64,000 bases of DNA from an uncultured delta proteobacterium (GTDB lineage Bacteria; Desulfobacterota; Desulfobacteria; Desulfobacterales; JAHEIW01): assembly GCA_963706575.1 (NCBI GenBank), contig CAVPNL010000011.1, positions 23,560 through 87,559 on the forward strand, read 5' to 3'. The notes below the pieces were generated by a model. It searched no databases, was not told the DNA's origin, and saw only the letters and a list, made by a program, of their open reading frames with translations. Of the stretch, positions 1 to 64,000 are shown in pieces. Each line of letters begins with the position of its first letter. Position 1 is the first letter of the stretch. A program made the position numbers and the translations under genes.

Positions 1-71
1 TCTCTATTAATTTTATGCACATTGTAATAACATCAATCGAGACATTGGACAACAAAGACTGGATATCCGGG

Positions 72-947
72 TCATCTGAGAGTGGGGTTCGCGTAACAGA
101 ATAAGCAATTGTGGTAACAGGGGTGCTGATGGTAGGAGCCAATATCTACAGATACTTTGCAGCCGCATCCTTTTTGAATACGCTGGCCGGTGTCTTTCTT
201 TAAAGCAAGGTTTCCTCCGAAGAGTTCCACAAGCAGTTCACTGGGAATACATGCGCTTTGCGTGACGGATGTGTTTGCGGGCAGTGCATTCAAAACATCT
301 TTTTCGCAGCAAAGCTTCAATTTTATATTGGCGGAAGCGAGAACCTTCTCCAGTTTAAGAATAATTTGTTTTTTTATTTTCAGAGGTGGATCGTAAAAAG
401 AAAAATCTGGCAAGGCGGCAAGGCGTTTTTCAATTTTGGGATAGAAATCCATAAAGCTGGTGATACACCATTTAATTCCAAGCTGAGTTGCCTTTTCGAC
501 AATGCGGTCCAGGTCGCTGAGGTTATCCTGAATAATACTGTTATGAGTCTTGAAGAAACAGATGGGGTCAAAACGCCAGTTAATGGCCCGGGATCCAAAT
601 TGGTCGCAGAGCTGTTTAAGCTGGCCCAAACGAATATCCAGGGGGGGCACATGCGGCTCAAGCCGAGGAGATTCCGAATTGATGGTAAAGTTGAAAAAAA
701 GATTGTAGCCGGCCTTTTGCAGCTTTTCTCCACAGTGTTCTTTTAAAAACAGGCCGAAGTCTTTGGACCAAAAAACAATTGTGTGCACGTGGGCCGGGGT
801 TGCGGGGATCTTCCGGGTTTGCCGATTGTATGGATTGACAACTTCAAAAAAATCGCTTTTGATCCGGTTCATGAACCAGGACATGTAAAAGGCAGGAATA
901 TCGGTACGCCTGGAGGCCGAGATGACGATTTTAGGGGGAGGGTTCAA
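72..947 (-). CDS. DUF1848 family protein (radical-SAM/photolyase-related fold)
   Basis: N-terminal ISASRRTDIPAFY, VFWSK, WRFDPI and C-terminal CGC..S.DIG.Y...C.H.C.FCYAN are typical of DUF1848. The TTG start lies inside a repeat, so the start is uncertain. Confidence 0.85.
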   Translation of the reverse strand: MNPPPKIVISASRRTDIPAFYMSWFMNRIKSDFFEVVNPYNRQTRKIPATPAHVHTIVFWSKDFGLFLKEHCGEKLQKAGYNLFFNFTINSESPRLEPHVPPLDIRLGQLKQLCDQFGSRAINWRFDPICFFKTHNSIIQDNLSDLDRIVEKATQLGIKWCITSFMDFYPKIEKRLAALPDFSFYDPPLKIKKQIILKLEKVLASANIKLKLCCEKDVLNALPANTSVTQSACIPSELLVELFGGNLALKKDTGQRIQKGCGCKVSVDIGSYHQHPCYHNCLFCYANPTLR

Positions 948-1103
948 AGGTTCAACGTTCAGAGGTTCAAAGTTTTAGGGTTATTAAAGATTTGTTGGAT
1001 TGGTTTTATTTGTTTTATTGGTTGAGTTGGTTGATATAAACCGAACCACTTGAACGAATTAAACCAATCGAACCAATTAAACAGATGTAACACCTGACAC
1101 CTA
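940..1103. repeat. Family A composite short-tandem-repeat element (GGTTCA units plus inverted ATTGGTT/AACCAAT units)
   Basis: Central ~100 bp is nearly identical to 42330-42430; internal inverted arms. Confidence 0.8.
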
Positions 1104-1105
1104 AG

Positions 1106-1453
1106 TTATCTTCGTTTAAGATCCTCCAACGATATCACTTTAGCGCCTTTATCGTTTTGTCCGGTTTCGTCTTCTTTGTTTATTTCCGTGTCTTCCCGCA
1201 AATCAGATGTTTCCGGTTCATCCGGGCTCTCAACTTTTTCCAGCCGCATCTTTTTGCTGTTCATCGTAAACTCGGTGCCGCTGATATACACATCTCTCAG
1301 GATCCAGGTAACCACCTGCAGCGGAATCTGTAATAGAAGCAGCTTGACGTGATACCAGTTTTTTTTTGAGTCAGGCAGGATGCTTTCAATCCGCGCATAT
1401 GCAAGAGGCTTTTCCTCAAAATAGATCAGTACTAAATCGTTTTCCACAGCCAT
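1106..1453 (-). CDS. Conserved hypothetical protein (115 aa)
   Basis: ATG-started ORF with plausible composition (ARIE.I.PD.K.NWYHVKLLLLQIP) and C-terminal KVISL; fits the gene layout. Confidence 0.7.
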   Translation of the reverse strand: MAVENDLVLIYFEEKPLAYARIESILPDSKKNWYHVKLLLLQIPLQVVTWILRDVYISGTEFTMNSKKMRLEKVESPDEPETSDLREDTEINKEDETGQNDKGAKVISLEDLKRR

Positions 1454-1469
1454 TCGGGGTATCCTAACA

Positions 1470-1570
1470 GGGGTTTAAAGGTTCAGGGTTCAACGTTCAA
1501 AGGTTCAGGATCAAAGGCCAAAAGGCCTGTTTTATTCGTTTGATTGGTTCAATTTCAACCAATTGAACAA
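1470..1570. repeat. Family A element, partial
   Basis: GGTTCA tandem units followed by AAGGCC and ATTGGTTCAATT/AACCAATTGAAC. Confidence 0.7.
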
Positions 1571-1602
1571 GATATTAATTTACCCGACGGTTGTCCTTAA
1601 TT

Positions 1603-2316
1603 TTACGGAATGGATGTCCGCGTTCCGATACTGAGATCATGCAGCGGAATCAAAATATCTGCCATTGCCTTAATTTTTTGGATGGAATCATAAGCCTCGG
1701 TCAGATCGATGTGCACACCGGGTGCAATTGCGGGTCCGGTCGAGGGGAAGTTTTTATCGTTGCAGCAAAAACCGGTGATAACGGCGCAGCCTGCGGAGGT
1801 GTTGACAGCCACCGACTGCCCCCCGACCGTATGTCCCGGTGATAGAATGACATCGATGCCATCGGTAATACGTGCGTCACCGTCGACTTCGACCACCTGA
1901 ACATCATCGAGGATGTCCGGATAATAGCGGTGGTCAACCGGATGGGGGTTTTGCAAAAATTCATGTTCAACTTTCTGAACATAAACCTCGGCATTGGTGC
2001 ACTTATAATCATTTTCACAGTGATCATTGTGCAGATGCGTATGGATGATGATGTCGATATCCTCGGGCTTCAGATTCAATGTATCCAATGCCGCCTCAAA
2101 TTCCAGTATTTTAAATCCGCATTCTTTTTCCGCACCTTCAGGCACCATAAATTGCTCCAGGCCGGTATCGACTAAAATATGCTTGTCCCCACCTTTTAGA
2201 TAAAAAACATAGATCGGAAGGTAAATGCGCTTGCCGTAATCCCGCAGATAGGTCATGACCCCTTGATCCGTTTCATTTATACCGACGACCAACGGGTGAA
2301 TGGTGTATTCTTGCAT
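1603..2316 (-). CDS. Metallo-beta-lactamase-fold hydrolase, N-acyl-homoserine lactonase-like
   Basis: LVDTG, HTHLHNDH (HxHxDH), PGHTVG and C-terminal PLHD motifs. Confidence 0.85.
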   Translation of the reverse strand: MQEYTIHPLVVGINETDQGVMTYLRDYGKRIYLPIYVFYLKGGDKHILVDTGLEQFMVPEGAEKECGFKILEFEAALDTLNLKPEDIDIIIHTHLHNDHCENDYKCTNAEVYVQKVEHEFLQNPHPVDHRYYPDILDDVQVVEVDGDARITDGIDVILSPGHTVGGQSVAVNTSAGCAVITGFCCNDKNFPSTGPAIAPGVHIDLTEAYDSIQKIKAMADILIPLHDLSIGTRTSIP

Positions 2317-2483
2317 TTTATCCTTCTATCCTCACTTTGCAAAAATTTGAAACGCTCATTTTAGGTTGAGGCAATCGTACCCCTGAATGGTCCTGAATAA
2401 AGGATTTTCGGCCTGTGATCAAGGAAAAAACGAATATGCATGTCACCCAGGCACCTTTGGTAAGAATTCAGATGTCATTTATT

Positions 2484-2512
2484 TTGACTTTTAAGAAAAA
2501 CAGCCATATAAT
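2484..2512 (+). promoter_or_regulatory. Sigma70-type promoter for the TPR gene
   Basis: TTGACT-17 bp-TATAAT upstream of a GAGGAG RBS and the ATG at 2549. Confidence 0.65.
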
Positions 2513-2548
2513 ACAATAAATTTCCATACTTACATAGAGGAGAACCTG

Positions 2549-3034
2549 ATGAAATCAAAGCCGGCGATCTTAATATATTTCAGCTGCCTGTTTGCCACAG
2601 CGCTCGTTTTTGGTCTTTCGAGTGCCGTGCTGGCCCAGGAAAAAACCACCACCAAAAGCCAGACCGCAAGAAAACCGGTAAAAAAGGATGCAAATTTTTG
2701 GTTTAACAAAGGCGCCCTGCTTTCCACCTACGGCAACCACAAGGCCGCTGTTCAGTATTTTCAGAAAGCCATCTCGCTGGATCCAAATTTCAGTAAGGCC
2801 TATTTCTCCCAGGGCGTATCTTACGGCCAGCTGGGCCAGTATCCCAAGGCCATCGCGCAAATTAACATGGCCCTTAAGATGGAGCCGCAAAACGGCATGT
2901 ATTATTACGGCAGAGGGCGGGTCTATCTGTTATGGGGCGACAAAGCCAAAGCCATGGATGATTTTAAACAGGCAGCCGAACTCGGCGATGAAGATGCCCT
3001 GAACTACCTGGATTATATTGGCGAAGGCAAATAG
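2549..3034 (+). CDS. Exported tetratricopeptide-repeat protein
   Basis: Signal peptide ending AVLA, three TPR units (A...F.KAI.LDP, AY...G..Y..LG); GAGGAG RBS. Confidence 0.85.
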   Translation: MKSKPAILIYFSCLFATALVFGLSSAVLAQEKTTTKSQTARKPVKKDANFWFNKGALLSTYGNHKAAVQYFQKAISLDPNFSKAYFSQGVSYGQLGQYPKAIAQINMALKMEPQNGMYYYGRGRVYLLWGDKAKAMDDFKQAAELGDEDALNYLDYIGEGK

Positions 3035-3252
3035 AACCCATCTCAAAAATAGCGATTTATCTTCGAAGACAGAGAAAAAAGATCCGAAGTTGCTCTAAAG
3101 TTAGAAGTGCCTAAAATGACGAATCCACCAAAATTCGAGGTGGACAAGAGTGATCTAAAGAGTTTGGCCTCACGCAAAGACGCCAAGACGCCAAGGGATT
3201 TTTTATTATTTAAATTATCATTCTTCGCGACTTTGCGGCTTTGCGTGAGCAA
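3032..3252. repeat. Family B element end plus nested CACGCAAAG/CTTTGCGTG inverted repeat
   Basis: 3032-3125 resembles the reverse complement of the right end of 46348-46672; 3163-3250 matches the reverse complement of ~54008-54085. Confidence 0.7.
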
Positions 3253-3333
3253 TTATGCTAAAATGGATTGATTCCGCTTTTCAATTTTAGGTATTGAGGT
3301 ATTTTTTGCCGATTGTATGAAAAGGAGACAACG

Positions 3334-4371
3334 ATGGGATTACACAAATGCAATTGCATGTTCGTTCCGCCGCGGGTTCTGGAAAATCTGGCAAAGGTTG
3401 GAGTTGAAAAAGCGAGGCTGAGCATCCAGCAGAGCAAAATCAGCCGCGCCAAGCGGGCAGACAAGCTGGTCGACATGAAAGCTTTCATCGGGACCAAATC
3501 CAAACGCACACCCAGGCGCAAGGTCTATGATTGCCAGAATTCATGGGAACAGCGGGTCAAACTGGTCAGGGACGAAGGCAAACCGGCGACCGGCGATAAG
3601 GACGCGGACCTGGTTTACAAATATGCCGGCAACGTGCGTGATTATTTTAAAAAGGTGCTGCAGCGTAATTCCATTGATAACAGCGGAATGGACTTGATCC
3701 TCAATGTGCATTTCGGCGAGGAGTACATGAATGCATTCTGGGACGGGGATGAAATGACCTTTGGTGACGGCGACGGTGAGGTTTTTACCAGTTTTACCCA
3801 GTCGCTGGATGTGGTGGCCCATGAGCTGGCGCATGGTGTGACGCAGTTTACCGCCGACCTCGAGTATTTCAGCCAGTCCGGCGCGTTGAACGAGCATTTT
3901 TCAGATGTTTTCGGCAGTGCCATCACCCAGTACGTTTTAAAACAGGACGCCGGTCAGGCGGACTGGCTGGTCGGCAACGAAATTATGGGACCGTCGCTAT
4001 ATGGAGAAGCGCTGCGATCCATGCAGGCGCCGGGCATGGCCTACGATAACAATCTTCTCGGAAAAGACCCCCAGCCGGCTCACATGAACGATTACTATGC
4101 GGGCAATGACGACAACCAGGGGGTTCATATTAACAGCGGCATACCCAACCGGGCTTTCTATTTGGTATCGATGGAAATCGGAACCGATAAAGCGGCGCTG
4201 ATATGGTATGATGCGCTTCAGAAACTGTGGTCCACTGCGAAATTTAATGATGCCGTGGAAGTCATTGTTGAATCGGCGCGAATCCTGACCAAACAAAAAC
4301 AGGTGCCCGTCGGTTCGACCCAGCGGGTGAGGGCGGCTTTTCGGGAGGTGGGGTTGCCACATGTCACCTGA
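3334..4371 (+). CDS. M4 family metallopeptidase, protealysin-like
   Basis: Short propeptide with C.FVPP motif, NAFWDG, HELAHG (HExxH), GALNEHFSD, DNQGVHINSG; no signal peptide; AGGAG RBS before the ATG at 3334. Confidence 0.92.
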   Translation: MGLHKCNCMFVPPRVLENLAKVGVEKARLSIQQSKISRAKRADKLVDMKAFIGTKSKRTPRRKVYDCQNSWEQRVKLVRDEGKPATGDKDADLVYKYAGNVRDYFKKVLQRNSIDNSGMDLILNVHFGEEYMNAFWDGDEMTFGDGDGEVFTSFTQSLDVVAHELAHGVTQFTADLEYFSQSGALNEHFSDVFGSAITQYVLKQDAGQADWLVGNEIMGPSLYGEALRSMQAPGMAYDNNLLGKDPQPAHMNDYYAGNDDNQGVHINSGIPNRAFYLVSMEIGTDKAALIWYDALQKLWSTAKFNDAVEVIVESARILTKQKQVPVGSTQRVRAAFREVGLPHVT

Positions 4372-4525
4372 ACCTTTATTCGGTTCAAGGTTCAGGGTTC
4401 AAGGTTAAAAAAAGGCGAATAGGCTGAAAGGCTGACAAGCCAGGAGGCCAGAAAGCGTTGAGGCTCGCCAGCTATAGAGCCTTCAAGCATTCCAGCTTCC
4501 CAGCTTTCAAGCTTATGACCTATGA
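4370..4525. repeat. Composite repeat (GGTTCA units plus AGGCTG/CAGCTT inverted units) between protease and inhibitor
   Basis: Tandem GGTTCA units, then AGGCTGAA-like units facing CCAGCTT units; similar to 22605-22770. Confidence 0.65.
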
Positions 4526-4543
4526 ACCGAAGGAGAAAGTGTT

Positions 4544-4858
4544 ATGCGAATTGATTATCAGTGTTCCGGCGGATTTGGAGGCTTGCGCCTGGCCTATAAG
4601 GGTGAAACCGATGCGCTGCCGGATGACGAAGCCAAAATGTTGCTGGATTTAATCGAAACGGCAAATGTTTTTGAGCTAGACCCGAATCAAGTCTCACAGA
4701 AAACCAGAAACATCCCGGACGATTTTACCTGCCGCCTCACCCTGTCGATGGCCGGAAGGAAGAAAACATTATCCTTCAACGAACTGGGTGCGCCTGAAAC
4801 ACTGCGTCGTTTGTCGGCTCATTTGCGAAAGCTTGCCATTAAAAAGCAGAGCGATTAA
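4544..4858 (+). CDS. Emfourin-like protealysin inhibitor
   Basis: N-terminal SGGFGGL motif, PDDF, ~100 aa, directly downstream of a protealysin-like gene; AAGGAG RBS. Confidence 0.85.
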   Translation: MRIDYQCSGGFGGLRLAYKGETDALPDDEAKMLLDLIETANVFELDPNQVSQKTRNIPDDFTCRLTLSMAGRKKTLSFNELGAPETLRRLSAHLRKLAIKKQSD

Positions 4859-4985
4859 TTTCTAACTCCCACCCCTTTTTTATTTCAGACAAAATTCTCA
4901 AAGCTATGTTATACTGTTCATATGGCGTTATTTCAAACTGGTTAACTTCAGGAGATGGAGTGCGAACGAATTCCGGGAAAAAAGA

Positions 4986-6911
4986 ATGAAAAAGATAATT
5001 ATCGCCACCGCAATTTTTATCGTTCTTATCGTAGTTGGTTATCTCATTTATGCTAATTTGGTTCAGAAAAGTAACCCCTGCGCCAGCATTTTTGACCAGA
5101 CCACCGTCAGCATCTTAGAAAAGATCAAGATCCTGAGAGAAAAGGGCGATGCCCTTCTGGGCCCAGGTCAAATTCAGAAAATATCCGATCAATCAGATCA
5201 GATTGCGGCAGACCTCAAGACCTGCTGCATTCTATTTCACGACGACAAGATCGCCTTCGATGAATTTGTAAAGTGCCAGGACGATTTTAACCAATACGAG
5301 CGCAACGTCGATCGTCTGGCTCACCTGGTTATTCAAACTCAAGTCGCCAAGCAGCAGGGACGCTACGATCTCGTAAATTTGAGGATCAATCATATTGAGC
5401 GCAATGTAAGAGATCTGGGTATCATTTCGGATCAGTTTAAGGCCCAGATGAAATCATTAATGGGCCGCGTGTCCCGGGAATATCAACAACCGGGCCAGGC
5501 CACCCAAAAATCGGTAATAACCGAAACCGAACCCAATGATTCTTACAAACAGGGCGTAGAGATTTCCTCCGGCATTTTGACGGGAACACTGTCGGGAGAG
5601 GATCGCCAGGATTATTTTCGTTTTGAACTGGCTTCCGGCAGTATCCTGAATCTGGATTTTACGGCCGGTGATGACAGCGAAAATTTGAAAATCGCGTTGC
5701 GAGATTTCGAGGGCAACGAGTTGTGGAATTCCGGTGAAACAAGCGCCGGGGCCGTCAAATCCACGCGCATGCTGATGAACAATCTATCCGGAGGGATCTA
5801 CTACGCGGTTGTTCATTCCGGAATCGGCCCGTATAAACTGGATCTCAATCTCGAGACCCAGAATGATGCCGGGTTGGGGACCGATGCCGGGGATAAAATC
5901 ACCAAAGCGCTTGCCATAGAGCCGGGCAGTCCTTTTTTCGGTGAAATGGGCGCCTTTGACGAAGAAGACTGGTATCGGTTTGATATCCCTGCCGGTCATA
6001 TTCTCAAGCTTTCCTTTACCCCGAATGCAAGCAGTGAGGCGATGAAGTTTTCACTGAGAAGTTTTGAGCGCAGTGAAGTCTGGTATTCGGGTGTCGTCCC
6101 GGCCGGAGAGACAAGACCCAAACGGGTGATGATGAACAACGCATCCGGCGGGACCTATTACCTGCAGGCATATTACGGCAGCGGCCATTACGGGTTCGAG
6201 ATTTTCATCGAAAGCCAAAACGACGCGGCCTCCGGGACCGATGCGGGCGACAAAATTGCCGAAGCCTTTAAAATCAGACCGGGCCGCTCTTATTCCGGAG
6301 AATTGGGCGGTTACGATGAAAGCGACTGGTATCGATTTGACATCCCTGCCGGCAGTGTTTTAAAAATGACCCTCTCCAATTACACAGAGAGTACGCCGAT
6401 GAGTTTCTCCTTCCGCAACGCTGACGGCGTCGAAGTCTGGCGATTGGATGATATACCGCCCGGAGACAAAAACACCACACGGATGCTGGTGAACAACACG
6501 ACGGGGGGCATCTACTTTTTGGAAGCATTCGATGGCAGCGGCCCGTACGAATTTAAGATTTATTCTGAACAGCAAAACGATGCCGGTTTCGGCTCAGACG
6601 CCGGCGATCGGATCGCCGAAGCCACTAAAATTACCTCGCAACGGTCGATCACCGGAGAGCTGGGAGATCTCGATTATGAAGACTGGTATACCTTCTCACT
6701 TCTCGAAGGGAAAGCCATTCAATTTACTTCCGATACAAATGGGGAACCCTTGAAGCTGTCCATGGGCAACGTGGCCCGGAAAAAAGTGCTTTATACGGCT
6801 GAATTGACACCGGGGGAGAGCGAAACGTTCGAGGTTCCCAAGGAAATGCAGCCGCCTTACTTTTTAAGGATTTATGGCGGCAAAAGTAAGTATAGCTTTG
6901 AAATCAAATAA
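4986..6911 (+). CDS. Membrane-anchored protein with tandem PPC-like (pre-peptidase C-terminal) beta domains
   Basis: N-terminal TM helix, Cys-containing helical region, ETEPNDS, then repeats ending QNDAGxGxDAGD with D..DWY.F. Confidence 0.75.
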   Translation: MKKIIIATAIFIVLIVVGYLIYANLVQKSNPCASIFDQTTVSILEKIKILREKGDALLGPGQIQKISDQSDQIAADLKTCCILFHDDKIAFDEFVKCQDDFNQYERNVDRLAHLVIQTQVAKQQGRYDLVNLRINHIERNVRDLGIISDQFKAQMKSLMGRVSREYQQPGQATQKSVITETEPNDSYKQGVEISSGILTGTLSGEDRQDYFRFELASGSILNLDFTAGDDSENLKIALRDFEGNELWNSGETSAGAVKSTRMLMNNLSGGIYYAVVHSGIGPYKLDLNLETQNDAGLGTDAGDKITKALAIEPGSPFFGEMGAFDEEDWYRFDIPAGHILKLSFTPNASSEAMKFSLRSFERSEVWYSGVVPAGETRPKRVMMNNASGGTYYLQAYYGSGHYGFEIFIESQNDAASGTDAGDKIAEAFKIRPGRSYSGELGGYDESDWYRFDIPAGSVLKMTLSNYTESTPMSFSFRNADGVEVWRLDDIPPGDKNTTRMLVNNTTGGIYFLEAFDGSGPYEFKIYSEQQNDAGFGSDAGDRIAEATKITSQRSITGELGDLDYEDWYTFSLLEGKAIQFTSDTNGEPLKLSMGNVARKKVLYTAELTPGESETFEVPKEMQPPYFLRIYGGKSKYSFEIK

Positions 6912-7009
6912 AACTAATCTAAAATGTGCTCGACCCCCTCAAACCGGAACCCCCTTAAGTACAACGTATTGCCTTCCGCCAATGTTGGATTAAATTGTAA
7001 GTGGGACTT

Positions 7010-9976
7010 CTACGCAATGATGACTGCTTCAGATCTCTTCCCATCGATTTTTATGGTGAGCGGCTTTTTGAGGATGACGTGTTTCAGGTGGCGGGTTTCA
7101 TTTTTTGGTGGCAGCGACAGCAGCCATTTCCAGTCGATAAAATCCTTACCGCCTTCCGAAGTGTTCAAATAGCTGATTCCCAAAGATGTAATATTGTGAA
7201 AAAAGTGGGAGCCCTGGGATGGGTCCGCTTTGAGGCCTTCAATAGTTGTTTCAACAATAGCACCGACTTCCGAGATGTCCGTCCAGCGTACCGGAATTCC
7301 CAGCCAGCGGTCGGCAGACCCCCAGCGCCCCGGTCCGATAAGCAGGTATTTTCGTTTGCGCAGAATCATTTCTTTATTCACATTCCCGATTTCGGTGGCG
7401 ATTTCGATGGTCCGCGCTGCATCAAAGGTATCCGGATTTATGAAAATAATGTCTTTAATTTCCTGAAATTGTCCGTTTCCGAGGGCCATAGTGGAATAAC
7501 AGAAGGCTTTGGAAATATCTTCATCACCGATTGCAACTTCCAGATTATATTGATTAACTGACATGGGCCTGATCTGCAGCAGCTCCAGCGACGGTTTCTG
7601 ATCCGCCTCAAACGGCATGTTAACCGCAAATTCGATCTCCACGGGACAGCCCATACCTTGTCTGCCGATCGTCAGAATTTCGGTAAGAATTTCAGGCAGC
7701 GGCAGCGATCGATATTTTAAAATGCTGGCAAAGGTGCACACCGGATAGCCGGATGCCTGGATCCCGTCGCGGATTCGATTGTCCTGGGCAGAGTAAGTGC
7801 TGCACAGATGTCGCACCGGGGCATCGGCGATTGCTTCATCGATGTCTAGTTTTTCGAGGGTGGCGTCCTCATTGGCGGCGAGATCATTCGGAAAATCGGC
7901 CATTTTGAGTGCATAGAAGAAGCGCTGCGAATTTTGCAGGATATCATCGACCGTTGAAAACTGGGGCAGAAATTGCGGGTATTTCGGTGAAAAGCGCAGA
8001 GCGACACCGCCTTCAACCACAATCTTCCCCAGCCCGAGCGCAACATGTGCCAGCCCATCTTCGGGCTTCATATGTGAAATGGGATAGTAATTATAAGACT
8101 GGGCAACTCCGGAAATCGCCGGATAAAAATAATCGCCATATACCTTTCCGGTCAACTGTTGAATGATGACCCCCATTTTTTCGTCTTCTGTGCGATGGAA
8201 CGTGCTTTTTACATATGCACGGGCGTTTTGGCAATAAGTTGATGCGTAAACCAGCTTGATCGCCAGAATGAGCTGCTTAACCCGTTCTGGCGGGTGCGCA
8301 TGGTTGTTGGGGATCATGTAGGTTTTATAGATGCCGGCAAAAGGTTGGAACTGCGCATCTTCGAGCAGGCTCGATGACCGTACCGCCAGAGGATAGCGGG
8401 CGTGATTTAAATACTGTTCGAGGTTGTGGGTAAGCCACTCTGGCACATGAGCGGCTGTAAATAATCGGATAACTTTTTCATCGTCGAAATCTCCGGTAGC
8501 CACTTCTTCAAGGTTATTTTCGCTGATAAACGAATCAAACCCTTCGGTTGAGACCACCAGCGTTTTGGGGACGGATATATTGACGTCTATAAACTTATCC
8601 ATGAATTTGGGGCTGTTTTTCAGGCGGGTGGACATAAAGGCCAATCCTCTGGCTTTGCCGCCCAGAGAGCCCTTGCCGATTTTGATAAAATCGGCGTCCG
8701 GATCAAAACGCTGTGAATCAAATTCGGTGATGATACCTTTTTGACGCCCCATGCGGCGCTCGTGGATAATGGAAACCAGATATTGTTTGGCTTCTCCAAT
8801 ACTTTCAAAATCGCTGATTTTTACCGGTTTAAGTTTGGAGGCCAGCATAATTTCAGAGCGTGCCATCAGCCAGCTTGAAAAGTGATTACGGACGGCATGG
8901 TAAAACACGGATTCGTCGGGGATGTTCGGCAAGATATCTTCCATTTCACGCAAATTGCTGGCCCTGCCGATCTCTTTGCCGCCCGGAAGTCTGAAGACAA
9001 ATTCTCCAAAGCCCAGGTATTGCATAAAAAAGCTGCGGATTTCCGAATGCAGCGTCGGTGAATTTTTGTTTAAAAAAACGGCCGGTATTTTTTGCGCCCG
9101 ATTGCGATTGGATTCCTCGGAACTAAAATTCAATAACGGTAAGTCCGGGCTGTCTTTGCGAATCATGGAAAGTAGTCTGAAGCCGGCGTCATCATCCATT
9201 TTTCCGTTTTTCGGGAATCGAACATCTGAGAAAATGCCGAGCAGATATGGTTTGTACTTCTGATAAAGGTCAACGGCTTCTTCAAAGTTCTGTGCAACCA
9301 GGATTTTGGGCCGCGCGCGCATCCTTAAAATACGGTGTTCATCGTTAAGCGATTCTTCCATGACCGCCTGGGTTTGAGTGACAATTTCTTTGTATAGCAA
9401 TGGCAGCAAAGATGAATAATAGATCGGTGAATCTTCCACGATGACAATGACTCTGACCCGCGCCCGCTGGGTATCGTAAGCCACATTCATGCGGTCTTCC
9501 AGGTTTTTAATCATCGCCAGCAATAAATCCGTGTTGCCGGACCAAACGTAAAGCCGGTCAATAGAATTGCGATCTGCATATTTTCGATCGAGCAGGTGGC
9601 GACTGGAATTCTGAATCATCAGGAAAACCTGCAGATCCGGAAACTTGCTTTTGATCTGGCGCCCCAAAACGTAGGCGTCGGTTTCATCGACCTGGGGCAT
9701 GGTGATCACCAGATCGAATTTTTTTTGGGATAGGGCATCCAGGGCTTCCTGGGCAGAAGAAGCCCAGGTGAGCATCGGCGGGCGAGAAAGATTCAAACCG
9801 CGATATTCATGGATAATGCGCTCGGCAAGCCGACCTTCTTCTTCCATAATAAAGGCGTCGTAAGGGCTTGAGACCAGAAGGATCTCCGTGACCTTCTTGG
9901 CCATAAGCTCATGAAAGACTTTAAATGAAAGATCAAAATCTTCGGGATGGAATAGTCTTTGAGTTGACATGTCCAC
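7010..9976 (-). CDS. PEP/pyruvate-binding (PPDK_N ATP-grasp) protein with N-terminal receiver-like domains
   Basis: GSLGGKARGL, PLAVRSSSLLED, FAGIY.T, VEIEFA, LQIRP, GPGRWGS.D.WLGIPV; no PEP-utilising C-terminal barrel seen. Confidence 0.85.
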   Translation of the reverse strand: MDMSTQRLFHPEDFDLSFKVFHELMAKKVTEILLVSSPYDAFIMEEEGRLAERIIHEYRGLNLSRPPMLTWASSAQEALDALSQKKFDLVITMPQVDETDAYVLGRQIKSKFPDLQVFLMIQNSSRHLLDRKYADRNSIDRLYVWSGNTDLLLAMIKNLEDRMNVAYDTQRARVRVIVIVEDSPIYYSSLLPLLYKEIVTQTQAVMEESLNDEHRILRMRARPKILVAQNFEEAVDLYQKYKPYLLGIFSDVRFPKNGKMDDDAGFRLLSMIRKDSPDLPLLNFSSEESNRNRAQKIPAVFLNKNSPTLHSEIRSFFMQYLGFGEFVFRLPGGKEIGRASNLREMEDILPNIPDESVFYHAVRNHFSSWLMARSEIMLASKLKPVKISDFESIGEAKQYLVSIIHERRMGRQKGIITEFDSQRFDPDADFIKIGKGSLGGKARGLAFMSTRLKNSPKFMDKFIDVNISVPKTLVVSTEGFDSFISENNLEEVATGDFDDEKVIRLFTAAHVPEWLTHNLEQYLNHARYPLAVRSSSLLEDAQFQPFAGIYKTYMIPNNHAHPPERVKQLILAIKLVYASTYCQNARAYVKSTFHRTEDEKMGVIIQQLTGKVYGDYFYPAISGVAQSYNYYPISHMKPEDGLAHVALGLGKIVVEGGVALRFSPKYPQFLPQFSTVDDILQNSQRFFYALKMADFPNDLAANEDATLEKLDIDEAIADAPVRHLCSTYSAQDNRIRDGIQASGYPVCTFASILKYRSLPLPEILTEILTIGRQGMGCPVEIEFAVNMPFEADQKPSLELLQIRPMSVNQYNLEVAIGDEDISKAFCYSTMALGNGQFQEIKDIIFINPDTFDAARTIEIATEIGNVNKEMILRKRKYLLIGPGRWGSADRWLGIPVRWTDISEVGAIVETTIEGLKADPSQGSHFFHNITSLGISYLNTSEGGKDFIDWKWLLSLPPKNETRHLKHVILKKPLTIKIDGKRSEAVIIA

Positions 9977-10052
9977 TGTAAATTCTTTGCTCAGGTTAAC
10001 CGGGTTTATTAAATATAGGGTTATCAGAAGCCCAATGCAAGACTCTATCTCT

Positions 10053-10256
10053 TCAGGTTCAAGGGTTCAGGGTTCTGGGTTCAGAGGTTCTTGAAGGTTC
10101 AGAGTTAAAACAGGTGTTATATTTGTCGAATTGGTTTAATTGGTTAAATTAGTTGATCAACCGAACCAATCAGACCAATTGAACCAATGAAACAGATCTT
10201 TAGACCTTTTGCCCTTTACCTTTGAACCTTTGAACGCAGAACCTTGAACCTGATGA
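10053..10256. repeat. Family A element, full ~200 bp copy
   Basis: Reverse complement aligns by eye along its whole length with 13330-13530. Confidence 0.85.
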
Positions 10257-10261
10257 CCTTT

Positions 10262-11200
10262 TTACCTTGTGAAGTATTTGCCCTGCCAGGAATCTCTTTT
10301 TTCCAGTGTTTGGCGTATGAGATCCAGGGTTTCAGTCTTTTTGAGTGCCCACTGCGGTGTTACCAGCTCCTGGCGATGGGGATCACCGGTCAGCCTCTGG
10401 ATGACAATCTCGGCCGGAATCCGCTCCAGAAAATCACAAACCAGGTCCACATAGGCCGACTGCTCAAGGCATTGGAACTCCCCGTTGCGGTAAAGGGTTT
10501 CCAGTGGAGTTCCTTTAACCACGTAAAGCAGGTGCAGCTTCACCCCGTCAATCCTTAGCTTTGCGATGGTTGCGGCCGTATGCAGCATGTCCTGCCGGTT
10601 TTCATGGGGAAGTCCCAGAATGACATGCGCACATATCTTGATACCGCGGTTTTTGGTTTTTTCGACGGCATCTTTAAAGCATTGAACATCATGACCCCGG
10701 TTAATAAATACTAGGGTTGCATCGCGAGCCGACTGCAGACCGTATTCGATCCAGATCAGGTGGTGCCTGGCATAATCCTGAAGCAAATCCAATACCGCTT
10801 CATCGACACAATCGGGCCGGGTGCCGATGGAGAGCCCGACAATATCATCTACTTTCAGCGCTTCGTCATAAAGACGCTGCAGGTCCTGTAACGGGGCGTA
10901 CGTGTTGGAAAAAGATTGGAAATAAGCAATAAACTTTATGGCGTTGTACCGTTTTGCAAGCGAATTTTTTCCATTGATCAGTTGCCGGGTTACCGACAGG
11001 CCCTTTGCATGGGCCCCGGTCCCGGATCCGCGGATGTTACAGTAAATGCATCCGCCGTGCGAAAGAGTTCCATCCCGATTGGGGCATGTCAGGCCGGCAT
11101 CGACAGTGATCTTTTGTACCCGACAGCCAAAGATGTTTCTCAGATAGGTATTTAAGTCGTTATATCGTTTATCCGCAGCCATTGCCAAAACCTTGACCAT
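10262..11200 (-). CDS. TIGR01212 family radical SAM protein (YhcC-like)
   Basis: DAGLTCPNRDG....GCIYC, YFQSFSNTY, IGTRPDC, EYGLQS, INRGHD; the start may be 11182. Confidence 0.92.
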   Translation of the reverse strand: MVKVLAMAADKRYNDLNTYLRNIFGCRVQKITVDAGLTCPNRDGTLSHGGCIYCNIRGSGTGAHAKGLSVTRQLINGKNSLAKRYNAIKFIAYFQSFSNTYAPLQDLQRLYDEALKVDDIVGLSIGTRPDCVDEAVLDLLQDYARHHLIWIEYGLQSARDATLVFINRGHDVQCFKDAVEKTKNRGIKICAHVILGLPHENRQDMLHTAATIAKLRIDGVKLHLLYVVKGTPLETLYRNGEFQCLEQSAYVDLVCDFLERIPAEIVIQRLTGDPHRQELVTPQWALKKTETLDLIRQTLEKRDSWQGKYFTR

Positions 11201-11317
11201 GAAATTGGTCGGTACTATAATCTCCTAAAATGAGCGTTTCAATTTAGGTCTTTGAAAGTTATGATTATTTTTATCACAGGCATTTTCAACTGACAACTAC
11301 CGGTTGGATTGTCATTA

Positions 11318-11402
11318 TAACCACAAAGAACACAAAGTGTACAAAGATGAATACATGATATATTAAATTCCTTTCTTCGTGTCTTTGTGAACTTTGTGGT
11401 TA
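11318..11402. repeat. Inverted nonamer repeat (CACAAAGAA units / CTTTGTG units)
   Basis: ACCACAAAGAACACAAAG ... CTTTGTGAACTTTGTGGT, in the divergent promoter region of the radical SAM gene and mnmG. Confidence 0.7.
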
Positions 11403-11449
11403 AAATAAAAGTACCCTTTGGTTTAACAGACAACTATCAGCCTTTTTAA

Positions 11450-13327
11450 ATGGTTTATCATCCCAAAAAATACGACATCATCGTCGTCGGCGCCGGCCAT
11501 GCCGGATGCGAGGCGGCCCTGGCCGCAGCACGCATGGGCTGCAGCGTATTGCTGATGGCAATTGACCTGGATAAATTGGCGGCGATGCCATGCAGCCCGT
11601 CGATTGGCGGCATGGCCAAGGGGCAGCTCGTAAAGGAGCTTGACGCTCTGGGAGGGGAAATGGCCAAAATAACGGATAAAAGCGCCATATCCTTCCGAAC
11701 CCTGAATACGAAAAAGGGACCAGCCGTACATTCGTCCCGCACGCAAAATGATAAGATTCGATACCATACAGCCATGAAAGCAGTTGTCGAATCGCAACCC
11801 AATTTGGACCTCAAACAGACCCTGGCGGAACGGCTCGTGGTGGAAGGCAATCGCGTAACGGGTGTCGAAGATCACACCGGGTTTGGGTATCAAGCACAGG
11901 CCGTCGTGCTGGCCACCGGCACCTTTTTAAGTGGTTTGCTTCATATTGGTTTTAATTCATTCCGGGCCGGACGGGCTGGTGAATTTGCCTCTTACGGGCT
12001 GGCAACCGATCTTAAAAAACTGGGGTTTGAGCTGGGTCGGATGAAAACCGGCACTCCCCCGCGATTGAAAAAAGCCAGTATTGATTTTTCAAAATTTAAA
12101 GTCCAGGAGTCGGATGTCAATCCGGTGCCTTTTTCCTATTTTAGCGACTCCCTGAGGCTGCCGCAGCTGCCATGCCATATCGGACACACCAACCCAAGGT
12201 CTCATAAGATCGTGCGCAAAAATCTGGAACGCTCGGCGCTGTATGGCGGAATTATTCAGGGGATTTCGGCCCGCTATTGCCCATCTTTTGAAGACAAAAT
12301 CGTCAGATTTCCCGACAAAGACAGACATCAGGTGATCCTGGAGCCGGAGGGGATCGAGACCCAGGAAATTTATGCCTCCGGCCTGGGCAACAGTCTGCCC
12401 CTGGAAATTCAGATCGAACTGGTTCAGTCCGTCGAAGGTCTGGAGGCGGCGGAAATTATGCGGCCGGCCTATGCCATTGAATACGATTACGTCAATCCGA
12501 TCCAGCTGAAACCAACGCTTGAGACGAATCGGGTAGCCGGACTGTTTTTGGCGGGGCAGATTAATGGGACATCCGGATACGAAGAAGCTGCGGCGCAGGG
12601 CCTGTGGGCCGGGATTAATGCCGCCTGCCGGATCCAAAAAAGGGAGCCCTTTATTCTGGATCGGTCTCAGGCCTATATGGGTGTCATGGTCGATGACCTG
12701 GTTACACGTGGTACCCGGGAGCCGTATCGCATGTTTACTTCAAGGGCCGAGTACCGGCTAATGCTGCGAGAGGATAATGCATCGCTGCGATTAATGGAAA
12801 TCGGTTACGAACTGGGGTTGATCAGCGATGAGGCGTTCAAAGAAATCAAGACCTGCAAAACCCAGATCGATCAAGAGATTCAGCGGATCAAACAAACCAT
12901 CATCAAGCCGGATGATCGCGCAAATCGATACTTGCAAAGCAGCGGCACAAAACCGATTCAAAGTGGCACCTACCTGGATCAATTATTGAAGCGTGCTGAG
13001 CTGGGGTATGAAGTGGTCGAAGCCCTGGCAAAGGCGCCCCAAGCGCTCAGTCACAAGGTGGCCGAGCAGGTTGAGATCGAAATTAAATACGAGGGCTACA
13101 TTCAAAAACAGCTCAATGAAATTGAAAAATTTAAAAACCTGGAGCGAATAAAGATACCCGAAGGTCTGGATTTCCTCTGCATCCACGGCCTTTCCAATGA
13201 ATTGAAGGAAAAATTGTCCCATACCAGGCCGACATCTCTGGGGCAGGCGTCGCGCATTGACGGGATGACTCCGGCGGCCATTTCAGTCCTGATGATTGCG
13301 CTTAAAGCGGATAGCCGGTCGGGTTAG
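11450..13327 (+). CDS. mnmG: tRNA uridine-5-carboxymethylaminomethyl(34) synthesis enzyme MnmG
   Basis: [64 protein letters not shown]. Confidence 0.98.
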
Positions 13328-13329
13328 AT

Positions 13330-13530
13330 TTCAGGTTCAAAGGTTCAACGTTCAAAGGTTCAAAGCAAAAGGGTTAAAGATCTGTTTCGTTGGTTCAATT
13401 GGTCTGATTGGTTCGATTGGTTCAGTTGATCAACTAATTTAACCAATCAAACCAATTCGACAACTATAACACTCTTTTTAACTTTGAACCCTTGAACCAT
13501 GGAACCCTGAACCTCTGAGCCTTGACACCT
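13330..13530. repeat. Family A element, full ~200 bp copy
   Basis: Starts a few bp after the mnmG stop; inverse copy of 10053-10256. Confidence 0.85.
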
Positions 13531-13607
13531 ACTGACATACAACTTATCCTAGACGGGAATTTATAGTAATTATAGAAGATTAATTTAATAATAGGGGAGT
13601 TTCTACC

Positions 13608-13680
13608 GTCATTCCCGCGCAGGCGGGCATCCAGTTTTTTTCGGAAGATATCTCTGGATTCCCGCCTGCGCGGGAATGAC
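13608..13680. repeat. REP/RS3-like palindromic element
   Basis: GTCATTCCCGCGCAGGCGGGCATCCAG ... CTGGATTCCCGCCTGCGCGGGAATGAC inverted pair. Confidence 0.85.
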
Positions 13681-13739
13681 AAGTTTGAATTGAAGAAGAA
13701 CCCCGACATTGTATCTGAAATTGATAGGATAATACACCC

Positions 13740-14657
13740 ATGGCTGAAGATTATTACCAATTACTGGGCGTTAAAAAAGGCGCCTCGGAAGGGGAAATCA
13801 AAAAAGCTTACCGCAAGCTGGCGATGAAATATCACCCGGATCATACCAAAGGCGATAAGGCTTCCGAAGAAAAATTCAAAAAGATCAGTGAGGCCTATGC
13901 GGTATTAAGTGATAAAGAAAAGCGTAAAGAATATGATACCTTCGGCGCTGAAGGTTTTCATCAGCGCTTTTCCCAGGAAGATATTTTCCGAGGGTTCGAT
14001 TTTGGGGATGTTTTACGTGAATTCGGGTTCGGTGGCGATTATTTTTCAGGCCGTGGCCGCGGCAGCGGTATGCGATTTAACTTTGGCGGTGGTTCACCAT
14101 TCGGATCGCAAGCCGGACAACAGCAGGCCCGGATGAAAGGCTCCGACCTGATATACGAACTTCCGCTGACATTGAAGGAAGTAGCCACCGGGACCAGCAA
14201 AACAGTTAGCCTGCAACAGCAGGGCTATTCAGAAAAAGTAACGGTAAAAATTCCGAAAGGCTTGATTTCCGGCAAAAAATTACGCCTGGCCGGCAAAGGA
14301 AGCCCCAGTCCGCTCGGTGGCCCACCGGGGGATCTTTTTATTCAGTCCAAAGTGCTCATTGACCCCTTTTATCGCGCTGAAGCCTATGACCTGCACATAA
14401 ATCAGGAGGTGAAGTTAAGTGAGGCCCTTTTGGGGACCCGCATTTCCGTGTCCACCCTCGATGACAAGAAACTCAGCCTGAAAATCCCACCCGGTACCCG
14501 GCCCGGCACAAAAATGCGCATGCCCGGCCAGGGGCTCCCCCACATGAAAGGCAACAAAAAAGGCGATCTTTATGTTATAATCCAGGTCAAACTGCCGAAG
14601 CAACTGTCAGATGAACAGAAGAAACTCATTGAAAAACTGGCAGAGACGGGATTGTAA
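13740..14657 (+). CDS. DnaJ-class chaperone without zinc finger (CbpA-like)
   Basis: J domain with HPD, G/F-rich region and DnaJ C-terminal domain; no CxxCxGxG repeats. Confidence 0.92.
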
Positions 14658-14670
14658 GGAATAAAAATAA

Positions 14671-14699
14671 TTGACAAATTCGCGTATTCACGGTAAATT
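14671..14699 (+). promoter_or_regulatory. Sigma70-type promoter
   Basis: TTGACA-17 bp-TAAATT upstream of 14829. Confidence 0.55.
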
Positions 14700-14828
14700 T
14701 TAATATAAATATATAATATATTTCACCATTTGCTGCGCGTTGCCAGAAACGGCTCCAACAGCTCCACATCCGGGGATTTCCAACTCAAAAAAACATTGAG
14801 ATTGATATAAAAAATAAAGAGGTATGAA

Positions 14829-17264
14829 ATGATTGTTACCTGCAATGAATGTGATTCCAGCTTCAACGTTGATGACAGCCTGATAAAGGATGACGGCTCC
14901 AAGGTTCGATGCTCAAAATGCAGCAGCGTTTTTCTTGTTTATCCGGAAGCATCCGGATCTGAATGGGGTGAAGATGCCGACGATTTAGCGCTTGAGATGG
15001 ATGACGGGTTGGATACGGGCCTGGATTCGGGTGATGAATTAGCGGATTTGGATACGGACAGCGAGGCGGATGATGAATTGCCCGATCTAGAAGATATGAT
15101 GGATTTTGAAGATGACGAGCTGTCCATCGAAGCGTCTGCCGAAGAAGATTCCGATGGGCTCGACCTGGACGACGAAGAACTCGATATGGATTTTGACCTG
15201 GATGAAGAAAGTATGCTGGAGTCAGATGAATTTGAGCTGGGCGATATTGAAACAGATGATAGCGACCTGGCCGATATGGAAATGGATCTGGAAGATTTAG
15301 ATGAAGCCGAAGAAGTCGATACGGCTGAGGCAGAAGCAGATCTGGATTTAGACCTGGAAGCCGATGAGGAGCCGATGGTTGCCGCTGAAGACGGGGACGA
15401 TGAGCTGGACCTGTCAGATCTTGAAGACCTGGTTGATTCCGACGCTGAAATGGATCTGGAAGATGTAACCATGGAGGCCGACGAGGCCACAGAGGGTGCC
15501 GACCTGGATCTGGAGATGGATCTGAAAGATTTAGATGAAGCCGAAGAAGTCGATACGGCTGAGGCAGAAGCAGATCTGGATTTAGACCTGGAAGCCGATG
15601 AGGAGCAGGCGGTTGCCGCTGAAGACGGGGACGATGAGTTGGATCTGTCGGACCTTGAAGACCTGGTCGCGGCTGACACAGATATGGGGCTGGAAGGTGC
15701 TGCGATCGAAATTACCGAAGATGTTGACCTGGATTTTGATCTGGAATCGGAAGCGGAGGCAGTCGCAGCAGAAAGCGATGAGTTGGATCTATCGGATCTG
15801 GATGATATCATGGATTCCGGCGAGGAATCGGCCGGGGAAGGTATAGCAGCCGAGGCGGCAGATGAGCCGGAACTCGATTTAGACCTTGATCTGGAAATGG
15901 AGCCGGCGGCTGAAGCGCCGGCCGGGGACCTTGAGGGCGCTGATGAATTAGATTTTTCGGATCTAGAGGGGATCGTCGAATCCGACGACACACCGGCGGA
16001 AGCGGCCGACGACCTTGTACTTGATTTTGAGGTGGCAGAAGATACGGCAAGCCCGGCAGCCGCAGAAGCCCCACCGCCCTCTGATTCCGAAGAGCTGGGA
16101 ATGTCAGATCTAGAAAGTATGCTCAAATCCGATGAGATACCCGTATCCAGTGACGCGGATGAACTGGAATTAGACCTGGATCTTGAGAGCGAAGATGCAT
16201 CCGAAGCGGTCGATTCTAGCGCTGCACCGGCCGGATCAGATGATGCCGAATTTCTAGATATTGAAAAAATGTTGGAGGAAGGTGCCGATACCACACCGGC
16301 AGAACAGGAATCTGAAGATCTTGTTGAGCTCGATTTAGAAACGGTGATGGATGAGAGTGCCTCATCGACGGAGCCGGAACTTGAGCTGAATCTGGATCTG
16401 GATCTGGATGCAGACAGTGACGGGAGTCTTGATATCGCAGCAACTGCTGAAGACGATCTGGAATTCAATCTGCTGGACGCCGACGAAGAAACCATGCAAT
16501 TTGGAGCAACCCAGGCGGGAGTTACCCAGGTCGTAGACGACCTGGCTGCAGGTAGTGATATGGATGCCCCCAGCGACGAGTTCGCCAGCGATGAGTTTGC
16601 CGACAGCTATGATGAAATGGGTCAAACCGACACCCTCGACGATGTGGGCATGGCTCCCGCTATGGGTGGGCCGATAAAAACGCGAAAAACTCGTAAACCG
16701 TTAATGGTTGCTGTTCTGCTTTTGCTGCTCTGTGTCTTAGGAATAATTGTGACCAACAGCCTGGGCATCAAAATCCCATTCGTGAGCGAACTCCAGATTC
16801 CTTATATCAGTGATGTCAAAATTCCCTATCTTGACGGTTTGCTGAAATCCAAAACCCAGGATCAGGATATTGCCGGTAACCTGAAGATCAGCCCGCTTGG
16901 ACGAACGATCTCGTATAAGTTCGTTGAGAATGCCAAGGCAGGCAAGATTTTTGTGATCAGCGGACAAGTCCGCAATGAATATGATCATCCCCGAAGCAAT
17001 ATCAAGATCACCGGAAAGCTGTATCGAGAAGGTAAGGCGCTGGTCAAAAGCGCCACTGTATATTGCGGCAATATGCTCAGTGACAGTGATTTGCAGCAGA
17101 TGGATATTACGGCCATCGGCAAACGGTTGCAAAATCGCTTCGGCGATAATCGCTCAAATATCAAAGTGAAGACCGGCAAGACCATTCCATTTGTCATCAT
17201 ATTTCCCAAATTACCGGCCAACCTGGACGAATATACGGTTGAGGTTGCAGGATCCTCTTCATAA
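14829..17264 (+). CDS. Zinc-ribbon (MJ0042-type) / DUF3426 protein with long acidic repeat linker
   Basis: MIVTCNEC...KVRCSKC zinc finger, ~570 aa D/E/L-rich repeats (DELDLSDL), TM helix, C-terminal DUF3426-like domain (VISGQVRN, PFVIIF). Confidence 0.85.
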   Translation: MIVTCNECDSSFNVDDSLIKDDGSKVRCSKCSSVFLVYPEASGSEWGEDADDLALEMDDGLDTGLDSGDELADLDTDSEADDELPDLEDMMDFEDDELSIEASAEEDSDGLDLDDEELDMDFDLDEESMLESDEFELGDIETDDSDLADMEMDLEDLDEAEEVDTAEAEADLDLDLEADEEPMVAAEDGDDELDLSDLEDLVDSDAEMDLEDVTMEADEATEGADLDLEMDLKDLDEAEEVDTAEAEADLDLDLEADEEQAVAAEDGDDELDLSDLEDLVAADTDMGLEGAAIEITEDVDLDFDLESEAEAVAAESDELDLSDLDDIMDSGEESAGEGIAAEAADEPELDLDLDLEMEPAAEAPAGDLEGADELDFSDLEGIVESDDTPAEAADDLVLDFEVAEDTASPAAAEAPPPSDSEELGMSDLESMLKSDEIPVSSDADELELDLDLESEDASEAVDSSAAPAGSDDAEFLDIEKMLEEGADTTPAEQESEDLVELDLETVMDESASSTEPELELNLDLDLDADSDGSLDIAATAEDDLEFNLLDADEETMQFGATQAGVTQVVDDLAAGSDMDAPSDEFASDEFADSYDEMGQTDTLDDVGMAPAMGGPIKTRKTRKPLMVAVLLLLLCVLGIIVTNSLGIKIPFVSELQIPYISDVKIPYLDGLLKSKTQDQDIAGNLKISPLGRTISYKFVENAKAGKIFVISGQVRNEYDHPRSNIKITGKLYREGKALVKSATVYCGNMLSDSDLQQMDITAIGKRLQNRFGDNRSNIKVKTGKTIPFVIIFPKLPANLDEYTVEVAGSSS
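15277..15667 (+). repeat. Near-identical ~157 bp intragenic direct repeat (15277-15433 and 15511-15667)
   Basis: EMDL.DLDEAEEVDTAEAEADLDLDLEADEE..VAAEDGDDELDLSDLEDLV occurs twice, offset 234 bp. Confidence 0.9.
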
Positions 17265-17530
17265 GCGTTGAAACGCTCCATTTAGTTTTAAGAAAGCTTC
17301 TTACCGGAAAGGGCGGGCGATGGGACAGTGCCCGCCTGATCTGTTTTGGGGCTGAACAGATTTCAACGATGATGGCCATGCCGATCTATGATCCGTTTAC
17401 GGCAACCCTGAAAACAGCGCGACGATCACCGCCAATGTGGCGTATGTTTTATCTTGACTTGCTAAAGATGAGTTGTTAAAAGACGGATTTGCCGGAATTC
17501 CGGCTGTCTAAGCGTGCCGATTGCATATGT

Positions 17531-17607
17531 GGCGATGTAGCTCAGGTGGTCAGAGCATGCGGCTCATATCCGCAGTGTCCGGGGTTCAAATCCCTGCATC
17601 GCCACCA
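17531..17607 (+). tRNA. tRNA-Met (CAT), elongator type
   Basis: Acceptor stem GGCGATG/CATCGCC, anticodon arm TGCGG-CTCATAT-CCGCA, GGTTCAAATCC T-loop, encoded CCA. A paired 1-72 position and no GGG/CCC anticodon stem argue against the initiator. Confidence 0.93.
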
Positions 17608-17634
17608 CTTCTATTTAGAATTCTGAAGGGTTTT

Positions 17635-19140
17635 TTATTTGCCGGGAAATATTCTCTCAGCCACCAGATAATGAACCCCGATATCCCTTCTTAAATCCAA
17701 CCGATTACCCTGAGGATGTTCACGGGGAATAACCCGGATTTTGCCATTGTCAAATGCGGCCATGAGTTTGGTTCTAAAACGTTCGGCTACTTCACCGCGG
17801 CTGTCATCCGGTTTAATCTTCACGTTTGCATTCATCCACGCTACCCGGGTCCCGTCTGATTTAAATTGACCGTCCTCCGCCGAGCAGGTCATCGCTGAGG
17901 GGATAATCTGGATGCCTTTTTTTCTGATATAGTTAAAATCGATTTCAACCGGTTCTCCTTTTGTACAGGACCACGGATATCCTTTTTGACCGTCAGGCCC
18001 CCCGGGGCCGGTCACCAGCCCGGCGCACAGCGCCAGCTGGTCGTCTCTTACCTCCGGTTTTACTTTGTCGAGCTTGCCCGCAAACATCGCCTCGATCAGT
18101 ACCCCAAAATTTCTCAGTCGGCGGGCGACCGGTTGGGCTTCGGGTTCACCCGGTCGTATGTTTATCTCAGACACCCGAATGTTGGTGGGCTGCTTGGCGT
18201 TATCCAGCGAGACAAAACAACCCGGATACAGGATACACGGCCGCAGGTAGCCTTTTTCCTTCATTTTGTCAATTAGCGGCCTGGCAATGAGGTTACCGGC
18301 CAATGCAATAAGTTCTGGGGTTTCCATCGGATGGGGTGAGATGGCGCCCATCCCGCCGGTGATCGGATTTGACTTGCTGGCCGGACCTTCAAATCGTTCC
18401 GGATAATCCATCGCGGTCGGCAGGATCTGGAAATTACCGTTTTTATCGACCAGGATCGTAAAACTGATTTCCACTCCGGACATCAGGGATTCGATAAGAA
18501 GGGGCCAGCGCCCTTTTGCGCCATACATTTTTTTATAATCGGGCTTATAGTCTTTTATCAAGGTATCGTATACTTCTCTGATTTCCCAGGAATTCAGAAT
18601 AATCCGGGCGCCTTTTCCCCCGGCACTGTACGGATATTTCAAGACCGCTCCGCCGTATTCCTGAATATAGTCCAGACAGGTATGCAGCAGGGTTGAATAA
18701 TCTTTGGCATCCACCTCAGCCCATGCGGCCGCCACCGGAATGCCGGCTTCACGGCACAGCGCTTTGCATTTGATCTTGTCCCCTTCTATAAAGGCGGCGG
18801 CTTTATTGAGCCCGACAATGCGATCAGCATAGCCGGCCGCCTCCACCTCATCCACCAGGCCGTCAAACAAAAGCGCTTCCGGCATCGGGATGACATAATC
18901 GATGCCGCCGCTTTTTATTGCGTTGATGATTGCCTCTGCATATTCATCGTAAGAATTGCCGGTCGTCGGAATGAATTCAACGGGCCAGTTCATGGTTTCA
19001 ACGAATCTGGGCATCGATGGGGTGCCCCGAACAACGACACCCTGAAAGGTGTCTTCATATATGTCACTGGTGGCGGTGGAGACCACCAAGGCGCACAACA
19101 GGGTTCGGCCATCGGTACCGGCAAAGGCTATTTTCTTCAT
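17635..19140 (-). CDS. purD: Phosphoribosylamine--glycine ligase-like ATP-grasp protein (divergent PurD)
   Basis: AAFIEGDK..CK, VLK....AGGKG, GVEISF, TGGMGAISP, EINIRPGEPEAQ parallel the PurD motifs (EGSK, TGGMGA, EFN.RFGDPE.Q). Confidence 0.7.
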   Translation of the reverse strand: MKKIAFAGTDGRTLLCALVVSTATSDIYEDTFQGVVVRGTPSMPRFVETMNWPVEFIPTTGNSYDEYAEAIINAIKSGGIDYVIPMPEALLFDGLVDEVEAAGYADRIVGLNKAAAFIEGDKIKCKALCREAGIPVAAAWAEVDAKDYSTLLHTCLDYIQEYGGAVLKYPYSAGGKGARIILNSWEIREVYDTLIKDYKPDYKKMYGAKGRWPLLIESLMSGVEISFTILVDKNGNFQILPTAMDYPERFEGPASKSNPITGGMGAISPHPMETPELIALAGNLIARPLIDKMKEKGYLRPCILYPGCFVSLDNAKQPTNIRVSEINIRPGEPEAQPVARRLRNFGVLIEAMFAGKLDKVKPEVRDDQLALCAGLVTGPGGPDGQKGYPWSCTKGEPVEIDFNYIRKKGIQIIPSAMTCSAEDGQFKSDGTRVAWMNANVKIKPDDSRGEVAERFRTKLMAAFDNGKIRVIPREHPQGNRLDLRRDIGVHYLVAERIFPGK

Positions 19141-19216
19141 TCAATGATCCTTTCGCGGGAATTTGTTAAATTCATTTTCATTATCAAATAGCAGGCGTCG
19201 GGGTCAAACTTATTTT

Positions 19217-19375
19217 CCGGCTCCTGGCTACTTGCCGTTTTTTAGGTTTCAGGTGTCGGGTGTCCGGTGTCAGGTTTAAGTGTTCAGCATCTAATCCGGA
19301 GGTGCTCTACAATTCTGACACCTGAACACTGACACCTGAAATCTATTTGAGGCCCGCGGCCGGTAGCCAGATGGA
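19217..19375. repeat. Inverted CAGGTGT/ACACCTG heptamer element nested in CTGGCTAC/GTAGCCAG arms
   Basis: CAGGTGTCGGGTGTCCGGTGTCAGG ... CTGACACCTGAACACTGACACCTGAAA. Confidence 0.7.
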
Positions 19376-19419
19376 GGACTTAATTTTCTTTGATAAAATC
19401 GATAAAAATGATATAAAAA

Positions 19420-19500
19420 GTGTTTAGTGTTTCGTATTTAGTGTTTTGTTTGACCCTTGACGTTCTGGCCTTCTGCTGCCAAACACACACAAACACCAAT
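19420..19500. repeat. Family C inverted GTGTTTA/TAAACAC heptamer element
   Basis: Same units as 38268-38358 and 40938-41042. Confidence 0.7.
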
Positions 19501-19527
19501 CTTTTCTAAAGACTATCAGAGGATGCG

Positions 19528-19923
19528 ATGATACCGGGTTTTAATAAAATTGTTGAAGAACGGATTCGCAAAGCCCAAAAAAAAGGTGAATTTAAGAATC
19601 TTGAAGGCTCCGGCAAACCGTTAGATTTTCTTGAGGATCAGGCGGTGGCAGAAGAACTACGCCTGGCCTATAAGATTTTAAAAAATGCCGACTGCCTCCC
19701 TCCTGAAATCGAATTGAAAAAGGAAATTCAGCAAACGGAAGAGCTTCTCAGCGGAATGGGAGAAACCGCTGAAAAATTTCGTACCATGAAGAAGCTCAAT
19801 TTTTTAATCATGAAATTAAATACCCTGCGGAACACCTCCATCGAATTTGAAGCACCTCAAAAATATTCCGATAAAATGATTGAAAAGCTCGAATCATCCA
19901 CTTCAAGGCGCAAGAAGAAATAA
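19528..19923 (+). CDS. DUF1992 (DnaJ-associated) domain protein
   Basis: IVEERIRKA..KGEF.NL.G.GKPL and ELRLAYKILKNA.CLPPEIEL.KEI. Confidence 0.9.
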   Translation: MIPGFNKIVEERIRKAQKKGEFKNLEGSGKPLDFLEDQAVAEELRLAYKILKNADCLPPEIELKKEIQQTEELLSGMGETAEKFRTMKKLNFLIMKLNTLRNTSIEFEAPQKYSDKMIEKLESSTSRRKKK

Positions 19924-19927
19924 TTTG

Positions 19928-20216
19928 GTAAGGTTCTGGGTTCAGCGTTCAAAGTTTCAGAGGTTAAAGGAAAAAGGCTTAAAGGCCGGTTTCATTAGTT
20001 TGATTAGTTCAATTAGTTCGATTGGTTGTTTCTGAAATGGCGAAGATTTAAAAAATCGAAAATCTTGAATGCTGGCAGGCGGAAACGCAATAACCAATAA
20101 AACCAATTAAACCAATCAAACCAATCAAACCAATTAGACAAATATAGCATCTGTTTTAACCTTGAGCCTCTAAACCCTTGAACTTCTGAACGCTGGCCAT
20201 TAGAACCTTGAACCCA
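19928..20216. repeat. Family A element, long copy containing a decayed ORF start
   Basis: GGTTC arms, ATTAGTT/AACCAAT arms and a central MAKI*KIENLECWQA remnant at 20037-20093. Confidence 0.8.
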
Positions 20217-20235
20217 CACCCCAAAGGTGGCAGTT

Positions 20236-21195
20236 ATGGAAAAAATGACAATTGCACTTCTTTCCGGCGGCGTCTCCTCGGAGCGTGAGGTTTCCCTAAA
20301 CAGCGGCAAACAGGTTTATGATGCCCTGGATAAGGGAAAATACAACATTGTCCGCTACGACCCCAAAACCGATCTGGGCCGTCTGGTTAAGGATGCGCCC
20401 GGCATTGATGCGGCCTTGATTATTCTTCATGGCCCCTATGGCGAAGATGGGACGGTTCAAGGGCTTCTTGAGCTGCTGAATATTCCCTATCAGGGTTCAG
20501 GCGTTCTCGGCAGCTCCCTTGCCATGAATAAGCTCGCTTCCAAGATCCTTTATGAAAAAGCCAATCTTCCCATTCCGCCTTATATCGCATTGCAAAAAGG
20601 CGATCCGCTGGAGCCGGCCGCCTGGGAAAAACAACTGGGCCTGCCGCTGGTAATCAAACCGAATGAGGCGGGTTCCAGCGTCGGCATGACCATCGTCAAA
20701 TCGCCGGACAGCATCCAGCAGGCCGTGGAAAAAGCATTTTCCCATGATTCTACCATTCTTCTCGAAGGTTATATTGAGGGCATCGAGCTGACCGGCGGGG
20801 TGATCGGAAACAGGGACTTGCAGGCATTGCCGCTTATTGAGATCATACCGGATGATGAACATGAGTTTTTCGATTACGAGGCTAAATATACTGCCGGCGT
20901 CACCCAGGAAATCTGTCCGGCGCGCATCGATGATGAAATGACTCAAAAAGCGCAGGCCTATGCGAAAACGGCGCACAGGGCTCTTTTCTGCAGCGGTTAC
21001 AGCCGCACCGATATGATATTAAAAGATGGTGAGATATACGTTCTGGAGACAAACACCATACCGGGTATGACCGCCACCAGCCTGTTGCCCCAGGCTGCCC
21101 AGGTTGCAGGATTGAGTTTCAGCCGCCTGCTGGATCAACTCATCGAACTTTGCATCGAGGCACATCGGGACAGCGGACAGCGGGTGACCCAATGA
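20236..21195 (+). CDS. ddl: D-alanine--D-alanine ligase
   Basis: GGVSSEREVSL.SG, LHGPYGEDG, KP...GSSVG, FFDYEAKY, ETNTIPGMT..SLLP. Confidence 0.95.
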   Translation: MEKMTIALLSGGVSSEREVSLNSGKQVYDALDKGKYNIVRYDPKTDLGRLVKDAPGIDAALIILHGPYGEDGTVQGLLELLNIPYQGSGVLGSSLAMNKLASKILYEKANLPIPPYIALQKGDPLEPAAWEKQLGLPLVIKPNEAGSSVGMTIVKSPDSIQQAVEKAFSHDSTILLEGYIEGIELTGGVIGNRDLQALPLIEIIPDDEHEFFDYEAKYTAGVTQEICPARIDDEMTQKAQAYAKTAHRALFCSGYSRTDMILKDGEIYVLETNTIPGMTATSLLPQAAQVAGLSFSRLLDQLIELCIEAHRDSGQRVTQ

Positions 21196-21941
21196 TTTTC
21201 AGAACGAATCGGGAGCTCAAGGCAAGCTATAATGAATTAACGGCCGGGGATGTTTTTATCGGCAACCTGTCATTGAAGTATCTCAAACAACCGATGCTCA
21301 TCGATATGCTGGAGCGTGGTATACGCTGCCTGCCGTCACCGCTTGCGCAAATTCTTAACAGTTCCAAAGTCGCCCAGGCATTCATTCTGTATGAATATAT
21401 GCTTCCGCACACGCAGGCGATATCTCGCCGGACAGATTTGATTGAAGCCATAAGCACCTTTGGCAAGAACGGTATCGGGCCTGTTGTGACCAAACAGGAT
21501 GGCATGCACTGCGGCCATGGAGTCCGCCGGTGGGAAACGATTGAAACCCTTTACAGTTTCATGGCCCTGGCTGAATCTTCCTACCCTTTTGTATTGCAGC
21601 CCTTTCGAGAGGGCTTTACAGATGTTCGCGTCATCATTGTGGGAGACTATGTCGAATCCTATACACGCAGCAATCTTTATAATTTCAGGGTAAACTTAAG
21701 TTTTGGCGGCACCGGGTCTGCATACAAACTGGATGAGAAAAAGGAGGCGTTTTGTCGATCTGCCATGCAACGGGGCAGATTCCCGTTTGCGCACCTGGAT
21801 TTAATGATTTTTGAAAACGGCGAATGTTGTCTGTCGGAAATCACGTTAAACGGTGGAATAAAAGGGGCCCGGATCGGCAGGCAGGAACTGGATGAGAAAA
21901 AAGAGGCATTCCTGGAAAAAATGGCCGGGAAAAATGCCTAA
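21192..21941 (+). CDS. RimK-like ATP-grasp protein
   Basis: ATGA overlap with ddl; LNSSKVAQ, PVVTK....CG.GV, VLQPF, DVRVIIVG, FR.NL..GG, AHLDL. Confidence 0.75.
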   Translation: MIFRTNRELKASYNELTAGDVFIGNLSLKYLKQPMLIDMLERGIRCLPSPLAQILNSSKVAQAFILYEYMLPHTQAISRRTDLIEAISTFGKNGIGPVVTKQDGMHCGHGVRRWETIETLYSFMALAESSYPFVLQPFREGFTDVRVIIVGDYVESYTRSNLYNFRVNLSFGGTGSAYKLDEKKEAFCRSAMQRGRFPFAHLDLMIFENGECCLSEITLNGGIKGARIGRQELDEKKEAFLEKMAGKNA

Positions 21942-22065
21942 AATGACTAAAATGAGCTAAAATGCCTAAAGTTAAGGTTTCGCTCGCGCTCCATCTTTAT
22001 TTAATATGATAGAATTCCTCAACTTTAGGCATTTTAGTTCATTTTACATTTTAGTTCATTTTAAA
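21931..22065. repeat. Family B inverted decamer element (AAATGCCTAA / TTAGGCATTT)
   Basis: Tandem AAAATG(C/A)CT units, core GGTTTCGCTCGCGCTCCATCTTT...AGAATTCCTCAA, then inverted units; overlaps the stop of the upstream gene. Confidence 0.85.
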
Positions 22066-22084
22066 ACAGCATAAGGAGGAGAAT

Positions 22085-22618
22085 TTGAGCGCAGAACAGA
22101 AAAAACAGAGTGATTCCGGTGGGTCAGCTAAAGTGGGCATTGTCATGGGAAGTGATTCTGATATGGGCGTCATGCAAAGTGCGGCGGATGTCTTAAAAGA
22201 TTTCGGTGTTGCTTTTGAAATAACGGTTGCATCCGCACACAGAAGCCCCCAGCGGGCGGCAGTGTGGGCGTCCACCGCCCCCGAGCGCGGCATCAAAGTT
22301 ATTATCGCCGGGGCGGGACATGCCGCTCATCTGGCCGGAGCCATGGCGGCTCATACCAGCCTTCCCATCATTGGCGTTCCCATCGACTCTTCCTGTTTAC
22401 AGGGAATGGACGCCCTGTTGGCGACCGTTCAGATGCCGCCCGGTATCCCGGTAGCCACCATGGCGATTGGAAAACCCGGTGCCAGAAACGCTGGAATCCT
22501 GGCCGTTCAAATCCTGGCCCTGGCAGATGCCGGTCTTGCCGAAAAACTGCAAGAATACAAAAAGGATATGGCGGCCAAGGTCGAACAAAAAGCGAAAAAG
22601 CTTGAAGGTTCAAGCTAG
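22085..22618 (+). CDS. purE: N5-carboxyaminoimidazole ribonucleotide mutase
   Basis: VGIVMGSDSD, SAHRSP, IIAGAG.AAHL.G, VQMPPGIPVAT; AGGAGG RBS with TTG start. Confidence 0.96.
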   Translation: MSAEQKKQSDSGGSAKVGIVMGSDSDMGVMQSAADVLKDFGVAFEITVASAHRSPQRAAVWASTAPERGIKVIIAGAGHAAHLAGAMAAHTSLPIIGVPIDSSCLQGMDALLATVQMPPGIPVATMAIGKPGARNAGILAVQILALADAGLAEKLQEYKKDMAAKVEQKAKKLEGSS

Positions 22619-22773
22619 GCTGGCAGGCTATAACGCTGGAAGGCTGGAAGGCTCTGAAGCGTGGGGATTTCCGGGTTTTAAGGCTTCATAGCTTTCCAGC
22701 CTCCTTGCTTCCCAGCCGATTCGTTTTTTTTGAATTTTTGAACCTTTGAACCCTGAACCTTTGAACCTTGAAC
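22605..22773. repeat. Composite AGGCTGG/CCAGCCT plus TGAACC repeat
   Basis: Inverted octamer units followed by TTTGAACC tandem units running into the tsaC start. Confidence 0.65.
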
Positions 22774-23409
22774 GTACAGATAAAAAAAATCGACCCCATC
22801 CATCCTGACCCCGAATTGATAAAAGAAGCGGCGGGGTTTATTAAACAGGGCGGGGTGATTGTATTTCCCACCCGATGTCTTTACGGGCTGGGCGCCGATG
22901 CGATGAATCCCATCGCCGTTGAACGCATCATCGAGATAAAACAACGCCCGGCAGAGAATCCCATCCTGGTTTTGATCCATTCTAAAAAACAACTGGAGAT
23001 GCTGGTTGAAAAAATACCGCCGGATGCAGATGCCATTATGGAAGCATTCTGGCCCGGCAGGGTGACCCTTGTCTTTGATGCCCGGGGTACATTGCCGGGT
23101 TTGCTGACTGCCCAAACCGGCAAAATCGGGGTGCGCCTTCCCGGACATCCGGTAGCCGCGGCAATGCTGGGACAGGTAAAAGGCCCCGTTACCGGAACCA
23201 GCGCCAATCTATCGGGCCGCCCGGGGTGTAACCGCTTGTCGGATATTGACCCCCAAATTACCGGCCAGGCGGATCTTGTCCTGGATGCCGGCACACTGCA
23301 AGGCGGAGTCGGCTCCACCGTTGTCGATGTCACTGCGGAGCCGCCGCGGATTCTAAGAGAAGGTCAGGTCACTGCCGACGACATATGGGGGGCATTAACT
23401 GAAATATAG
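22768..23409 (+). CDS. tsaC: L-threonylcarbamoyladenylate synthase (TsaC/YrdC/Sua5 family)
   Basis: VFPT..LYGLGADA, IK.RP..NP, FWPG..TLV, GVRLP.HP, TSANLSG, STVVD, ILREG. Confidence 0.9.
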   Translation: MNVQIKKIDPIHPDPELIKEAAGFIKQGGVIVFPTRCLYGLGADAMNPIAVERIIEIKQRPAENPILVLIHSKKQLEMLVEKIPPDADAIMEAFWPGRVTLVFDARGTLPGLLTAQTGKIGVRLPGHPVAAAMLGQVKGPVTGTSANLSGRPGCNRLSDIDPQITGQADLVLDAGTLQGGVGSTVVDVTAEPPRILREGQVTADDIWGALTEI

Positions 23410-23630
23410 AAGCCATATTAAAAATAGCAGATCACGTTCAAAAAACACATAACAACGAGTGACTAAAGTGAACTAAAGTGGGAAGTGCCTAAAGTTTCGG
23501 TGTCGCGATGCTCCATCTTTATAAAGATGACAGAATTCCATAACTTTAGGCACTTTAGATCACTTTAGGCATTTTAGGCACTTGATCCGTTCCATGCCCA
23601 TTAGATAACTTTTAACTTTAGTGCACTGTA
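23407..23630. repeat. Family B element
   Basis: AAGTGCCTAA/TTAGGCACTT units around a GGTGTCGCGATGCTCCATCTTT core; begins TAGAAGCCATATTAAAA at the tsaC stop. Confidence 0.8.
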
Positions 23631-23663
23631 ACTAATGCATTTTTGTTTTGGATTCTAATCTTG

Positions 23664-23692
23664 TTGACAACTTCCGGCAAGTTGCTTATAAA
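23664..23692 (+). promoter_or_regulatory. Sigma70 promoter of tRNA-Leu
   Basis: TTGACA-17 bp-TATAAA ending 11 bp before the tRNA. Confidence 0.75.
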
Positions 23693-23703
23693 AACTCCGA
23701 ATT

Positions 23704-23790
23704 GCCGGGGTGGTGAAACTGGTAGACGCACTGGACTCAAAATCCAGCGGGGCTTGCTCCATGCGGGTTCGATTCCCGCCCCCGGCACCA
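23704..23790 (+). tRNA. tRNA-Leu (CAA)
   Basis: GCCGGGG/CCCCGGC acceptor stem, CTGGA-CTCAAAA-TCCAG anticodon arm, long variable arm, GGTTCGATTCC, CCA; 87 nt. Confidence 0.96.
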
Positions 23791-23799
23791 ATAAACAAC

Positions 23800-23830
23800 A
23801 AAGGGTTGGCCATCTTAGCCAACCCTTTTT
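23800..23830 (+). terminator. Intrinsic terminator after tRNA-Leu
   Basis: AAAGGGTTGGC-CATCTTA-GCCAACCCTTT followed by a T tract. Confidence 0.8.
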
Positions 23831-24004
23831 ATGTTCAATTGGTTATATTGGTTCAATTGGTTTTATTCGTTAATTCTGAACCAATTAGACCAATTAGACC
23901 AATCGAACCAATAAAACAAGATGATACCTTTCATCTGTCGCCTGAAGATATGTTTGCCCGATTAAACCAAAAACTGCTTCAGCGCGACGAGCGTTTCTTT
24001 TTCC

Positions 24005-24364
24005 TTACCAGGAGCCTTCAACATTAGCGCTGTCAGCAAACGATACTTTGCCTTCACTGCAAGCAATTACCGCATCCCTGACTGTTCCGGTCACATCATT
24101 GGCCACTTTTACTCCTGCGGCATTGAGGGTTTTAAACGCATTTGGCCCACAATAACCTGTCAGCAAAACTTTCGCACCCCGATCACTTATCATGACGGCG
24201 GCCTGAATGCCGGCCCCCTTAAACGCATTTACATTCTCTGAATTATCCAGCACCTCAAACCCATGATCGAGCGTATCAACAATAAGGATGTAAGCCGCCC
24301 GACCAAATCTGGGATCCATTGGTGAATCTAAATCTTTGCCCTTGGATGTTATTGCTATTTTCAA
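24005..24364 (-). CDS. NifB/NifX family protein (Orange-protein-like)
   Basis: TTG start after GAGGAGG; KIAITS.G, DPRFGRA, GAGIQAA, TG.CGPNAF. Confidence 0.88.
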   Translation of the reverse strand: MKIAITSKGKDLDSPMDPRFGRAAYILIVDTLDHGFEVLDNSENVNAFKGAGIQAAVMISDRGAKVLLTGYCGPNAFKTLNAAGVKVANDVTGTVRDAVIACSEGKVSFADSANVEGSW

Positions 24365-24393
24365 TTGCAGTTCCTCCTCAATTCGGGATGCAC

Positions 24394-24774
24394 TCAACCG
24401 CCCCCGCCGCCACACACTTGGTCATCGGTGATTTCAGGTAGTTTGCCTGCTATTAAGTCTTCCACCACTGGCTTTATCTCAGCTCGTAATGAATCATGAT
24501 ACACCTCAATTCCAGCCTGTTTGAATCCCATCAGTGGCCGCATGCCGATTCCTCCGACCACAAGGGCATTTACATTGTGGCTCGCAAGCAGATTGACCGG
24601 TACCATGCAGCCGCCCTGAACATGTTCCTGATTTTGAACGGTCGAAACTTTTTTTATCTCTCCATTTTCAACATCGATAAAGGTAAACACATCGCAGTGA
24701 CCAAAATGTCCGGACCTGGTTGCGTCCAAACCACCGTTCCCATTTGATGGAACTGCTATTCTTCCGTTTCTCAT
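24394..24774 (-). CDS. NifB/NifX family protein
   Basis: RIAVPS, SGHFGHC, H..GGC..PV, GGIG.RP, C-terminal CGGG. Confidence 0.88.
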   Translation of the reverse strand: MRNGRIAVPSNGNGGLDATRSGHFGHCDVFTFIDVENGEIKKVSTVQNQEHVQGGCMVPVNLLASHNVNALVVGGIGMRPLMGFKQAGIEVYHDSLRAEIKPVVEDLIAGKLPEITDDQVCGGGGG

Positions 24775-24907
24775 AATGATAAGTTCTCCTTGTTTGTTTT
24801 AATTTATTCTATCCAACCTTCGTGATCTTCGTTTTCTTCGTGGTGAGATAACTATCGAAGGTATTCAACTGGAGATTTCCAGATAACCACATTAATTTAT
24901 TTTAAAT

Positions 24908-25312
24908 TTAGCGCTCCGCTGCTTGTTCAGCCAGATTTAGAATCGTTTTCAGTTGTCTGAGCAATTTTTCAGCCTGTTCTTGCCCCGGTCTGACCGGTAA
25001 TTGCATCAGTATACCCAATCCTTCGCTGGCCTCATGGAAATCGGCAGGCAAAAGCGAGGTGACCGCAGCACAGTTGACCATGGGCTTAATTGAGATAACA
25101 TTTTCGATAAATTCGAGGCCGGTCATATCGCTGAGATTTTCATCCGTGACGACAAGATCAAAGCGTCCTTCTGCGATCTTGACGATTGCATTGCTGCCGG
25201 ATTCCGCCCATGCTGTCCGAACCTGATTTTCTTCCAGGCCTGCTTTAAAGGCGGACATAGAGGCTTTATCCTGGCTTACCAGTAAAACCCTAATTATTTT
25301 TTGTTTACCCAT
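24908..25312 (-). CDS. Atypical single-domain response regulator
   Basis: Receiver-like VLLV, DLVVTD..L.DMTGLEFI; lacks the canonical acidic pair and KP. Confidence 0.7.
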   Translation of the reverse strand: MGKQKIIRVLLVSQDKASMSAFKAGLEENQVRTAWAESGSNAIVKIAEGRFDLVVTDENLSDMTGLEFIENVISIKPMVNCAAVTSLLPADFHEASEGLGILMQLPVRPGQEQAEKLLRQLKTILNLAEQAAER

Positions 25313-26179
25313 TTATAAATTCAGTTTGTTTGACAAAGCATTCCAGATTTCTTTGACTGCATGCCCTGCTTTAGATTCACTGTTATATTCAATAATCGTT
25401 TGGCCCTTTACCATGGCCTTTGTGAAGACCGGATCGAAGGGGATTCTTCCCAAACAGGACATACCTTCATCTTTGGCAAAATTTTCTATATCCCGCGTCA
25501 GATCAAGGTTCAGGTCATATTTATTGACGCACACCATGGCCGGCACATTGAAATGGTTTGCCAGTTGTACCACTCGTTCCATATCGTGAATACCCGAAAG
25601 GGTAGGTTCGGCCACAATAAGTACAGCGCTGGCGCCGCCAATGGATGCAATGACCGGACAGCCGACCCCCGGGGGACCATCCGTAAGGATCAGATCAAGA
25701 TTTTTTTCATCTGCCAGTCTTTTAGATTCCTGTCGCACGAGGGTTACCAGTTTGCCGGAATTTTCCTCAGCAATTCCGAGTCGGGCATGAACCATGGGAC
25801 CGAAGCGGGTTTCTGCATAAAACCATTGACCGCATGTATTTTCCGGAAAATCGATCGCCTTTTCCGGGCAAAAGTAGACACATACACCACAGCCCTCGCA
25901 GTCTATATGATTGACTTTAAAATCATTGCTGATTGCGCTAAACCTGCAAAGGTCCAAACACAGTCCGCATTCGGAACATTTGTTTCTATCAATATTGGCA
26001 GTGTGACCTGATTTGAAATCAGCACGCATGGATATATGCGGGTCCATAAGCAGGTGAAGATCAGCCGCGTCTACATCTGCATCACATAGAACTTTGCTTT
26101 CAGCTAATGATGCAAATGCCGCAATTAAACTGGTTTTACCGGTGCCGCCTTTACCGCTTATGACAATCAATTCTTTCAT
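25313..26179 (-). CDS. MinD-superfamily P-loop ATPase with inserted 4Fe-4S ferredoxin domain
   Basis: SGKGGTGKT, DADVDAADL, CSECGLC...C, CEGCGVC...CP, DGPPGVGCPVIAS. Confidence 0.92.
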   Translation of the reverse strand: MKELIVISGKGGTGKTSLIAAFASLAESKVLCDADVDAADLHLLMDPHISMRADFKSGHTANIDRNKCSECGLCLDLCRFSAISNDFKVNHIDCEGCGVCVYFCPEKAIDFPENTCGQWFYAETRFGPMVHARLGIAEENSGKLVTLVRQESKRLADEKNLDLILTDGPPGVGCPVIASIGGASAVLIVAEPTLSGIHDMERVVQLANHFNVPAMVCVNKYDLNLDLTRDIENFAKDEGMSCLGRIPFDPVFTKAMVKGQTIIEYNSESKAGHAVKEIWNALSNKLNL

Positions 26180-26207
26180 GGTCAGGGTAAATTTTAGTGT
26201 TTGGTGT

Positions 26208-27048
26208 TTAGTGTTTTAAAAGACGCTTAATTTGATCATAAAGACCTAAAAATCTGTCCTTCCATTCCGGTATTACATCAACCAGCATCTCTCCCCTTGA
26301 ATAGGCTTCGGCAATCTGTCGATCAAAAGGAATTTCCATCAGAATCGGTAGGTCCGTTTGATGGGCATATTTTCTGACTTTGTCATCGCCCAGATCAGAT
26401 CGATTGATGACCAATCCCAACGGAATATTGAGTATTTGAGCCGCGCCGACTGCCAATTTTAAGTCATGCAGGCCAAAAGGAGTGGGTTCTGTGACCAGAA
26501 GCACAAAGTCGGTATCTTTCATGGACGCAATAACCGGACATGAAGTTCCCGGAGGCGCATCAATGATAGTGAGTTTATCCGGATTTTCAAAGGAACGTAC
26601 TTTTTTGATCAGCGGCGGAGACATGGCTTCACCTACCCGCAACTTGCCGTGAATGAACTCAATGCCATTGCTGTGGCCTTTTTGAATGACACCGAGTTCC
26701 CGACCACTTTGCGTGATGGCGCCTTCCGGACAGACTTCCCAGCATCCGCCGCAGCTATGACAGAGTTCTTCAAAAACCAATACATTTTCATTCACGACTG
26801 CAATGGCCTTAAACTGGCAGATGTCTGCACATTTTCCGCAATAGGTGCACTTTTCTTCATTGACTTCCGGCACCGGCATGAAAAACGGTCTCCGATTCTT
26901 CGAATGAAGGATTGATAAAAAGGTGCGCATTGGGTTCTTCCACATCACAGTCCAGCAACTGAACATTGGAACCCATCGATCGGGCCAAATTTGTCGCCAC
27001 CGTTGTTTTACCGGTCCCGCCTTTTCCACTGGCAATGCTGATAATCAT
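26208..27048 (-). pseudogene. Paralogous P-loop ATPase with ferredoxin domain, one frameshift near 26880-26886
   Basis: MIISIASGKGGTGKTT...DCDVEEPN in one frame, MPVPEVNEEKCTYCGKC...DAPPGTSCPVI in another; one extra T in GTTTTTC joins them. May be an assembly error. Confidence 0.8.
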
Positions 27049-27079
27049 ACCAAAGCGTCTTTCAATCAGATCGTTTTTG

Positions 27080-27583
27080 CTAACTGCGCCGTATACCGCC
27101 ACCGCGCCCCATGCCCCGGCCCGAACCTTGGCGCACTCCGCGTCCACCACCCTGGCCCATCCCGCGCCCGCCACCCGATGGCTTTCCTGCTCCGATACGG
27201 TCACGGCGTCCGCCGCCGCCCATGCCGAAATGACGGCCAACGGTGGATTGGGCTATGAGATTAAGTGTATCGTTTTTATACCTTTCCACGACTTCTCTGA
27301 TGGTGCCTTGCTGTTCCGTAAATATTTCAATTCCGGCGGCCAAAAGTGTTTGAACGGCATTCGGCCCGACATCACCGGTGATCACTGCAGCCACACTTTT
27401 ATCTGCCAGAAATTGGGCTGCCTGGATGCCGGCTCCGCTGCTTTGAGCGGCGCTTTGGTTATCAAAAGCCTCATACCGCATGTCCGCCGGATCAATGACC
27501 AAAAACCAGGCGCAGCGACCAAAGCGCGGATCGATGGGAGAATCCAAAGTTTTACCTGACGAACTAATAGCGATTTTCATCAC
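27080..27583 (-). CDS. NifB/NifX family protein with Gly/Arg-rich tail
   Basis: KIAISS.G, DPRFGRC, GAGIQAAQ, then GRGMG repeats; GGAGG RBS. Confidence 0.88.
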   Translation of the reverse strand: MMKIAISSSGKTLDSPIDPRFGRCAWFLVIDPADMRYEAFDNQSAAQSSGAGIQAAQFLADKSVAAVITGDVGPNAVQTLLAAGIEIFTEQQGTIREVVERYKNDTLNLIAQSTVGRHFGMGGGGRRDRIGAGKPSGGGRGMGQGGGRGVRQGSGRGMGRGGGIRRS

Positions 27584-27633
27584 ACAACCTCCCTGTCATT
27601 ATTGGGTGCCGAGCAAAAACACCACATTTATAA

Positions 27634-27681
27634 TGAGTATATGCTCAAAACAAATGTAATCAATGACAATTCAGTTGTCAA
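27634..27681 (-). promoter_or_regulatory. Sigma70 promoter with downstream palindromic operator
   Basis: Minus strand TTGACA-17 bp-TACATT, then the TGAGTATATGCTCA palindrome at 27634-27647. Confidence 0.6.
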
Positions 27682-27792
27682 GGTATTTTTGTCCAAAACA
27701 CTGAAATTGATTTACGATTTATTAAATTTGCTGGATTGGCGCAACGGATTTACATTGCGGTAGACTTCACCGTTTATCAAGCACGTTTAGGT

Positions 27793-29100
27793 CTAAGCAC
27801 CATAAACGGCCACCTCTTTGAGGTCATCCTGCAGATATTCGCGTTCGTTTTCCCCCAGAATACCCATTGCCAGACATATGATGGTCCACAGATGCACCAC
27901 CCCGTAGCCGCCGCCGTAGTGCTCACTGAGTTCGTGAATTTGGGCATGGCAGTTGTGACAGCCGGCAATGCAATAGTCGGCTTTGGTGTTTTGAATTTGA
28001 TTGTCTTTTAAGCGGCCAAATTCCAGACGCGCTTCTTTGTAGCCGGACTGCAGAAAACCGCCGCCACCGCCGCAGCAATAATTGTTGGAGCGGTTGGGGT
28101 GCATCTCGATAAAGTTTTCTTCGCCCACCACGGTTTTAACCACATAGCGCAGATCTTCGGCGATGGGGTCACCGAAAGTCTTTCGTACGATCTGGCAGGG
28201 ATCCTGGACCGTAAACTTGATTTTTAAGTCCTTGTTCCAATCGGAATTGACCTTCAGTTTGCCTTCGCGGATCCATTTGGCGTAGTATTCATAGATGTTT
28301 TTAACCTCGAATTTGTGGTCGATGTTGAATTTTTTCAGTCCTGCCAGGACTGAGAAGGTGACGTGCCCTCACTCGGTATTGAGATATATCTTGCAGCCCA
28401 GGTCATCGGCCTGTTTGGCCGTTGTGCGCACAATGTGTTCCCAGGCCTCAGTGTCGGCCAGAAACATGCAATAGTTTTCCCCTCCCCAGCCTTTGGACCC
28501 ATAGGTCCAGTCGGCGCCCACCAGGTGAAGGATTTTCCACAGCGGCACCATTTCATCGGGCTCGGTCACCGGCTCTCTGGAATTCTGATTTAAAAAGAAA
28601 TACGCCCCCTGTTTGTCAATGGGTGCCTGCATGTCTTTAAAATCCGGCTGGGCTTCCTGGTATTCTTCTAAAACATCTTCCACCACGAAGGTGAAATCTT
28701 CCGGCGATGCCCCCATGGCACTGCAGCTGTCATTTCTCAGGGCCATATCGCAGGATCCTAAAATGCCCTTGGGGCGTTCTTCCCGCGGCCGGGTGCTACG
28801 AACGTTGAACACCAGTTGCGGGATATCAATTTTCATCGGACACACATAGATACAGCGCTGGCACTGGGTACACATCCAGGCCCAATCGGAGGCAAGCAGT
28901 TCATCGTCCATTCCCAGGGCCGCCATGCGCAAAAATTTTCTGGGATCCATGCCTTCAAGGCCCGTGGCCGGACAGCCCGAAGAACAGGCCCCGCACGTCA
29001 AACACAGATTTAAATTGCCGCCTTCGGGCAGCAGCTCCATGACTTTGTCCATAAAACGGCTTTTCTTCTTGCCACCTAATTTGATAACTTCTTCTGGCAT
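27793..29100 (-). CDS. Fe-S oxidoreductase (HdrD/GlpC-like, 4Fe-4S plus CCG domains), probable selenoprotein, 435 aa
   Basis: CLTCGACSSGCP and CTQCQRC...CP. In-frame TGA at 28369-28371 in NTE-U-GH. The frame stays open through QDPC, NYCCGGGGG and CHNC to the stop at 27793. Confidence 0.88.
28335..28353 (-). promoter_or_regulatory. Candidate bacterial SECIS hairpin
   Basis: TCAGTCCT-GGC-AGGACTGA perfect stem with a G-containing loop, starting 15 nt after the UGA. Confidence 0.7.
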
Positions 29101-29192
29101 TGGATCCTCCTTATCTTGCGTTTGGATCTTTTAATTGCCGTGACAACAAAATTCCGCCAAGGAAGGGCCGGGGGTTTAACGCCATAACAATA

Positions 29193-29239
29193 TGAGCATA
29201 TGCACGAAATAAAATAGCTGATGAAACCCTGACTGTCAA
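29193..29239 (-). promoter_or_regulatory. Sigma70 promoter with downstream palindromic operator
   Basis: Minus strand TTGACA-17 bp-TATTTT, then TGAGCATATGCACG at 29193-29206. Confidence 0.55.
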
Positions 29240-29398
29240 GATCTATTAAGCGGAAGGTATAAAATTCAGAGAACAAAACCCGTGAAAGGTGTGGCAGGCG
29301 ACTTCTAATTATTTGAAAGGTCGGGGAGTTTTTTTCGATTCAGTCGCTACATGAACAATCGCTCTCTGTAAGGATTTGAATGAAAAACGCCCTGACCC

Positions 29399-31249
29399 TC
29401 AGTTATTTATTGCTTTTAAGCTCTTTTCCAGATTAAGGCGGGCGACTTTGTGATCGGGATTGATTTTCAATGCGGCGGAAAATTGCTCGATCGCCTCCTC
29501 ATATCTCCCCTGATTTGCCAAAATATTGCCTAGATTAATATAGGCTTGCGTATAATCGGGATTAAGCAGCACGGCCATTGAAAAATGATCAATGGCCTCC
29601 TCGACCCGGTTCTGATGCTGCAGGGCCACCCCTAAATTACTATGGGCTTGAGCGTAATATGGATTAAGCGTTAGTGCTTCAGATAAGCGTGGAATCGCTT
29701 CTGCATAACGTTTCTCAACAATCAGTGATACTCCTAAATTATTGAGTGTTTTGGCATCTTTTGGATTGATTTCCAGTGCCTTCAAAAACTGGGTGATGCT
29801 CGCCTTTATTTTTCCCTGTTCGGCCAGGCTCAATCCGATATTGGCGACCGGGTCCTGATAGAGCGGATCAATTTCCAGCGCTTTTTGATACTGCCTTATG
29901 GCTTCTTCGTGATAGCCTTGATCGGCCAGAGCCACCCCCAAATTATTATGGGGCCGGGCTTTGCGAGGTGATTTGTTGACACAATCCTGCCAGAAGGTGA
30001 TGTGATCGCTGTAAACCGCATTTCTTTCATACGTCCAAACAGCGCCAACCGTAACCATGGTGCACAACAGAGCAGTCTGCAACCATGTAGGCTTCACCCA
30101 GCGGCAAGCAACCAGAGCGACAATCAGGCTAAACGCCATGGACGGCAGGTATGTCCGATGCTCGAAAATGATCTCGAGTGCGATAATGGAAGATTCGATC
30201 ACCAGGTTACCGAAAAACCACAAAATACAGAATGAAAAAAGGCGCTGCTTTCTTGCCGTGGCGATAGCCAGGCCGATAAGTGACGCAATGGTAAATATGG
30301 CAAAAAATGTGGTCATCGGGTCCATTAGCGAATTGGAGAGCGGAAAATCGTGATCCAGATTCAGCCGTGAAGGATGCGGCCACAGCATCTGGCTGAGATA
30401 GAAAATGATGACCCGTGGCTCGGTCAGCATACGTTGGGTGAGTGTAAAATCGCGATTTTTATATCCCTCCATGACACGATCCAAAGGATTGTTGCCCAAA
30501 AGGGCCAGCCCAATGACGGCTGCCAGCAGGAGGCATCCGGTCAGCAGCGGTATATGATTCTTTAACCATTTCAAGTCCAGGTCTCGGAAAAAATACCATT
30601 CATAGACAAAAATAAAGACGGGCAGTGTGGCTGCAATCTGCTTTGATGCCAAAGCCAGGGCTCCGGCCAGGATGCAGCCTGAAAACAGCCACCATTTGTT
30701 TCTTTGCTGCCCGCTAAATCGAAAGCGGGCATAGAGCAGGATCGATAATATGTAGAACATGGCGCATAGGCTGGTCATGCGCTGAACGATATAACTGACC
30801 GATTGGGTGTGCAGGGGGTGAACCATCCAGACGGCCGCTGTAAAAAATGAGATCCACATATAGTTGCCATAACGGGATTTCAGAGCCGGGGTGCGAAAGG
30901 TTGATTTGACGAAGAAATAAAGCAAAAAGCCGGTGCTGATATGGATGAGAATATTGACGACGTGGAAGCCGACCACATTATAACCGTGGAGATAGTAATT
31001 TAGCGCGAAGCTGATGTGTGACAGCGGCCGCTGCTTTAAAGGATTGTTGAAGGCCGCTTCTGCCAAGTCATTCAGAGTGATTTTAGAAATTCGAATATGA
31101 GGATTGGTCTCGATATTGTTTCTGCTGTCAAAAACAAACGGGCTGCCTAACGAGTTGGCATAGATTAAAATGACGATAAGCGCCAAAGACAGCAGAAACA
31201 GGGTTTCGTATCGAGAGAGAAGTGCGGAGAGGCCTTTGTGAAATGTCAT
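29399..31249 (-). CDS. TMTC-like membrane protein (GT-C-type multi-TM domain plus C-terminal TPRs)
   Basis: Many TM helices, FVFD, RPL, GFHVVN...H, VHPLHTQSV.YI.QR, EHRTYLPS, then about five TPRs. Confidence 0.85.
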   Translation of the reverse strand: MTFHKGLSALLSRYETLFLLSLALIVILIYANSLGSPFVFDSRNNIETNPHIRISKITLNDLAEAAFNNPLKQRPLSHISFALNYYLHGYNVVGFHVVNILIHISTGFLLYFFVKSTFRTPALKSRYGNYMWISFFTAAVWMVHPLHTQSVSYIVQRMTSLCAMFYILSILLYARFRFSGQQRNKWWLFSGCILAGALALASKQIAATLPVFIFVYEWYFFRDLDLKWLKNHIPLLTGCLLLAAVIGLALLGNNPLDRVMEGYKNRDFTLTQRMLTEPRVIIFYLSQMLWPHPSRLNLDHDFPLSNSLMDPMTTFFAIFTIASLIGLAIATARKQRLFSFCILWFFGNLVIESSIIALEIIFEHRTYLPSMAFSLIVALVACRWVKPTWLQTALLCTMVTVGAVWTYERNAVYSDHITFWQDCVNKSPRKARPHNNLGVALADQGYHEEAIRQYQKALEIDPLYQDPVANIGLSLAEQGKIKASITQFLKALEINPKDAKTLNNLGVSLIVEKRYAEAIPRLSEALTLNPYYAQAHSNLGVALQHQNRVEEAIDHFSMAVLLNPDYTQAYINLGNILANQGRYEEAIEQFSAALKINPDHKVARLNLEKSLKAINN

Positions 31250-31267
31250 CAGTTGAGTGGTTCCGTA

Positions 31268-32683
31268 TTATCTCAGGCCGATTCTGGGATCGAATCCATC
31301 TTTTTTAAGCTGCTCGGCAAGGTTTGCCGCAGCTGCCCGGCTTTCATAGGCGCCGATTAAGACCCGAATCTGATTCTGACCGGATATCGCCGGAAGGCTG
31401 TAGGCCAGATATCCTTTAGTTTTCAGTTTGGACTTAAGTTTTTGAGACTCGCTTTTAGAAACCGGAAGGCCGACCTGAACCGTGTATGGTTTTTTGGCGA
31501 TATGCACATAGCGAAATTTTCTATTTTTCAGCCCGGCTGCAGCAATCTTTGCCTCTGTCAGAGTGGTATAGTTTCCAATATAAACCCGATACCATTTTCC
31601 CTTTTCGGAAAGATCGACCGGACTGGTAAAGGCCGGGTCGCCCCCGGTGATTAATTTTCCGGCCACTTGGTTTGATATTTGCGGATCCCGATACGCGCTG
31701 ACTTGAATGGTATAGGGTAACGGCTTTATCTGCGGCGTTAATGGTTTTTTCTTTTGCGGTGCAGTCGCTGATTTTTGGTTTTTGGATACGGTCGCGGTCT
31801 TTTGAGCCGTCACGGCCGGTGCCGGCTTGCTCACAGCTGCTGCCGGTTTTTTCGTTTGCGGTGCGGCAGCGGGCTTTTGGGTTTTAGGCTTGGATGCGGC
31901 TGCGACCTTCTGTGCTGGGGCAGGCGCTGATGGCTTTTTTGAAGTTTCCTTTTTAAGTGAAACCTTTGCGTCTTTGCCTTTCGTGTCTTCGGCTTGAGGC
32001 CTGGATGCATAATTGATCTGCAAAGATCGTCTGGATTTGTAAGCATTTAAGTGGGGCAGGTATTTGGGAACCTCTGAATTTCTATCCGCCACCAGAAGCT
32101 TTTGAATGGCCTGTTTTTGGGTGTCGACGGCAGCATCAAAGTTGCCCGCCGCTGCATATGCTGCTGCCAGGGTATCTAAAGAGACGACATCCGGTTTGAG
32201 TTTCACCGCCTTTTGCGCCAACCGGACGGCCTGACCACCGTCGCGGAACCGCTGGTCGGCACAGGTGGCCAATACCCAGGCCTTATTATTGTATGCGTCA
32301 ACAAAAAACGGATTAATTTTCAGCGCGCGGGCGTAGTCATTCAGGGCATTACTCAAATCGCCGTGTTGGGTTCTGGCGAAGCCGCGATTATTATAAGCTT
32401 CTGCATAGCGGGGACGGATTTCAAGGGCTTTGTTATAGTCTGCAAGAGCCTTGTCGTAGTTTCCCTTCAGAGCCCAGGCAACACCCCTGTAATTATAGGC
32501 CTGGTAGTCCTGCGGTATGATTTCGATGGCAGTCGAAAATGCTTGAATGGCCTCATCATAACGCTGTTGGCCGATAAGCTTTAAACCTTTATCAAAGGCA
32601 TCCTCTTCTTTAGCCCATACATTCGGGCTCATCAAAAATACCGCTATCCATATGATTGATAGAATCGTTTTTCTTGATCTCAC
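31268..32683 (-). CDS. Exported TPR protein with Pro/Ala/Lys linker and two SPOR-like domains
   Basis: Signal peptide, TPRs, NNKAWVLAT, YTIQV.A...WYRVYIG and YTVQVG...RVLIGAY. Confidence 0.85.
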   Translation of the reverse strand: MRSRKTILSIIWIAVFLMSPNVWAKEEDAFDKGLKLIGQQRYDEAIQAFSTAIEIIPQDYQAYNYRGVAWALKGNYDKALADYNKALEIRPRYAEAYNNRGFARTQHGDLSNALNDYARALKINPFFVDAYNNKAWVLATCADQRFRDGGQAVRLAQKAVKLKPDVVSLDTLAAAYAAAGNFDAAVDTQKQAIQKLLVADRNSEVPKYLPHLNAYKSRRSLQINYASRPQAEDTKGKDAKVSLKKETSKKPSAPAPAQKVAAASKPKTQKPAAAPQTKKPAAAVSKPAPAVTAQKTATVSKNQKSATAPQKKKPLTPQIKPLPYTIQVSAYRDPQISNQVAGKLITGGDPAFTSPVDLSEKGKWYRVYIGNYTTLTEAKIAAAGLKNRKFRYVHIAKKPYTVQVGLPVSKSESQKLKSKLKTKGYLAYSLPAISGQNQIRVLIGAYESRAAAANLAEQLKKDGFDPRIGLR

Positions 32684-32802
32684 ACTTAATCTCCAAAGCT
32701 CCGATCGGAAATTTTGTTTCTCGTGTAATCGTGGCGGACGGATTTTTGGGGTTACGGTTTGTCCCGATTAGAAGTATAGGGGTGACGATTTCCCTTAACG
32801 TG

Positions 32803-32948
32803 TAGAAATGGTTTCAAAACCCCATCTAAGGCTCAATGGCTGCGTTGCAGGCCTCCGATAAATGCTCACATACATTTGTATGCTGCGCGTTATCGATCGG
32901 CCTGCGCCTTGCCCTTGAACCTGATCTGAGGCTTTGAAATCATTTCTA
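32803..32948. mobile_element. MITE-like element, 146 bp
   Basis: Terminal inverted repeats TAGAAATGGTTTCAAA / TTTGAAATCATTTCTA (15 of 16 match) and internal dyad symmetry; non-coding. Confidence 0.7.
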
Positions 32949-33102
32949 ATATAGAATACCGAAAATTCAGCCAAATTGCAATTCATATTGAATCGATTTA
33001 ATTTAGGTCTCTTGCTGTATCCTCGTAGATCGGGAATCTCCAGTAATCTAAGCTCGTGAATCCCCGGTTTGCGGAGGATTTGTCATAGCGGTTGTATTTT
33101 AT

Positions 33103-33130
33103 TTGACAGATACTAGCATATTGTTATAAA
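33103..33130 (+). promoter_or_regulatory. Sigma70-type promoter upstream of the histidine kinase
   Basis: TTGACA-16 bp-TATAAA with TG extension. Confidence 0.55.
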
Positions 33131-33149
33131 ATTAAAGGGTTACAAGATT

Positions 33150-33400
33150 TAAAGGTTCAGGGTTCAGAGGTTCAGAAAAAGGCCTAAAGGCCAGTTCGAT
33201 TGGTTTGATTAGTTCAATTAGTTTGACAGGTTATTTCGGAAATGCCGACGATAAAATGATTTGAAAATCTTGAATGCGTGTAGGCGTAAAATCACCAACA
33301 AATGACCAACCAATTATAACCATTAACCCGAATCCAAAACAGTTTCCTCAAACAAACCAATTGACAACGGATGGCGTTGCCTGACTTTTAACCTCCTGAT
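33150..33400. repeat. Family A element, long copy with decayed ORF start
   Basis: Aligns with 19950-20130; remnant MPTIK*FENLECV*A at 33242-33286. Confidence 0.75.
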
Positions 33401-33421
33401 TCCTAAGAGAATAGACTCTCC

Positions 33422-35215
33422 ATGAAATTTAATATAAAAAAACCGACCGCCTTTTTTGATTCGATTGTGGTTACCGGAATCGCAATGGCCGCCTTTTATT
33501 GGATTTGCGAATCCTTTATGTATTTCTTTATGAAACCTGAGGCAAATTTTATTCAACATTTGCTGGGGCCGAACCAGTTCGAAATTTTTACCCGCCTGCT
33601 GGTGTTATGCCTTTTTGCCATTTTTACATCGCACTACAATTATATGTTCAACAAAAGTCGCCTGGCAGATAGTGCGCTGCAGGCAAGCGAAGAGAAATAC
33701 CGTACCATTGTTGAAGGCCTCGAAGAGGGCTATTTTGAAATTGATCTTGACCGAAACCTGACCTTTTTCAATGATCCCCTCTGTAAAATACTGGGATATT
33801 CGCCCAGCGACCTGTCAGGCAAAAATACCAGCATCTTTACGTCCCCGGCCACGATCCGCAAAATGGATCAAATTTATGCCCGGCTTAAAAAAACTGGGGA
33901 ACCTATTCGGGTAACCGACTATGATGCCATCGGTAAAGCAGGCGACAGCATCGCTCTGGAACTGACGGCATCCCTGTTGCGAAATTCGAGCGGCTCACCC
34001 ATCGGGTTCCGGGGTGTTTTGCGGGATGTATCCGAAAGAAAAGAGGCCGAAGCGCAGAATCGAAAGCTGGAAGTTCAGGTTCGGCAGGCCCAGAAAATGG
34101 AATCCATCGGCACCCTGGCCGGGGGTATTGCTCATGATTTCAACAATATTCTCATGGGTATACAGGGGAATGCCTCACTGATGGCATTAAAAACCGATCC
34201 GGTGCATCCCAATTATGAAAAGATAAAAAATATTGAAACCTATGTCCAAAACGGCACGGAGTTGACCCGGCAGCTGCTGGGTTTTGCCCGCAGGGGTAAG
34301 TATCACGCCATTGCCACGGACATAAATGACGTTATCGACAAATCCGCCACCATGTTCGGGCGCACCAAAAAGGAAATCCGGATTCAGATGGGTCTGGTAC
34401 CGGATATATGGACCGTGGAAGTTGATCGCGGGCAGATCGAACAGGCACTTTTAAACCTTTACGTAAACGCATGGCAGGCCATGCCGCGGGGTGGCGATCT
34501 GTATCTTAAAACTGAAAATGTCATCCTGGATGCGGAGTTTGTAAACGCCAAACCTTATAAAGTCGAAGCCGGGGATTACATCAAGATCACCGTGACCGAT
34601 ACGGGAATCGGCATCGACAAAGAAACCCGCGAGCGGATTTTCGAACCCTTTTTCACGACCAAAGAAATGGGACGGGGCACCGGGCTGGGGTTGGCTTCGG
34701 TATACGGTGTTATTAAAAACCATGAAGGCTATATAAATGTTTATAGTGAAATCGATCAGGGAACCACGTTTAGCATTTATTTGCCGGCATCCCGCAAAAA
34801 GATTCAAAAACAAATGGAAAAGACCGTTGCGAGCGTGGCGATGGGTACCGGTACCATTTTACTGATCGATGATGAGGAAATGATCATTAAAGTGGGAAAA
34901 GAGCTTTTGCAGGAGCTGGGCTATAAGGTCATGTCGGCCGGAAGCGGGCAGGAGGCCATCGAATTATATAAAAAGAATGCCGATAAAATCGATCTGGTCA
35001 TTATGGACATGATTATGCCCGGAATGAGCGGTGGCGAAACTTTTGATCGCCTCAAAGAGATTAACCGCGATATTAAGGTGCTGCTTTCAAGCGGATACAG
35101 TATCAATGGACAGGCCTCCAAAATTTTAGAGCGCGGCTGTGATGGATTTATTCAAAAACCGTTCAACCTGATCCAGCTGTCAGATAAAATTCAGCAGATT
35201 ATCATCAAGAGATAG
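33422..35215 (+). CDS. Hybrid sensor histidine kinase (2 TM, PAS, HisKA, HATPase, REC)
   Basis: LAGGIAHDFNN, NL.VNA..AM, DTGIG, FEPFFTTK..GRGTGLGL, ILLIDDE...DMIMP...KP. Confidence 0.95.
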   Translation: MKFNIKKPTAFFDSIVVTGIAMAAFYWICESFMYFFMKPEANFIQHLLGPNQFEIFTRLLVLCLFAIFTSHYNYMFNKSRLADSALQASEEKYRTIVEGLEEGYFEIDLDRNLTFFNDPLCKILGYSPSDLSGKNTSIFTSPATIRKMDQIYARLKKTGEPIRVTDYDAIGKAGDSIALELTASLLRNSSGSPIGFRGVLRDVSERKEAEAQNRKLEVQVRQAQKMESIGTLAGGIAHDFNNILMGIQGNASLMALKTDPVHPNYEKIKNIETYVQNGTELTRQLLGFARRGKYHAIATDINDVIDKSATMFGRTKKEIRIQMGLVPDIWTVEVDRGQIEQALLNLYVNAWQAMPRGGDLYLKTENVILDAEFVNAKPYKVEAGDYIKITVTDTGIGIDKETRERIFEPFFTTKEMGRGTGLGLASVYGVIKNHEGYINVYSEIDQGTTFSIYLPASRKKIQKQMEKTVASVAMGTGTILLIDDEEMIIKVGKELLQELGYKVMSAGSGQEAIELYKKNADKIDLVIMDMIMPGMSGGETFDRLKEINRDIKVLLSSGYSINGQASKILERGCDGFIQKPFNLIQLSDKIQQIIIKR

Positions 35216-35372
35216 GTTCAAGGGTTCAGCGTTTGTCTATTCGGTTTAAGGCGGGTAATTTTTTTGTTAAATTTGTTTTATTGGTTTCATTGGTTTAATT
35301 AGTTGAATTAGTGAATTATCCGAACCAATCGAACAAATCAGACCAATTGAACTAATAAAACCGGCCTTTAGG
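35214..35372. repeat. Family A element between convergent genes
   Basis: GGTTCA units directly after the stop, inverted ATTGGTT/AACCAAT arms. Confidence 0.75.
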
Positions 35373-35374
35373 CC

Positions 35375-37474
35375 TTACAGCTCAAAGACCACCGGTTCCC
35401 GTAATATCATCTCAATTGCCCGGTCGGCCGTTACGGCCGCATCGGGAAATACCTGCCGGAGCGCGCGGATATGCCGCAGATTGTCTGCGGTTCTCAGGAT
35501 CAGCATCACCAGGTCCCCTTCCTCCATCTCGGCCTGGATTTGTACCTTCTCCCACTGTTCTCCGTTGGCCCAGGCATAAATTGCCGCCACCGGTCTTAAG
35601 TGAAAAGGGCGTGCTTCAAATCCGCGATCCTGCATCTGCCAGGCAAAAGGCCTTAACCCTTTGACGACCCTGTAGAATGCGTCCAAAAGCGGTCGGGGGA
35701 GGCGCTTTTTGTGAATTTTGGTATCGGATTCGCGTTCATTGACAAAGGCCGCGATGATCGCTGCCAGAAGGCCCGGCTCGGATTTCGGCAGGATGCCCAG
35801 CTGAAAGCCCTCGGCAATTAAAAGCGGCTGGTCCACCCGCAATTGACTGGTCCATTTTCCCTTCTCGGTCAACTCTCCGCTGCCGGTGACGTAAGCGCTG
35901 TCCTTAAGAAAATCCAGATGCTGCAAAAAATCACCCCAAAGAATGCGGCGGCGGTCTTTGCGGGATTTTTTTTGGGGGGTCTTTCGGAGTAAATAGGATG
36001 CAAACGAGCGACCGAGCAAATCTTTAACCTGATCGGGGCTATGCGACAGCAGCAGATTCAGTACCATTGAAAAATTAATTTTGATTTGACTGGCAACGTC
36101 CGAAGCCCTTGTCTGAAACAATTTCGCCATCCAGCGAACATCCATGAATTTGTTGGGCAGCAGCAGGGCGAAACCGATATTATCCATGCCTCTGCGGCCG
36201 GCCCGGCCGGTCATCTGATGAAACTCGGTGGCATCCAGCGGCAGAAACTGGGTTCCGTTAAAACGGTCTGAATTTAAAAAGACCACCGTACGGGCCGGGA
36301 AATTCACACCGGCCGCAACCGTGGATGTGGCAAATACCGCATCCAGCAAACCCTCGCTCATCAAGCGCTCGAGCATCAGTTTCCAGGCCGGCAACTGGCC
36401 GGCATGGTGCGAACCCAGTGCCAGGTTCTCAAGAAACCAGCGTTGACGATGATGAATCACATGCGGACTTTGATGAGCTGACGTTTCAATCCGTTCTTTG
36501 AGAACGGCATTTCGGCCGGGGTCCGCTAACCATTTTCTGCGGCACTGCTCCAGGGCGCGGTCGCAATCCGCCCGGGATTTCAGGAAAAAAATGGCCGGAA
36601 GAAGGTCATATTTCTTCAATACTTTCAGAACATCGTCAAAAGGCAGCAGATAATCCGGCATCCGGCGGTATCGCGAGCCTTTGGTTTTTAAAAAATCGGC
36701 GACTTTTTTATAAATTTTTTCTTTGCCTGCGGTTTTTGCAGGCTCGGTTAACGGCAGCAGGGTACCGGAAGGATGTAAAAAAAGCGGGGCCAGCGGCACC
36801 GGTCTCTTGTACTCCCTGATAACCGTGCAGCGGGATGAGCGAATCGAAGAAAGCCAGCCGGCGATTTGGTCGGCATTGCCGATGGTTGCAGAGAGCAATA
36901 AAAGCGGGATGCGCTGTGGCAGATAAATCATGATTTCTTCCCAGACCACCCCGCGGTCCGGATCTCCCAAAAAATGCGCCTCGTCCAGAACCACAAAATC
37001 TGCCGCCAGTAATTCACCGCGGTGCATGGCATCATAGAGCTGGTTTCGCAAAATTTCAGTGGTTCCCACAATGATCGAAGCGTCCGTATTTTCTTTACGG
37101 TCCCCGGTTAATATACCAACATGCTGCCGGCCGAAGATGGCGGAAAATTCCGCATATTTGGCATTGCTCAGCGCTTTCAAAGGGCAGGCATACCAGGATC
37201 TTCCGCCGCCGGCATGAATGCGGGCGATGGCTTTTTCGGCGATCCAGGTTTTTCCGGAACCGGTCGGCGCGGTCACCAGACAATCGCTGCGCTCTAACGC
37301 GGAGATGGCATCGAGCTGGAAGGCATCCGGTGTGAAAGACGGGTTTTCGGGCACGCCGATTTCAGCAAAAATTTTTCGGAGTCCTGCATCGGCGCCCGGT
37401 TTCAGATGGGGGTGTTTGGGTTTCTTGCGGGGGTAACGCCGTGGCCGCAAGAAACGTTTGCTGCGTTTTGCCAT
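35375..37474 (-). CDS. Ski2/HelY-like DEAD/DEAH-box helicase
   Basis: APTGSGKT, PLKALSN, TTEILRN, DEAH, LSAT, HHAG, QMTGRAGRRG. Confidence 0.93.
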   Translation of the reverse strand: MAKRSKRFLRPRRYPRKKPKHPHLKPGADAGLRKIFAEIGVPENPSFTPDAFQLDAISALERSDCLVTAPTGSGKTWIAEKAIARIHAGGGRSWYACPLKALSNAKYAEFSAIFGRQHVGILTGDRKENTDASIIVGTTEILRNQLYDAMHRGELLAADFVVLDEAHFLGDPDRGVVWEEIMIYLPQRIPLLLLSATIGNADQIAGWLSSIRSSRCTVIREYKRPVPLAPLFLHPSGTLLPLTEPAKTAGKEKIYKKVADFLKTKGSRYRRMPDYLLPFDDVLKVLKKYDLLPAIFFLKSRADCDRALEQCRRKWLADPGRNAVLKERIETSAHQSPHVIHHRQRWFLENLALGSHHAGQLPAWKLMLERLMSEGLLDAVFATSTVAAGVNFPARTVVFLNSDRFNGTQFLPLDATEFHQMTGRAGRRGMDNIGFALLLPNKFMDVRWMAKLFQTRASDVASQIKINFSMVLNLLLSHSPDQVKDLLGRSFASYLLRKTPQKKSRKDRRRILWGDFLQHLDFLKDSAYVTGSGELTEKGKWTSQLRVDQPLLIAEGFQLGILPKSEPGLLAAIIAAFVNERESDTKIHKKRLPRPLLDAFYRVVKGLRPFAWQMQDRGFEARPFHLRPVAAIYAWANGEQWEKVQIQAEMEEGDLVMLILRTADNLRHIRALRQVFPDAAVTADRAIEMILREPVVFEL

Positions 37475-38230
37475 CAGAGCTTTGAGATCATCGCCTTTAC
37501 GCGGTCTTTTGACGGCGAATCAACGTCAAACGGCGAGGCCCCGTTGAGATCCGCTTCGATCAATGCTTCATCATAGGGGAGAAAACCGAGGAATTCAAAA
37601 TCGTCCAGGTGGGTTTGCAGAAATTTTTCGTCTTTTGCCCCGCGGACCTTGTTGCCGACAACGGCAATGTGGTTCAGTCCGATTTCTCCGGCCAGCTTGC
37701 GGATATGTTCGGCGGTATCGATGCTGCGCCTTCCCGGCTCCACCACCACGATCAGTTTGTCAACAGCCTTTGCCGTTGCCCGGCCCAGGTGCTCGATGCC
37801 GGCCTCCATATCCATGACCACCACTTCATCGCGAGCCAGCACGATGTGCATGACCAGGGCCCTGAGCAAGGCACTTTCGGGGCAGATACAGCCGGATCCG
37901 CCTTTTTTGATACCGCCCAGGCGCATGAGTTTGATACCCTCAAAACCGACCGATACCGCATCCGGCAGGTCATCCACTTTGGGATTGAGCTTGAAATAGC
38001 CGCCGATGCTGCCGGGTTTCGCACCGGTTCTTTCAAATATGAGTTCTTCCATTTCAGCGATGGGCACGATTTTATCGGAATCGGCAATTCCTAAAGCGGC
38101 AGCCAGATTGGCGTCCGGATCCGCATCGATGGCCAATACGCGTTTACCCTCAGCATTGAGGGTGCGAATCATTAAAGACGGCAAATGTCGTCTTTCCAAC
38201 GCCGCCTTTACCGCTGACTGCCAGTTTCAT
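37474..38230 (-). pseudogene. cooC: CooC-type nickel-insertion ATPase with a frameshift near 38179-38182
   Basis: MKLAVSGKGGVGKTTFA in one frame, SLMIR...IDADPDANL, GSGCICPE, DMEAGIEHLGRAT in the next; one extra base. May be an assembly error. Confidence 0.8.
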
Positions 38231-38267
38231 AATTTTATCCTCGATTTTTATAAAGTTGAGTTCATCA

Positions 38268-38358
38268 AGTGTTTAGTATTTGGCGTTTAGTGTTTGGTGG
38301 CATAAACGACAAAACGTCATCGGTCAAACAAAACACTAAACACAAAACACCAAACATC
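38268..38358. repeat. Family C inverted heptamer element
   Basis: GTGTTTAGTATTTGGCGTTTAGTGTTTGG ... AAACACTAAACACAAAACACCAAAC. Confidence 0.75.
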
Positions 38359-38420
38359 TAGTTACAGAATCTAACATAATTGCAATATAACACAGGAAAT
38401 CATTGCAGCAAGTACAAAAG

Positions 38421-38450
38421 AAACGAGCAGCGCATCTGCGCTGCTCGTTT
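38421..38450. terminator. Intrinsic terminator downstream of the pilin genes
   Basis: AAACGAGCAGCGCA-TC-TGCGCTGCTCGTTT with T tracts on both strands. Confidence 0.8.
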
Positions 38451-38495
38451 TGGATTTCGAACTGATTTTAGCGGCCTGTCAATTATGCGGCGGAC

Positions 38496-38879
38496 TTATC
38501 TTGACCATGATCCCGGTCGTTCCACCGTGGATTCGACCCTGGACAAAGATGCTGGGACGCTGTCTTTAAATGTCAAGGTACCTCCGGCCAGGCTCGGTTC
38601 ATCGGTACCCCACTGATAATCATTGCCTAAGAAGGGATCGATAAACCCGAATGTTTTCTCATCACTGACCCATCCGGAAACCGATATTTTTTCATTCGAC
38701 CAGGTCAGGGTTTCGCGGCCGTTGAGTTCGGCAATTCCGGCATCGATGGCTCTTTGCCGGGCGCTCTCATCCAGGCTCACATATTTGGGAACGGCAATCG
38801 CCGCCAGAATGCTTAAAATCACCATCACAGCGATGATTTCAAGCAAGGTAAACCCCATATCTCCGCGGTAATTATTCAT
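38496..38879 (-). CDS. Type IV pilin-like protein (second pilin)
   Basis: G|FTLLEIIAVMVILSILAAIAVPKY prepilin cleavage/methylation motif; start placed at MNNYRG. Confidence 0.88.
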   Translation of the reverse strand: MNNYRGDMGFTLLEIIAVMVILSILAAIAVPKYVSLDESARQRAIDAGIAELNGRETLTWSNEKISVSGWVSDEKTFGFIDPFLGNDYQWGTDEPSLAGGTLTFKDSVPASLSRVESTVERPGSWSR

Positions 38880-38914
38880 TCTCGGAAATAATTTTCGAAA
38901 ACTAGCTGATAAAT

Positions 38915-39316
38915 TTATTGACGTTTCCACACTGCCGGTTGACCTGTAGTGGATACGTCGCGCACCAGAGTTACCTGTGTTCCCTTAAATAGAATAGTAG
39001 CTGGGCTGGCGGTCGGTACTGAAACCCAGCTGTAGTCGCCGCCAAGATCGTAGTTCACACAGCCAGCACCCGCGCAATTAAGGTTACCGTCTCCATCATA
39101 ACCGGCTGTGGAAATTTTGTGATCCGCCCAGGTCAAGCTTTCGCGGCCGTTGAGCTCCGATATGGCGGCGTCGATGGCGCGTTCCTTGGCATTGGATTCC
39201 AGGTCGATATAGCGGGGAACAGCCACCGCGGCCAGAATTCCTAGAATAATCAGAACCGCAATAATTTCGACCAGGGTGAAGCCCTCCTGGTTTCTCAAGA
39301 TTTTTTGCTTTTTCAT
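38915..39316 (-). CDS. pilA: Type IV pilin, probable major subunit
   Basis: Basic leader and G|FTLVEIIAVLIILGILAAVAVPRY; purine-rich RBS; own sigma54 promoter. Confidence 0.85.
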   Translation of the reverse strand: MKKQKILRNQEGFTLVEIIAVLIILGILAAVAVPRYIDLESNAKERAIDAAISELNGRESLTWADHKISTAGYDGDGNLNCAGAGCVNYDLGGDYSWVSVPTASPATILFKGTQVTLVRDVSTTGQPAVWKRQ

Positions 39317-39433
39317 AATCAATTTTCCTTCCTTCCCTTTATTCTTATTTTCTGAATTCAGTAAAAGAGGATTTTACTCGCAGCACCGGCTGCAAAATCT
39401 CCCTTTTTGAAATGCTGTTTGGACTCAAATTAA

Positions 39434-39449
39434 TGCACAAATAATGCCA
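39434..39449 (-). promoter_or_regulatory. Sigma54 (-24/-12) promoter of the pilin genes
   Basis: Minus strand TGGCATTATTTGTGCA = GG-N10-GC, ~120 bp upstream of the pilin start. Confidence 0.7.
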
Positions 39450-39592
39450 TAAAAAAGACGAACCCCACGTTGCTATTATATTGATAATTATTTTAGTTAC
39501 TTATTGACAAATTCCGCAGATACATAATTGGTGGGATTTGTCAGGAGATACTAAATTCTACAAAATTTGGAGTCAATTTGCAAGTTGACGCA

Positions 39593-40930
39593 TCAAATTT
39601 CGTTGTTTTTAATGCTTTTGACATCGATCCCGTGTTTTTTGATACGGTGCCAGAGGCTGCGCTGATTGATCCCTAAAAGTTCGGTGGCTCTGATCTGGAC
39701 ACCGCCAGTTTTTCGCAGAGCTTCGATGATCATGCTTTTTTCGATTTCATCGAGACGTTCATCCAATGGCAGGTTGACCGGCAGCAAAATTTTGTTGGTT
39801 CCGTTGCCGTTATTAAATTGACCGGTGATTTTGGCGGGTAACTGGGCGGGTTCGATATAGCCGGTTTCGGCAATGACGGCAGCACTTTCGATAGTGTTTT
39901 TAAGCTCCCGGATATTTCCGGGCCATGGAAAAGCCATGAGCATCTGCAGGGCCACCGAGGAAATTTCGATTTTCTTGGGAAGGCTCTGTAAAAAATAGTC
40001 AACCAGCAACGGAATGTCTTCCTTGCGTTCCCGCAGCGGTGGCAAATGCAGGGTAAACACATTGAGACGATAAAAAAGATCTTCTCTAAAACGGCCTTCC
40101 TGGACCATTTTTTCAAGATTCTGATTGGTTGAGGCGATAAAACGGACATCCACTTTAATGGTACTGCTGCCGCCGACCCGATAAAACTCCTTTTCCTGGA
40201 TGACGCGCAATATCTTGGATTGCAGATTTAAAGGCATGTCGCCGATTTCATCCAGGAATATGGTCCCCCGATGGGCCATATCAAATTTGCCGGGCTTGAA
40301 TTTGGTTGCACCGGTAAAGGCGCCTTTTTCATGACCGAATAATTCGCTTTCCAGCAGTTCTTCGGGGATCGCCGCACAATTGAGCTTAATAAACGGTTTA
40401 TTTCTTTGGTCACTGTTTTCAAAGATGCTGACGGCAATCAGTTCTTTGCCGGTACCGCTTTCTCCAAGAATGAGAACCGTGGAGTCGGTGGGAGCAACTT
40501 TTTTGATCAGGCCCAGTAGGCCCCGCATGGCAAGGCTTTCACCGATGATGTCCGGGAAGAAATGACGCGCATCAATACGGCTGAGAACCGACGTGACCCG
40601 GTCAAAAACGCTGGTAAAATGTTCAATTTTATCAATCGACCAGTCTCTGCCGGTGTCGGCCTTATCACCTGAAATTGAGGCCAGCTTGCGGGCTTTTTCA
40701 ACAAAAAGCTCCACGGGTTTCAAAATAAAACGGACCAGCATGAATCCGGTGGCAAATGCGATAACGCTGATCACCAAAATAAACCAGAAGACAGTCTGGG
40801 CAGGATCGGATCCCTGGCTCAAACCGTATTTGGTCAGCCGGAAGGAAAGGATGGCTGCCAGGATGGTCAATCCGGTAATAATAAAGGGGATAATTATATA
40901 GAGGCTTATGTAAAACCGGGAATGTCGCAT
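39593..40930 (-). CDS. Membrane-anchored sigma54-dependent transcriptional activator
   Basis: Two N-terminal hydrophobic helices, [38 protein letters not shown], Fis-type HTH. Start placed at MRHSRF because the longer ORF begins in a repeat. Confidence 0.9.
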
Positions 40931-40937
40931 GTTTAAA

Positions 40938-41042
40938 TTGTGTTTAGTATTTAGTGTTTGGTGTTTTGTGTGACTTTCGAACCTATTGGACCATAATTCG
41001 AATTCGTTCAGCCAAACACAAAATACCAAACACCAAACACTA
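40938..41042. repeat. Family C inverted heptamer element
   Basis: GTGTTTAGTATTTAGTGTTTGGTGTTTT ... CCAAACACAAAATACCAAACACCAAACAC; fills the whole gap between pilC and the activator. Confidence 0.8.
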
Positions 41043-41045
41043 CGA

Positions 41046-42266
41046 TTATTTCGCCATCAACGTAAGGTCCCACATCGGCAAAAATATGGCCAGGGCGAAA
41101 AAGCCGACCACAGCTGCCAGCCCGACTGTCAGCAGCGGGCCGATCGCCTCCGACAGCTTTTTCATCGAGTATTCCACTTCAGTATCATAGTGGGCGGCCA
41201 CATCCTGCATCATTTCTTCCAGATTGCCCGATTCTTCCCCGATGGCCACCATATTAATGAGCATCGGCGTGAAATAGCTGGCCTCGCTCAGCGGCTGCGC
41301 GATGCCGCGTCCTTCTGCAAGGCGATCCTTAATTCCCTCGAGTTCGCGACCAATGGCGGCGTTGCCGATGGTTCCGGATAATATATCCATGGAATCCAGC
41401 ACATCCACGCCGCTGGATTGCAGAATTGAAAAAATACTGGCAAAGCGGGATACCGCACTTTTGACAAACAGGGGCCCGAGGAGCGGGAGCCGCATCAAAA
41501 AAGAGTCGCGGACATACTTGCCCTGTTCGGTTTTTAAATAATAATAAAGAAACAAGACGGCGACCACGATGGCGCCAATGATCAGATACCAGTAACTGGA
41601 CAAAAATTCATAGATAAGAATGCAGATTTGAGTCGGCAGTGGCAGGGTCAATCCGGCGCTTTTAAAAATGTTAACAAACTTGGGTATCACCTGGGTAATC
41701 AGGATGAGAAACGCCGAGAACAAAAATACCACCACGATGAGGGGATATGTCATCGCCGATTTGATATCGGATTTAACTCGGTGTTCATGTTCGATAATGT
41801 ATGTCAGACGGTCAAGCACGTCAGGCAGGGCGCCACTGCTTTCCCCCGCCCTGATCATGCTGCAGTATAATGGTGAAAAAACCTTGGGGTGTTTGCTGAA
41901 TGCTTCGTACAGACTGGCACCTTCTTTTATATCCTGGTGCATTTTGCCAAGGATGCGCTGTAGTTTGAGGTTTTCTGTCTGTTCTTCCAGGATTTCCAGC
42001 ATATTGATCATGGCAACCCCGGCGTTGAACATCGTTCTGAACTGCTTGGTGAAAAGAATCAGTTCGGGTGCCTTTATAGGTGTCAGTAGTTCCCGGATTC
42101 TGGACATCTGGAAACCGCTTAGCGCTGGCTGTTCTGCCCTTACCCGGGTCGGAATATACCCTCGGGATGCCAGTATGCTGTTGGCGCTTTCCAGGGATTC
42201 GGCTTCAAGCTCACCGGAGACCTTGGAACCGGTTTCGTTAATGGCCTGATATGTATACTTTGGCAT
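41046..42266 (-). CDS. pilC: Type IV pilus platform protein (PilC/GspF family)
   Basis: [47 protein letters not shown]. Confidence 0.92.
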
Positions 42267-42275
42267 ATTCTCCTC

Positions 42276-42497
42276 GTTCAAGGTTCAAAGGTTCAGGGTT
42301 CAAAGGTTCAAGGTTCAGGGGTTCAAAGGTTCAAAGTTTTGTTAGATTAGTTTCATTTGTTTTATTGGTTGAATTGGTTGGCTTAAACCGAACCAATTGA
42401 ACGAATTAAACCAATCAAACCAATTAAACTCCAAATGATTTACTTTAAATCGAATATACCAACGTTAACCTTTGAACCTCTGAACGCTGAACCCAAG
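42276..42497. repeat. Family A element inside the pil operon
   Basis: Many GGTTCA units, inverted nonamer arms nearly identical to 990-1083, and closing TGAACC units. Confidence 0.85.
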
Positions 42498-42500
42498 AGC

Positions 42501-44204
42501 CTACAGCAAGACCGCCGAGGCCGCCTCCTCCAGGGTGGTGATGCCCTTTATGGCTTTTTCGGCTGCATTTTCTTTCAAGGAAGTAAAATTTCCGGACTTT
42601 AATGCCGTCTGATGGATCGTATGCGAGGATTGCCGCTTTAAGATCAGGTCCTTGATCTGATCATCAATAGTCATTACCTCATACACACCGGTACGGCCCT
42701 TATAGCCTGTGTGCATGCAGTTAAAGCAACCTTTACCCTGTACAAAATTGGCATTCGCCGTGTTGTTGATTCCCCAGGCATTTAAGGCTTCCTTTGAGGG
42801 ATTATAGTTGGTCATGCAATTGGGGCACACCTTTCGAATCAGCCGCTGTGCAAATGAGACCGTCATCGTCGATGACACCAGAAAGGGTTCGATGCCCATG
42901 TCAATGAAGCGGGTGATGGCGCCCGACGCATCATTGGTATGCAGGGTGCTGAAAACCATGTGTCCGGTCAGTGCGGCCTGTACGGCCAGGGTGGCGGTTT
43001 CAAAATCACGTATTTCGCCGACCATAATCACATCCGGATCCTGGCGCAGAATAGATCGCAGGCCGCTGGCAAAAGTCATACCTGCTTTACGGTTTAATTG
43101 AACCTGCCGAATTTTTTCGATGCGGTATTCAACGGGGTCTTCGACCGTGATGATATGAATGTCCGGCTGATTGATTTTCTTTAAAATAGAATACAAGCTG
43201 GTACTTTTTCCGCTTCCGGTGGGACCGGTGCTGAGGATCATACCGTGCGGCTTGAGGATCATTTTTTCCAGATTATTGCGGTCGCCTTCCGTCATGCCCA
43301 GACGTTCCAGTGAATAAATGCTGTTGCTGGTATCCAGCAAGCGCAGCACCATGTTTTCTCCGTGGATGGAAGGAATGGTTGATGCCCGGATATTGATATC
43401 TTTGTTTTTCATTTTAACGGTAAAGCGCCCATCCTGGGGAATTCTGGAAACTGCAATGTCCATGTTGGCCAGAATTTTCAAACGGGAGACAATGGGAAGA
43501 AACATCCCCTTGGGGGGCGCGGGCACTTCGTGAAGTTTGCCGTCCACGCGGAAGCGAACCTGAACGTAATTTTTCTCGGGACTGATATGGATGTCGCTGG
43601 CGCCTTCCCGAACGCCCTGGGAAAGAATCGAGTTGACCAGGCGGACCACCGGCGCTTCTTCCGCCATACCCTGCAGTGAGCTGACTTCAACATCTTCAAG
43701 AGTGGTGGACTTATCGGTACTCTTGTCGATTTCCATTTCTTCCATGTCTTCGAGAACACCGCCGATACCGGCGAAGGTTCCGTAAACCGTTGTCAGCAGC
43801 TGGTTGAGGTGCTGTTCGGTGCAGATGACCGCTTCGACCTCATAATTGGTGTGCACTTCAATCGTATCAAGTGAATTGATATCCAGCGGATCGGTCATGG
43901 CCACCGTTAGCAGCATCCCGCTCTTTTTCAGGGGTGCTGCCTGACACTTATGGGCAATTTCAGCCGAGAGCAGCTGGGCCAGCTCCACATCCACCGTAAA
44001 TCGGTCCGGCCGGTATTTTTCCAATTTAAGCTGACTGGATACCAGGTCTACAATCTGGGACTCGCTGACGATACCCTCTCTCACCAGAAACTGACCCAAT
44101 TTCAGATTGCTCTTTTTCTGATAGGGTAGGGCCTTCTCGAGCTGCTCCTGTGTCAGCAACCCGCCTTCGACAAGAATTTCACCTAATTTTTTTCGCGCTT
44201 TCAC
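42501..44204 (-). CDS. pilB: Pilus assembly ATPase PilB/GspE/MshE with MshEN domain
   Basis: KLGEILV..G tandem motif, ASDIH, PQDGR, TGPTGSGKST, LRQDPDVIMVGEIRD, tetracysteine CPNC...CFNC. Confidence 0.93.
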   Translation of the reverse strand: MKARKKLGEILVEGGLLTQEQLEKALPYQKKSNLKLGQFLVREGIVSESQIVDLVSSQLKLEKYRPDRFTVDVELAQLLSAEIAHKCQAAPLKKSGMLLTVAMTDPLDINSLDTIEVHTNYEVEAVICTEQHLNQLLTTVYGTFAGIGGVLEDMEEMEIDKSTDKSTTLEDVEVSSLQGMAEEAPVVRLVNSILSQGVREGASDIHISPEKNYVQVRFRVDGKLHEVPAPPKGMFLPIVSRLKILANMDIAVSRIPQDGRFTVKMKNKDINIRASTIPSIHGENMVLRLLDTSNSIYSLERLGMTEGDRNNLEKMILKPHGMILSTGPTGSGKSTSLYSILKKINQPDIHIITVEDPVEYRIEKIRQVQLNRKAGMTFASGLRSILRQDPDVIMVGEIRDFETATLAVQAALTGHMVFSTLHTNDASGAITRFIDMGIEPFLVSSTMTVSFAQRLIRKVCPNCMTNYNPSKEALNAWGINNTANANFVQGKGCFNCMHTGYKGRTGVYEVMTIDDQIKDLILKRQSSHTIHQTALKSGNFTSLKENAAEKAIKGITTLEEAASAVLL

Positions 44205-44236
44205 TTTTTTTTTCCTTGTTTAATACATTTTATCTT

Positions 44237-44470
44237 AAAGCTGCCTCAAAACAGTAGCTCACGCTTAAGAACAAGAAACCAACAAGTGCCTAAAATGCCT
44301 AAAATGACTAAATTGCCTAAAGTTATGGTGTCGCTATGCTCCATCTTTTTTAATAAAATGGAAAGAATTCCTCAATTTTAGGCATTTTAGCTCATTTTAG
44401 TTCATTTTAGACATTTTCATAACTTTAGTCACTTTAGATCACTTCCAACTTTAGCGCACTTTTTGATAAC
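44237..44470. repeat. Family B element inside the pil operon
   Basis: AAATGCCTAA units, GGTGTCGCTATGCTCCATCTTT core, TTTTAGGCAT units. Confidence 0.85.
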
Positions 44471-44472
44471 GC

Positions 44473-46332
44473 CTAATACACCGACGGCGCTGCACTTTCC
44501 TCAGTACCGCTTTTTAACATAGAGCTGAGCTCAGCTCTCCTGCCGCTGAACGGATTTGCAAAAAAGACAGTGTCAGTTTCCCAGCGGGATAAAACCCGGC
44601 CCTGCGATGTCAGCTCTACCGGCAGGCGCCTTAACTGTTGCCGGGCCGAATCTTCGTCGGAAAAATGCGCTTTGAGAATAATCGCAAAGCGGTTACCTGC
44701 CTGGTTGTTCCAGTATGGAATCATGCGCACCGCCGGCTCATTTTCAGGATAATTTCGCAAATAGTCGAAAGCGGCCTGGAGATTATCTTTTTCAGCAACT
44801 AAAATCCACCAGGCCTTTTGATTTGTCGGCCCTACCGATACCGGGATGGCCGGCAAATAAATGGTCTGGCCCACATCCACTCGATCGGGGTCATCAATGA
44901 CCGGGTTGGCCAGAATCAGAGAACGGAAATACCTTGAATTGTAGTTGCCGTAGACCTGCTGGATAACCCGCGACAGCGTGTCATTGCGTTTCAAGGTAAT
45001 GTTTCCCAGCATCGGGGCGTAGGGTGCGTTGCGCCCCACCGTCTGGATCTCTTTTTGAGGTTTCGGATCCGGGCGATCGGGTTCTGCTTTGTGTTCACCC
45101 GCGTGGGAGGATTCAACCGGACCGATGTCGCCTGATTCCGCCGGGTCTGATCCCGGGCTCAATAATGCGATCTGCTCGGTTTTTGCGGTTGAATCTTGCT
45201 CTGAAACGGTTGCCCGGGAATCTGCAGCGGTTGTGCCGGTTTCAGCAGCTAAAGTCTCTTCGGATGTTTTGGCGCCCTCCGGCACCTCCGTATTATCCTG
45301 TTGATCCACGACTTCAGAAGCGGTATCCGGATCAACGGCAGCCGTTGTCTGCTCATTTTGCTGCAATTCACTCTGGTCGGCATTCACATTATCCGGCCAC
45401 AGGGCCCTGAGTTTGTCCGCTAACTGGAAGTGAAACGACAGCAGTATAAGCGCCGCAAAAACAGCTGCGGCTGCAGTGGCAACCGCGCCTTTCCACCGGC
45501 GGGGTTCTCTTGGAAAAGCACGTTTGATACACGAGCGCACCAGTGCAGAGCTGACTCTGGTGCGGTTCTGAACGATCATGGTCAGGATGCAATGATGGCA
45601 CAGATTGATGATCTTGCGAGGATACCCATCGGTAATCCGATAGATTTTCAGCAAGGCCGGGTAACTGAAAATATCTATTTTTTTATTGGCTTCTTTTGAT
45701 TTTTCCAGACGAAATTTGATCATCATCCGCGTATCGCGGAAACTTAACGGCTTTAAATAATGGTAAAGATTGATGCGATCTGCGAAATTGGCATATTTTT
45801 TTACCGTATTTTCGAATTCTTTTTGGGCAAAGATGATAATTTGCAATAATTTAAATTCGTTGGTTTCATAATTTAAAAATTCGCGCAAAATTTCCAGGCA
45901 GAAGACCGGAATTTTTTGGCCCTCATCAATAATCAGTACGGTGGTTTTATCCTGCTTAACGCCGCTTTTGAATAAAAATTGCTTGATCTGTTCTTTGATT
46001 TGCCACTCGTTACTGGCCAGTTTGGCCGTTGGGCCCATGAGCATCTTGCCGACCGCAGTCAGCAATTCCCGGGCGTCCACAAAGAGCGGATCTAAAATCA
46101 GATGCGTGGTAATTTCATCGCGTTTGGTAAAACGGCGGATCAGCTGCCGGCACAGGGTGGTTTTGCCGGTGCCCACATCACCGATAATGACATTCAGGCC
46201 CCGCCGCAATAGAATCGACAGCTCCAGCTTTTGCAAACACTCCTGGTGCTCCCGGGAATGAAAGAAAAAATCGGGATCCGGTGAGTTTGAAAACGGTTCC
46301 TGCTTCAGGTTTAAAATACTGAAATAATCCAT
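44473..46332 (-). CDS. ExeA/MshM-like AAA ATPase with TM helix and periplasmic LysM-like region
   Basis: PFSNSPDP.FFF, GDVGTGKT, IIDEGQ, G.PR.IN.LC, TM segment, DTLS.....YG...ANP.I.DPD.V.VGQ.I.LP. Confidence 0.88.
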   Translation of the reverse strand: MDYFSILNLKQEPFSNSPDPDFFFHSREHQECLQKLELSILLRRGLNVIIGDVGTGKTTLCRQLIRRFTKRDEITTHLILDPLFVDARELLTAVGKMLMGPTAKLASNEWQIKEQIKQFLFKSGVKQDKTTVLIIDEGQKIPVFCLEILREFLNYETNEFKLLQIIIFAQKEFENTVKKYANFADRINLYHYLKPLSFRDTRMMIKFRLEKSKEANKKIDIFSYPALLKIYRITDGYPRKIINLCHHCILTMIVQNRTRVSSALVRSCIKRAFPREPRRWKGAVATAAAAVFAALILLSFHFQLADKLRALWPDNVNADQSELQQNEQTTAAVDPDTASEVVDQQDNTEVPEGAKTSEETLAAETGTTAADSRATVSEQDSTAKTEQIALLSPGSDPAESGDIGPVESSHAGEHKAEPDRPDPKPQKEIQTVGRNAPYAPMLGNITLKRNDTLSRVIQQVYGNYNSRYFRSLILANPVIDDPDRVDVGQTIYLPAIPVSVGPTNQKAWWILVAEKDNLQAAFDYLRNYPENEPAVRMIPYWNNQAGNRFAIILKAHFSDEDSARQQLRRLPVELTSQGRVLSRWETDTVFFANPFSGRRAELSSMLKSGTEESAAPSVY

Positions 46333-46347
46333 GGCAAATTAATGAAA

Positions 46348-46672
46348 GAACCTATCTCAAAAAAGCATTTAACACTCGAGGTACAGTTTTAAACCTATAA
46401 AAAGTGCTTACAACAAATGAGCTAAAATTAAAAATGATCTAAAATGCCTAAAATTATGGTTTCGCTCGCGCAGCGCAGGCGCTTGCGCCGCGTGGCGCTC
46501 CATCTTTTATAATAAATATGATCGTTCGACCCAGAGGCTCTCGACGGGTAGAATTCCTCAATTTTAGGCATTTTAGCTCATTTTAGTCATTTTAGGCACT
46601 TCTAATTTTAGAGCACCTTGGGAGCTTTTTTTCTGCCGTTGAATATGAACTACTAATTTTGCGATAGGTTCT
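46348..46672. mobile_element. MITE-like family B element with terminal inverted repeats and nested REP-like inserts
   Basis: AGAACCTATCTCAAAA ... TTTTGCGATAGGTTCT (15 of 16); decamer arrays inside; left ~110 bp matches 53837-53950. Confidence 0.75.
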
Positions 46673-46811
46673 TGTCATAACTGAGAATGTACCCAAAATG
46701 CCCAATATGCCGGCCGCGATTCTGAGTGCCTAAAACGGGTGTCGGAAAGTAAGGGGTGCCGGGAAAATTTGATTTCAACCAACGACGAAACGCATCATTT
46801 TGAAGGATGGA

Positions 46812-48341
46812 TCAACTGCCCGGTTCAGCCGGCTCAAGAATATGCGGTGTAATAAAGATCAGCAGATCCTCCAGTCGATCGTCGCTGCCTTTTCTTTTAA
46901 ATAAATAACCCAGCCCGGGGATATCCTCGAGATACGGAACGCCGGTGTCGGAACGGCTGCTGGTTTCTTTGTTCAGGCCACCGATGACAATCGTCTGGCC
47001 ATTCAGTTGAATGACGTTGGTTTCGGCGTTTTTGGTAATAATTGTGGGATTGCCGAGCACGGTTCTGGAAAAGTCGGCTTCATCTTTATGCACATTAACA
47101 TACATTTTTAGGGTTTTATCGTCGATCACATGCGGCGTGACTGTCAACTTCAGCACCGCCTTTTTAAATTCGACGTTGACCTCTCCGTCTTCCACGGTCT
47201 GGAAGGGTATTTCCTCACCGCTTTCAATATTGGCGGTCTGATTGTCCAGGGTAGTAATCGAGGGACTGGACAGAATATTGAGCTTGCCCTTGTCCTGCAG
47301 TGCGGATAGCTGGACAGACAAAAGGGCGTCGCCAATGTTCTGGTAAATGAGTCCCAGCGAAAAGGGGTCAAAGCCGCTCAACGCCTGAGCCGGCAAATTG
47401 ACCGCATTTCCTGAGCTTGGATTGACTGCTGTGCCGATATCTCCGCCAAGGGCGTTGTTGTCTGCCCCGGTGCCAAAGCCGGTACCGGTCCCCAGGGCAC
47501 CGGTACTCACCAGTCCGCCCCACTGGACGCCCAGTTCCCGGGCCACGTCTTTGTTGGCTTCAACGATAAAGGCTTCAATCAGCACTTGCGGCGTCGGTTT
47601 GTCCAGCTGGTCAATGACGGCGATGATGTTTTTGAGGTCGTTGCGAATTGCCTGTATAATCAATGAGTTGGTATGCTCGTCAACCAGAATGGAACCAATG
47701 GGCTTGTCGTCCTTGTCAAGGGTCAGAAATTTTTCCAGGTTATTTTTTAACTTGTCGGCGGCGGCATATTTAACGGGCACAATACGGGTTAATGGCTGTT
47801 CGCTGAGTTTCATTTCTCGCTGGCGCGTCTGGCGTTTGAGATCCTCATCCATGTCATCGGCGGTCATGATGCGGATGATTTCACCCTCCCAGGCGTAACT
47901 GAGGCCCTGGGTACGCAGGATTCCGAGAAATACTTGATCCCAGGGGGCCTGAGTAATATTGATGTTGATCTTTCCGGAGACCTTTTCGCTGACAATGATG
48001 TTTTGATCCGAAGCCCGGGCCAGCGCCCTCAGCACCACCGAAACGCTGATGTCCGTCATTTTAAGGCTGATCTTGCGTGTCGGCAGCGGTTTTTCTGCAA
48101 TTTCATCAAGTTTAACGTCTTGAGGAGTCGCCTTGGGCTTGATAATTTGCGGTTGTTCCGTTCTGGGTTTCGGTTTTGCCGGTGAATACCCCTTGGAGGT
48201 TTCCGCTTTTGTTTTCCATTCGTCAAAAAACGGATCCTGTTTCTCCACTTTGGGGCTGGCACAGCCACCGATCAGTAAAACAGAAATTAAAACCGCCACA
48301 ATGCTTCGCACTATCCTGTTGGTTTGTTCAAGATTATCCAT
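46812..48341 (-). CDS. pilQ: Type IV pilus secretin (lipoprotein)
   Basis: Lipobox LIGGC, PWDQ, VDEHTNSLII, QVLIEA.IVEA, LSSP.I.TLDN.TA.I..G.EIP, IP.LG.LFK. Confidence 0.92.
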   Translation of the reverse strand: MDNLEQTNRIVRSIVAVLISVLLIGGCASPKVEKQDPFFDEWKTKAETSKGYSPAKPKPRTEQPQIIKPKATPQDVKLDEIAEKPLPTRKISLKMTDISVSVVLRALARASDQNIIVSEKVSGKININITQAPWDQVFLGILRTQGLSYAWEGEIIRIMTADDMDEDLKRQTRQREMKLSEQPLTRIVPVKYAAADKLKNNLEKFLTLDKDDKPIGSILVDEHTNSLIIQAIRNDLKNIIAVIDQLDKPTPQVLIEAFIVEANKDVARELGVQWGGLVSTGALGTGTGFGTGADNNALGGDIGTAVNPSSGNAVNLPAQALSGFDPFSLGLIYQNIGDALLSVQLSALQDKGKLNILSSPSITTLDNQTANIESGEEIPFQTVEDGEVNVEFKKAVLKLTVTPHVIDDKTLKMYVNVHKDEADFSRTVLGNPTIITKNAETNVIQLNGQTIVIGGLNKETSSRSDTGVPYLEDIPGLGYLFKRKGSDDRLEDLLIFITPHILEPAEPGS

Positions 48342-48359
48342 AAATTGTCACCCTGATTG

Positions 48360-48887
48360 TTATTCTTCCAGCTGAAAGATAAACTTCTTTTTGCTCCTGT
48401 CTGTTGATACAATGACAACCTGCCTCGGAGTGATGCTGCGTACCTTAAATCCTCCCTGCTGAAGTTCATCTCCGGCGGCATATTCAAAGCCGTCAATAAT
48501 AGCGAATTTCTTATCGCCCATCTGCATGAAGCCGGTGTAGGAAACATTCAATTGCGGGCCCGTTGTCTGTATGACCTGCTGCTTTTGCTGATTGATTTCA
48601 TCTTCGGGCCTGTCGGTTAATTCGACCGTTGTCAGCGGGTCCTGCTTCCAGGCGGATTCAGCGCGGGAAATGATATATTTATCTTCTTTGGACAGCCCGG
48701 CCCTGGAAGCTTCCGCAACCTTGGCGATAAATGCGTTCAAATTTTCCAGCTGCTTTGTAGCGCTTACGGCGGCGGTGGACGTTATGCTGCTCTTACCCTT
48801 GCCCTTGCCCTCGAAAAACAGGGCGTAAATACCATAGACTACCGTAAGCAGCATGAGACCGACAATTATTTTCTCTCGGTTTGACAT
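48360..48887 (-). CDS. PilP/GspB-like pilus alignment protein
   Basis: SNREK plus TM helix, DP motif, C-terminal beta domain (AIIDG.EY..GD); lies between pilO and pilQ. Confidence 0.65.
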   Translation of the reverse strand: MSNREKIIVGLMLLTVVYGIYALFFEGKGKGKSSITSTAAVSATKQLENLNAFIAKVAEASRAGLSKEDKYIISRAESAWKQDPLTTVELTDRPEDEINQQKQQVIQTTGPQLNVSYTGFMQMGDKKFAIIDGFEYAAGDELQQGGFKVRSITPRQVVIVSTDRSKKKFIFQLEE

Positions 48888-49049
48888 AAATCAAGTAAAG
48901 TGTTTGGTGTTTAGTATTTTGTGTTTCGGGTTAATCGTTCTGCCCGCCATCAGCCGAATTATTTGCTCAGTCCCCAGTCCTCAGCACTCAGTCCTTCTTT
49001 TTTGTAGTTTAAAATTCAACAATCCGCAATCCGCATTCTGAAATCGAAA

Positions 49050-49586
49050 TTACTCCTGCCCCAGCCAGAGCTTTATCTGGAGTTCTCTGGCCGTTTTCAC
49101 GGGGCGTATGTTGATTTCTTCGATGTGTTCCAAAGGTGCAATCGATCCCAGATCCACTAAAAAATCGCGAAATTTATAAAAATTTCCGCTCAGCCGGAGT
49201 CTCATCATCAGATATCCGGAGTCTTCCATCATTGAGCTGACATCGGTTTTGATCTCTTCGAGTTTTAAGTTATGACGCATTGCTAAATCCTGAAATACTT
49301 GTGAAATGCTATTCATATCGCCGTGGGTCAATTTGGTTTTTTCAGGTGACGGCAACGCTGAAGGCGACTCCGTTTTTGCCCGTTTCAGCAGGCTGTGAAA
49401 CACCGGTGTCAGGATTCGCTGTTCTTCAATGCGGACGTTTAATTTATCGATTTCCAGGTCCAATTCGGCCGAGTTTTTTTGAGATGGAAGAATGATCAGG
49501 AGCAAAAAGGCCAGAACTCCCACCACACATATCACCAATACCAATAAGCTTTGACCCAGCGGATTTTTGGACATCTTGTCTGCCAT
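49050..49586 (-). CDS. pilO: PilO-like protein
   Basis: TM helix, coiled coil, ferredoxin-like tail (L.G.F..F.DFL..L); operon position. Confidence 0.7.
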   Translation of the reverse strand: MADKMSKNPLGQSLLVLVICVVGVLAFLLLIILPSQKNSAELDLEIDKLNVRIEEQRILTPVFHSLLKRAKTESPSALPSPEKTKLTHGDMNSISQVFQDLAMRHNLKLEEIKTDVSSMMEDSGYLMMRLRLSGNFYKFRDFLVDLGSIAPLEHIEEINIRPVKTARELQIKLWLGQE

Positions 49587-49611
49587 GCTGTTTTTTCGTT
49601 CCCTTATCCGT

Positions 49612-51543
49612 TCAAATCAGTTTTAGTTGCGCCTTAAACCGCAGCACTTCGCTATTTCCTGAAAATTCAAATGATTTACTGCTGATATTCGGTTGATCAA
49701 ATAACTGCGAGTTCTTTAATTCCAGCAGGTACCCCGCCAGAGCCGATTCGAGCATCAAGCGATCCCCCTGAACAATACCCTCCAGAATCAGAATCCGAGA
49801 GGGCGCATCCGCCGGTTTCTTTTTACCTTTTTTGCCCTTTTTGCCCTTTTTGTCATTTTCCGGCTGTTCTTTTGTCGGTAGCGGTCCCAGCCGGGTTGTT
49901 ATGTCCAGCAATCGCACATTGGGAGGCGTCAGATCAACGACTTCACTGATCACTGCAAGATTCAAATATTTATTACCGATCGCCTGGTCGGATCTGTTTT
50001 TTTGCCTGATTTGTTCGACCAGCTTAAGGATTAAATTTTTATCCACCCGCAGGTTATATTGTTCCAGGTGTTGAACCAGTTGCTGCTTTTTAGCCTCTTT
50101 GTCCCGGATGATTTTTTCCTGCCAGAATGATAGTCCCACGCAGCCGGCCATCAGCAGCAAAAAGGTTGCAAACACCATGCGGTTGATGCGTTGATTGCGG
50201 ATTGTTTTGCGTTTGTCTTTGTAGGTGAACAGGAAGTTGGGTGTTCGTGAGTTATCCGCCAGGGCCATGCCCATTGCCGGGGCAAAGGAGCTTTGCTCGG
50301 ACATTGAATCCGGAACCGGCACGACCGGCAGAAAATTGGAACTTGCCTGAAACGGGTTCAATACCTCGGTGGGCATTCCGAGCTCTTCTGCGATATAGTC
50401 CAAAATACGTTGATGGGGCGTCACCCCGCTGGAGATGAAAATTTTGCCGATTCTGGCATTTTCATAGTTCAAGGCATAATGCCGGATGGTGCGTTCCACC
50501 TGCCGTACCAGCCGCTCCAGAGCCGGCTGAATCATTTGAAATACTCTGTTCTCGTTAATACCCAGCTTTTTTCCCTCGGCATCCACAGGAATTGGCTCGT
50601 GGATATAGCCGAAGAAATAATTCTGGGCAACTTCCAGATCGAGCTTGAGTTTTTGCTTTACGGCCCTGATCCTGCCGACATTGTCATTGGGAGATTTGAC
50701 CAGCGAAAGACCCTTGCTGCTGCTCTCGATTTCTTTCTTCAATGCCTCCATCATGGTTCGCACACCGGCCTTAATGCCCCGGGACAGTGTCAAATTGCCC
50801 TCGGAAAAAATATCGATCCGCGACCAGTCGCGCCCGACATAAAGGCTGGCGACAAACTGATCGGATGCTTCCACCCGGCGGGTGCGCAGCAGCGTTTGAA
50901 AAGCGAATGGAACGATGGATATGCCGGATAAAGGAAATCCGGCCTTTGCAAACATTTCTTTTAAAGCGACGACTTCATCCCGGGGTACGGTATACGCGAG
51001 CACGTCCATTTTAACGGATTGCTCTTCCTGCACCTCGCCCAGGATTTCAAAGTCAAATATTTTTTCATCTCCATCAAATGCAGCTTCTCTCTGGTAGGTC
51101 CAGTAAATGGCGTTGGGGATTTGCCGGGCGGCGACTTTCGGAATCCGGAAATGGCGGGTTTCTACCCGGGCCGATGAGATGGTGCACCAGATATCTGCGT
51201 TTCTATTGGGTCCGCAGAATTCCGCCAGGGTCGGTCTCAAAAATTGATGAAACTCCGGATTTTCTCTGGGAATTTCCAGATCAAAAGGAACCCGGGCATA
51301 TTCCAGCATTTCATGATTTCGATCCGAGATCCGCCGTACTTTTACCAGTTTCAAATCATCGTAGCCGATATCGACACCAACGGCGATATTTTTCTTGAAG
51401 GAGACCGATGTACGAACGAGCGATTTCAGGCCACCCGAGCGCTTTTGTGACAGTTGGTCGGAGTCATCCAACTTAATTTGGTCTTCGGTGCGAATTAGTT
51501 CGAGAAGTCTTTCCGTTGAAGAAATCTCATCCTGTTTGGCCAA
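49612..51543 (-). CDS. PilM-PilN fusion protein
   Basis: Actin-like PilM (VGVDIG, IFISSG, AMGMAL) followed by PNFL, a TM helix and PilN-like TPPNVRL/LEG regions in one ORF. Confidence 0.8.
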   Translation of the reverse strand: MAKQDEISSTERLLELIRTEDQIKLDDSDQLSQKRSGGLKSLVRTSVSFKKNIAVGVDIGYDDLKLVKVRRISDRNHEMLEYARVPFDLEIPRENPEFHQFLRPTLAEFCGPNRNADIWCTISSARVETRHFRIPKVAARQIPNAIYWTYQREAAFDGDEKIFDFEILGEVQEEQSVKMDVLAYTVPRDEVVALKEMFAKAGFPLSGISIVPFAFQTLLRTRRVEASDQFVASLYVGRDWSRIDIFSEGNLTLSRGIKAGVRTMMEALKKEIESSSKGLSLVKSPNDNVGRIRAVKQKLKLDLEVAQNYFFGYIHEPIPVDAEGKKLGINENRVFQMIQPALERLVRQVERTIRHYALNYENARIGKIFISSGVTPHQRILDYIAEELGMPTEVLNPFQASSNFLPVVPVPDSMSEQSSFAPAMGMALADNSRTPNFLFTYKDKRKTIRNQRINRMVFATFLLLMAGCVGLSFWQEKIIRDKEAKKQQLVQHLEQYNLRVDKNLILKLVEQIRQKNRSDQAIGNKYLNLAVISEVVDLTPPNVRLLDITTRLGPLPTKEQPENDKKGKKGKKGKKKPADAPSRILILEGIVQGDRLMLESALAGYLLELKNSQLFDQPNISSKSFEFSGNSEVLRFKAQLKLI

Positions 51544-51727
51544 AATCGCTCTCCCCTGAAAAAGTGTACAATAGAAGGGTACAATAAAACGGCACGCTTA
51601 ATCCCGGTTTAAAGCAGGGTGAAGAAATTAGCCATTCCTTGCAGCCGCGCCTGTCTTTGGCCTTTACGGTAAAGATAAACGCGACTACCGGGCGGATTCG
51701 TCGTGCCTATAAAACCTTTTGCATAAT

Positions 51728-51758
51728 TTAATTGCCATCAAATTTTGATGGCAATTAA
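51728..51758. promoter_or_regulatory. Perfect 15 bp inverted repeat upstream of the pil operon
   Basis: TTAATTGCCATCAAA-T-TTTGATGGCAATTAA. Confidence 0.5.
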
Positions 51759-51965
51759 TAACTACATTAATTAATTCATAAAATTACGATTTTGTCAAGA
51801 AATAACCATGTACCAAAATCCACCGTTTGCGGCGATCTGGACCGTGATGGCCGTGCGATGCATTCCGCACGAATACATGCGAGATTCCGATTATGCGGTG
51901 GAAATAATTTTTCATAAACCTATCAGAAAAATACGTGAATTCAAACAATTTTTGTAGGTTAAAAT

Positions 51966-52139
51966 TTAATCAGACGGGATTTTATAGCGTGGAGCCTTAC
52001 GGCGGTCTTCGCTTTCACGTCGTTCGTCGCCGCTGCGCCTTTCAGGGACATGCAGCGTGTATGAATAAGTCCGACGATCCCCCCCGGAGCGTCTTCCGCC
52101 GTTGTCGGTAGATATGCCGTTTTGTTTTTTTTCGATCAT
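51966..52139 (-). CDS. Small Arg-rich protein with repeated (D/E)RR motifs (57 aa)
   Basis: GGRRSGGDRR, PERRSGDERRESEDRR; upstream sigma54-like promoter; the start could be 52166. Confidence 0.7.
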   Translation of the reverse strand: MIEKKQNGISTDNGGRRSGGDRRTYSYTLHVPERRSGDERRESEDRRKAPRYKIPSD

Positions 52140-52330
52140 AGTGCTATCCGCGCAAGATTTCATCATAATACATTAGGTGTCACGGCTGCCAGGAAAATCA
52201 TGTTCTTAAGTCCGTTATTGAGTTCGATTGGTTAAATACGTTTGAGTCGTATGATTCAGAAATAACCAGTCAAACTAATTGGCTAATCAAACCAATGAAA
52301 CCAGCATTCAGGCCTTCGATGACAGATTAA

Positions 52331-52346
52331 AGCAATTTTTATTCCA
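52331..52346 (-). promoter_or_regulatory. Candidate sigma54 promoter for the small Arg-rich gene
   Basis: Minus strand TGGAATAAAAATTGCT = GG-N10-GC. Confidence 0.55.
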
Positions 52347-52529
52347 TAAGTGCTGATTTTGACGGGAATAATTTATCGGCGAGGGGAGCAGTTTAAATTA
52401 GCTGTAAGTTCATAAGGATAGGGTGCCAATTTTTAAAGCATTGATTTACGTCGAGCGCTATCGGGAAAGGTTTATCCCGGCGGAATGGGTAGTGGTTTAC
52501 CCAAGGGTGTGAAAAAAGGTTCATCGTTA

Positions 52530-52790
52530 CTCGATTTCGGAATTCGGATTGCGGATTGTGGATTTTTAAATACCAAAAAAAAAAGAGCCAAGAGTTCAAG
52601 AAAAAGCCCTAAAGGTCGGCTTCATTAATTTGATTAGTTGCATTCGTTCATTTAGTTGGTTGTTAGATGGCGGTAACGAAGAGATTTGAGGATCTCAAAT
52701 GCAAGAGGTTGTTAAGAGACCTAACAATTATGACAAATTCAGCATAATGTTTTTAAATCCGCATTCTGCAATCCGCAATCCGAAATCGAT
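52530..52790. repeat. Composite element: inverted GCGGATT/AATCCGC heptamer arms enclosing a family A arm and a gene remnant
   Basis: TTCGGATTGCGGATTGTGGATT ... AATCCGCATTCTGCAATCCGCAATCCGAAAT; remnant MAVTKRFEDLKC at 52667. Confidence 0.75.
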
Positions 52791-53836
52791 TAATCGCTAG
52801 CATCCGGCGGCTGTTCGATGCCGAGGTCCTTGATTTTGTAAAGAAGGGTTTTGTAACTGATATTGAGAATTTTCGAGGCTTTGCTTCGGTTCCAGCCCGT
52901 TTTTTCGAGAACGTAAGAAATGACCTCTTTTTCAACCCGATCCAGCGCCTTTTTCCTTACTTTTTTCAGGGATAGTGAAGACAGGTTCGGCGCTTTGTCA
53001 CCGTCGACCCCCCAGAGGTCAACCGGGATGGAGGGTTTAGAGCCGGCCAACATGAATTCGGGACCGCGCTGCTTGGAACCGGCCGTGTTGAGCAGGTCAT
53101 CAATGGTTTCTTCGCCCTCACCCAGAATCAAAAGCCGTTTGAGCACATTCTGCAGCTCCCTGACATTGCCGGGCCATTGATAGCTGGACATTTTCGTTAT
53201 GGTGGTCTGGCCCGGCAGCTGAATTTTCTTATCACCGAACATGGTGGTGTATTCCTTGATGTAGTGTTCGATCAGATGCGGGATGTCCTCGGGCCTGTTG
53301 CGAAGCGGCTCGATAAATATTTTAATGGTACTGAGGCGGTAATACAGGTCTTCTCTGAACTCGCCGTTTTGCATGTCATGCTCAAGTTCGTGATTGGTAG
53401 CAGCAATGACCCATGTGTCGGTTGACACTGCTTTTTCGGAGCCCAGTGGCGTAAAATCGCCGCCCTGCAGAACGTGCAGCAGCTTGGACTGCAGCGGAAG
53501 AGACATGTCACCGATTTCATCCAGAAACAATACCCCGCCGTGAGCCTGTTCGAACTTGCCGCGTTTTCGGCGTTCTGCTCCGGTAAAAGCGCCCTGCTCG
53601 TAACCGAACATCTCACTTTCAAGCAGGGTGTCCGGTAAAGCCGCGCAATTTACTTTTACAAACGGCTTGCCGGTCCGGTTGGATTTGCTGTACAGGCACT
53701 GAACGATAAGTTCTTTGCCGACACCCGTTTCTCCATATATAATGGTATTCAGCCCGGTATCGGCAATCTGATCGATAAGCGCTCTTATTCTTAGAATATT
53801 TGGGCTTACACCGATTAAATTTGGTTCCATAGGCAT
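52790..53836 (-). CDS. Sigma54-dependent activator without an N-terminal sensory domain
   Basis: GETGVGKE, ESEMFGYEQGAFTGA, FLDEIGD, WPGNVREL, Fis HTH; the AAA domain starts at about residue 6. Confidence 0.92.
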   Translation of the reverse strand: MPMEPNLIGVSPNILRIRALIDQIADTGLNTIIYGETGVGKELIVQCLYSKSNRTGKPFVKVNCAALPDTLLESEMFGYEQGAFTGAERRKRGKFEQAHGGVLFLDEIGDMSLPLQSKLLHVLQGGDFTPLGSEKAVSTDTWVIAATNHELEHDMQNGEFREDLYYRLSTIKIFIEPLRNRPEDIPHLIEHYIKEYTTMFGDKKIQLPGQTTITKMSSYQWPGNVRELQNVLKRLLILGEGEETIDDLLNTAGSKQRGPEFMLAGSKPSIPVDLWGVDGDKAPNLSSLSLKKVRKKALDRVEKEVISYVLEKTGWNRSKASKILNISYKTLLYKIKDLGIEQPPDASD

Positions 53837-54108
53837 AGAAGTAATCTCAGAAAAGCATTTAACACCCGATGGTACAGTTTTAAAGCTTTAAAAAGTGCTT
53901 ACAACATTAAATGAGCTAAAATTAAAAATGATCTAAAATGCCTAAAATTGAAAAGCGGAATTAACCCGTCGAGAGCCTCAAGGTCGAACGATCCATTTTA
54001 ATTTTATTCACGCAAAGCCGCTAAGAATGATAAGTTAGATAATAAAGAACCCTTGGCGTCTTTGCGGCTTTGCGTGAGGCCAAAGTCTTTAGCTTATTTT
54101 AGGCACTA
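53836..54108. repeat. Family B element with nested REP-like and CACGCAAAG inverted repeats
   Basis: Left part matches 46348-46455; ACCCGTCGAGAGCCTCAAGGTCGAACGA is the inverse of 46521-46549; right part is the inverse of 3163-3250. Confidence 0.8.
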
Positions 54109-54428
54109 TTCTTTGAAAGCGGCAGAATCCGGGACTTGTCATCAAAACCGACGGCCATGCCCTGATTGTCTGTTCGTAGAATTTTCCCGGAAGCTTTGAT
54201 CCAGGCCTGTTGCGCGTCCTGCTTTTTTTTTCCTCCCAGCGTAAGGACCATATCCACATTCACTTTTGCGCCAACCGGCAGCGGCGTATCGGTGATCAGA
54301 AAGACACCGCTCATCGAGATATCTCTGGTGACCAGGTTTCCCATGTCGGAATGAGAGCCTTCGCCGGGTAATGAAACAAAGGCTTCCAGTTGAAGATCAA
54401 ATCTCTCCACTTTTCTTTTTTCAATCAC
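54099..54428 (-). CDS. Single-domain PilZ protein
   Basis: EKRKVERF (RxxxR) and DISMSG (D/NxSxxG); AGGA RBS. Confidence 0.88.
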   Translation of the reverse strand: MIEKRKVERFDLQLEAFVSLPGEGSHSDMGNLVTRDISMSGVFLITDTPLPVGAKVNVDMVLTLGGKKKQDAQQAWIKASGKILRTDNQGMAVGFDDKSRILPLSKNSA

Positions 54429-54904
54429 GATGATAATCCTTTGCGTTTTCAGGTGAAAGCGCTGAAGGAAAAAATGTTTTGATTCTATCCCTCATAGCCT
54501 TAAATTTGTTTTTTGACAACAATAATGTTTAGAATTCGATCGACTGATTCGGTAGTGCACTCCGGCTAAAATTCGCATAGCCTCAGATGCGTGCCTGCAT
54601 GCTGTAAATGGCAAATCGCCATCTCCGCCTCATTTTCTGACGGCAACATCTTGTTACAAAATTTAATTTTAAAGGTCAATCAGGCAAAGGTATTATTTTT
54701 TTACTAGAAAATTGTCCAGGGGGGTATTAGAAAAGTATTACAATATTTAGCGCAGGCGCTCGAATTTGTGGTTATTGGTTATTGGTTATTCGTTAATGGA
54801 TGAGCACTCGAATCGAAGGCCCTGGAAAGATTTAATGCAATGACCTGGGCGGGTTTGTCAAGTCAGATAACCAATACCCAACTTTACCCAACTTTAGCAA
54901 ATAC

Positions 54905-55585
54905 CTAAAGGTGTTTCGCTGCCCACAGGGCTGCCTGGAGTCGATTGGGAACCTTTATTTTGTTATAGATGTTGTAAAGATGCGTTTTTACTGTATTGCG
55001 GCTGATGTTCAAATTTTCGGCAATCTGGCTGTTGTTGATTCCCGAAGCGATCAAAATCAGGATTTCTCTCTCCCGGGCGGTCAGCGATGCCTTGAGTTCC
55101 ATTGCGTGTTGATTGTCTGAATTGGAATCAAGGATACATTTCATCAAATCTTTGCGGGAAAACCACAGCTCCCCGTTCAATATGGCCGGCACCCCCTTGG
55201 CAAGATTGGCAAGCGGGTCATCATTGTAAAAAATACCGCGGACACCTTTTTTAACCAGGTCGTTTCCAAACGGCTGCCCGGCCGCCATATTAAAGATGGC
55301 GACATAATATCCTTCAGAACCGGCATCGAACAGCGATCGGATGGTGGACCATAGGCTGCTGAAATCGCTTCCCAGGCAATCCAGCATCACCAGGCTGGTC
55401 TTTTCTCCATTCTGACTTGAAAATGCCCCTACATCCAGTTCCTTGATGCATTCGCACGCCAGACCGGTGTTCTCCTGGAGGTACCACGCCATCAGCCTGT
55501 TCTGAAATATAAGCGGGCCAACGATGTGGATTTGCGCCGCCGGGGATTTCGCCCCGGTGCGTGCTGGTGTTATGGATTTTGCCAA
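54905..55585 (-). CDS. CsgD/VpsT-like LuxR-family transcription factor
   Basis: Degenerate receiver, GVRGIFY, GELWFSR, LTARERE...NSQIA..L.IS..TVKTHLYNI..KI.V.NRLQA.LWA. Confidence 0.88.
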   Translation of the reverse strand: MAKSITPARTGAKSPAAQIHIVGPLIFQNRLMAWYLQENTGLACECIKELDVGAFSSQNGEKTSLVMLDCLGSDFSSLWSTIRSLFDAGSEGYYVAIFNMAAGQPFGNDLVKKGVRGIFYNDDPLANLAKGVPAILNGELWFSRKDLMKCILDSNSDNQHAMELKASLTAREREILILIASGINNSQIAENLNISRNTVKTHLYNIYNKIKVPNRLQAALWAAKHL

Positions 55586-55844
55586 TATCAGCCTGTTTTA
55601 TATCGGGATTATCTGTGAAAAACAGCGATTCAAAATTTTAAGTACATTAAATTATTATATATAATTGATATCAAATCTGGTTCGGATTGTCAATTTGATT
55701 CATCGGTAAACTTCAATAACTTTCTGTAATATTTATGTATTTGGCCTGTGATGGCTTTCAGTTGATTACCAACAAATCAGGTTTCTGCTGCATGGTGTCA
55801 GGTTTCAACCAAATCATATTTTGGTCTGATTAGATAATTGATAT

Positions 55845-56230
55845 TGTTAAATTGGTTTTATTTGGTTCCATTGGTTTTATTAGTTAACTGCTTCAGGGCA
55901 GAATAGATTCAGGCCCAACCAATGAAACTAATCGAACTAATTGAACAAATGAAACAGGTCCTCGGCCTTCAACCTTGTACCTTATACCTTGTACCTGAAC
56001 CTATTATGCTTCTTTCTTGAAAATCTCTCTGTTCCCTGTTAAGTATTTCTGGTTGGACTCAAGCAACCAGAGTATCAGAAGACAGATGACAGAAGGCTGA
56101 GGGTAGAGGACATAAGACAGCAACGAGTCTGAAAGAAGAGTTCGACCGCCGCTCACTCGAAGTCCTGACCTTCGGTCTTTGTTCAATCCGAAGGCAGAAC
56201 CCTGAACCTTTGAACCCTGAACCCTTTAAA
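55845..56230. repeat. Composite repeat tract (family A arms, ACCTTGT units, GACAGAA units, TGAACC units)
   Basis: Several tandem 7-9 bp unit types in the divergent promoter region. Confidence 0.7.
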
Positions 56231-56256
56231 TAGAAAGAAATAGGGGGATTTTTTCG

Positions 56257-58890
56257 ATGACCGCCAGCGAAATGAAGCAAAAAGTCCAGGTCCACTTTTG
56301 GGATCAAATGGTCTTGATCGGATTTGGACTGGCCCTGTTTTATTCGATTTTTGATTCGTTCCTCTACCTTTTCACCGACTACGACGTGAATTTTTTTCAG
56401 CGCTTAATGGGGCCGGGTCGCAGTGAAATCATCAGCCGCTTAATCATTTTATGCCTTTTCATTATTTTTGGTTCGCATGCCCAGTACACCATCAACCAGC
56501 GGAAGATGGTTGAAGCAAGGTTGCGACGCAGCGAAGAAAGGTATCGGCGGATTGTTGAAACCACCCCGGATGGATATTACGAGGTCGATATTAACGGCAA
56601 CTACTCCTATTTCAACGACGCAATGTGTGATCTCCTGGGATATTCCCGGGTCGAAATGACCGGCATGAATCACAGTGCCTATCTGGATGATAAGAACTCC
56701 GAGAAACTGCTCAACGCCATTAACCAGGTTTATCGCACCCGGGAATCGCTTAAAGCACTGGACTTCACTTTTAAAAGAAGGGATGCTTCCCCGCGTTATG
56801 CCGAATCATCCATTACACTGATAACCGACGACCGGGGGGAGCCCACCGGATTTGGCGGTTTCCTGCGTGATGTTACCGAGCGCCGGCAGGCCCAGGCACT
56901 GGCTCAGGCCAAAATGGCGGCGGAAACAGCCAACCGCGAAAAGAGCCGTTTTTTAGCGAATATGAGCCATGAAATCCGAACGCCGCTCAATTCGATTATC
57001 GGGCTCATCGAGCTGATGCTGGAAACCGACCTGCGGCCGGATCAGCGTGAAGACCTGGATGTGGTTATTTCATCCGCCTACGCGCTGCTGTCCCTGATTA
57101 ACAACCTGCTTGATTTTTCCAAGATCGAAGCCGACAAATTTGAACTGGAAAATACGCCCTTCGACCTGAGAGATTTTATGAAAGATACTCTCAGGATGAT
57201 GGGTATGCGCACCCAGACAAAGGGTCTTGAGCTGGCCTATCGCGTGGCAGCTGATGTTCCCGATCGTCTGGTGGGAGATCCGGACCGGCTGCGTCAAATC
57301 CTGCTGAATCTTATCGAGAACGCGGTTAAATTCACCGAAGAAGGTGAAGTCGTCGTGAATGTGATAACCCAGCAATACAGCGGCAACAAAGCGGATTTAC
57401 ACTTTTCCGTTGAAGACACCGGCATTGGAATCCCCAGAGACAAACAAAAGGACGTATTCAGCGCCTTTAAACAGGTGGACGCTAAAACAACCAACCAGTA
57501 CGGCGGTACCGGACTTGGCCTGGCCGTCTCATCACAGCTGGTCAGATTAATGGGCGGCGAACTCACGGTCAGCAGTGAAATCGGTCAGGGCAGCCGTTTT
57601 GAATTTGCGGCCGCTTTTAAACGCGTCAGGGAAGAACGGGTTAAGCCGCAGGAGAAGGCCGCCGATGATCTTCAAGGAACCCGGGTCCTGGTGGTCGATG
57701 ACAATGCCACGTCGCGCCGATTGACGAAAGAGATGCTGGACAGCTGGCAGCTGGAGGCGCAATTTGCCTCCAATGCAGAGCAAGCCCGCCAGATTCTGTC
57801 GGGGGACGGCCATGTCGATCTGGTTCTGATTGATTCGGACATGCCCGGCTCGGATGGTTTCAGCCTGGCACGCTGGATCAAGGATCAACACATAAAGGAT
57901 CTTCGAGTGGTCATGATGCTGACGTTCCCGCATCTAAAGCGCAAAGCCGAATTTGAAGAACTGGGTGTTAAAGCCGGTGTGATCAAACCGCTCAACCCGC
58001 CTGAGCTGCACAATGTATTGCTGGTCGCGTTTGATAAAAAGAAAATGGATGCGGATGACGCCCGGCCGCAAAAAAGACCTGAAGCAAAATCAAAAGCGCC
58101 AAGGCGTTCGTTAAGGATTCTGGTGGCCGAAGATACCCCCTTTAATCAAACCTTTATTCTGCGGCTGCTCGAGAAAAACGGCTCTCACCCGGTTCTGGTC
58201 GAGAACGGGCGACAGGCGCTGGAGGCGTTTAATCCGGATACATTTGATGTTATCTTAATGGATGTTCAAATGCCGGAAATGGACGGTTTCGAGGCCACCC
58301 GGGAAATTCGAAAACTGGAAGCCGGCAGCGGTAGCCATGGCCATATGCCGATCATTGCCATGACCGCCTATGCCACGGAGGGGGATCGCGAACGCTGCCT
58401 TGAAGCCGGGATGGATGACTATGTTTCCAAGCCCATATCGGCATCCAAGCTGTTTCAGGCCATTGAGGCGCTTGTCCCGCCCGAGTCCGAAAAAAAAGTC
58501 TCCGCATCCGCCGGCCCGGCTGCCGAAGGACAAAAATCCGTTTCGCTGAACGCCGATGGGTTGATCCGGTCCTTTGAAAATGACCAGCAGCTTTTTGAGG
58601 AACTGGTTGAAATTTTCCTCAACGACTCTCCGCAGATGCTAAACACCCTGCGCGACTCGCTGATGAGTTGTGACGCCAAAACCTTTAAGCGCACCGCGCA
58701 CTCTCTTAAGGGCATGCTGCGAAATTTTCAGGCGGAATCGGCGGCCGAAACCGCCTTTGAACTTGAGAAAATCGCAGACCGGGGAAAATTGGACGACGCC
58801 GATCAGATCGTCGACAGCCTAGCCGGCCAGCTCGACGATGTGGCTCAAAAACTGAAGGCAGTGGTCAAGAAGATATCGGGCAGTAGTTAG
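56257..58890 (+). CDS. Hybrid histidine kinase (2 TM, PAS, HisKA, HATPase, two REC, Hpt)
   Basis: FLANMSHEIRTPLN, RLRQILLNL..NAVKFT, GGTGLGL, VLVVDDN, ILMDVQMPEMDG, AHSLKG. Confidence 0.95.
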   Translation: MTASEMKQKVQVHFWDQMVLIGFGLALFYSIFDSFLYLFTDYDVNFFQRLMGPGRSEIISRLIILCLFIIFGSHAQYTINQRKMVEARLRRSEERYRRIVETTPDGYYEVDINGNYSYFNDAMCDLLGYSRVEMTGMNHSAYLDDKNSEKLLNAINQVYRTRESLKALDFTFKRRDASPRYAESSITLITDDRGEPTGFGGFLRDVTERRQAQALAQAKMAAETANREKSRFLANMSHEIRTPLNSIIGLIELMLETDLRPDQREDLDVVISSAYALLSLINNLLDFSKIEADKFELENTPFDLRDFMKDTLRMMGMRTQTKGLELAYRVAADVPDRLVGDPDRLRQILLNLIENAVKFTEEGEVVVNVITQQYSGNKADLHFSVEDTGIGIPRDKQKDVFSAFKQVDAKTTNQYGGTGLGLAVSSQLVRLMGGELTVSSEIGQGSRFEFAAAFKRVREERVKPQEKAADDLQGTRVLVVDDNATSRRLTKEMLDSWQLEAQFASNAEQARQILSGDGHVDLVLIDSDMPGSDGFSLARWIKDQHIKDLRVVMMLTFPHLKRKAEFEELGVKAGVIKPLNPPELHNVLLVAFDKKKMDADDARPQKRPEAKSKAPRRSLRILVAEDTPFNQTFILRLLEKNGSHPVLVENGRQALEAFNPDTFDVILMDVQMPEMDGFEATREIRKLEAGSGSHGHMPIIAMTAYATEGDRERCLEAGMDDYVSKPISASKLFQAIEALVPPESEKKVSASAGPAAEGQKSVSLNADGLIRSFENDQQLFEELVEIFLNDSPQMLNTLRDSLMSCDAKTFKRTAHSLKGMLRNFQAESAAETAFELEKIADRGKLDDADQIVDSLAGQLDDVAQKLKAVVKKISGSS

Positions 58891-58897
58891 TCAGTCA

Positions 58898-59108
58898 AAG
58901 ATTCAAGGTCAGAGGCTTTAAGGTCGGTTTAATTGGTTTCATTAGTTCAATTGGTTCGATTGGTTGGTGTTGAGGCCTGCGGCTTGTTTCATTGGTTCAA
59001 TTGGCTCTATTAGTTCGATTAGTTTGAGTGGTTATTTCTGAAAGCATGCAACTATAGCGTAGTTAACCAATAAAACCAATCAAACCAATAAAACAAATGA
59101 AACAATTC
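58898..59108. repeat. Family A element
   Basis: ATTGGTTC/AACCAAT arrays with the TGGTTATTTCTGAAA junction also seen at ~20023 and ~33229. Confidence 0.75.
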
Positions 59109-59165
59109 ATAGTAATAAATTAGGTGTTACGCCCAAAACCCCAATCCAATATATAGGTTTGATGT

Positions 59166-61058
59166 ATGCCAAAAAAAATTCTGCTGGTTGACGATGATCG
59201 GGTGCTGTTGAAATTTGCGAGCGGATTGCTGGAAAAGGAAGGCCATGAAGTTGCTACGGCTCAGGACGGGTTTGCAGCGCTGAATCTGCTGACCTCCTTT
59301 TATCCGGATATCATGTTTTTTGACCTGATCATGCCCAAGATCGACGGAGACAAGCTGTGTCAGATCGTCCGCAAAATGCCCCATTTAAAAGACTGCTACC
59401 TGGTGATCCTGTCCGCCGCGGTCGCCGAACTTGACTTCGATTACACCGAAATCGGCGCCGATGCTTACATTGCCAAAGGGCCCTTCGATGTGATGGGCAA
59501 ACATGTGCTGGCGGCCATTGAAACTTCCGAGGTGCCGCGCGAGGACGACGAGCCCAAACCGATTAAGGGCCTCGAAAACGTTTATGCCCGCCAGCTCACC
59601 AAAGAGCTGCTTTCGCGCAACCGTCATCTGGAAACCATCTTAGAGAGCATGTCCGAGGGCATTCTGGAAGTTTTTTCCGGCAAAGTGGTCTACGCCAACG
59701 CCAGCGCGGTTGCCATGTTCGGGATGGACAAAGGCCACCTGCTGGCATCCTATCCGCCGGACTTGTTCGACGGCGAGGTGCGGGATAAGTTAGCTGCGCT
59801 GTTGAAATCAGGGGCCGAAGAGCGCCTTGAGATCGGCACCAGCAACCCGGTTGAGCTCAGCGGCCGGCTGGTGACGATCACCTGCATTCCGGTAAAAGGC
59901 GAACCGCTGACCACCATCCTTTTGATCACCGATGTTACCGAACGCAAGCAATTAGAGCTGCGGCTGCAGCATGTGCAGAAAATGGAGGCCATCGGTACCA
60001 TCGCCGCCGGCGTGGCCCACAATTTCCGCAATACCCTGACCGAGGTGCTGGTAAACACCCAGGTGATCCAGATGAAATATAAGGAAGAATCCGATATTGC
60101 CGAAATCACCGAGCGCATCAGCCAATCGGTAAAACGCGGCGCCGGGCTCGTTGACGGCCTGTTGCAGTTTTCCCGCAAACAGATGGCCAAAGAATTCACC
60201 CGGCTGGATCTGGTCGAAGTGATCAAAGAAACCTATCGGCTGGTTAAAAAATCATTTGATAAGAGAATCGATCTTCAAATCGACGTTCCCGATACGCTGC
60301 CGATTTTAGGAGACTATTCCGGAATAAGCCAGGCCTTGATGAATCTGTGCACCAATGCGCGGGATGCCATGCCAGCCGGCGGGCAGTTGCGCATCCAGGC
60401 CACACGGATCGGCAATCACGCCGAGCTCGTCGTATCGGACAACGGTCAGGGGATGAAGCGCAAAACGATCGAACAATGCTTCGATCCCTTCTTTACCACC
60501 AAACCCATCGGCAAAGGCACCGGCCTGGGGCTTTCAACCACTTACGGAATTGTCAAAAGCCATGAAGGCCTCATTCATATTGAGTCCAAACCCAAAAAAG
60601 GCACGACCATTATTATGACCTTTCCGCTGACGGAAACCGATGCGGCGGTCAAGGAAGCGCCCCGGCCCGCCACTGAGATATCCTACGGCAATGGTGAAAT
60701 CATACTCGTGGTTGATGACGAGAAAGAAATTCTCAAGGCCATGCAGGGCCTGCTCAAAGGCCTGGGGTATCAGTCGGCGATTGCCAGCAGCGGCAAGGAC
60801 GCTATCGAAAAATACGAGGCCTTGAAACCCGAAGTCGTTCTGATGGATATCAACATGCCGGAAATGGACGGGGTCAACTGCGCCGAAAAAATCTTTGATC
60901 TCAATCCGGATGCCAAAATCGCCTTTATTACCGGATATGAAGTCGAGGGGCTGGATGAATTCGGCGACCGCATCAAAGATTCCGTTACAACCTTCCTCAC
61001 CAAACCCGTCGAGCTGGCCGACCTCAGCACCGCCCTTTCCCGCATGCTCCAGAGCTAA
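59166..61058 (+). CDS. Cytoplasmic hybrid histidine kinase (REC, PAS, HisKA, HATPase, REC)
   Basis: ILLVDDD...DLIMP, AGVAHNFRN, NLCTNARDAM, FDPFFTTK..GKGTGLGL, ILVVDDE...KP. Confidence 0.93.
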   Translation: MPKKILLVDDDRVLLKFASGLLEKEGHEVATAQDGFAALNLLTSFYPDIMFFDLIMPKIDGDKLCQIVRKMPHLKDCYLVILSAAVAELDFDYTEIGADAYIAKGPFDVMGKHVLAAIETSEVPREDDEPKPIKGLENVYARQLTKELLSRNRHLETILESMSEGILEVFSGKVVYANASAVAMFGMDKGHLLASYPPDLFDGEVRDKLAALLKSGAEERLEIGTSNPVELSGRLVTITCIPVKGEPLTTILLITDVTERKQLELRLQHVQKMEAIGTIAAGVAHNFRNTLTEVLVNTQVIQMKYKEESDIAEITERISQSVKRGAGLVDGLLQFSRKQMAKEFTRLDLVEVIKETYRLVKKSFDKRIDLQIDVPDTLPILGDYSGISQALMNLCTNARDAMPAGGQLRIQATRIGNHAELVVSDNGQGMKRKTIEQCFDPFFTTKPIGKGTGLGLSTTYGIVKSHEGLIHIESKPKKGTTIIMTFPLTETDAAVKEAPRPATEISYGNGEIILVVDDEKEILKAMQGLLKGLGYQSAIASSGKDAIEKYEALKPEVVLMDINMPEMDGVNCAEKIFDLNPDAKIAFITGYEVEGLDEFGDRIKDSVTTFLTKPVELADLSTALSRMLQS

Positions 61059-61170
61059 CGTTGGTCTTTTAGCCAGCGGACCCACACAGACTTACACGGA
61101 CTATGTTAAAAAATAATTAGCAACGAACGCACACGGGCTTTCAAGCGGGAAAATGAAAACCAATAAAAAT

Positions 61171-61225
61171 GTAGGGTCGGCCTCTGTGCCGACCTCTGAC
61201 TGGCGGGCGCAGAGACCCGCCCTAC
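61171..61225. repeat. GTAG-type REP doublet (REPIN-like)
   Basis: GTAGGGTCGGCCTCTGTGCCGACC ... GGCGGGCGCAGAGACCCGCCCTAC. Confidence 0.8.
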
Positions 61226-61245
61226 TTTTGAATCCCGAACCCTGT

Positions 61246-61692
61246 TTATGGTTCTTCACCTAAAAGCTCCAGGTCTGCTAAATCTTTATGCCGGCCGAGC
61301 GCTCGTTTATTTTTTATATAGCTTTTCTTGCTGATATAGTGGGCATCATGATCACCGAATTTACCTTTCTGACGACCTTCCCATATTTCTTCAGGAGTTA
61401 ATCCAGCGAGAACGCTTATTAGATCAATTCGTACCGGCGGATATCCAAGCTGAATGATATTGCCGGACAAAACATCATCCTCTGAAACATTGAGCTTTCC
61501 AAAACCAAAGTCTCTTAAAGCTTTTAGAAGATTTTTCGCATTTGAAGATGTTGGGCGGATCCAAAAATCGATATCTCCGGTAGCCCTCGGGCAACCAAGA
61601 AAAGCCAGGGCAAAAGAACCGACGATCACGTATTGGACGTGGTTTTTATTTAATGCGGCAACGAAGTCATTGAAATCAGGATGGATTTTCAC
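61246..61692 (-). CDS. Nucleotidyltransferase-fold protein (DUF6036-like)
   Basis: YVIVGSFAL..G.PRATGDIDFW, RIDL, NK.A.GR.KD.ADL. Confidence 0.8.
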   Translation of the reverse strand: MKIHPDFNDFVAALNKNHVQYVIVGSFALAFLGCPRATGDIDFWIRPTSSNAKNLLKALRDFGFGKLNVSEDDVLSGNIIQLGYPPVRIDLISVLAGLTPEEIWEGRQKGKFGDHDAHYISKKSYIKNKRALGRHKDLADLELLGEEP

Positions 61693-61873
61693 CGTCTGGT
61701 TCTCTTATATTGATTTCCATAATGATGGGGGGCAGATGATCATATCCCTGAATAATAAAGCATTGCTCTCTTAGGAATTCGACAGCGCTCAGCCGTTCAT
61801 CCGGAGTTCTTGTTTTCCAGAATTCATGGTCGTTGTTTTCTGCGTCTCTTTTAATAATAGATATTTTCTTCAT
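61676..61873 (-). CDS. Small hypothetical partner protein (65 aa)
   Basis: D.EFW...TPDERL.AVE.LR motif; overlaps the start of the nucleotidyltransferase gene. Confidence 0.65.
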   Translation of the reverse strand: MKKISIIKRDAENNDHEFWKTRTPDERLSAVEFLREQCFIIQGYDHLPPIIMEINIREPDGENPS

Positions 61874-61969
61874 TGTGGCGCTTTACCATAATGGTGTTAA
61901 AATCACACTTCGAATAATATTACAGAATGTCAAACAGTTCAAGAAGTTAAAAGAGAGCCCTTCTGCGGC

Positions 61970-62222
61970 TGGCCTCACACAGACACACATAAATGATTTC
62001 AAGCATTTCTTTAGACAGGATTTACAGGATTCACTGGAAGGTGAGATTTATTTCACACAGAGATCACAGAGACCACAGAGAAAAAAAACTTTAAGTTAAA
62101 AAACACTCTGAGTCCTCTGCGGACTCGAGCGACTTGTTGGGTCGTAGCTCTTAGAGCGAAGCCCAAAGCGGGCGTGAGAAAGTATTAAAATAATCCGAAA
62201 AATCCTGTTAATCCTATCAACA
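61970..62222. repeat. Nested nonamer repeat tract (CAGGATTTA/AATCCTG arms enclosing CACAGAGA/CTCTG arms)
   Basis: TAGACAGGATTTACAGGATT ... CACAGAGATCACAGAGACCACAGAG ... CTCTGAGTCCTCTGCG ... AATCCTGTTAATCCTATC. Confidence 0.75.
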
Positions 62223-63350
62223 AAAATAATTTTGAATAGACCGTACAACCCTCTCCGCTGTTTTGCCGTCCCAGAGTTCAATCTTGCAGGATTGACGCTT
62301 TTTTTCCGAGAGAACCGAATCAACCGCAGCTGCCAAATTGTCCAGATCGCACAAGCGGTTGGTGCCCCGGGTCAGGGTGATCGGTCGCTCGGTGTTGGGC
62401 CGCAGCGTAATGCAGGGGATGCCCAGGTAGGTGGTTTCTTCCTGAATGCCGCCCGAATCCGTCAGCGCGAAGCGGCAGTTGAATACCAGGTTCATGAAGC
62501 GCACGTAGTTCAGGGGATCGAGTAAGATTAATTCTTTTGATTGATCCAACTGCGGAAGGATACCTATTTGATCAGCGCTTTTTCGCGTACGGGGGTGAAT
62601 GGGAAAAACCAGTGGGATTTTTTTTGATAGACGAAATAAAAGATCAAAAAGCTTTGCAAGCTTTTTGGGATCATCGACATTTGAGGGGCGGTGAAGTGTG
62701 ACCATACCAAACTGCTGCGGTTTTAAGCCAAAATCGCTGCAAGCGGCCTGACCCTGAATTTTGTCCCGCAGCATTTCCAGCGAGTCGATCATGATGTTGC
62801 CGACCCGCTGAATCTTTTCCCTGGACACGCCTTCCCGAATCAGATTTTCATCCCCATCCGCAGAAGGTGTCCACAGGATATCGGCCAGGGCATCGGTCAC
62901 CAGCCGGTTGATTTCCTCCGGCATGCTGCGGTCAAAAGACCGCAGCCCGGCTTCTAAATGACCGACGTATGGGCGTCGGTCACGTCCGTGGTCCATGGTT
63001 CGTTGTCCGTTGTATTGGTTGATCTTTGCAGCTGCCATTGTGCAGGCGACGGTGGAGTTGACATCTCCGACCACAACCACCAAATCAGGTTTTCTTTCAA
63101 GTAAAACTTTTTCATAGGCCATCATCACCTGGCCGGTTTGCTCGGCATGCGTGCCGCTGCCGACCCCCAGATGGATGTCGGGCTCGGGCAAACCGAGATC
63201 CTGGAAAAACACATCCGACATATTCAAATCATAATGCTGGCCGGTATGCACAATAACCGGCTCTGCCCACGCCTTGCTTTTCAGGGCATGATATAGTGGC
63301 GCGATTTTCATAAAATTAGGCCGCGCAGCTGCAATAAGGTGTATTTTCAT
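62217..63350 (-). CDS. wecB: UDP-N-acetylglucosamine 2-epimerase (non-hydrolysing)
   Basis: ARPNFMK, HTGQHYD, VVGDVNST, HLEAGLRS.D..MPEEINR, TLHRPSNVD, TDSGGIQEET; start placed at MKIHLI. Confidence 0.95.
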   Translation of the reverse strand: MKIHLIAAARPNFMKIAPLYHALKSKAWAEPVIVHTGQHYDLNMSDVFFQDLGLPEPDIHLGVGSGTHAEQTGQVMMAYEKVLLERKPDLVVVVGDVNSTVACTMAAAKINQYNGQRTMDHGRDRRPYVGHLEAGLRSFDRSMPEEINRLVTDALADILWTPSADGDENLIREGVSREKIQRVGNIMIDSLEMLRDKIQGQAACSDFGLKPQQFGMVTLHRPSNVDDPKKLAKLFDLLFRLSKKIPLVFPIHPRTRKSADQIGILPQLDQSKELILLDPLNYVRFMNLVFNCRFALTDSGGIQEETTYLGIPCITLRPNTERPITLTRGTNRLCDLDNLAAAVDSVLSEKKRQSCKIELWDGKTAERVVRSIQNYFC

Positions 63351-63379
63351 CGTATTTTTGGACATGATGATTTCATTCA

Positions 63380-63845
63380 TTAGACAGGATTTACAGGATT
63401 AGTTGGATTTTCCTTTTGGTCGCTCTCCAGAAGAGAGCGCCCAAACCCCAATCGCCTCCGGCGAATAAAATCGGAAAATATTAATTGGTAATTAAATAAG
63501 CTGGTTTAATTGCGTTAACAAGCGCCGCAAAAGAATTAATATAATAAACCATTTTATTCCGACTGAAAGCGGATTGTGTTTAGGCTTCATCCGGAAAGTG
63601 ACCAAGAAAAAAGAATCTTAGAACCAATAAAACCAATCGAAACTAACGAAACCAAGCTTTTAATCTTCGAACAGTTTAACACAAATTTAGATGAAAAACT
63701 GAGTACAAAAAAAATCCGCCCTAAGGCGGATTGGATTCATTAATTCTGTTAAAGGTCAAATTTCTAGGACAACAAAAATTCATCTTAGACATCCTGCTTG
63801 CCCGCCGAAGCCTTTAAGGCGAAGGCAGGTGACACCTGTCTAAAA
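63380..63845. repeat. Composite repeat tract bounded by TAGACAGG / CCTGTCTA with REP-like palindromes inside
   Basis: TTAGACAGGATTTACAGGATT at ~63380, CCTGTCTAA at ~63835; inside are AACCAAT units, AATCCGCCCTAAGGCGGATT and CCGCCGAAGCCTTTAAGGCGAAGGC. Confidence 0.65.
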
Positions 63846-63863
63846 CACCTGATTAGATCTGAT

Positions 63864-64000
63864 CTACTTTTTCTTCCTGGCGAGCATATCCGTTACGTGT
63901 TTATCGAGCTCGGCCAGTTCAAAGGGCTTTTCCAGCACCAGGTCGGCATCCGCTTCGGTTGCCAGTGCTTCCGGGTGCTCACCCCAGCCGGTGATGGCAA
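63864..64000 (-). CDS. Response regulator receiver domain, C-terminal fragment (truncated by the window edge)
   Basis: Hand translation AITGWGEHPEALATEADADLVLEKPFELAELDKHVTDMLARKKK* shows the conserved T and KPF of a receiver. Confidence 0.8.
   Translation of the reverse strand, partial: AITGWGEHPEALATEADADLVLEKPFELAELDKHVTDMLARKKK

Follow-up and report, generated by a model that had tools for sequence, protein, structure and literature searches.

Short tandem arrays that form inverted pairs are a common feature of the DNA between bacterial genes. MITEs and REPINs are small units with inverted ends and no gene, present in tens of dispersed copies, and the Drosophila Foldback elements, which are eukaryotic and far longer, have inverted arms of tandem sub-repeats around a variable loop. 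To our knowledge, the function of the four-helix-bundle family is not known. The accessible parts of the report on Xanthomonas (PMC4692102) describe inverted GGGAATC heptamer pairs as intergenic, convergent short tandem arrays not tied to insertion sequences, and give neither an origin nor a cargo gene for them. For the Coxiella burnetii intervening sequence (IVS), the accessible text of PMC4990558 describes a gene that complementary ends loop out and that is under reductive evolution, with tandem heptamers as part of the 5' stem. According to the available part of PMC10053308, Avd of the diversity-generating retroelements belongs to the same fold family as the cargo protein considered here. 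The literature search yielded only the rRNA-intervening-sequence form and the unexplained heptamer pairs.

The elements described here were first noted in a 64,000-nucleotide window (the whole stretch of DNA that was analysed) of a 5.67-Mb genome. They share with the 23S rRNA IVS (S23p/four helix bundle protein) the gene family and the gene decay and would share the looped gene and the tandem repeats in the stem, but they lie between protein genes and not inside rRNA, occur in about 20 word types, are nested and include hundreds of gene-less hairpins. In contrast to the heptamer pairs as presented in the accessible parts of PMC4692102, stubs here connect such pairs to a parent gene. Like MITEs and REPINs, they include gene-less dispersed inverted-ended units (40 copies of family A and 11 of the linker family), but the ends are fuzzy tandem arrays, no target duplication was seen by eye at the single empty/full site compared, no matching transposase (among part of the transposase families of the genome) or RAYT was found, and the parent gene does not encode any known transposase. 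The arm plan is similar to that of Foldback elements, with far shorter and unrelated sequence, and the cassettes, unlike Avd, have no linked reverse transcriptase or template repeat.

The first stub-bearing element is a nested hairpin (19930..20215) between a DJC28-domain gene and ddl. GGTTCA arms (19930-19968 and 20158-20215, approximately) form its outer part, a linker begins the interior at about 19975, and ATTGGTT-type arms (19994-20027 and 20092-20143) form its inner part; it folds into a single long stem (z -6.5). Its four-helix-bundle gene stub, MAKI*KIENLECWQAETQ*, is on the plus strand at 20037..20090, with 54 nt from the ATG to the right arm. The second is a decayed nested element (33153..33365) between a -35/-10-like promoter (identified visually) and the beginning of a gene for a hybrid histidine kinase; it folds at shuffle level (z -0.3) and carries the stub MPTIK*FENLECV*A* (33242..33295, plus strand). 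In the third (52533..52787), outer GATTGCG arms (52533-52564 and 52756-52787) enclose the linker at 52605, one left arm of the ATTGGTT type and the stub MAVTKRFEDLKC (52667..52721, plus strand), which is weak by itself and is followed by a short piece matching the intact-gene tail (V-K-R-T-N codons). Two further members of the same element family are an inverted copy on the minus strand (52215..52315), with a TTTCTGAA junction, a 20-nt centre and no recognisable ORF, and a plus-strand element with a doubled left arm (58895..59110), whose TTTCTGAA junction lies at 59030 and whose centre is 21 nt long. Also in the window are gene-less units of the linker family (35266..35375, minus strand, and a shortened one at 1478..1560, plus strand) and of family A (an ATTGGTT hairpin inside GGTTCA arms at 42276..42493 and a second copy at 941..1083, both on the plus strand). 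Rfam detected only two tRNAs in the window and no RNA family on the elements, and the 49 window ORFs gave no match to a transposase family, in agreement with the first-pass annotation.

The three translations were confirmed as that annotation had read them. The distance from the ATG to the right arm was 54-55 nt in all stubs, with one common junction at about 54 nt, and the graded deletion series previously proposed for these three was thereby not supported. The FENLE change is common to four stubs, while FEDL is kept at 52667. The proposal that the remnants are pure 5' ends was not supported, as about 12 nt of gene tail also seem to be retained in the least-decayed versions (52667 and the metagenome locus L054). 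The ATG was kept in 9 of 11 stubs; this 5' bias was not counted as a finding, because the gene tails are variable and harder to detect. The motif GGTTRTTTCKGAA occurs five times in the genome, four of them inside the window (20024, 33229, 59030 and, on the minus strand, 52267), and is absent from the 52667 element; of the DNA motif that encodes F-E-[DN]-L-[EK]-C the genome contains two copies, both in the window. The junction noted earlier near 59029 and 52256 was thus present, but the reading of these two as stubs shortened further is only suggestive (p 0.03 and 0.13, respectively, against shuffles).

The opening 45 nt of the parent-branch genes were made into a profile, which was scanned over 11.3 million genome positions with the reversed genome as the control. 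The stub at 33242 ranked first (33.3 bits) and that at 20037 second (32.5 bits), both above the control maximum of 13.6, while that at 52667 ranked third inside the control range (13.3 bits); the genes behind this profile were retrieved by a pattern derived from the stubs, which makes it partly circular. With a non-circular profile of 38 N-termini selected by Pfam, 20037 was the top non-intact match at 20.1 bits, with control scores up to 25.0, and 33242 did not exceed 14 bits, so that by this profile alone the stubs are not significant. No PF05635 match was obtained in the window at E values up to 1, the stubs being about 15 codons long; no stub was among the listed tblastn matches of eight intact genes against the genome, and nhmmer with whole parent genes gave E values of 0.37, 2.4 and 8.6 for the three stubs. 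When the interiors of 218 elements were scanned, only the window stubs clearly exceeded shuffles; that scan missed the C3 stub, whose arms were absent from the detector list, and the G036 stub likewise escaped a search with a whole gene of the AAGGCGC subfamily, which leaves the surveys of stubs incomplete. Among the assembled contigs listed for four read runs, none spans a stub element. The stubs gain significance from their context, namely L054, the less decayed ortholog of 33242, which reads MATIKRFENLECW*, and the arm word common to the intact parent branch. Together with the branch profile, this ortholog and the arm context place the stubs in the four-helix family, and the stubs at 20037, 33242 and 52667 are real remnants of a four-helix-bundle (PF05635/TIGR02436) gene, as had been proposed.

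No gene of the MATIKRFEDLECWQEAR parent branch was found in this genome, and a pattern search of 25 family genomes gave a single match, to a neighbouring branch. Elsewhere, ATTGGTT arms surround 12 of 20 distinct parent-branch loci as against 5 of 95 other family genes, in support of the prediction that intact copies of the branch lie between such arms. All four parent-branch proteins tested passed TIGR02436 (about 100 bits, cut-off 24), and the match to the solved relative 2GSC had an E value of 1.8e-13. An intact cassette consists of a PF05635/TIGR02436 gene between four to five tandem copies of a subfamily-specific word of 6-10 bases and the reverse complement; about 20 word types occur, the median arm length is 4.3 units (3.1-5.0 for the 10-90% range), and each subfamily retains its own word across genomes. 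The genes found between arms in this genome, which was searched for part of its transposase families, were five four-helix genes and one GxxExxY gene. Parent loci were laid out as L-R-gene-R in three cases and R-gene-R in one, and the arms were in complementary word orientation at 12 of 20 parent loci. Flank pairing energy, a poor test, told only 2 of the 8 intact cassettes with ATTGGTT arms apart from partners with the wrong word; an IVS-like stem of complementary termini is suggested by the fold at 20037, and the fold at 33242 is at shuffle level. GGTTCA and ATTGGTT had been taken as the arms of one unit; GGTTCAG is instead the arm word of another subfamily, MKIERFEDIEAWQLAR, and the 52667 stub lies in GATTGCG arms. 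Since the GGTTCA arms belong to that other subfamily, the window elements are nested remains of two types of cassette.

Full, stub and empty states at orthologous sites, which had been predicted, were found in sister genomes, and by this comparison the states were ordered as intact, nonsense, internal deletion, stub and arms only. At one site this genome is intact and the sister genome G005 has a 30-nt stub, 352 nt having been lost at a 4-nt microhomology; at the next site the situation is reversed, and the intervening gene is identical at 857 of 926 positions. Three lineages of another subfamily had three different junctions, and the microhomology at other junctions was 0-3 nt. For subfamilies other than that of the window stubs, these alignments show a true deletion series. 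The window-stub junction, read by script against the relative L044, which is not the true parent, had no microhomology. The 33242 stub is common to this genome, G005 and L054; at the same site G009, within the same 100/100 clade, carries in its place an inverted element with the 21-nt centre of the 58895..59110 element, and two genomes have no element, an empty state that is probably a loss. No target duplication was visible by eye at the single empty/full site compared. At the 20037 site, 12 orthologs from the genus were readable and none of them had the gene or a stub, and the 52667 stub was in none of the 4 relatives listed (of 10). Most members of the genus keep a hairpin of some kind at these sites, even though its word has changed.

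The gene-less hairpins are dispersed over the genome. Family A has 40 copies on 14 contigs (control 0), 14 oriented with and 15 against transcription; copies on the same contig are more alike (permutation p 0.0002; within 30 kb p 0.12, not significant), a signal that may be inflated by 6.4% bin contamination and duplicated contigs. Of the 11 linker-family copies 7 are in the window, from which the query was taken and which it therefore favours. Hairpins of this kind occupy at least 187 gene junctions; 183 of the 186 gene-less pairs located are intergenic, 141 of them between co-directional genes. At least 62 pairs are of the ATTGGTT type. Within 170 nt on each side, none of six Y1_Tnp matches had ATTGGTT or GGTTCA arrays; they have their own flanks, two with their own GC-rich palindromes. 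The one reverse transcriptase of the genome, which looks like a group II intron protein, has its own flanks without arms, and no intact four-helix gene on that contig is closer to it than about 150 kb.

The reading preferred here, to which we give an even chance, is that a gutted four-helix cassette, with inverted arrays of a 9-base word as its arms, was copied into intergenic sites close by, and that host recombination between arms, not a transposase, is the most likely route. It would start from the intact cassette observed, a family gene between tandem word arrays and their reverse complement. The hairpin loop would then, with high probability, be lost where it stands, in some cases at a short microhomology, as the sister genomes show for two other subfamilies, with the gene start joined to the tail or the right arm and only arms remaining afterwards. 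Stub-bearing and gene-less hairpins would probably next be copied elsewhere, in both orientations and preferentially nearby. For that copying, gene conversion or crossover between similar arms already present at many gene junctions is about an equal bet for and against; such recombination would explain the interiors swapped within persistent outer arms, the nesting and the L-R-gene-R forms. It does not explain the first colonisation of a naive site, and arm-to-arm conversion could neither create nor fill the two element-free genomes at the 33242 site. The same junction and length in three stubs point to one deletion followed by copying, and the three look like copies of one deletion.

A tentative alternative, to which we attach a rather low probability, is that the four-helix protein, by itself or aided by another enzyme, detects its own arm word and moves units in trans, whether full, stub or gene-less, much as happens with MITEs or REPINs. 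The one word per subfamily kept across genomes is consistent with it, although co-inheritance alone suffices for such linkage; so are the arms of about four units beside a pentameric relative, 2GSC, in the accessible text of PMC4990558, and the stereotyped, MITE-like dispersal of family A. The ATTGGTT pairs persist, however, in a genome without the branch gene, the Y1 transposase matches and the reverse transcriptase have their own flanks, the sole empty/full site has no target duplication by eye, and the available parts of PMC4990558 and PMC10053308 report no catalytic role of the protein.

It is improbable, but compatible with the arm-recombination reading, that the host keeps the hairpins as mRNA processing or stabilising stems with gene and stub as passengers. 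The intergenic, largely co-directional position and the retention of a hairpin despite word change argue for this; purifying selection alone, however, predicts intergenic position, and the 33242 copy folds at shuffle level and was lost in two genomes. It is quite unlikely that the three sites all once had intact cassettes whose loops were lost in separate events at a hot spot for deletion, with no copying of stubs. In-place deletion of neighbouring intact copies is shown in another subfamily, and the 52667 junction differs from those of the other stubs and retains FEDL, but elsewhere the junctions differed every time, whereas the window stubs agree in length, junction and linker, two of them share a TTTCTGAA spacer seen in no intact gene shown, and the 12 readable orthologs of the 20037 site have neither gene nor stub. 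Excision of the hairpin from transcripts by RNase III and re-entry into DNA by reverse transcription, with the four-helix protein acting like Avd, is very unlikely: the long stem at 20037, the heptamer stem and RNase III excision of the Coxiella IVS (accessible text of PMC4990558) and the similarity of PF05635 to Avd (available part of PMC10053308) suggest it, against which family A has no orientation bias and the sole reverse transcriptase, apparently of group II intron type, has no arms. Chance resemblance in AT-rich repeat DNA, to which the non-circular scores and the 52667 score within the control would conform, is extremely improbable and largely refuted by the reading of L054 and by the same arm word, absent from any query, on exactly this gene branch.

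The stubs are direct fossils joining inverted arrays to the four-helix-bundle family, and the sister-genome comparisons give a life cycle from intact to arms only, with gene-less units still dispersing. More speculatively, four-helix cassettes may be transposase-free mobile elements whose pentameric subfamilies each read their own 6-10-base word and drive the copying of any arm-bearing unit, full cassettes collapsing to stubs and hairpins that spread locally, nest and swap. If true, this would account for the intergenic inverted repeats of heptamer type in bacteria, which have long lacked an explanation. With the word-to-subfamily table, recognition of words by the proteins can be put to a direct test. 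Given the number of gene junctions that the hairpins occupy in this genome, whatever moves them reshapes untranslated regions genome-wide.

All three micro-ORF remnants (stubs) that the first-pass annotation had read at 20037, 33242 and 52667 were found as written, and its junction motif occurs five times in the genome (G000), four of these in the window, but not in the 52667 element. With a profile of the first 45 nt of the matching subfamily of intact four-helix-bundle genes (the parent branch), which is partly circular, 33242 and 20037 scored 33 bits and 52667 13.3 bits; the best control score was 13.6 bits. With a profile of 38 N-termini chosen by Pfam only, 20037 was the top non-intact match at 20.1 bits, with controls up to 25.0 bits. 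Comparison with other genomes gives the decisive evidence: at the site orthologous to 33242, a metagenome contig (L054) reads MATIKRFENLECW and a stop inside the same arms, and the sister genome G005 carries the same stub as G000 there. By these orthologous stubs, the remnants are genuine fossils of a four-helix-bundle gene, and the family assignment is correct.

The PF05635 search of G000 proposed for intact copies returned eight matches over the cut-off (seven distinct proteins), but none lay in the window or belonged to the stub branch, which was also absent among 88 fetched of 122 family matches in 24 family relatives. Scanning the genome collection with a pattern yielded 13 intact genes beginning M-A-x-I-K-R-F-E-D-x-E-C-W-Q, searching 401 genomes from the order with a whole protein yielded nine matches (seven new), and the 20 distinct loci obtained were used as the parent-branch set. 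The four of its proteins that were tested all belong to TIGR02436, with PDB 2GSC as a relative. As had been anticipated, intact genes stand in ATTGGTT-type arms (inverted tandem arrays of a short word; two or more ATTNGTT words upstream, two or more AACNAAT words downstream, a word used in neither query) at 12 of the 20 loci versus 5 of 95 other family genes, these five sharing a single heptamer type whose core is similar. The remaining eight comprise four side branches with other words, one locus cut by a contig end, two weak cases and one with right-hand words on both sides.

Comparison of orthologous sites, also proposed earlier, gave stub, empty and other-element states at 33242 (one, two and ten of 13 readable relatives, respectively), but no stub in any of 12 readable genus relatives at 20037. 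At 20037, hairpins are present in all 12, several with GGTTCA outer arms, and their interiors differ; the spacer is 19 nt in a genome of another family. In the adjacent-gene tree for 33242, G000, G009, G005, G002 and L054 form one 100/100 clade and the two empty genomes are nested among carriers; the G009 element is inverted, with a centre matching the 59029 copy of G000. On this clade membership and nesting, G009 probably replaced the stub by the inverted element, and the two empty sites probably reflect clean loss of an element. The ATTGGTT element at 59029 was found in none of nine relatives. The stub that G036 carries there belongs to a further subfamily (L098, MGNFQELKVWQRGKDLAVY) and has CACGGCG/AAGGCGC-type arms.

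An ORF was recovered in 108 of 109 four-helix loci, across which the arm word is predictable from the N-terminal type as read by eye: among other types, MKIERFEDIEAWQLAR goes with GGTTCAG, MAFLRFEDL with GTGTTTG, MDVEDLEVY with GGTGTCA, MSRKKFAKD with GCCTAAAAT and MKDRTKKF with GATTGCG. The proposed unit of GGTTCA plus ATTGGTT arms needs correcting, because GGTTCAG belongs to the MKIERFEDIEAWQLAR subfamily. Since each N-terminal type has its own word, the window elements with GGTTCA outside and ATTGGTT inside, and that at 52667 with GATTGCG outside, are nested remains of different cassette types. The MTDKINSYKDL subfamily has a right arm at most; its genes (G000:C4:622288, L003; homologs L122, L123, L126, L129) seemingly have the same upstream gene genus-wide, and it is possibly domesticated.

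A true deletion series is real in other subfamilies. At G000:C3:328898-330428 (L006, L232), a second stub of 47 nt with GCCTAAAAT arms is separated by a single gene from an intact copy of the same subfamily upstream. G005 (C368; L222, L233) has the reciprocal pattern around that gene (857/926 identical): the site of the intact G000 copy holds a stub of 30 nt (352 nt lost at CCTT), and the site of the G000 stub holds a full-length copy interrupted by an early stop. Further junctions were found in G003 and G006, and seven more broken copies, of the GGTTCAG subfamily, in G004, G031, G032, G033 and G034. The ATG is kept in nine of 11 broken copies, with kept starts of 30 to 160 nt and microhomologies of 0 to 4 nt, mostly measured against non-parents. 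Loop loss between inverted arms is the product expected from hairpin-stimulated slippage.

The window stubs had been taken for such a series, a reading that their common length does not bear out: the distance from ATG to right arm is 54 nt in 20037 and 33242, and the stubs of G005, L054 and 52667 align within one base of these. Relative to the intact gene L044, L054 retains roughly the first 43 nt and picks up again some 319 nt further on, in the V-K-R-T-N tail, which is also present in 52667. The exact break is uncertain, since the true parent is a gene other than L044 and the 52667 junction was misplaced by the same script. A linker common to all five window elements, with the query drawn from the window, occurs 11 times in the genome, seven in the window; three further matches are an unrelated repeat. 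As independent deletions in other subfamilies yield differing junctions, the shared junction argues for copying of one deletion.

Host recombination between arms is the favoured means of copying, since it would need no enzyme of its own, would allow both orientations, would favour neighbours and would explain swapped interiors and nesting. A circle of gene plus arm would integrate into an empty hairpin to give left arm-right arm-gene-right arm (L-R-gene-R), seen at three loci. Intact genes L045, L049, L205 and L044 have a complete small hairpin or a right-hand arm in front (L-R-gene-R, R-gene-R), as integration or excision via direct repeats would give. Arm recombination does not explain first colonisation of a site. 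The chief alternative is a pentameric four-helix protein that would act word-specifically on its arms, which have 4-5 units (median 4.3); the match of word to N-terminus demonstrates linkage rather than recognition, because kin inherit words by descent. As for mobile enzymes, the flanks of the G000 Y1 transposases and single reverse transcriptase are unrelated to the cassette arms, and none of the 49 window ORFs scanned matched a transposase or recombinase family, in line with the first-pass remark that the window has no transposase. Small Y1 transposases at G000:C15:145707 and C19:5817 (L213, L216) have RAYT/REP-like GC-rich palindromes alongside, and similar palindromes lie in the window at about 13590-13640 and 61195-61230.

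No account of intergenic four-helix cassettes with tandem arms was found in the literature searched. In related papers, the Coxiella IVS has an S23p gene, heptamers in its stem and excision by RNase III (PMC4990558), inverted heptamer pairs are unexplained (PMC4692102), PF05635 resembles Avd (PMC10053308) and 18 such four-helix genes are in cas loci (PMC3936711).

The G000 assembly has 5.67 Mb, 91.8% completeness and 6.4% contamination. Duplicated segments (C6:747k and C20; C16 and C17) differ in arm-unit number, probably from strain mixture in the bin, and are also a sign of arm slippage. The gene content of the window is ordinary (ddl, purE, type IV pilus genes, histidine kinases), and many spacers hold inverted pairs of 7-10-base tandem arrays. 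At 3313-4858 an emfourin inhibitor gene adjoins an M4 thermolysin-type protease, with a repeat hairpin in between; at 14829-17264 an acidic protein of 811 aa has an N-terminal zinc ribbon and an internal duplication of 234 nt; and at 27583-28369 a CCG-domain frame (27793-28143) without a normal start lies downstream of an Fe-S gene across TGA codons, possibly through selenocysteine or as a broken gene.

G000 has 62 ATTGGTT pairs in left-right order and none the other way round; all 62 lack cargo. Over all words, 220 inverted pairs were counted (gap below 200 nt in 187). Small cargo genes are found inside six of them: a four-helix gene in five and a GxxExxY gene in one. A stereotyped gene-less hairpin occurs in 40 copies on 14 contigs (control 0), one pair being probably an assembly duplicate. 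Copies resemble each other more when they share a contig (p 0.0002, with p 0.035 for those within 100 kb and p 0.12 for those within 30 kb; 36 copies used, C16 excluded), and between co-directional genes 14 lie with and 15 against transcription. From these patterns, gene-less units appear to disperse. The GCCTAAAAT-type gene-less hairpins at 21931-22063, 23458-23583, 44287-44444 and 46440-46600, with the common non-repeat centre TCGCT..GCTCCATCTTT..AGAATTCC, form another stereotyped family of dispersed units. Of four GxxExxY genes, three (L209-L211: G000:C6:266171, C19:8588, C6:909829) lie within their own inverted arms of CGCAAAG/CACGAA types, and the window has such words in gene-less pairs at 3172-3245, 11290-11370 and 54052-54074; GxxExxY is therefore a second cargo family of the same design.
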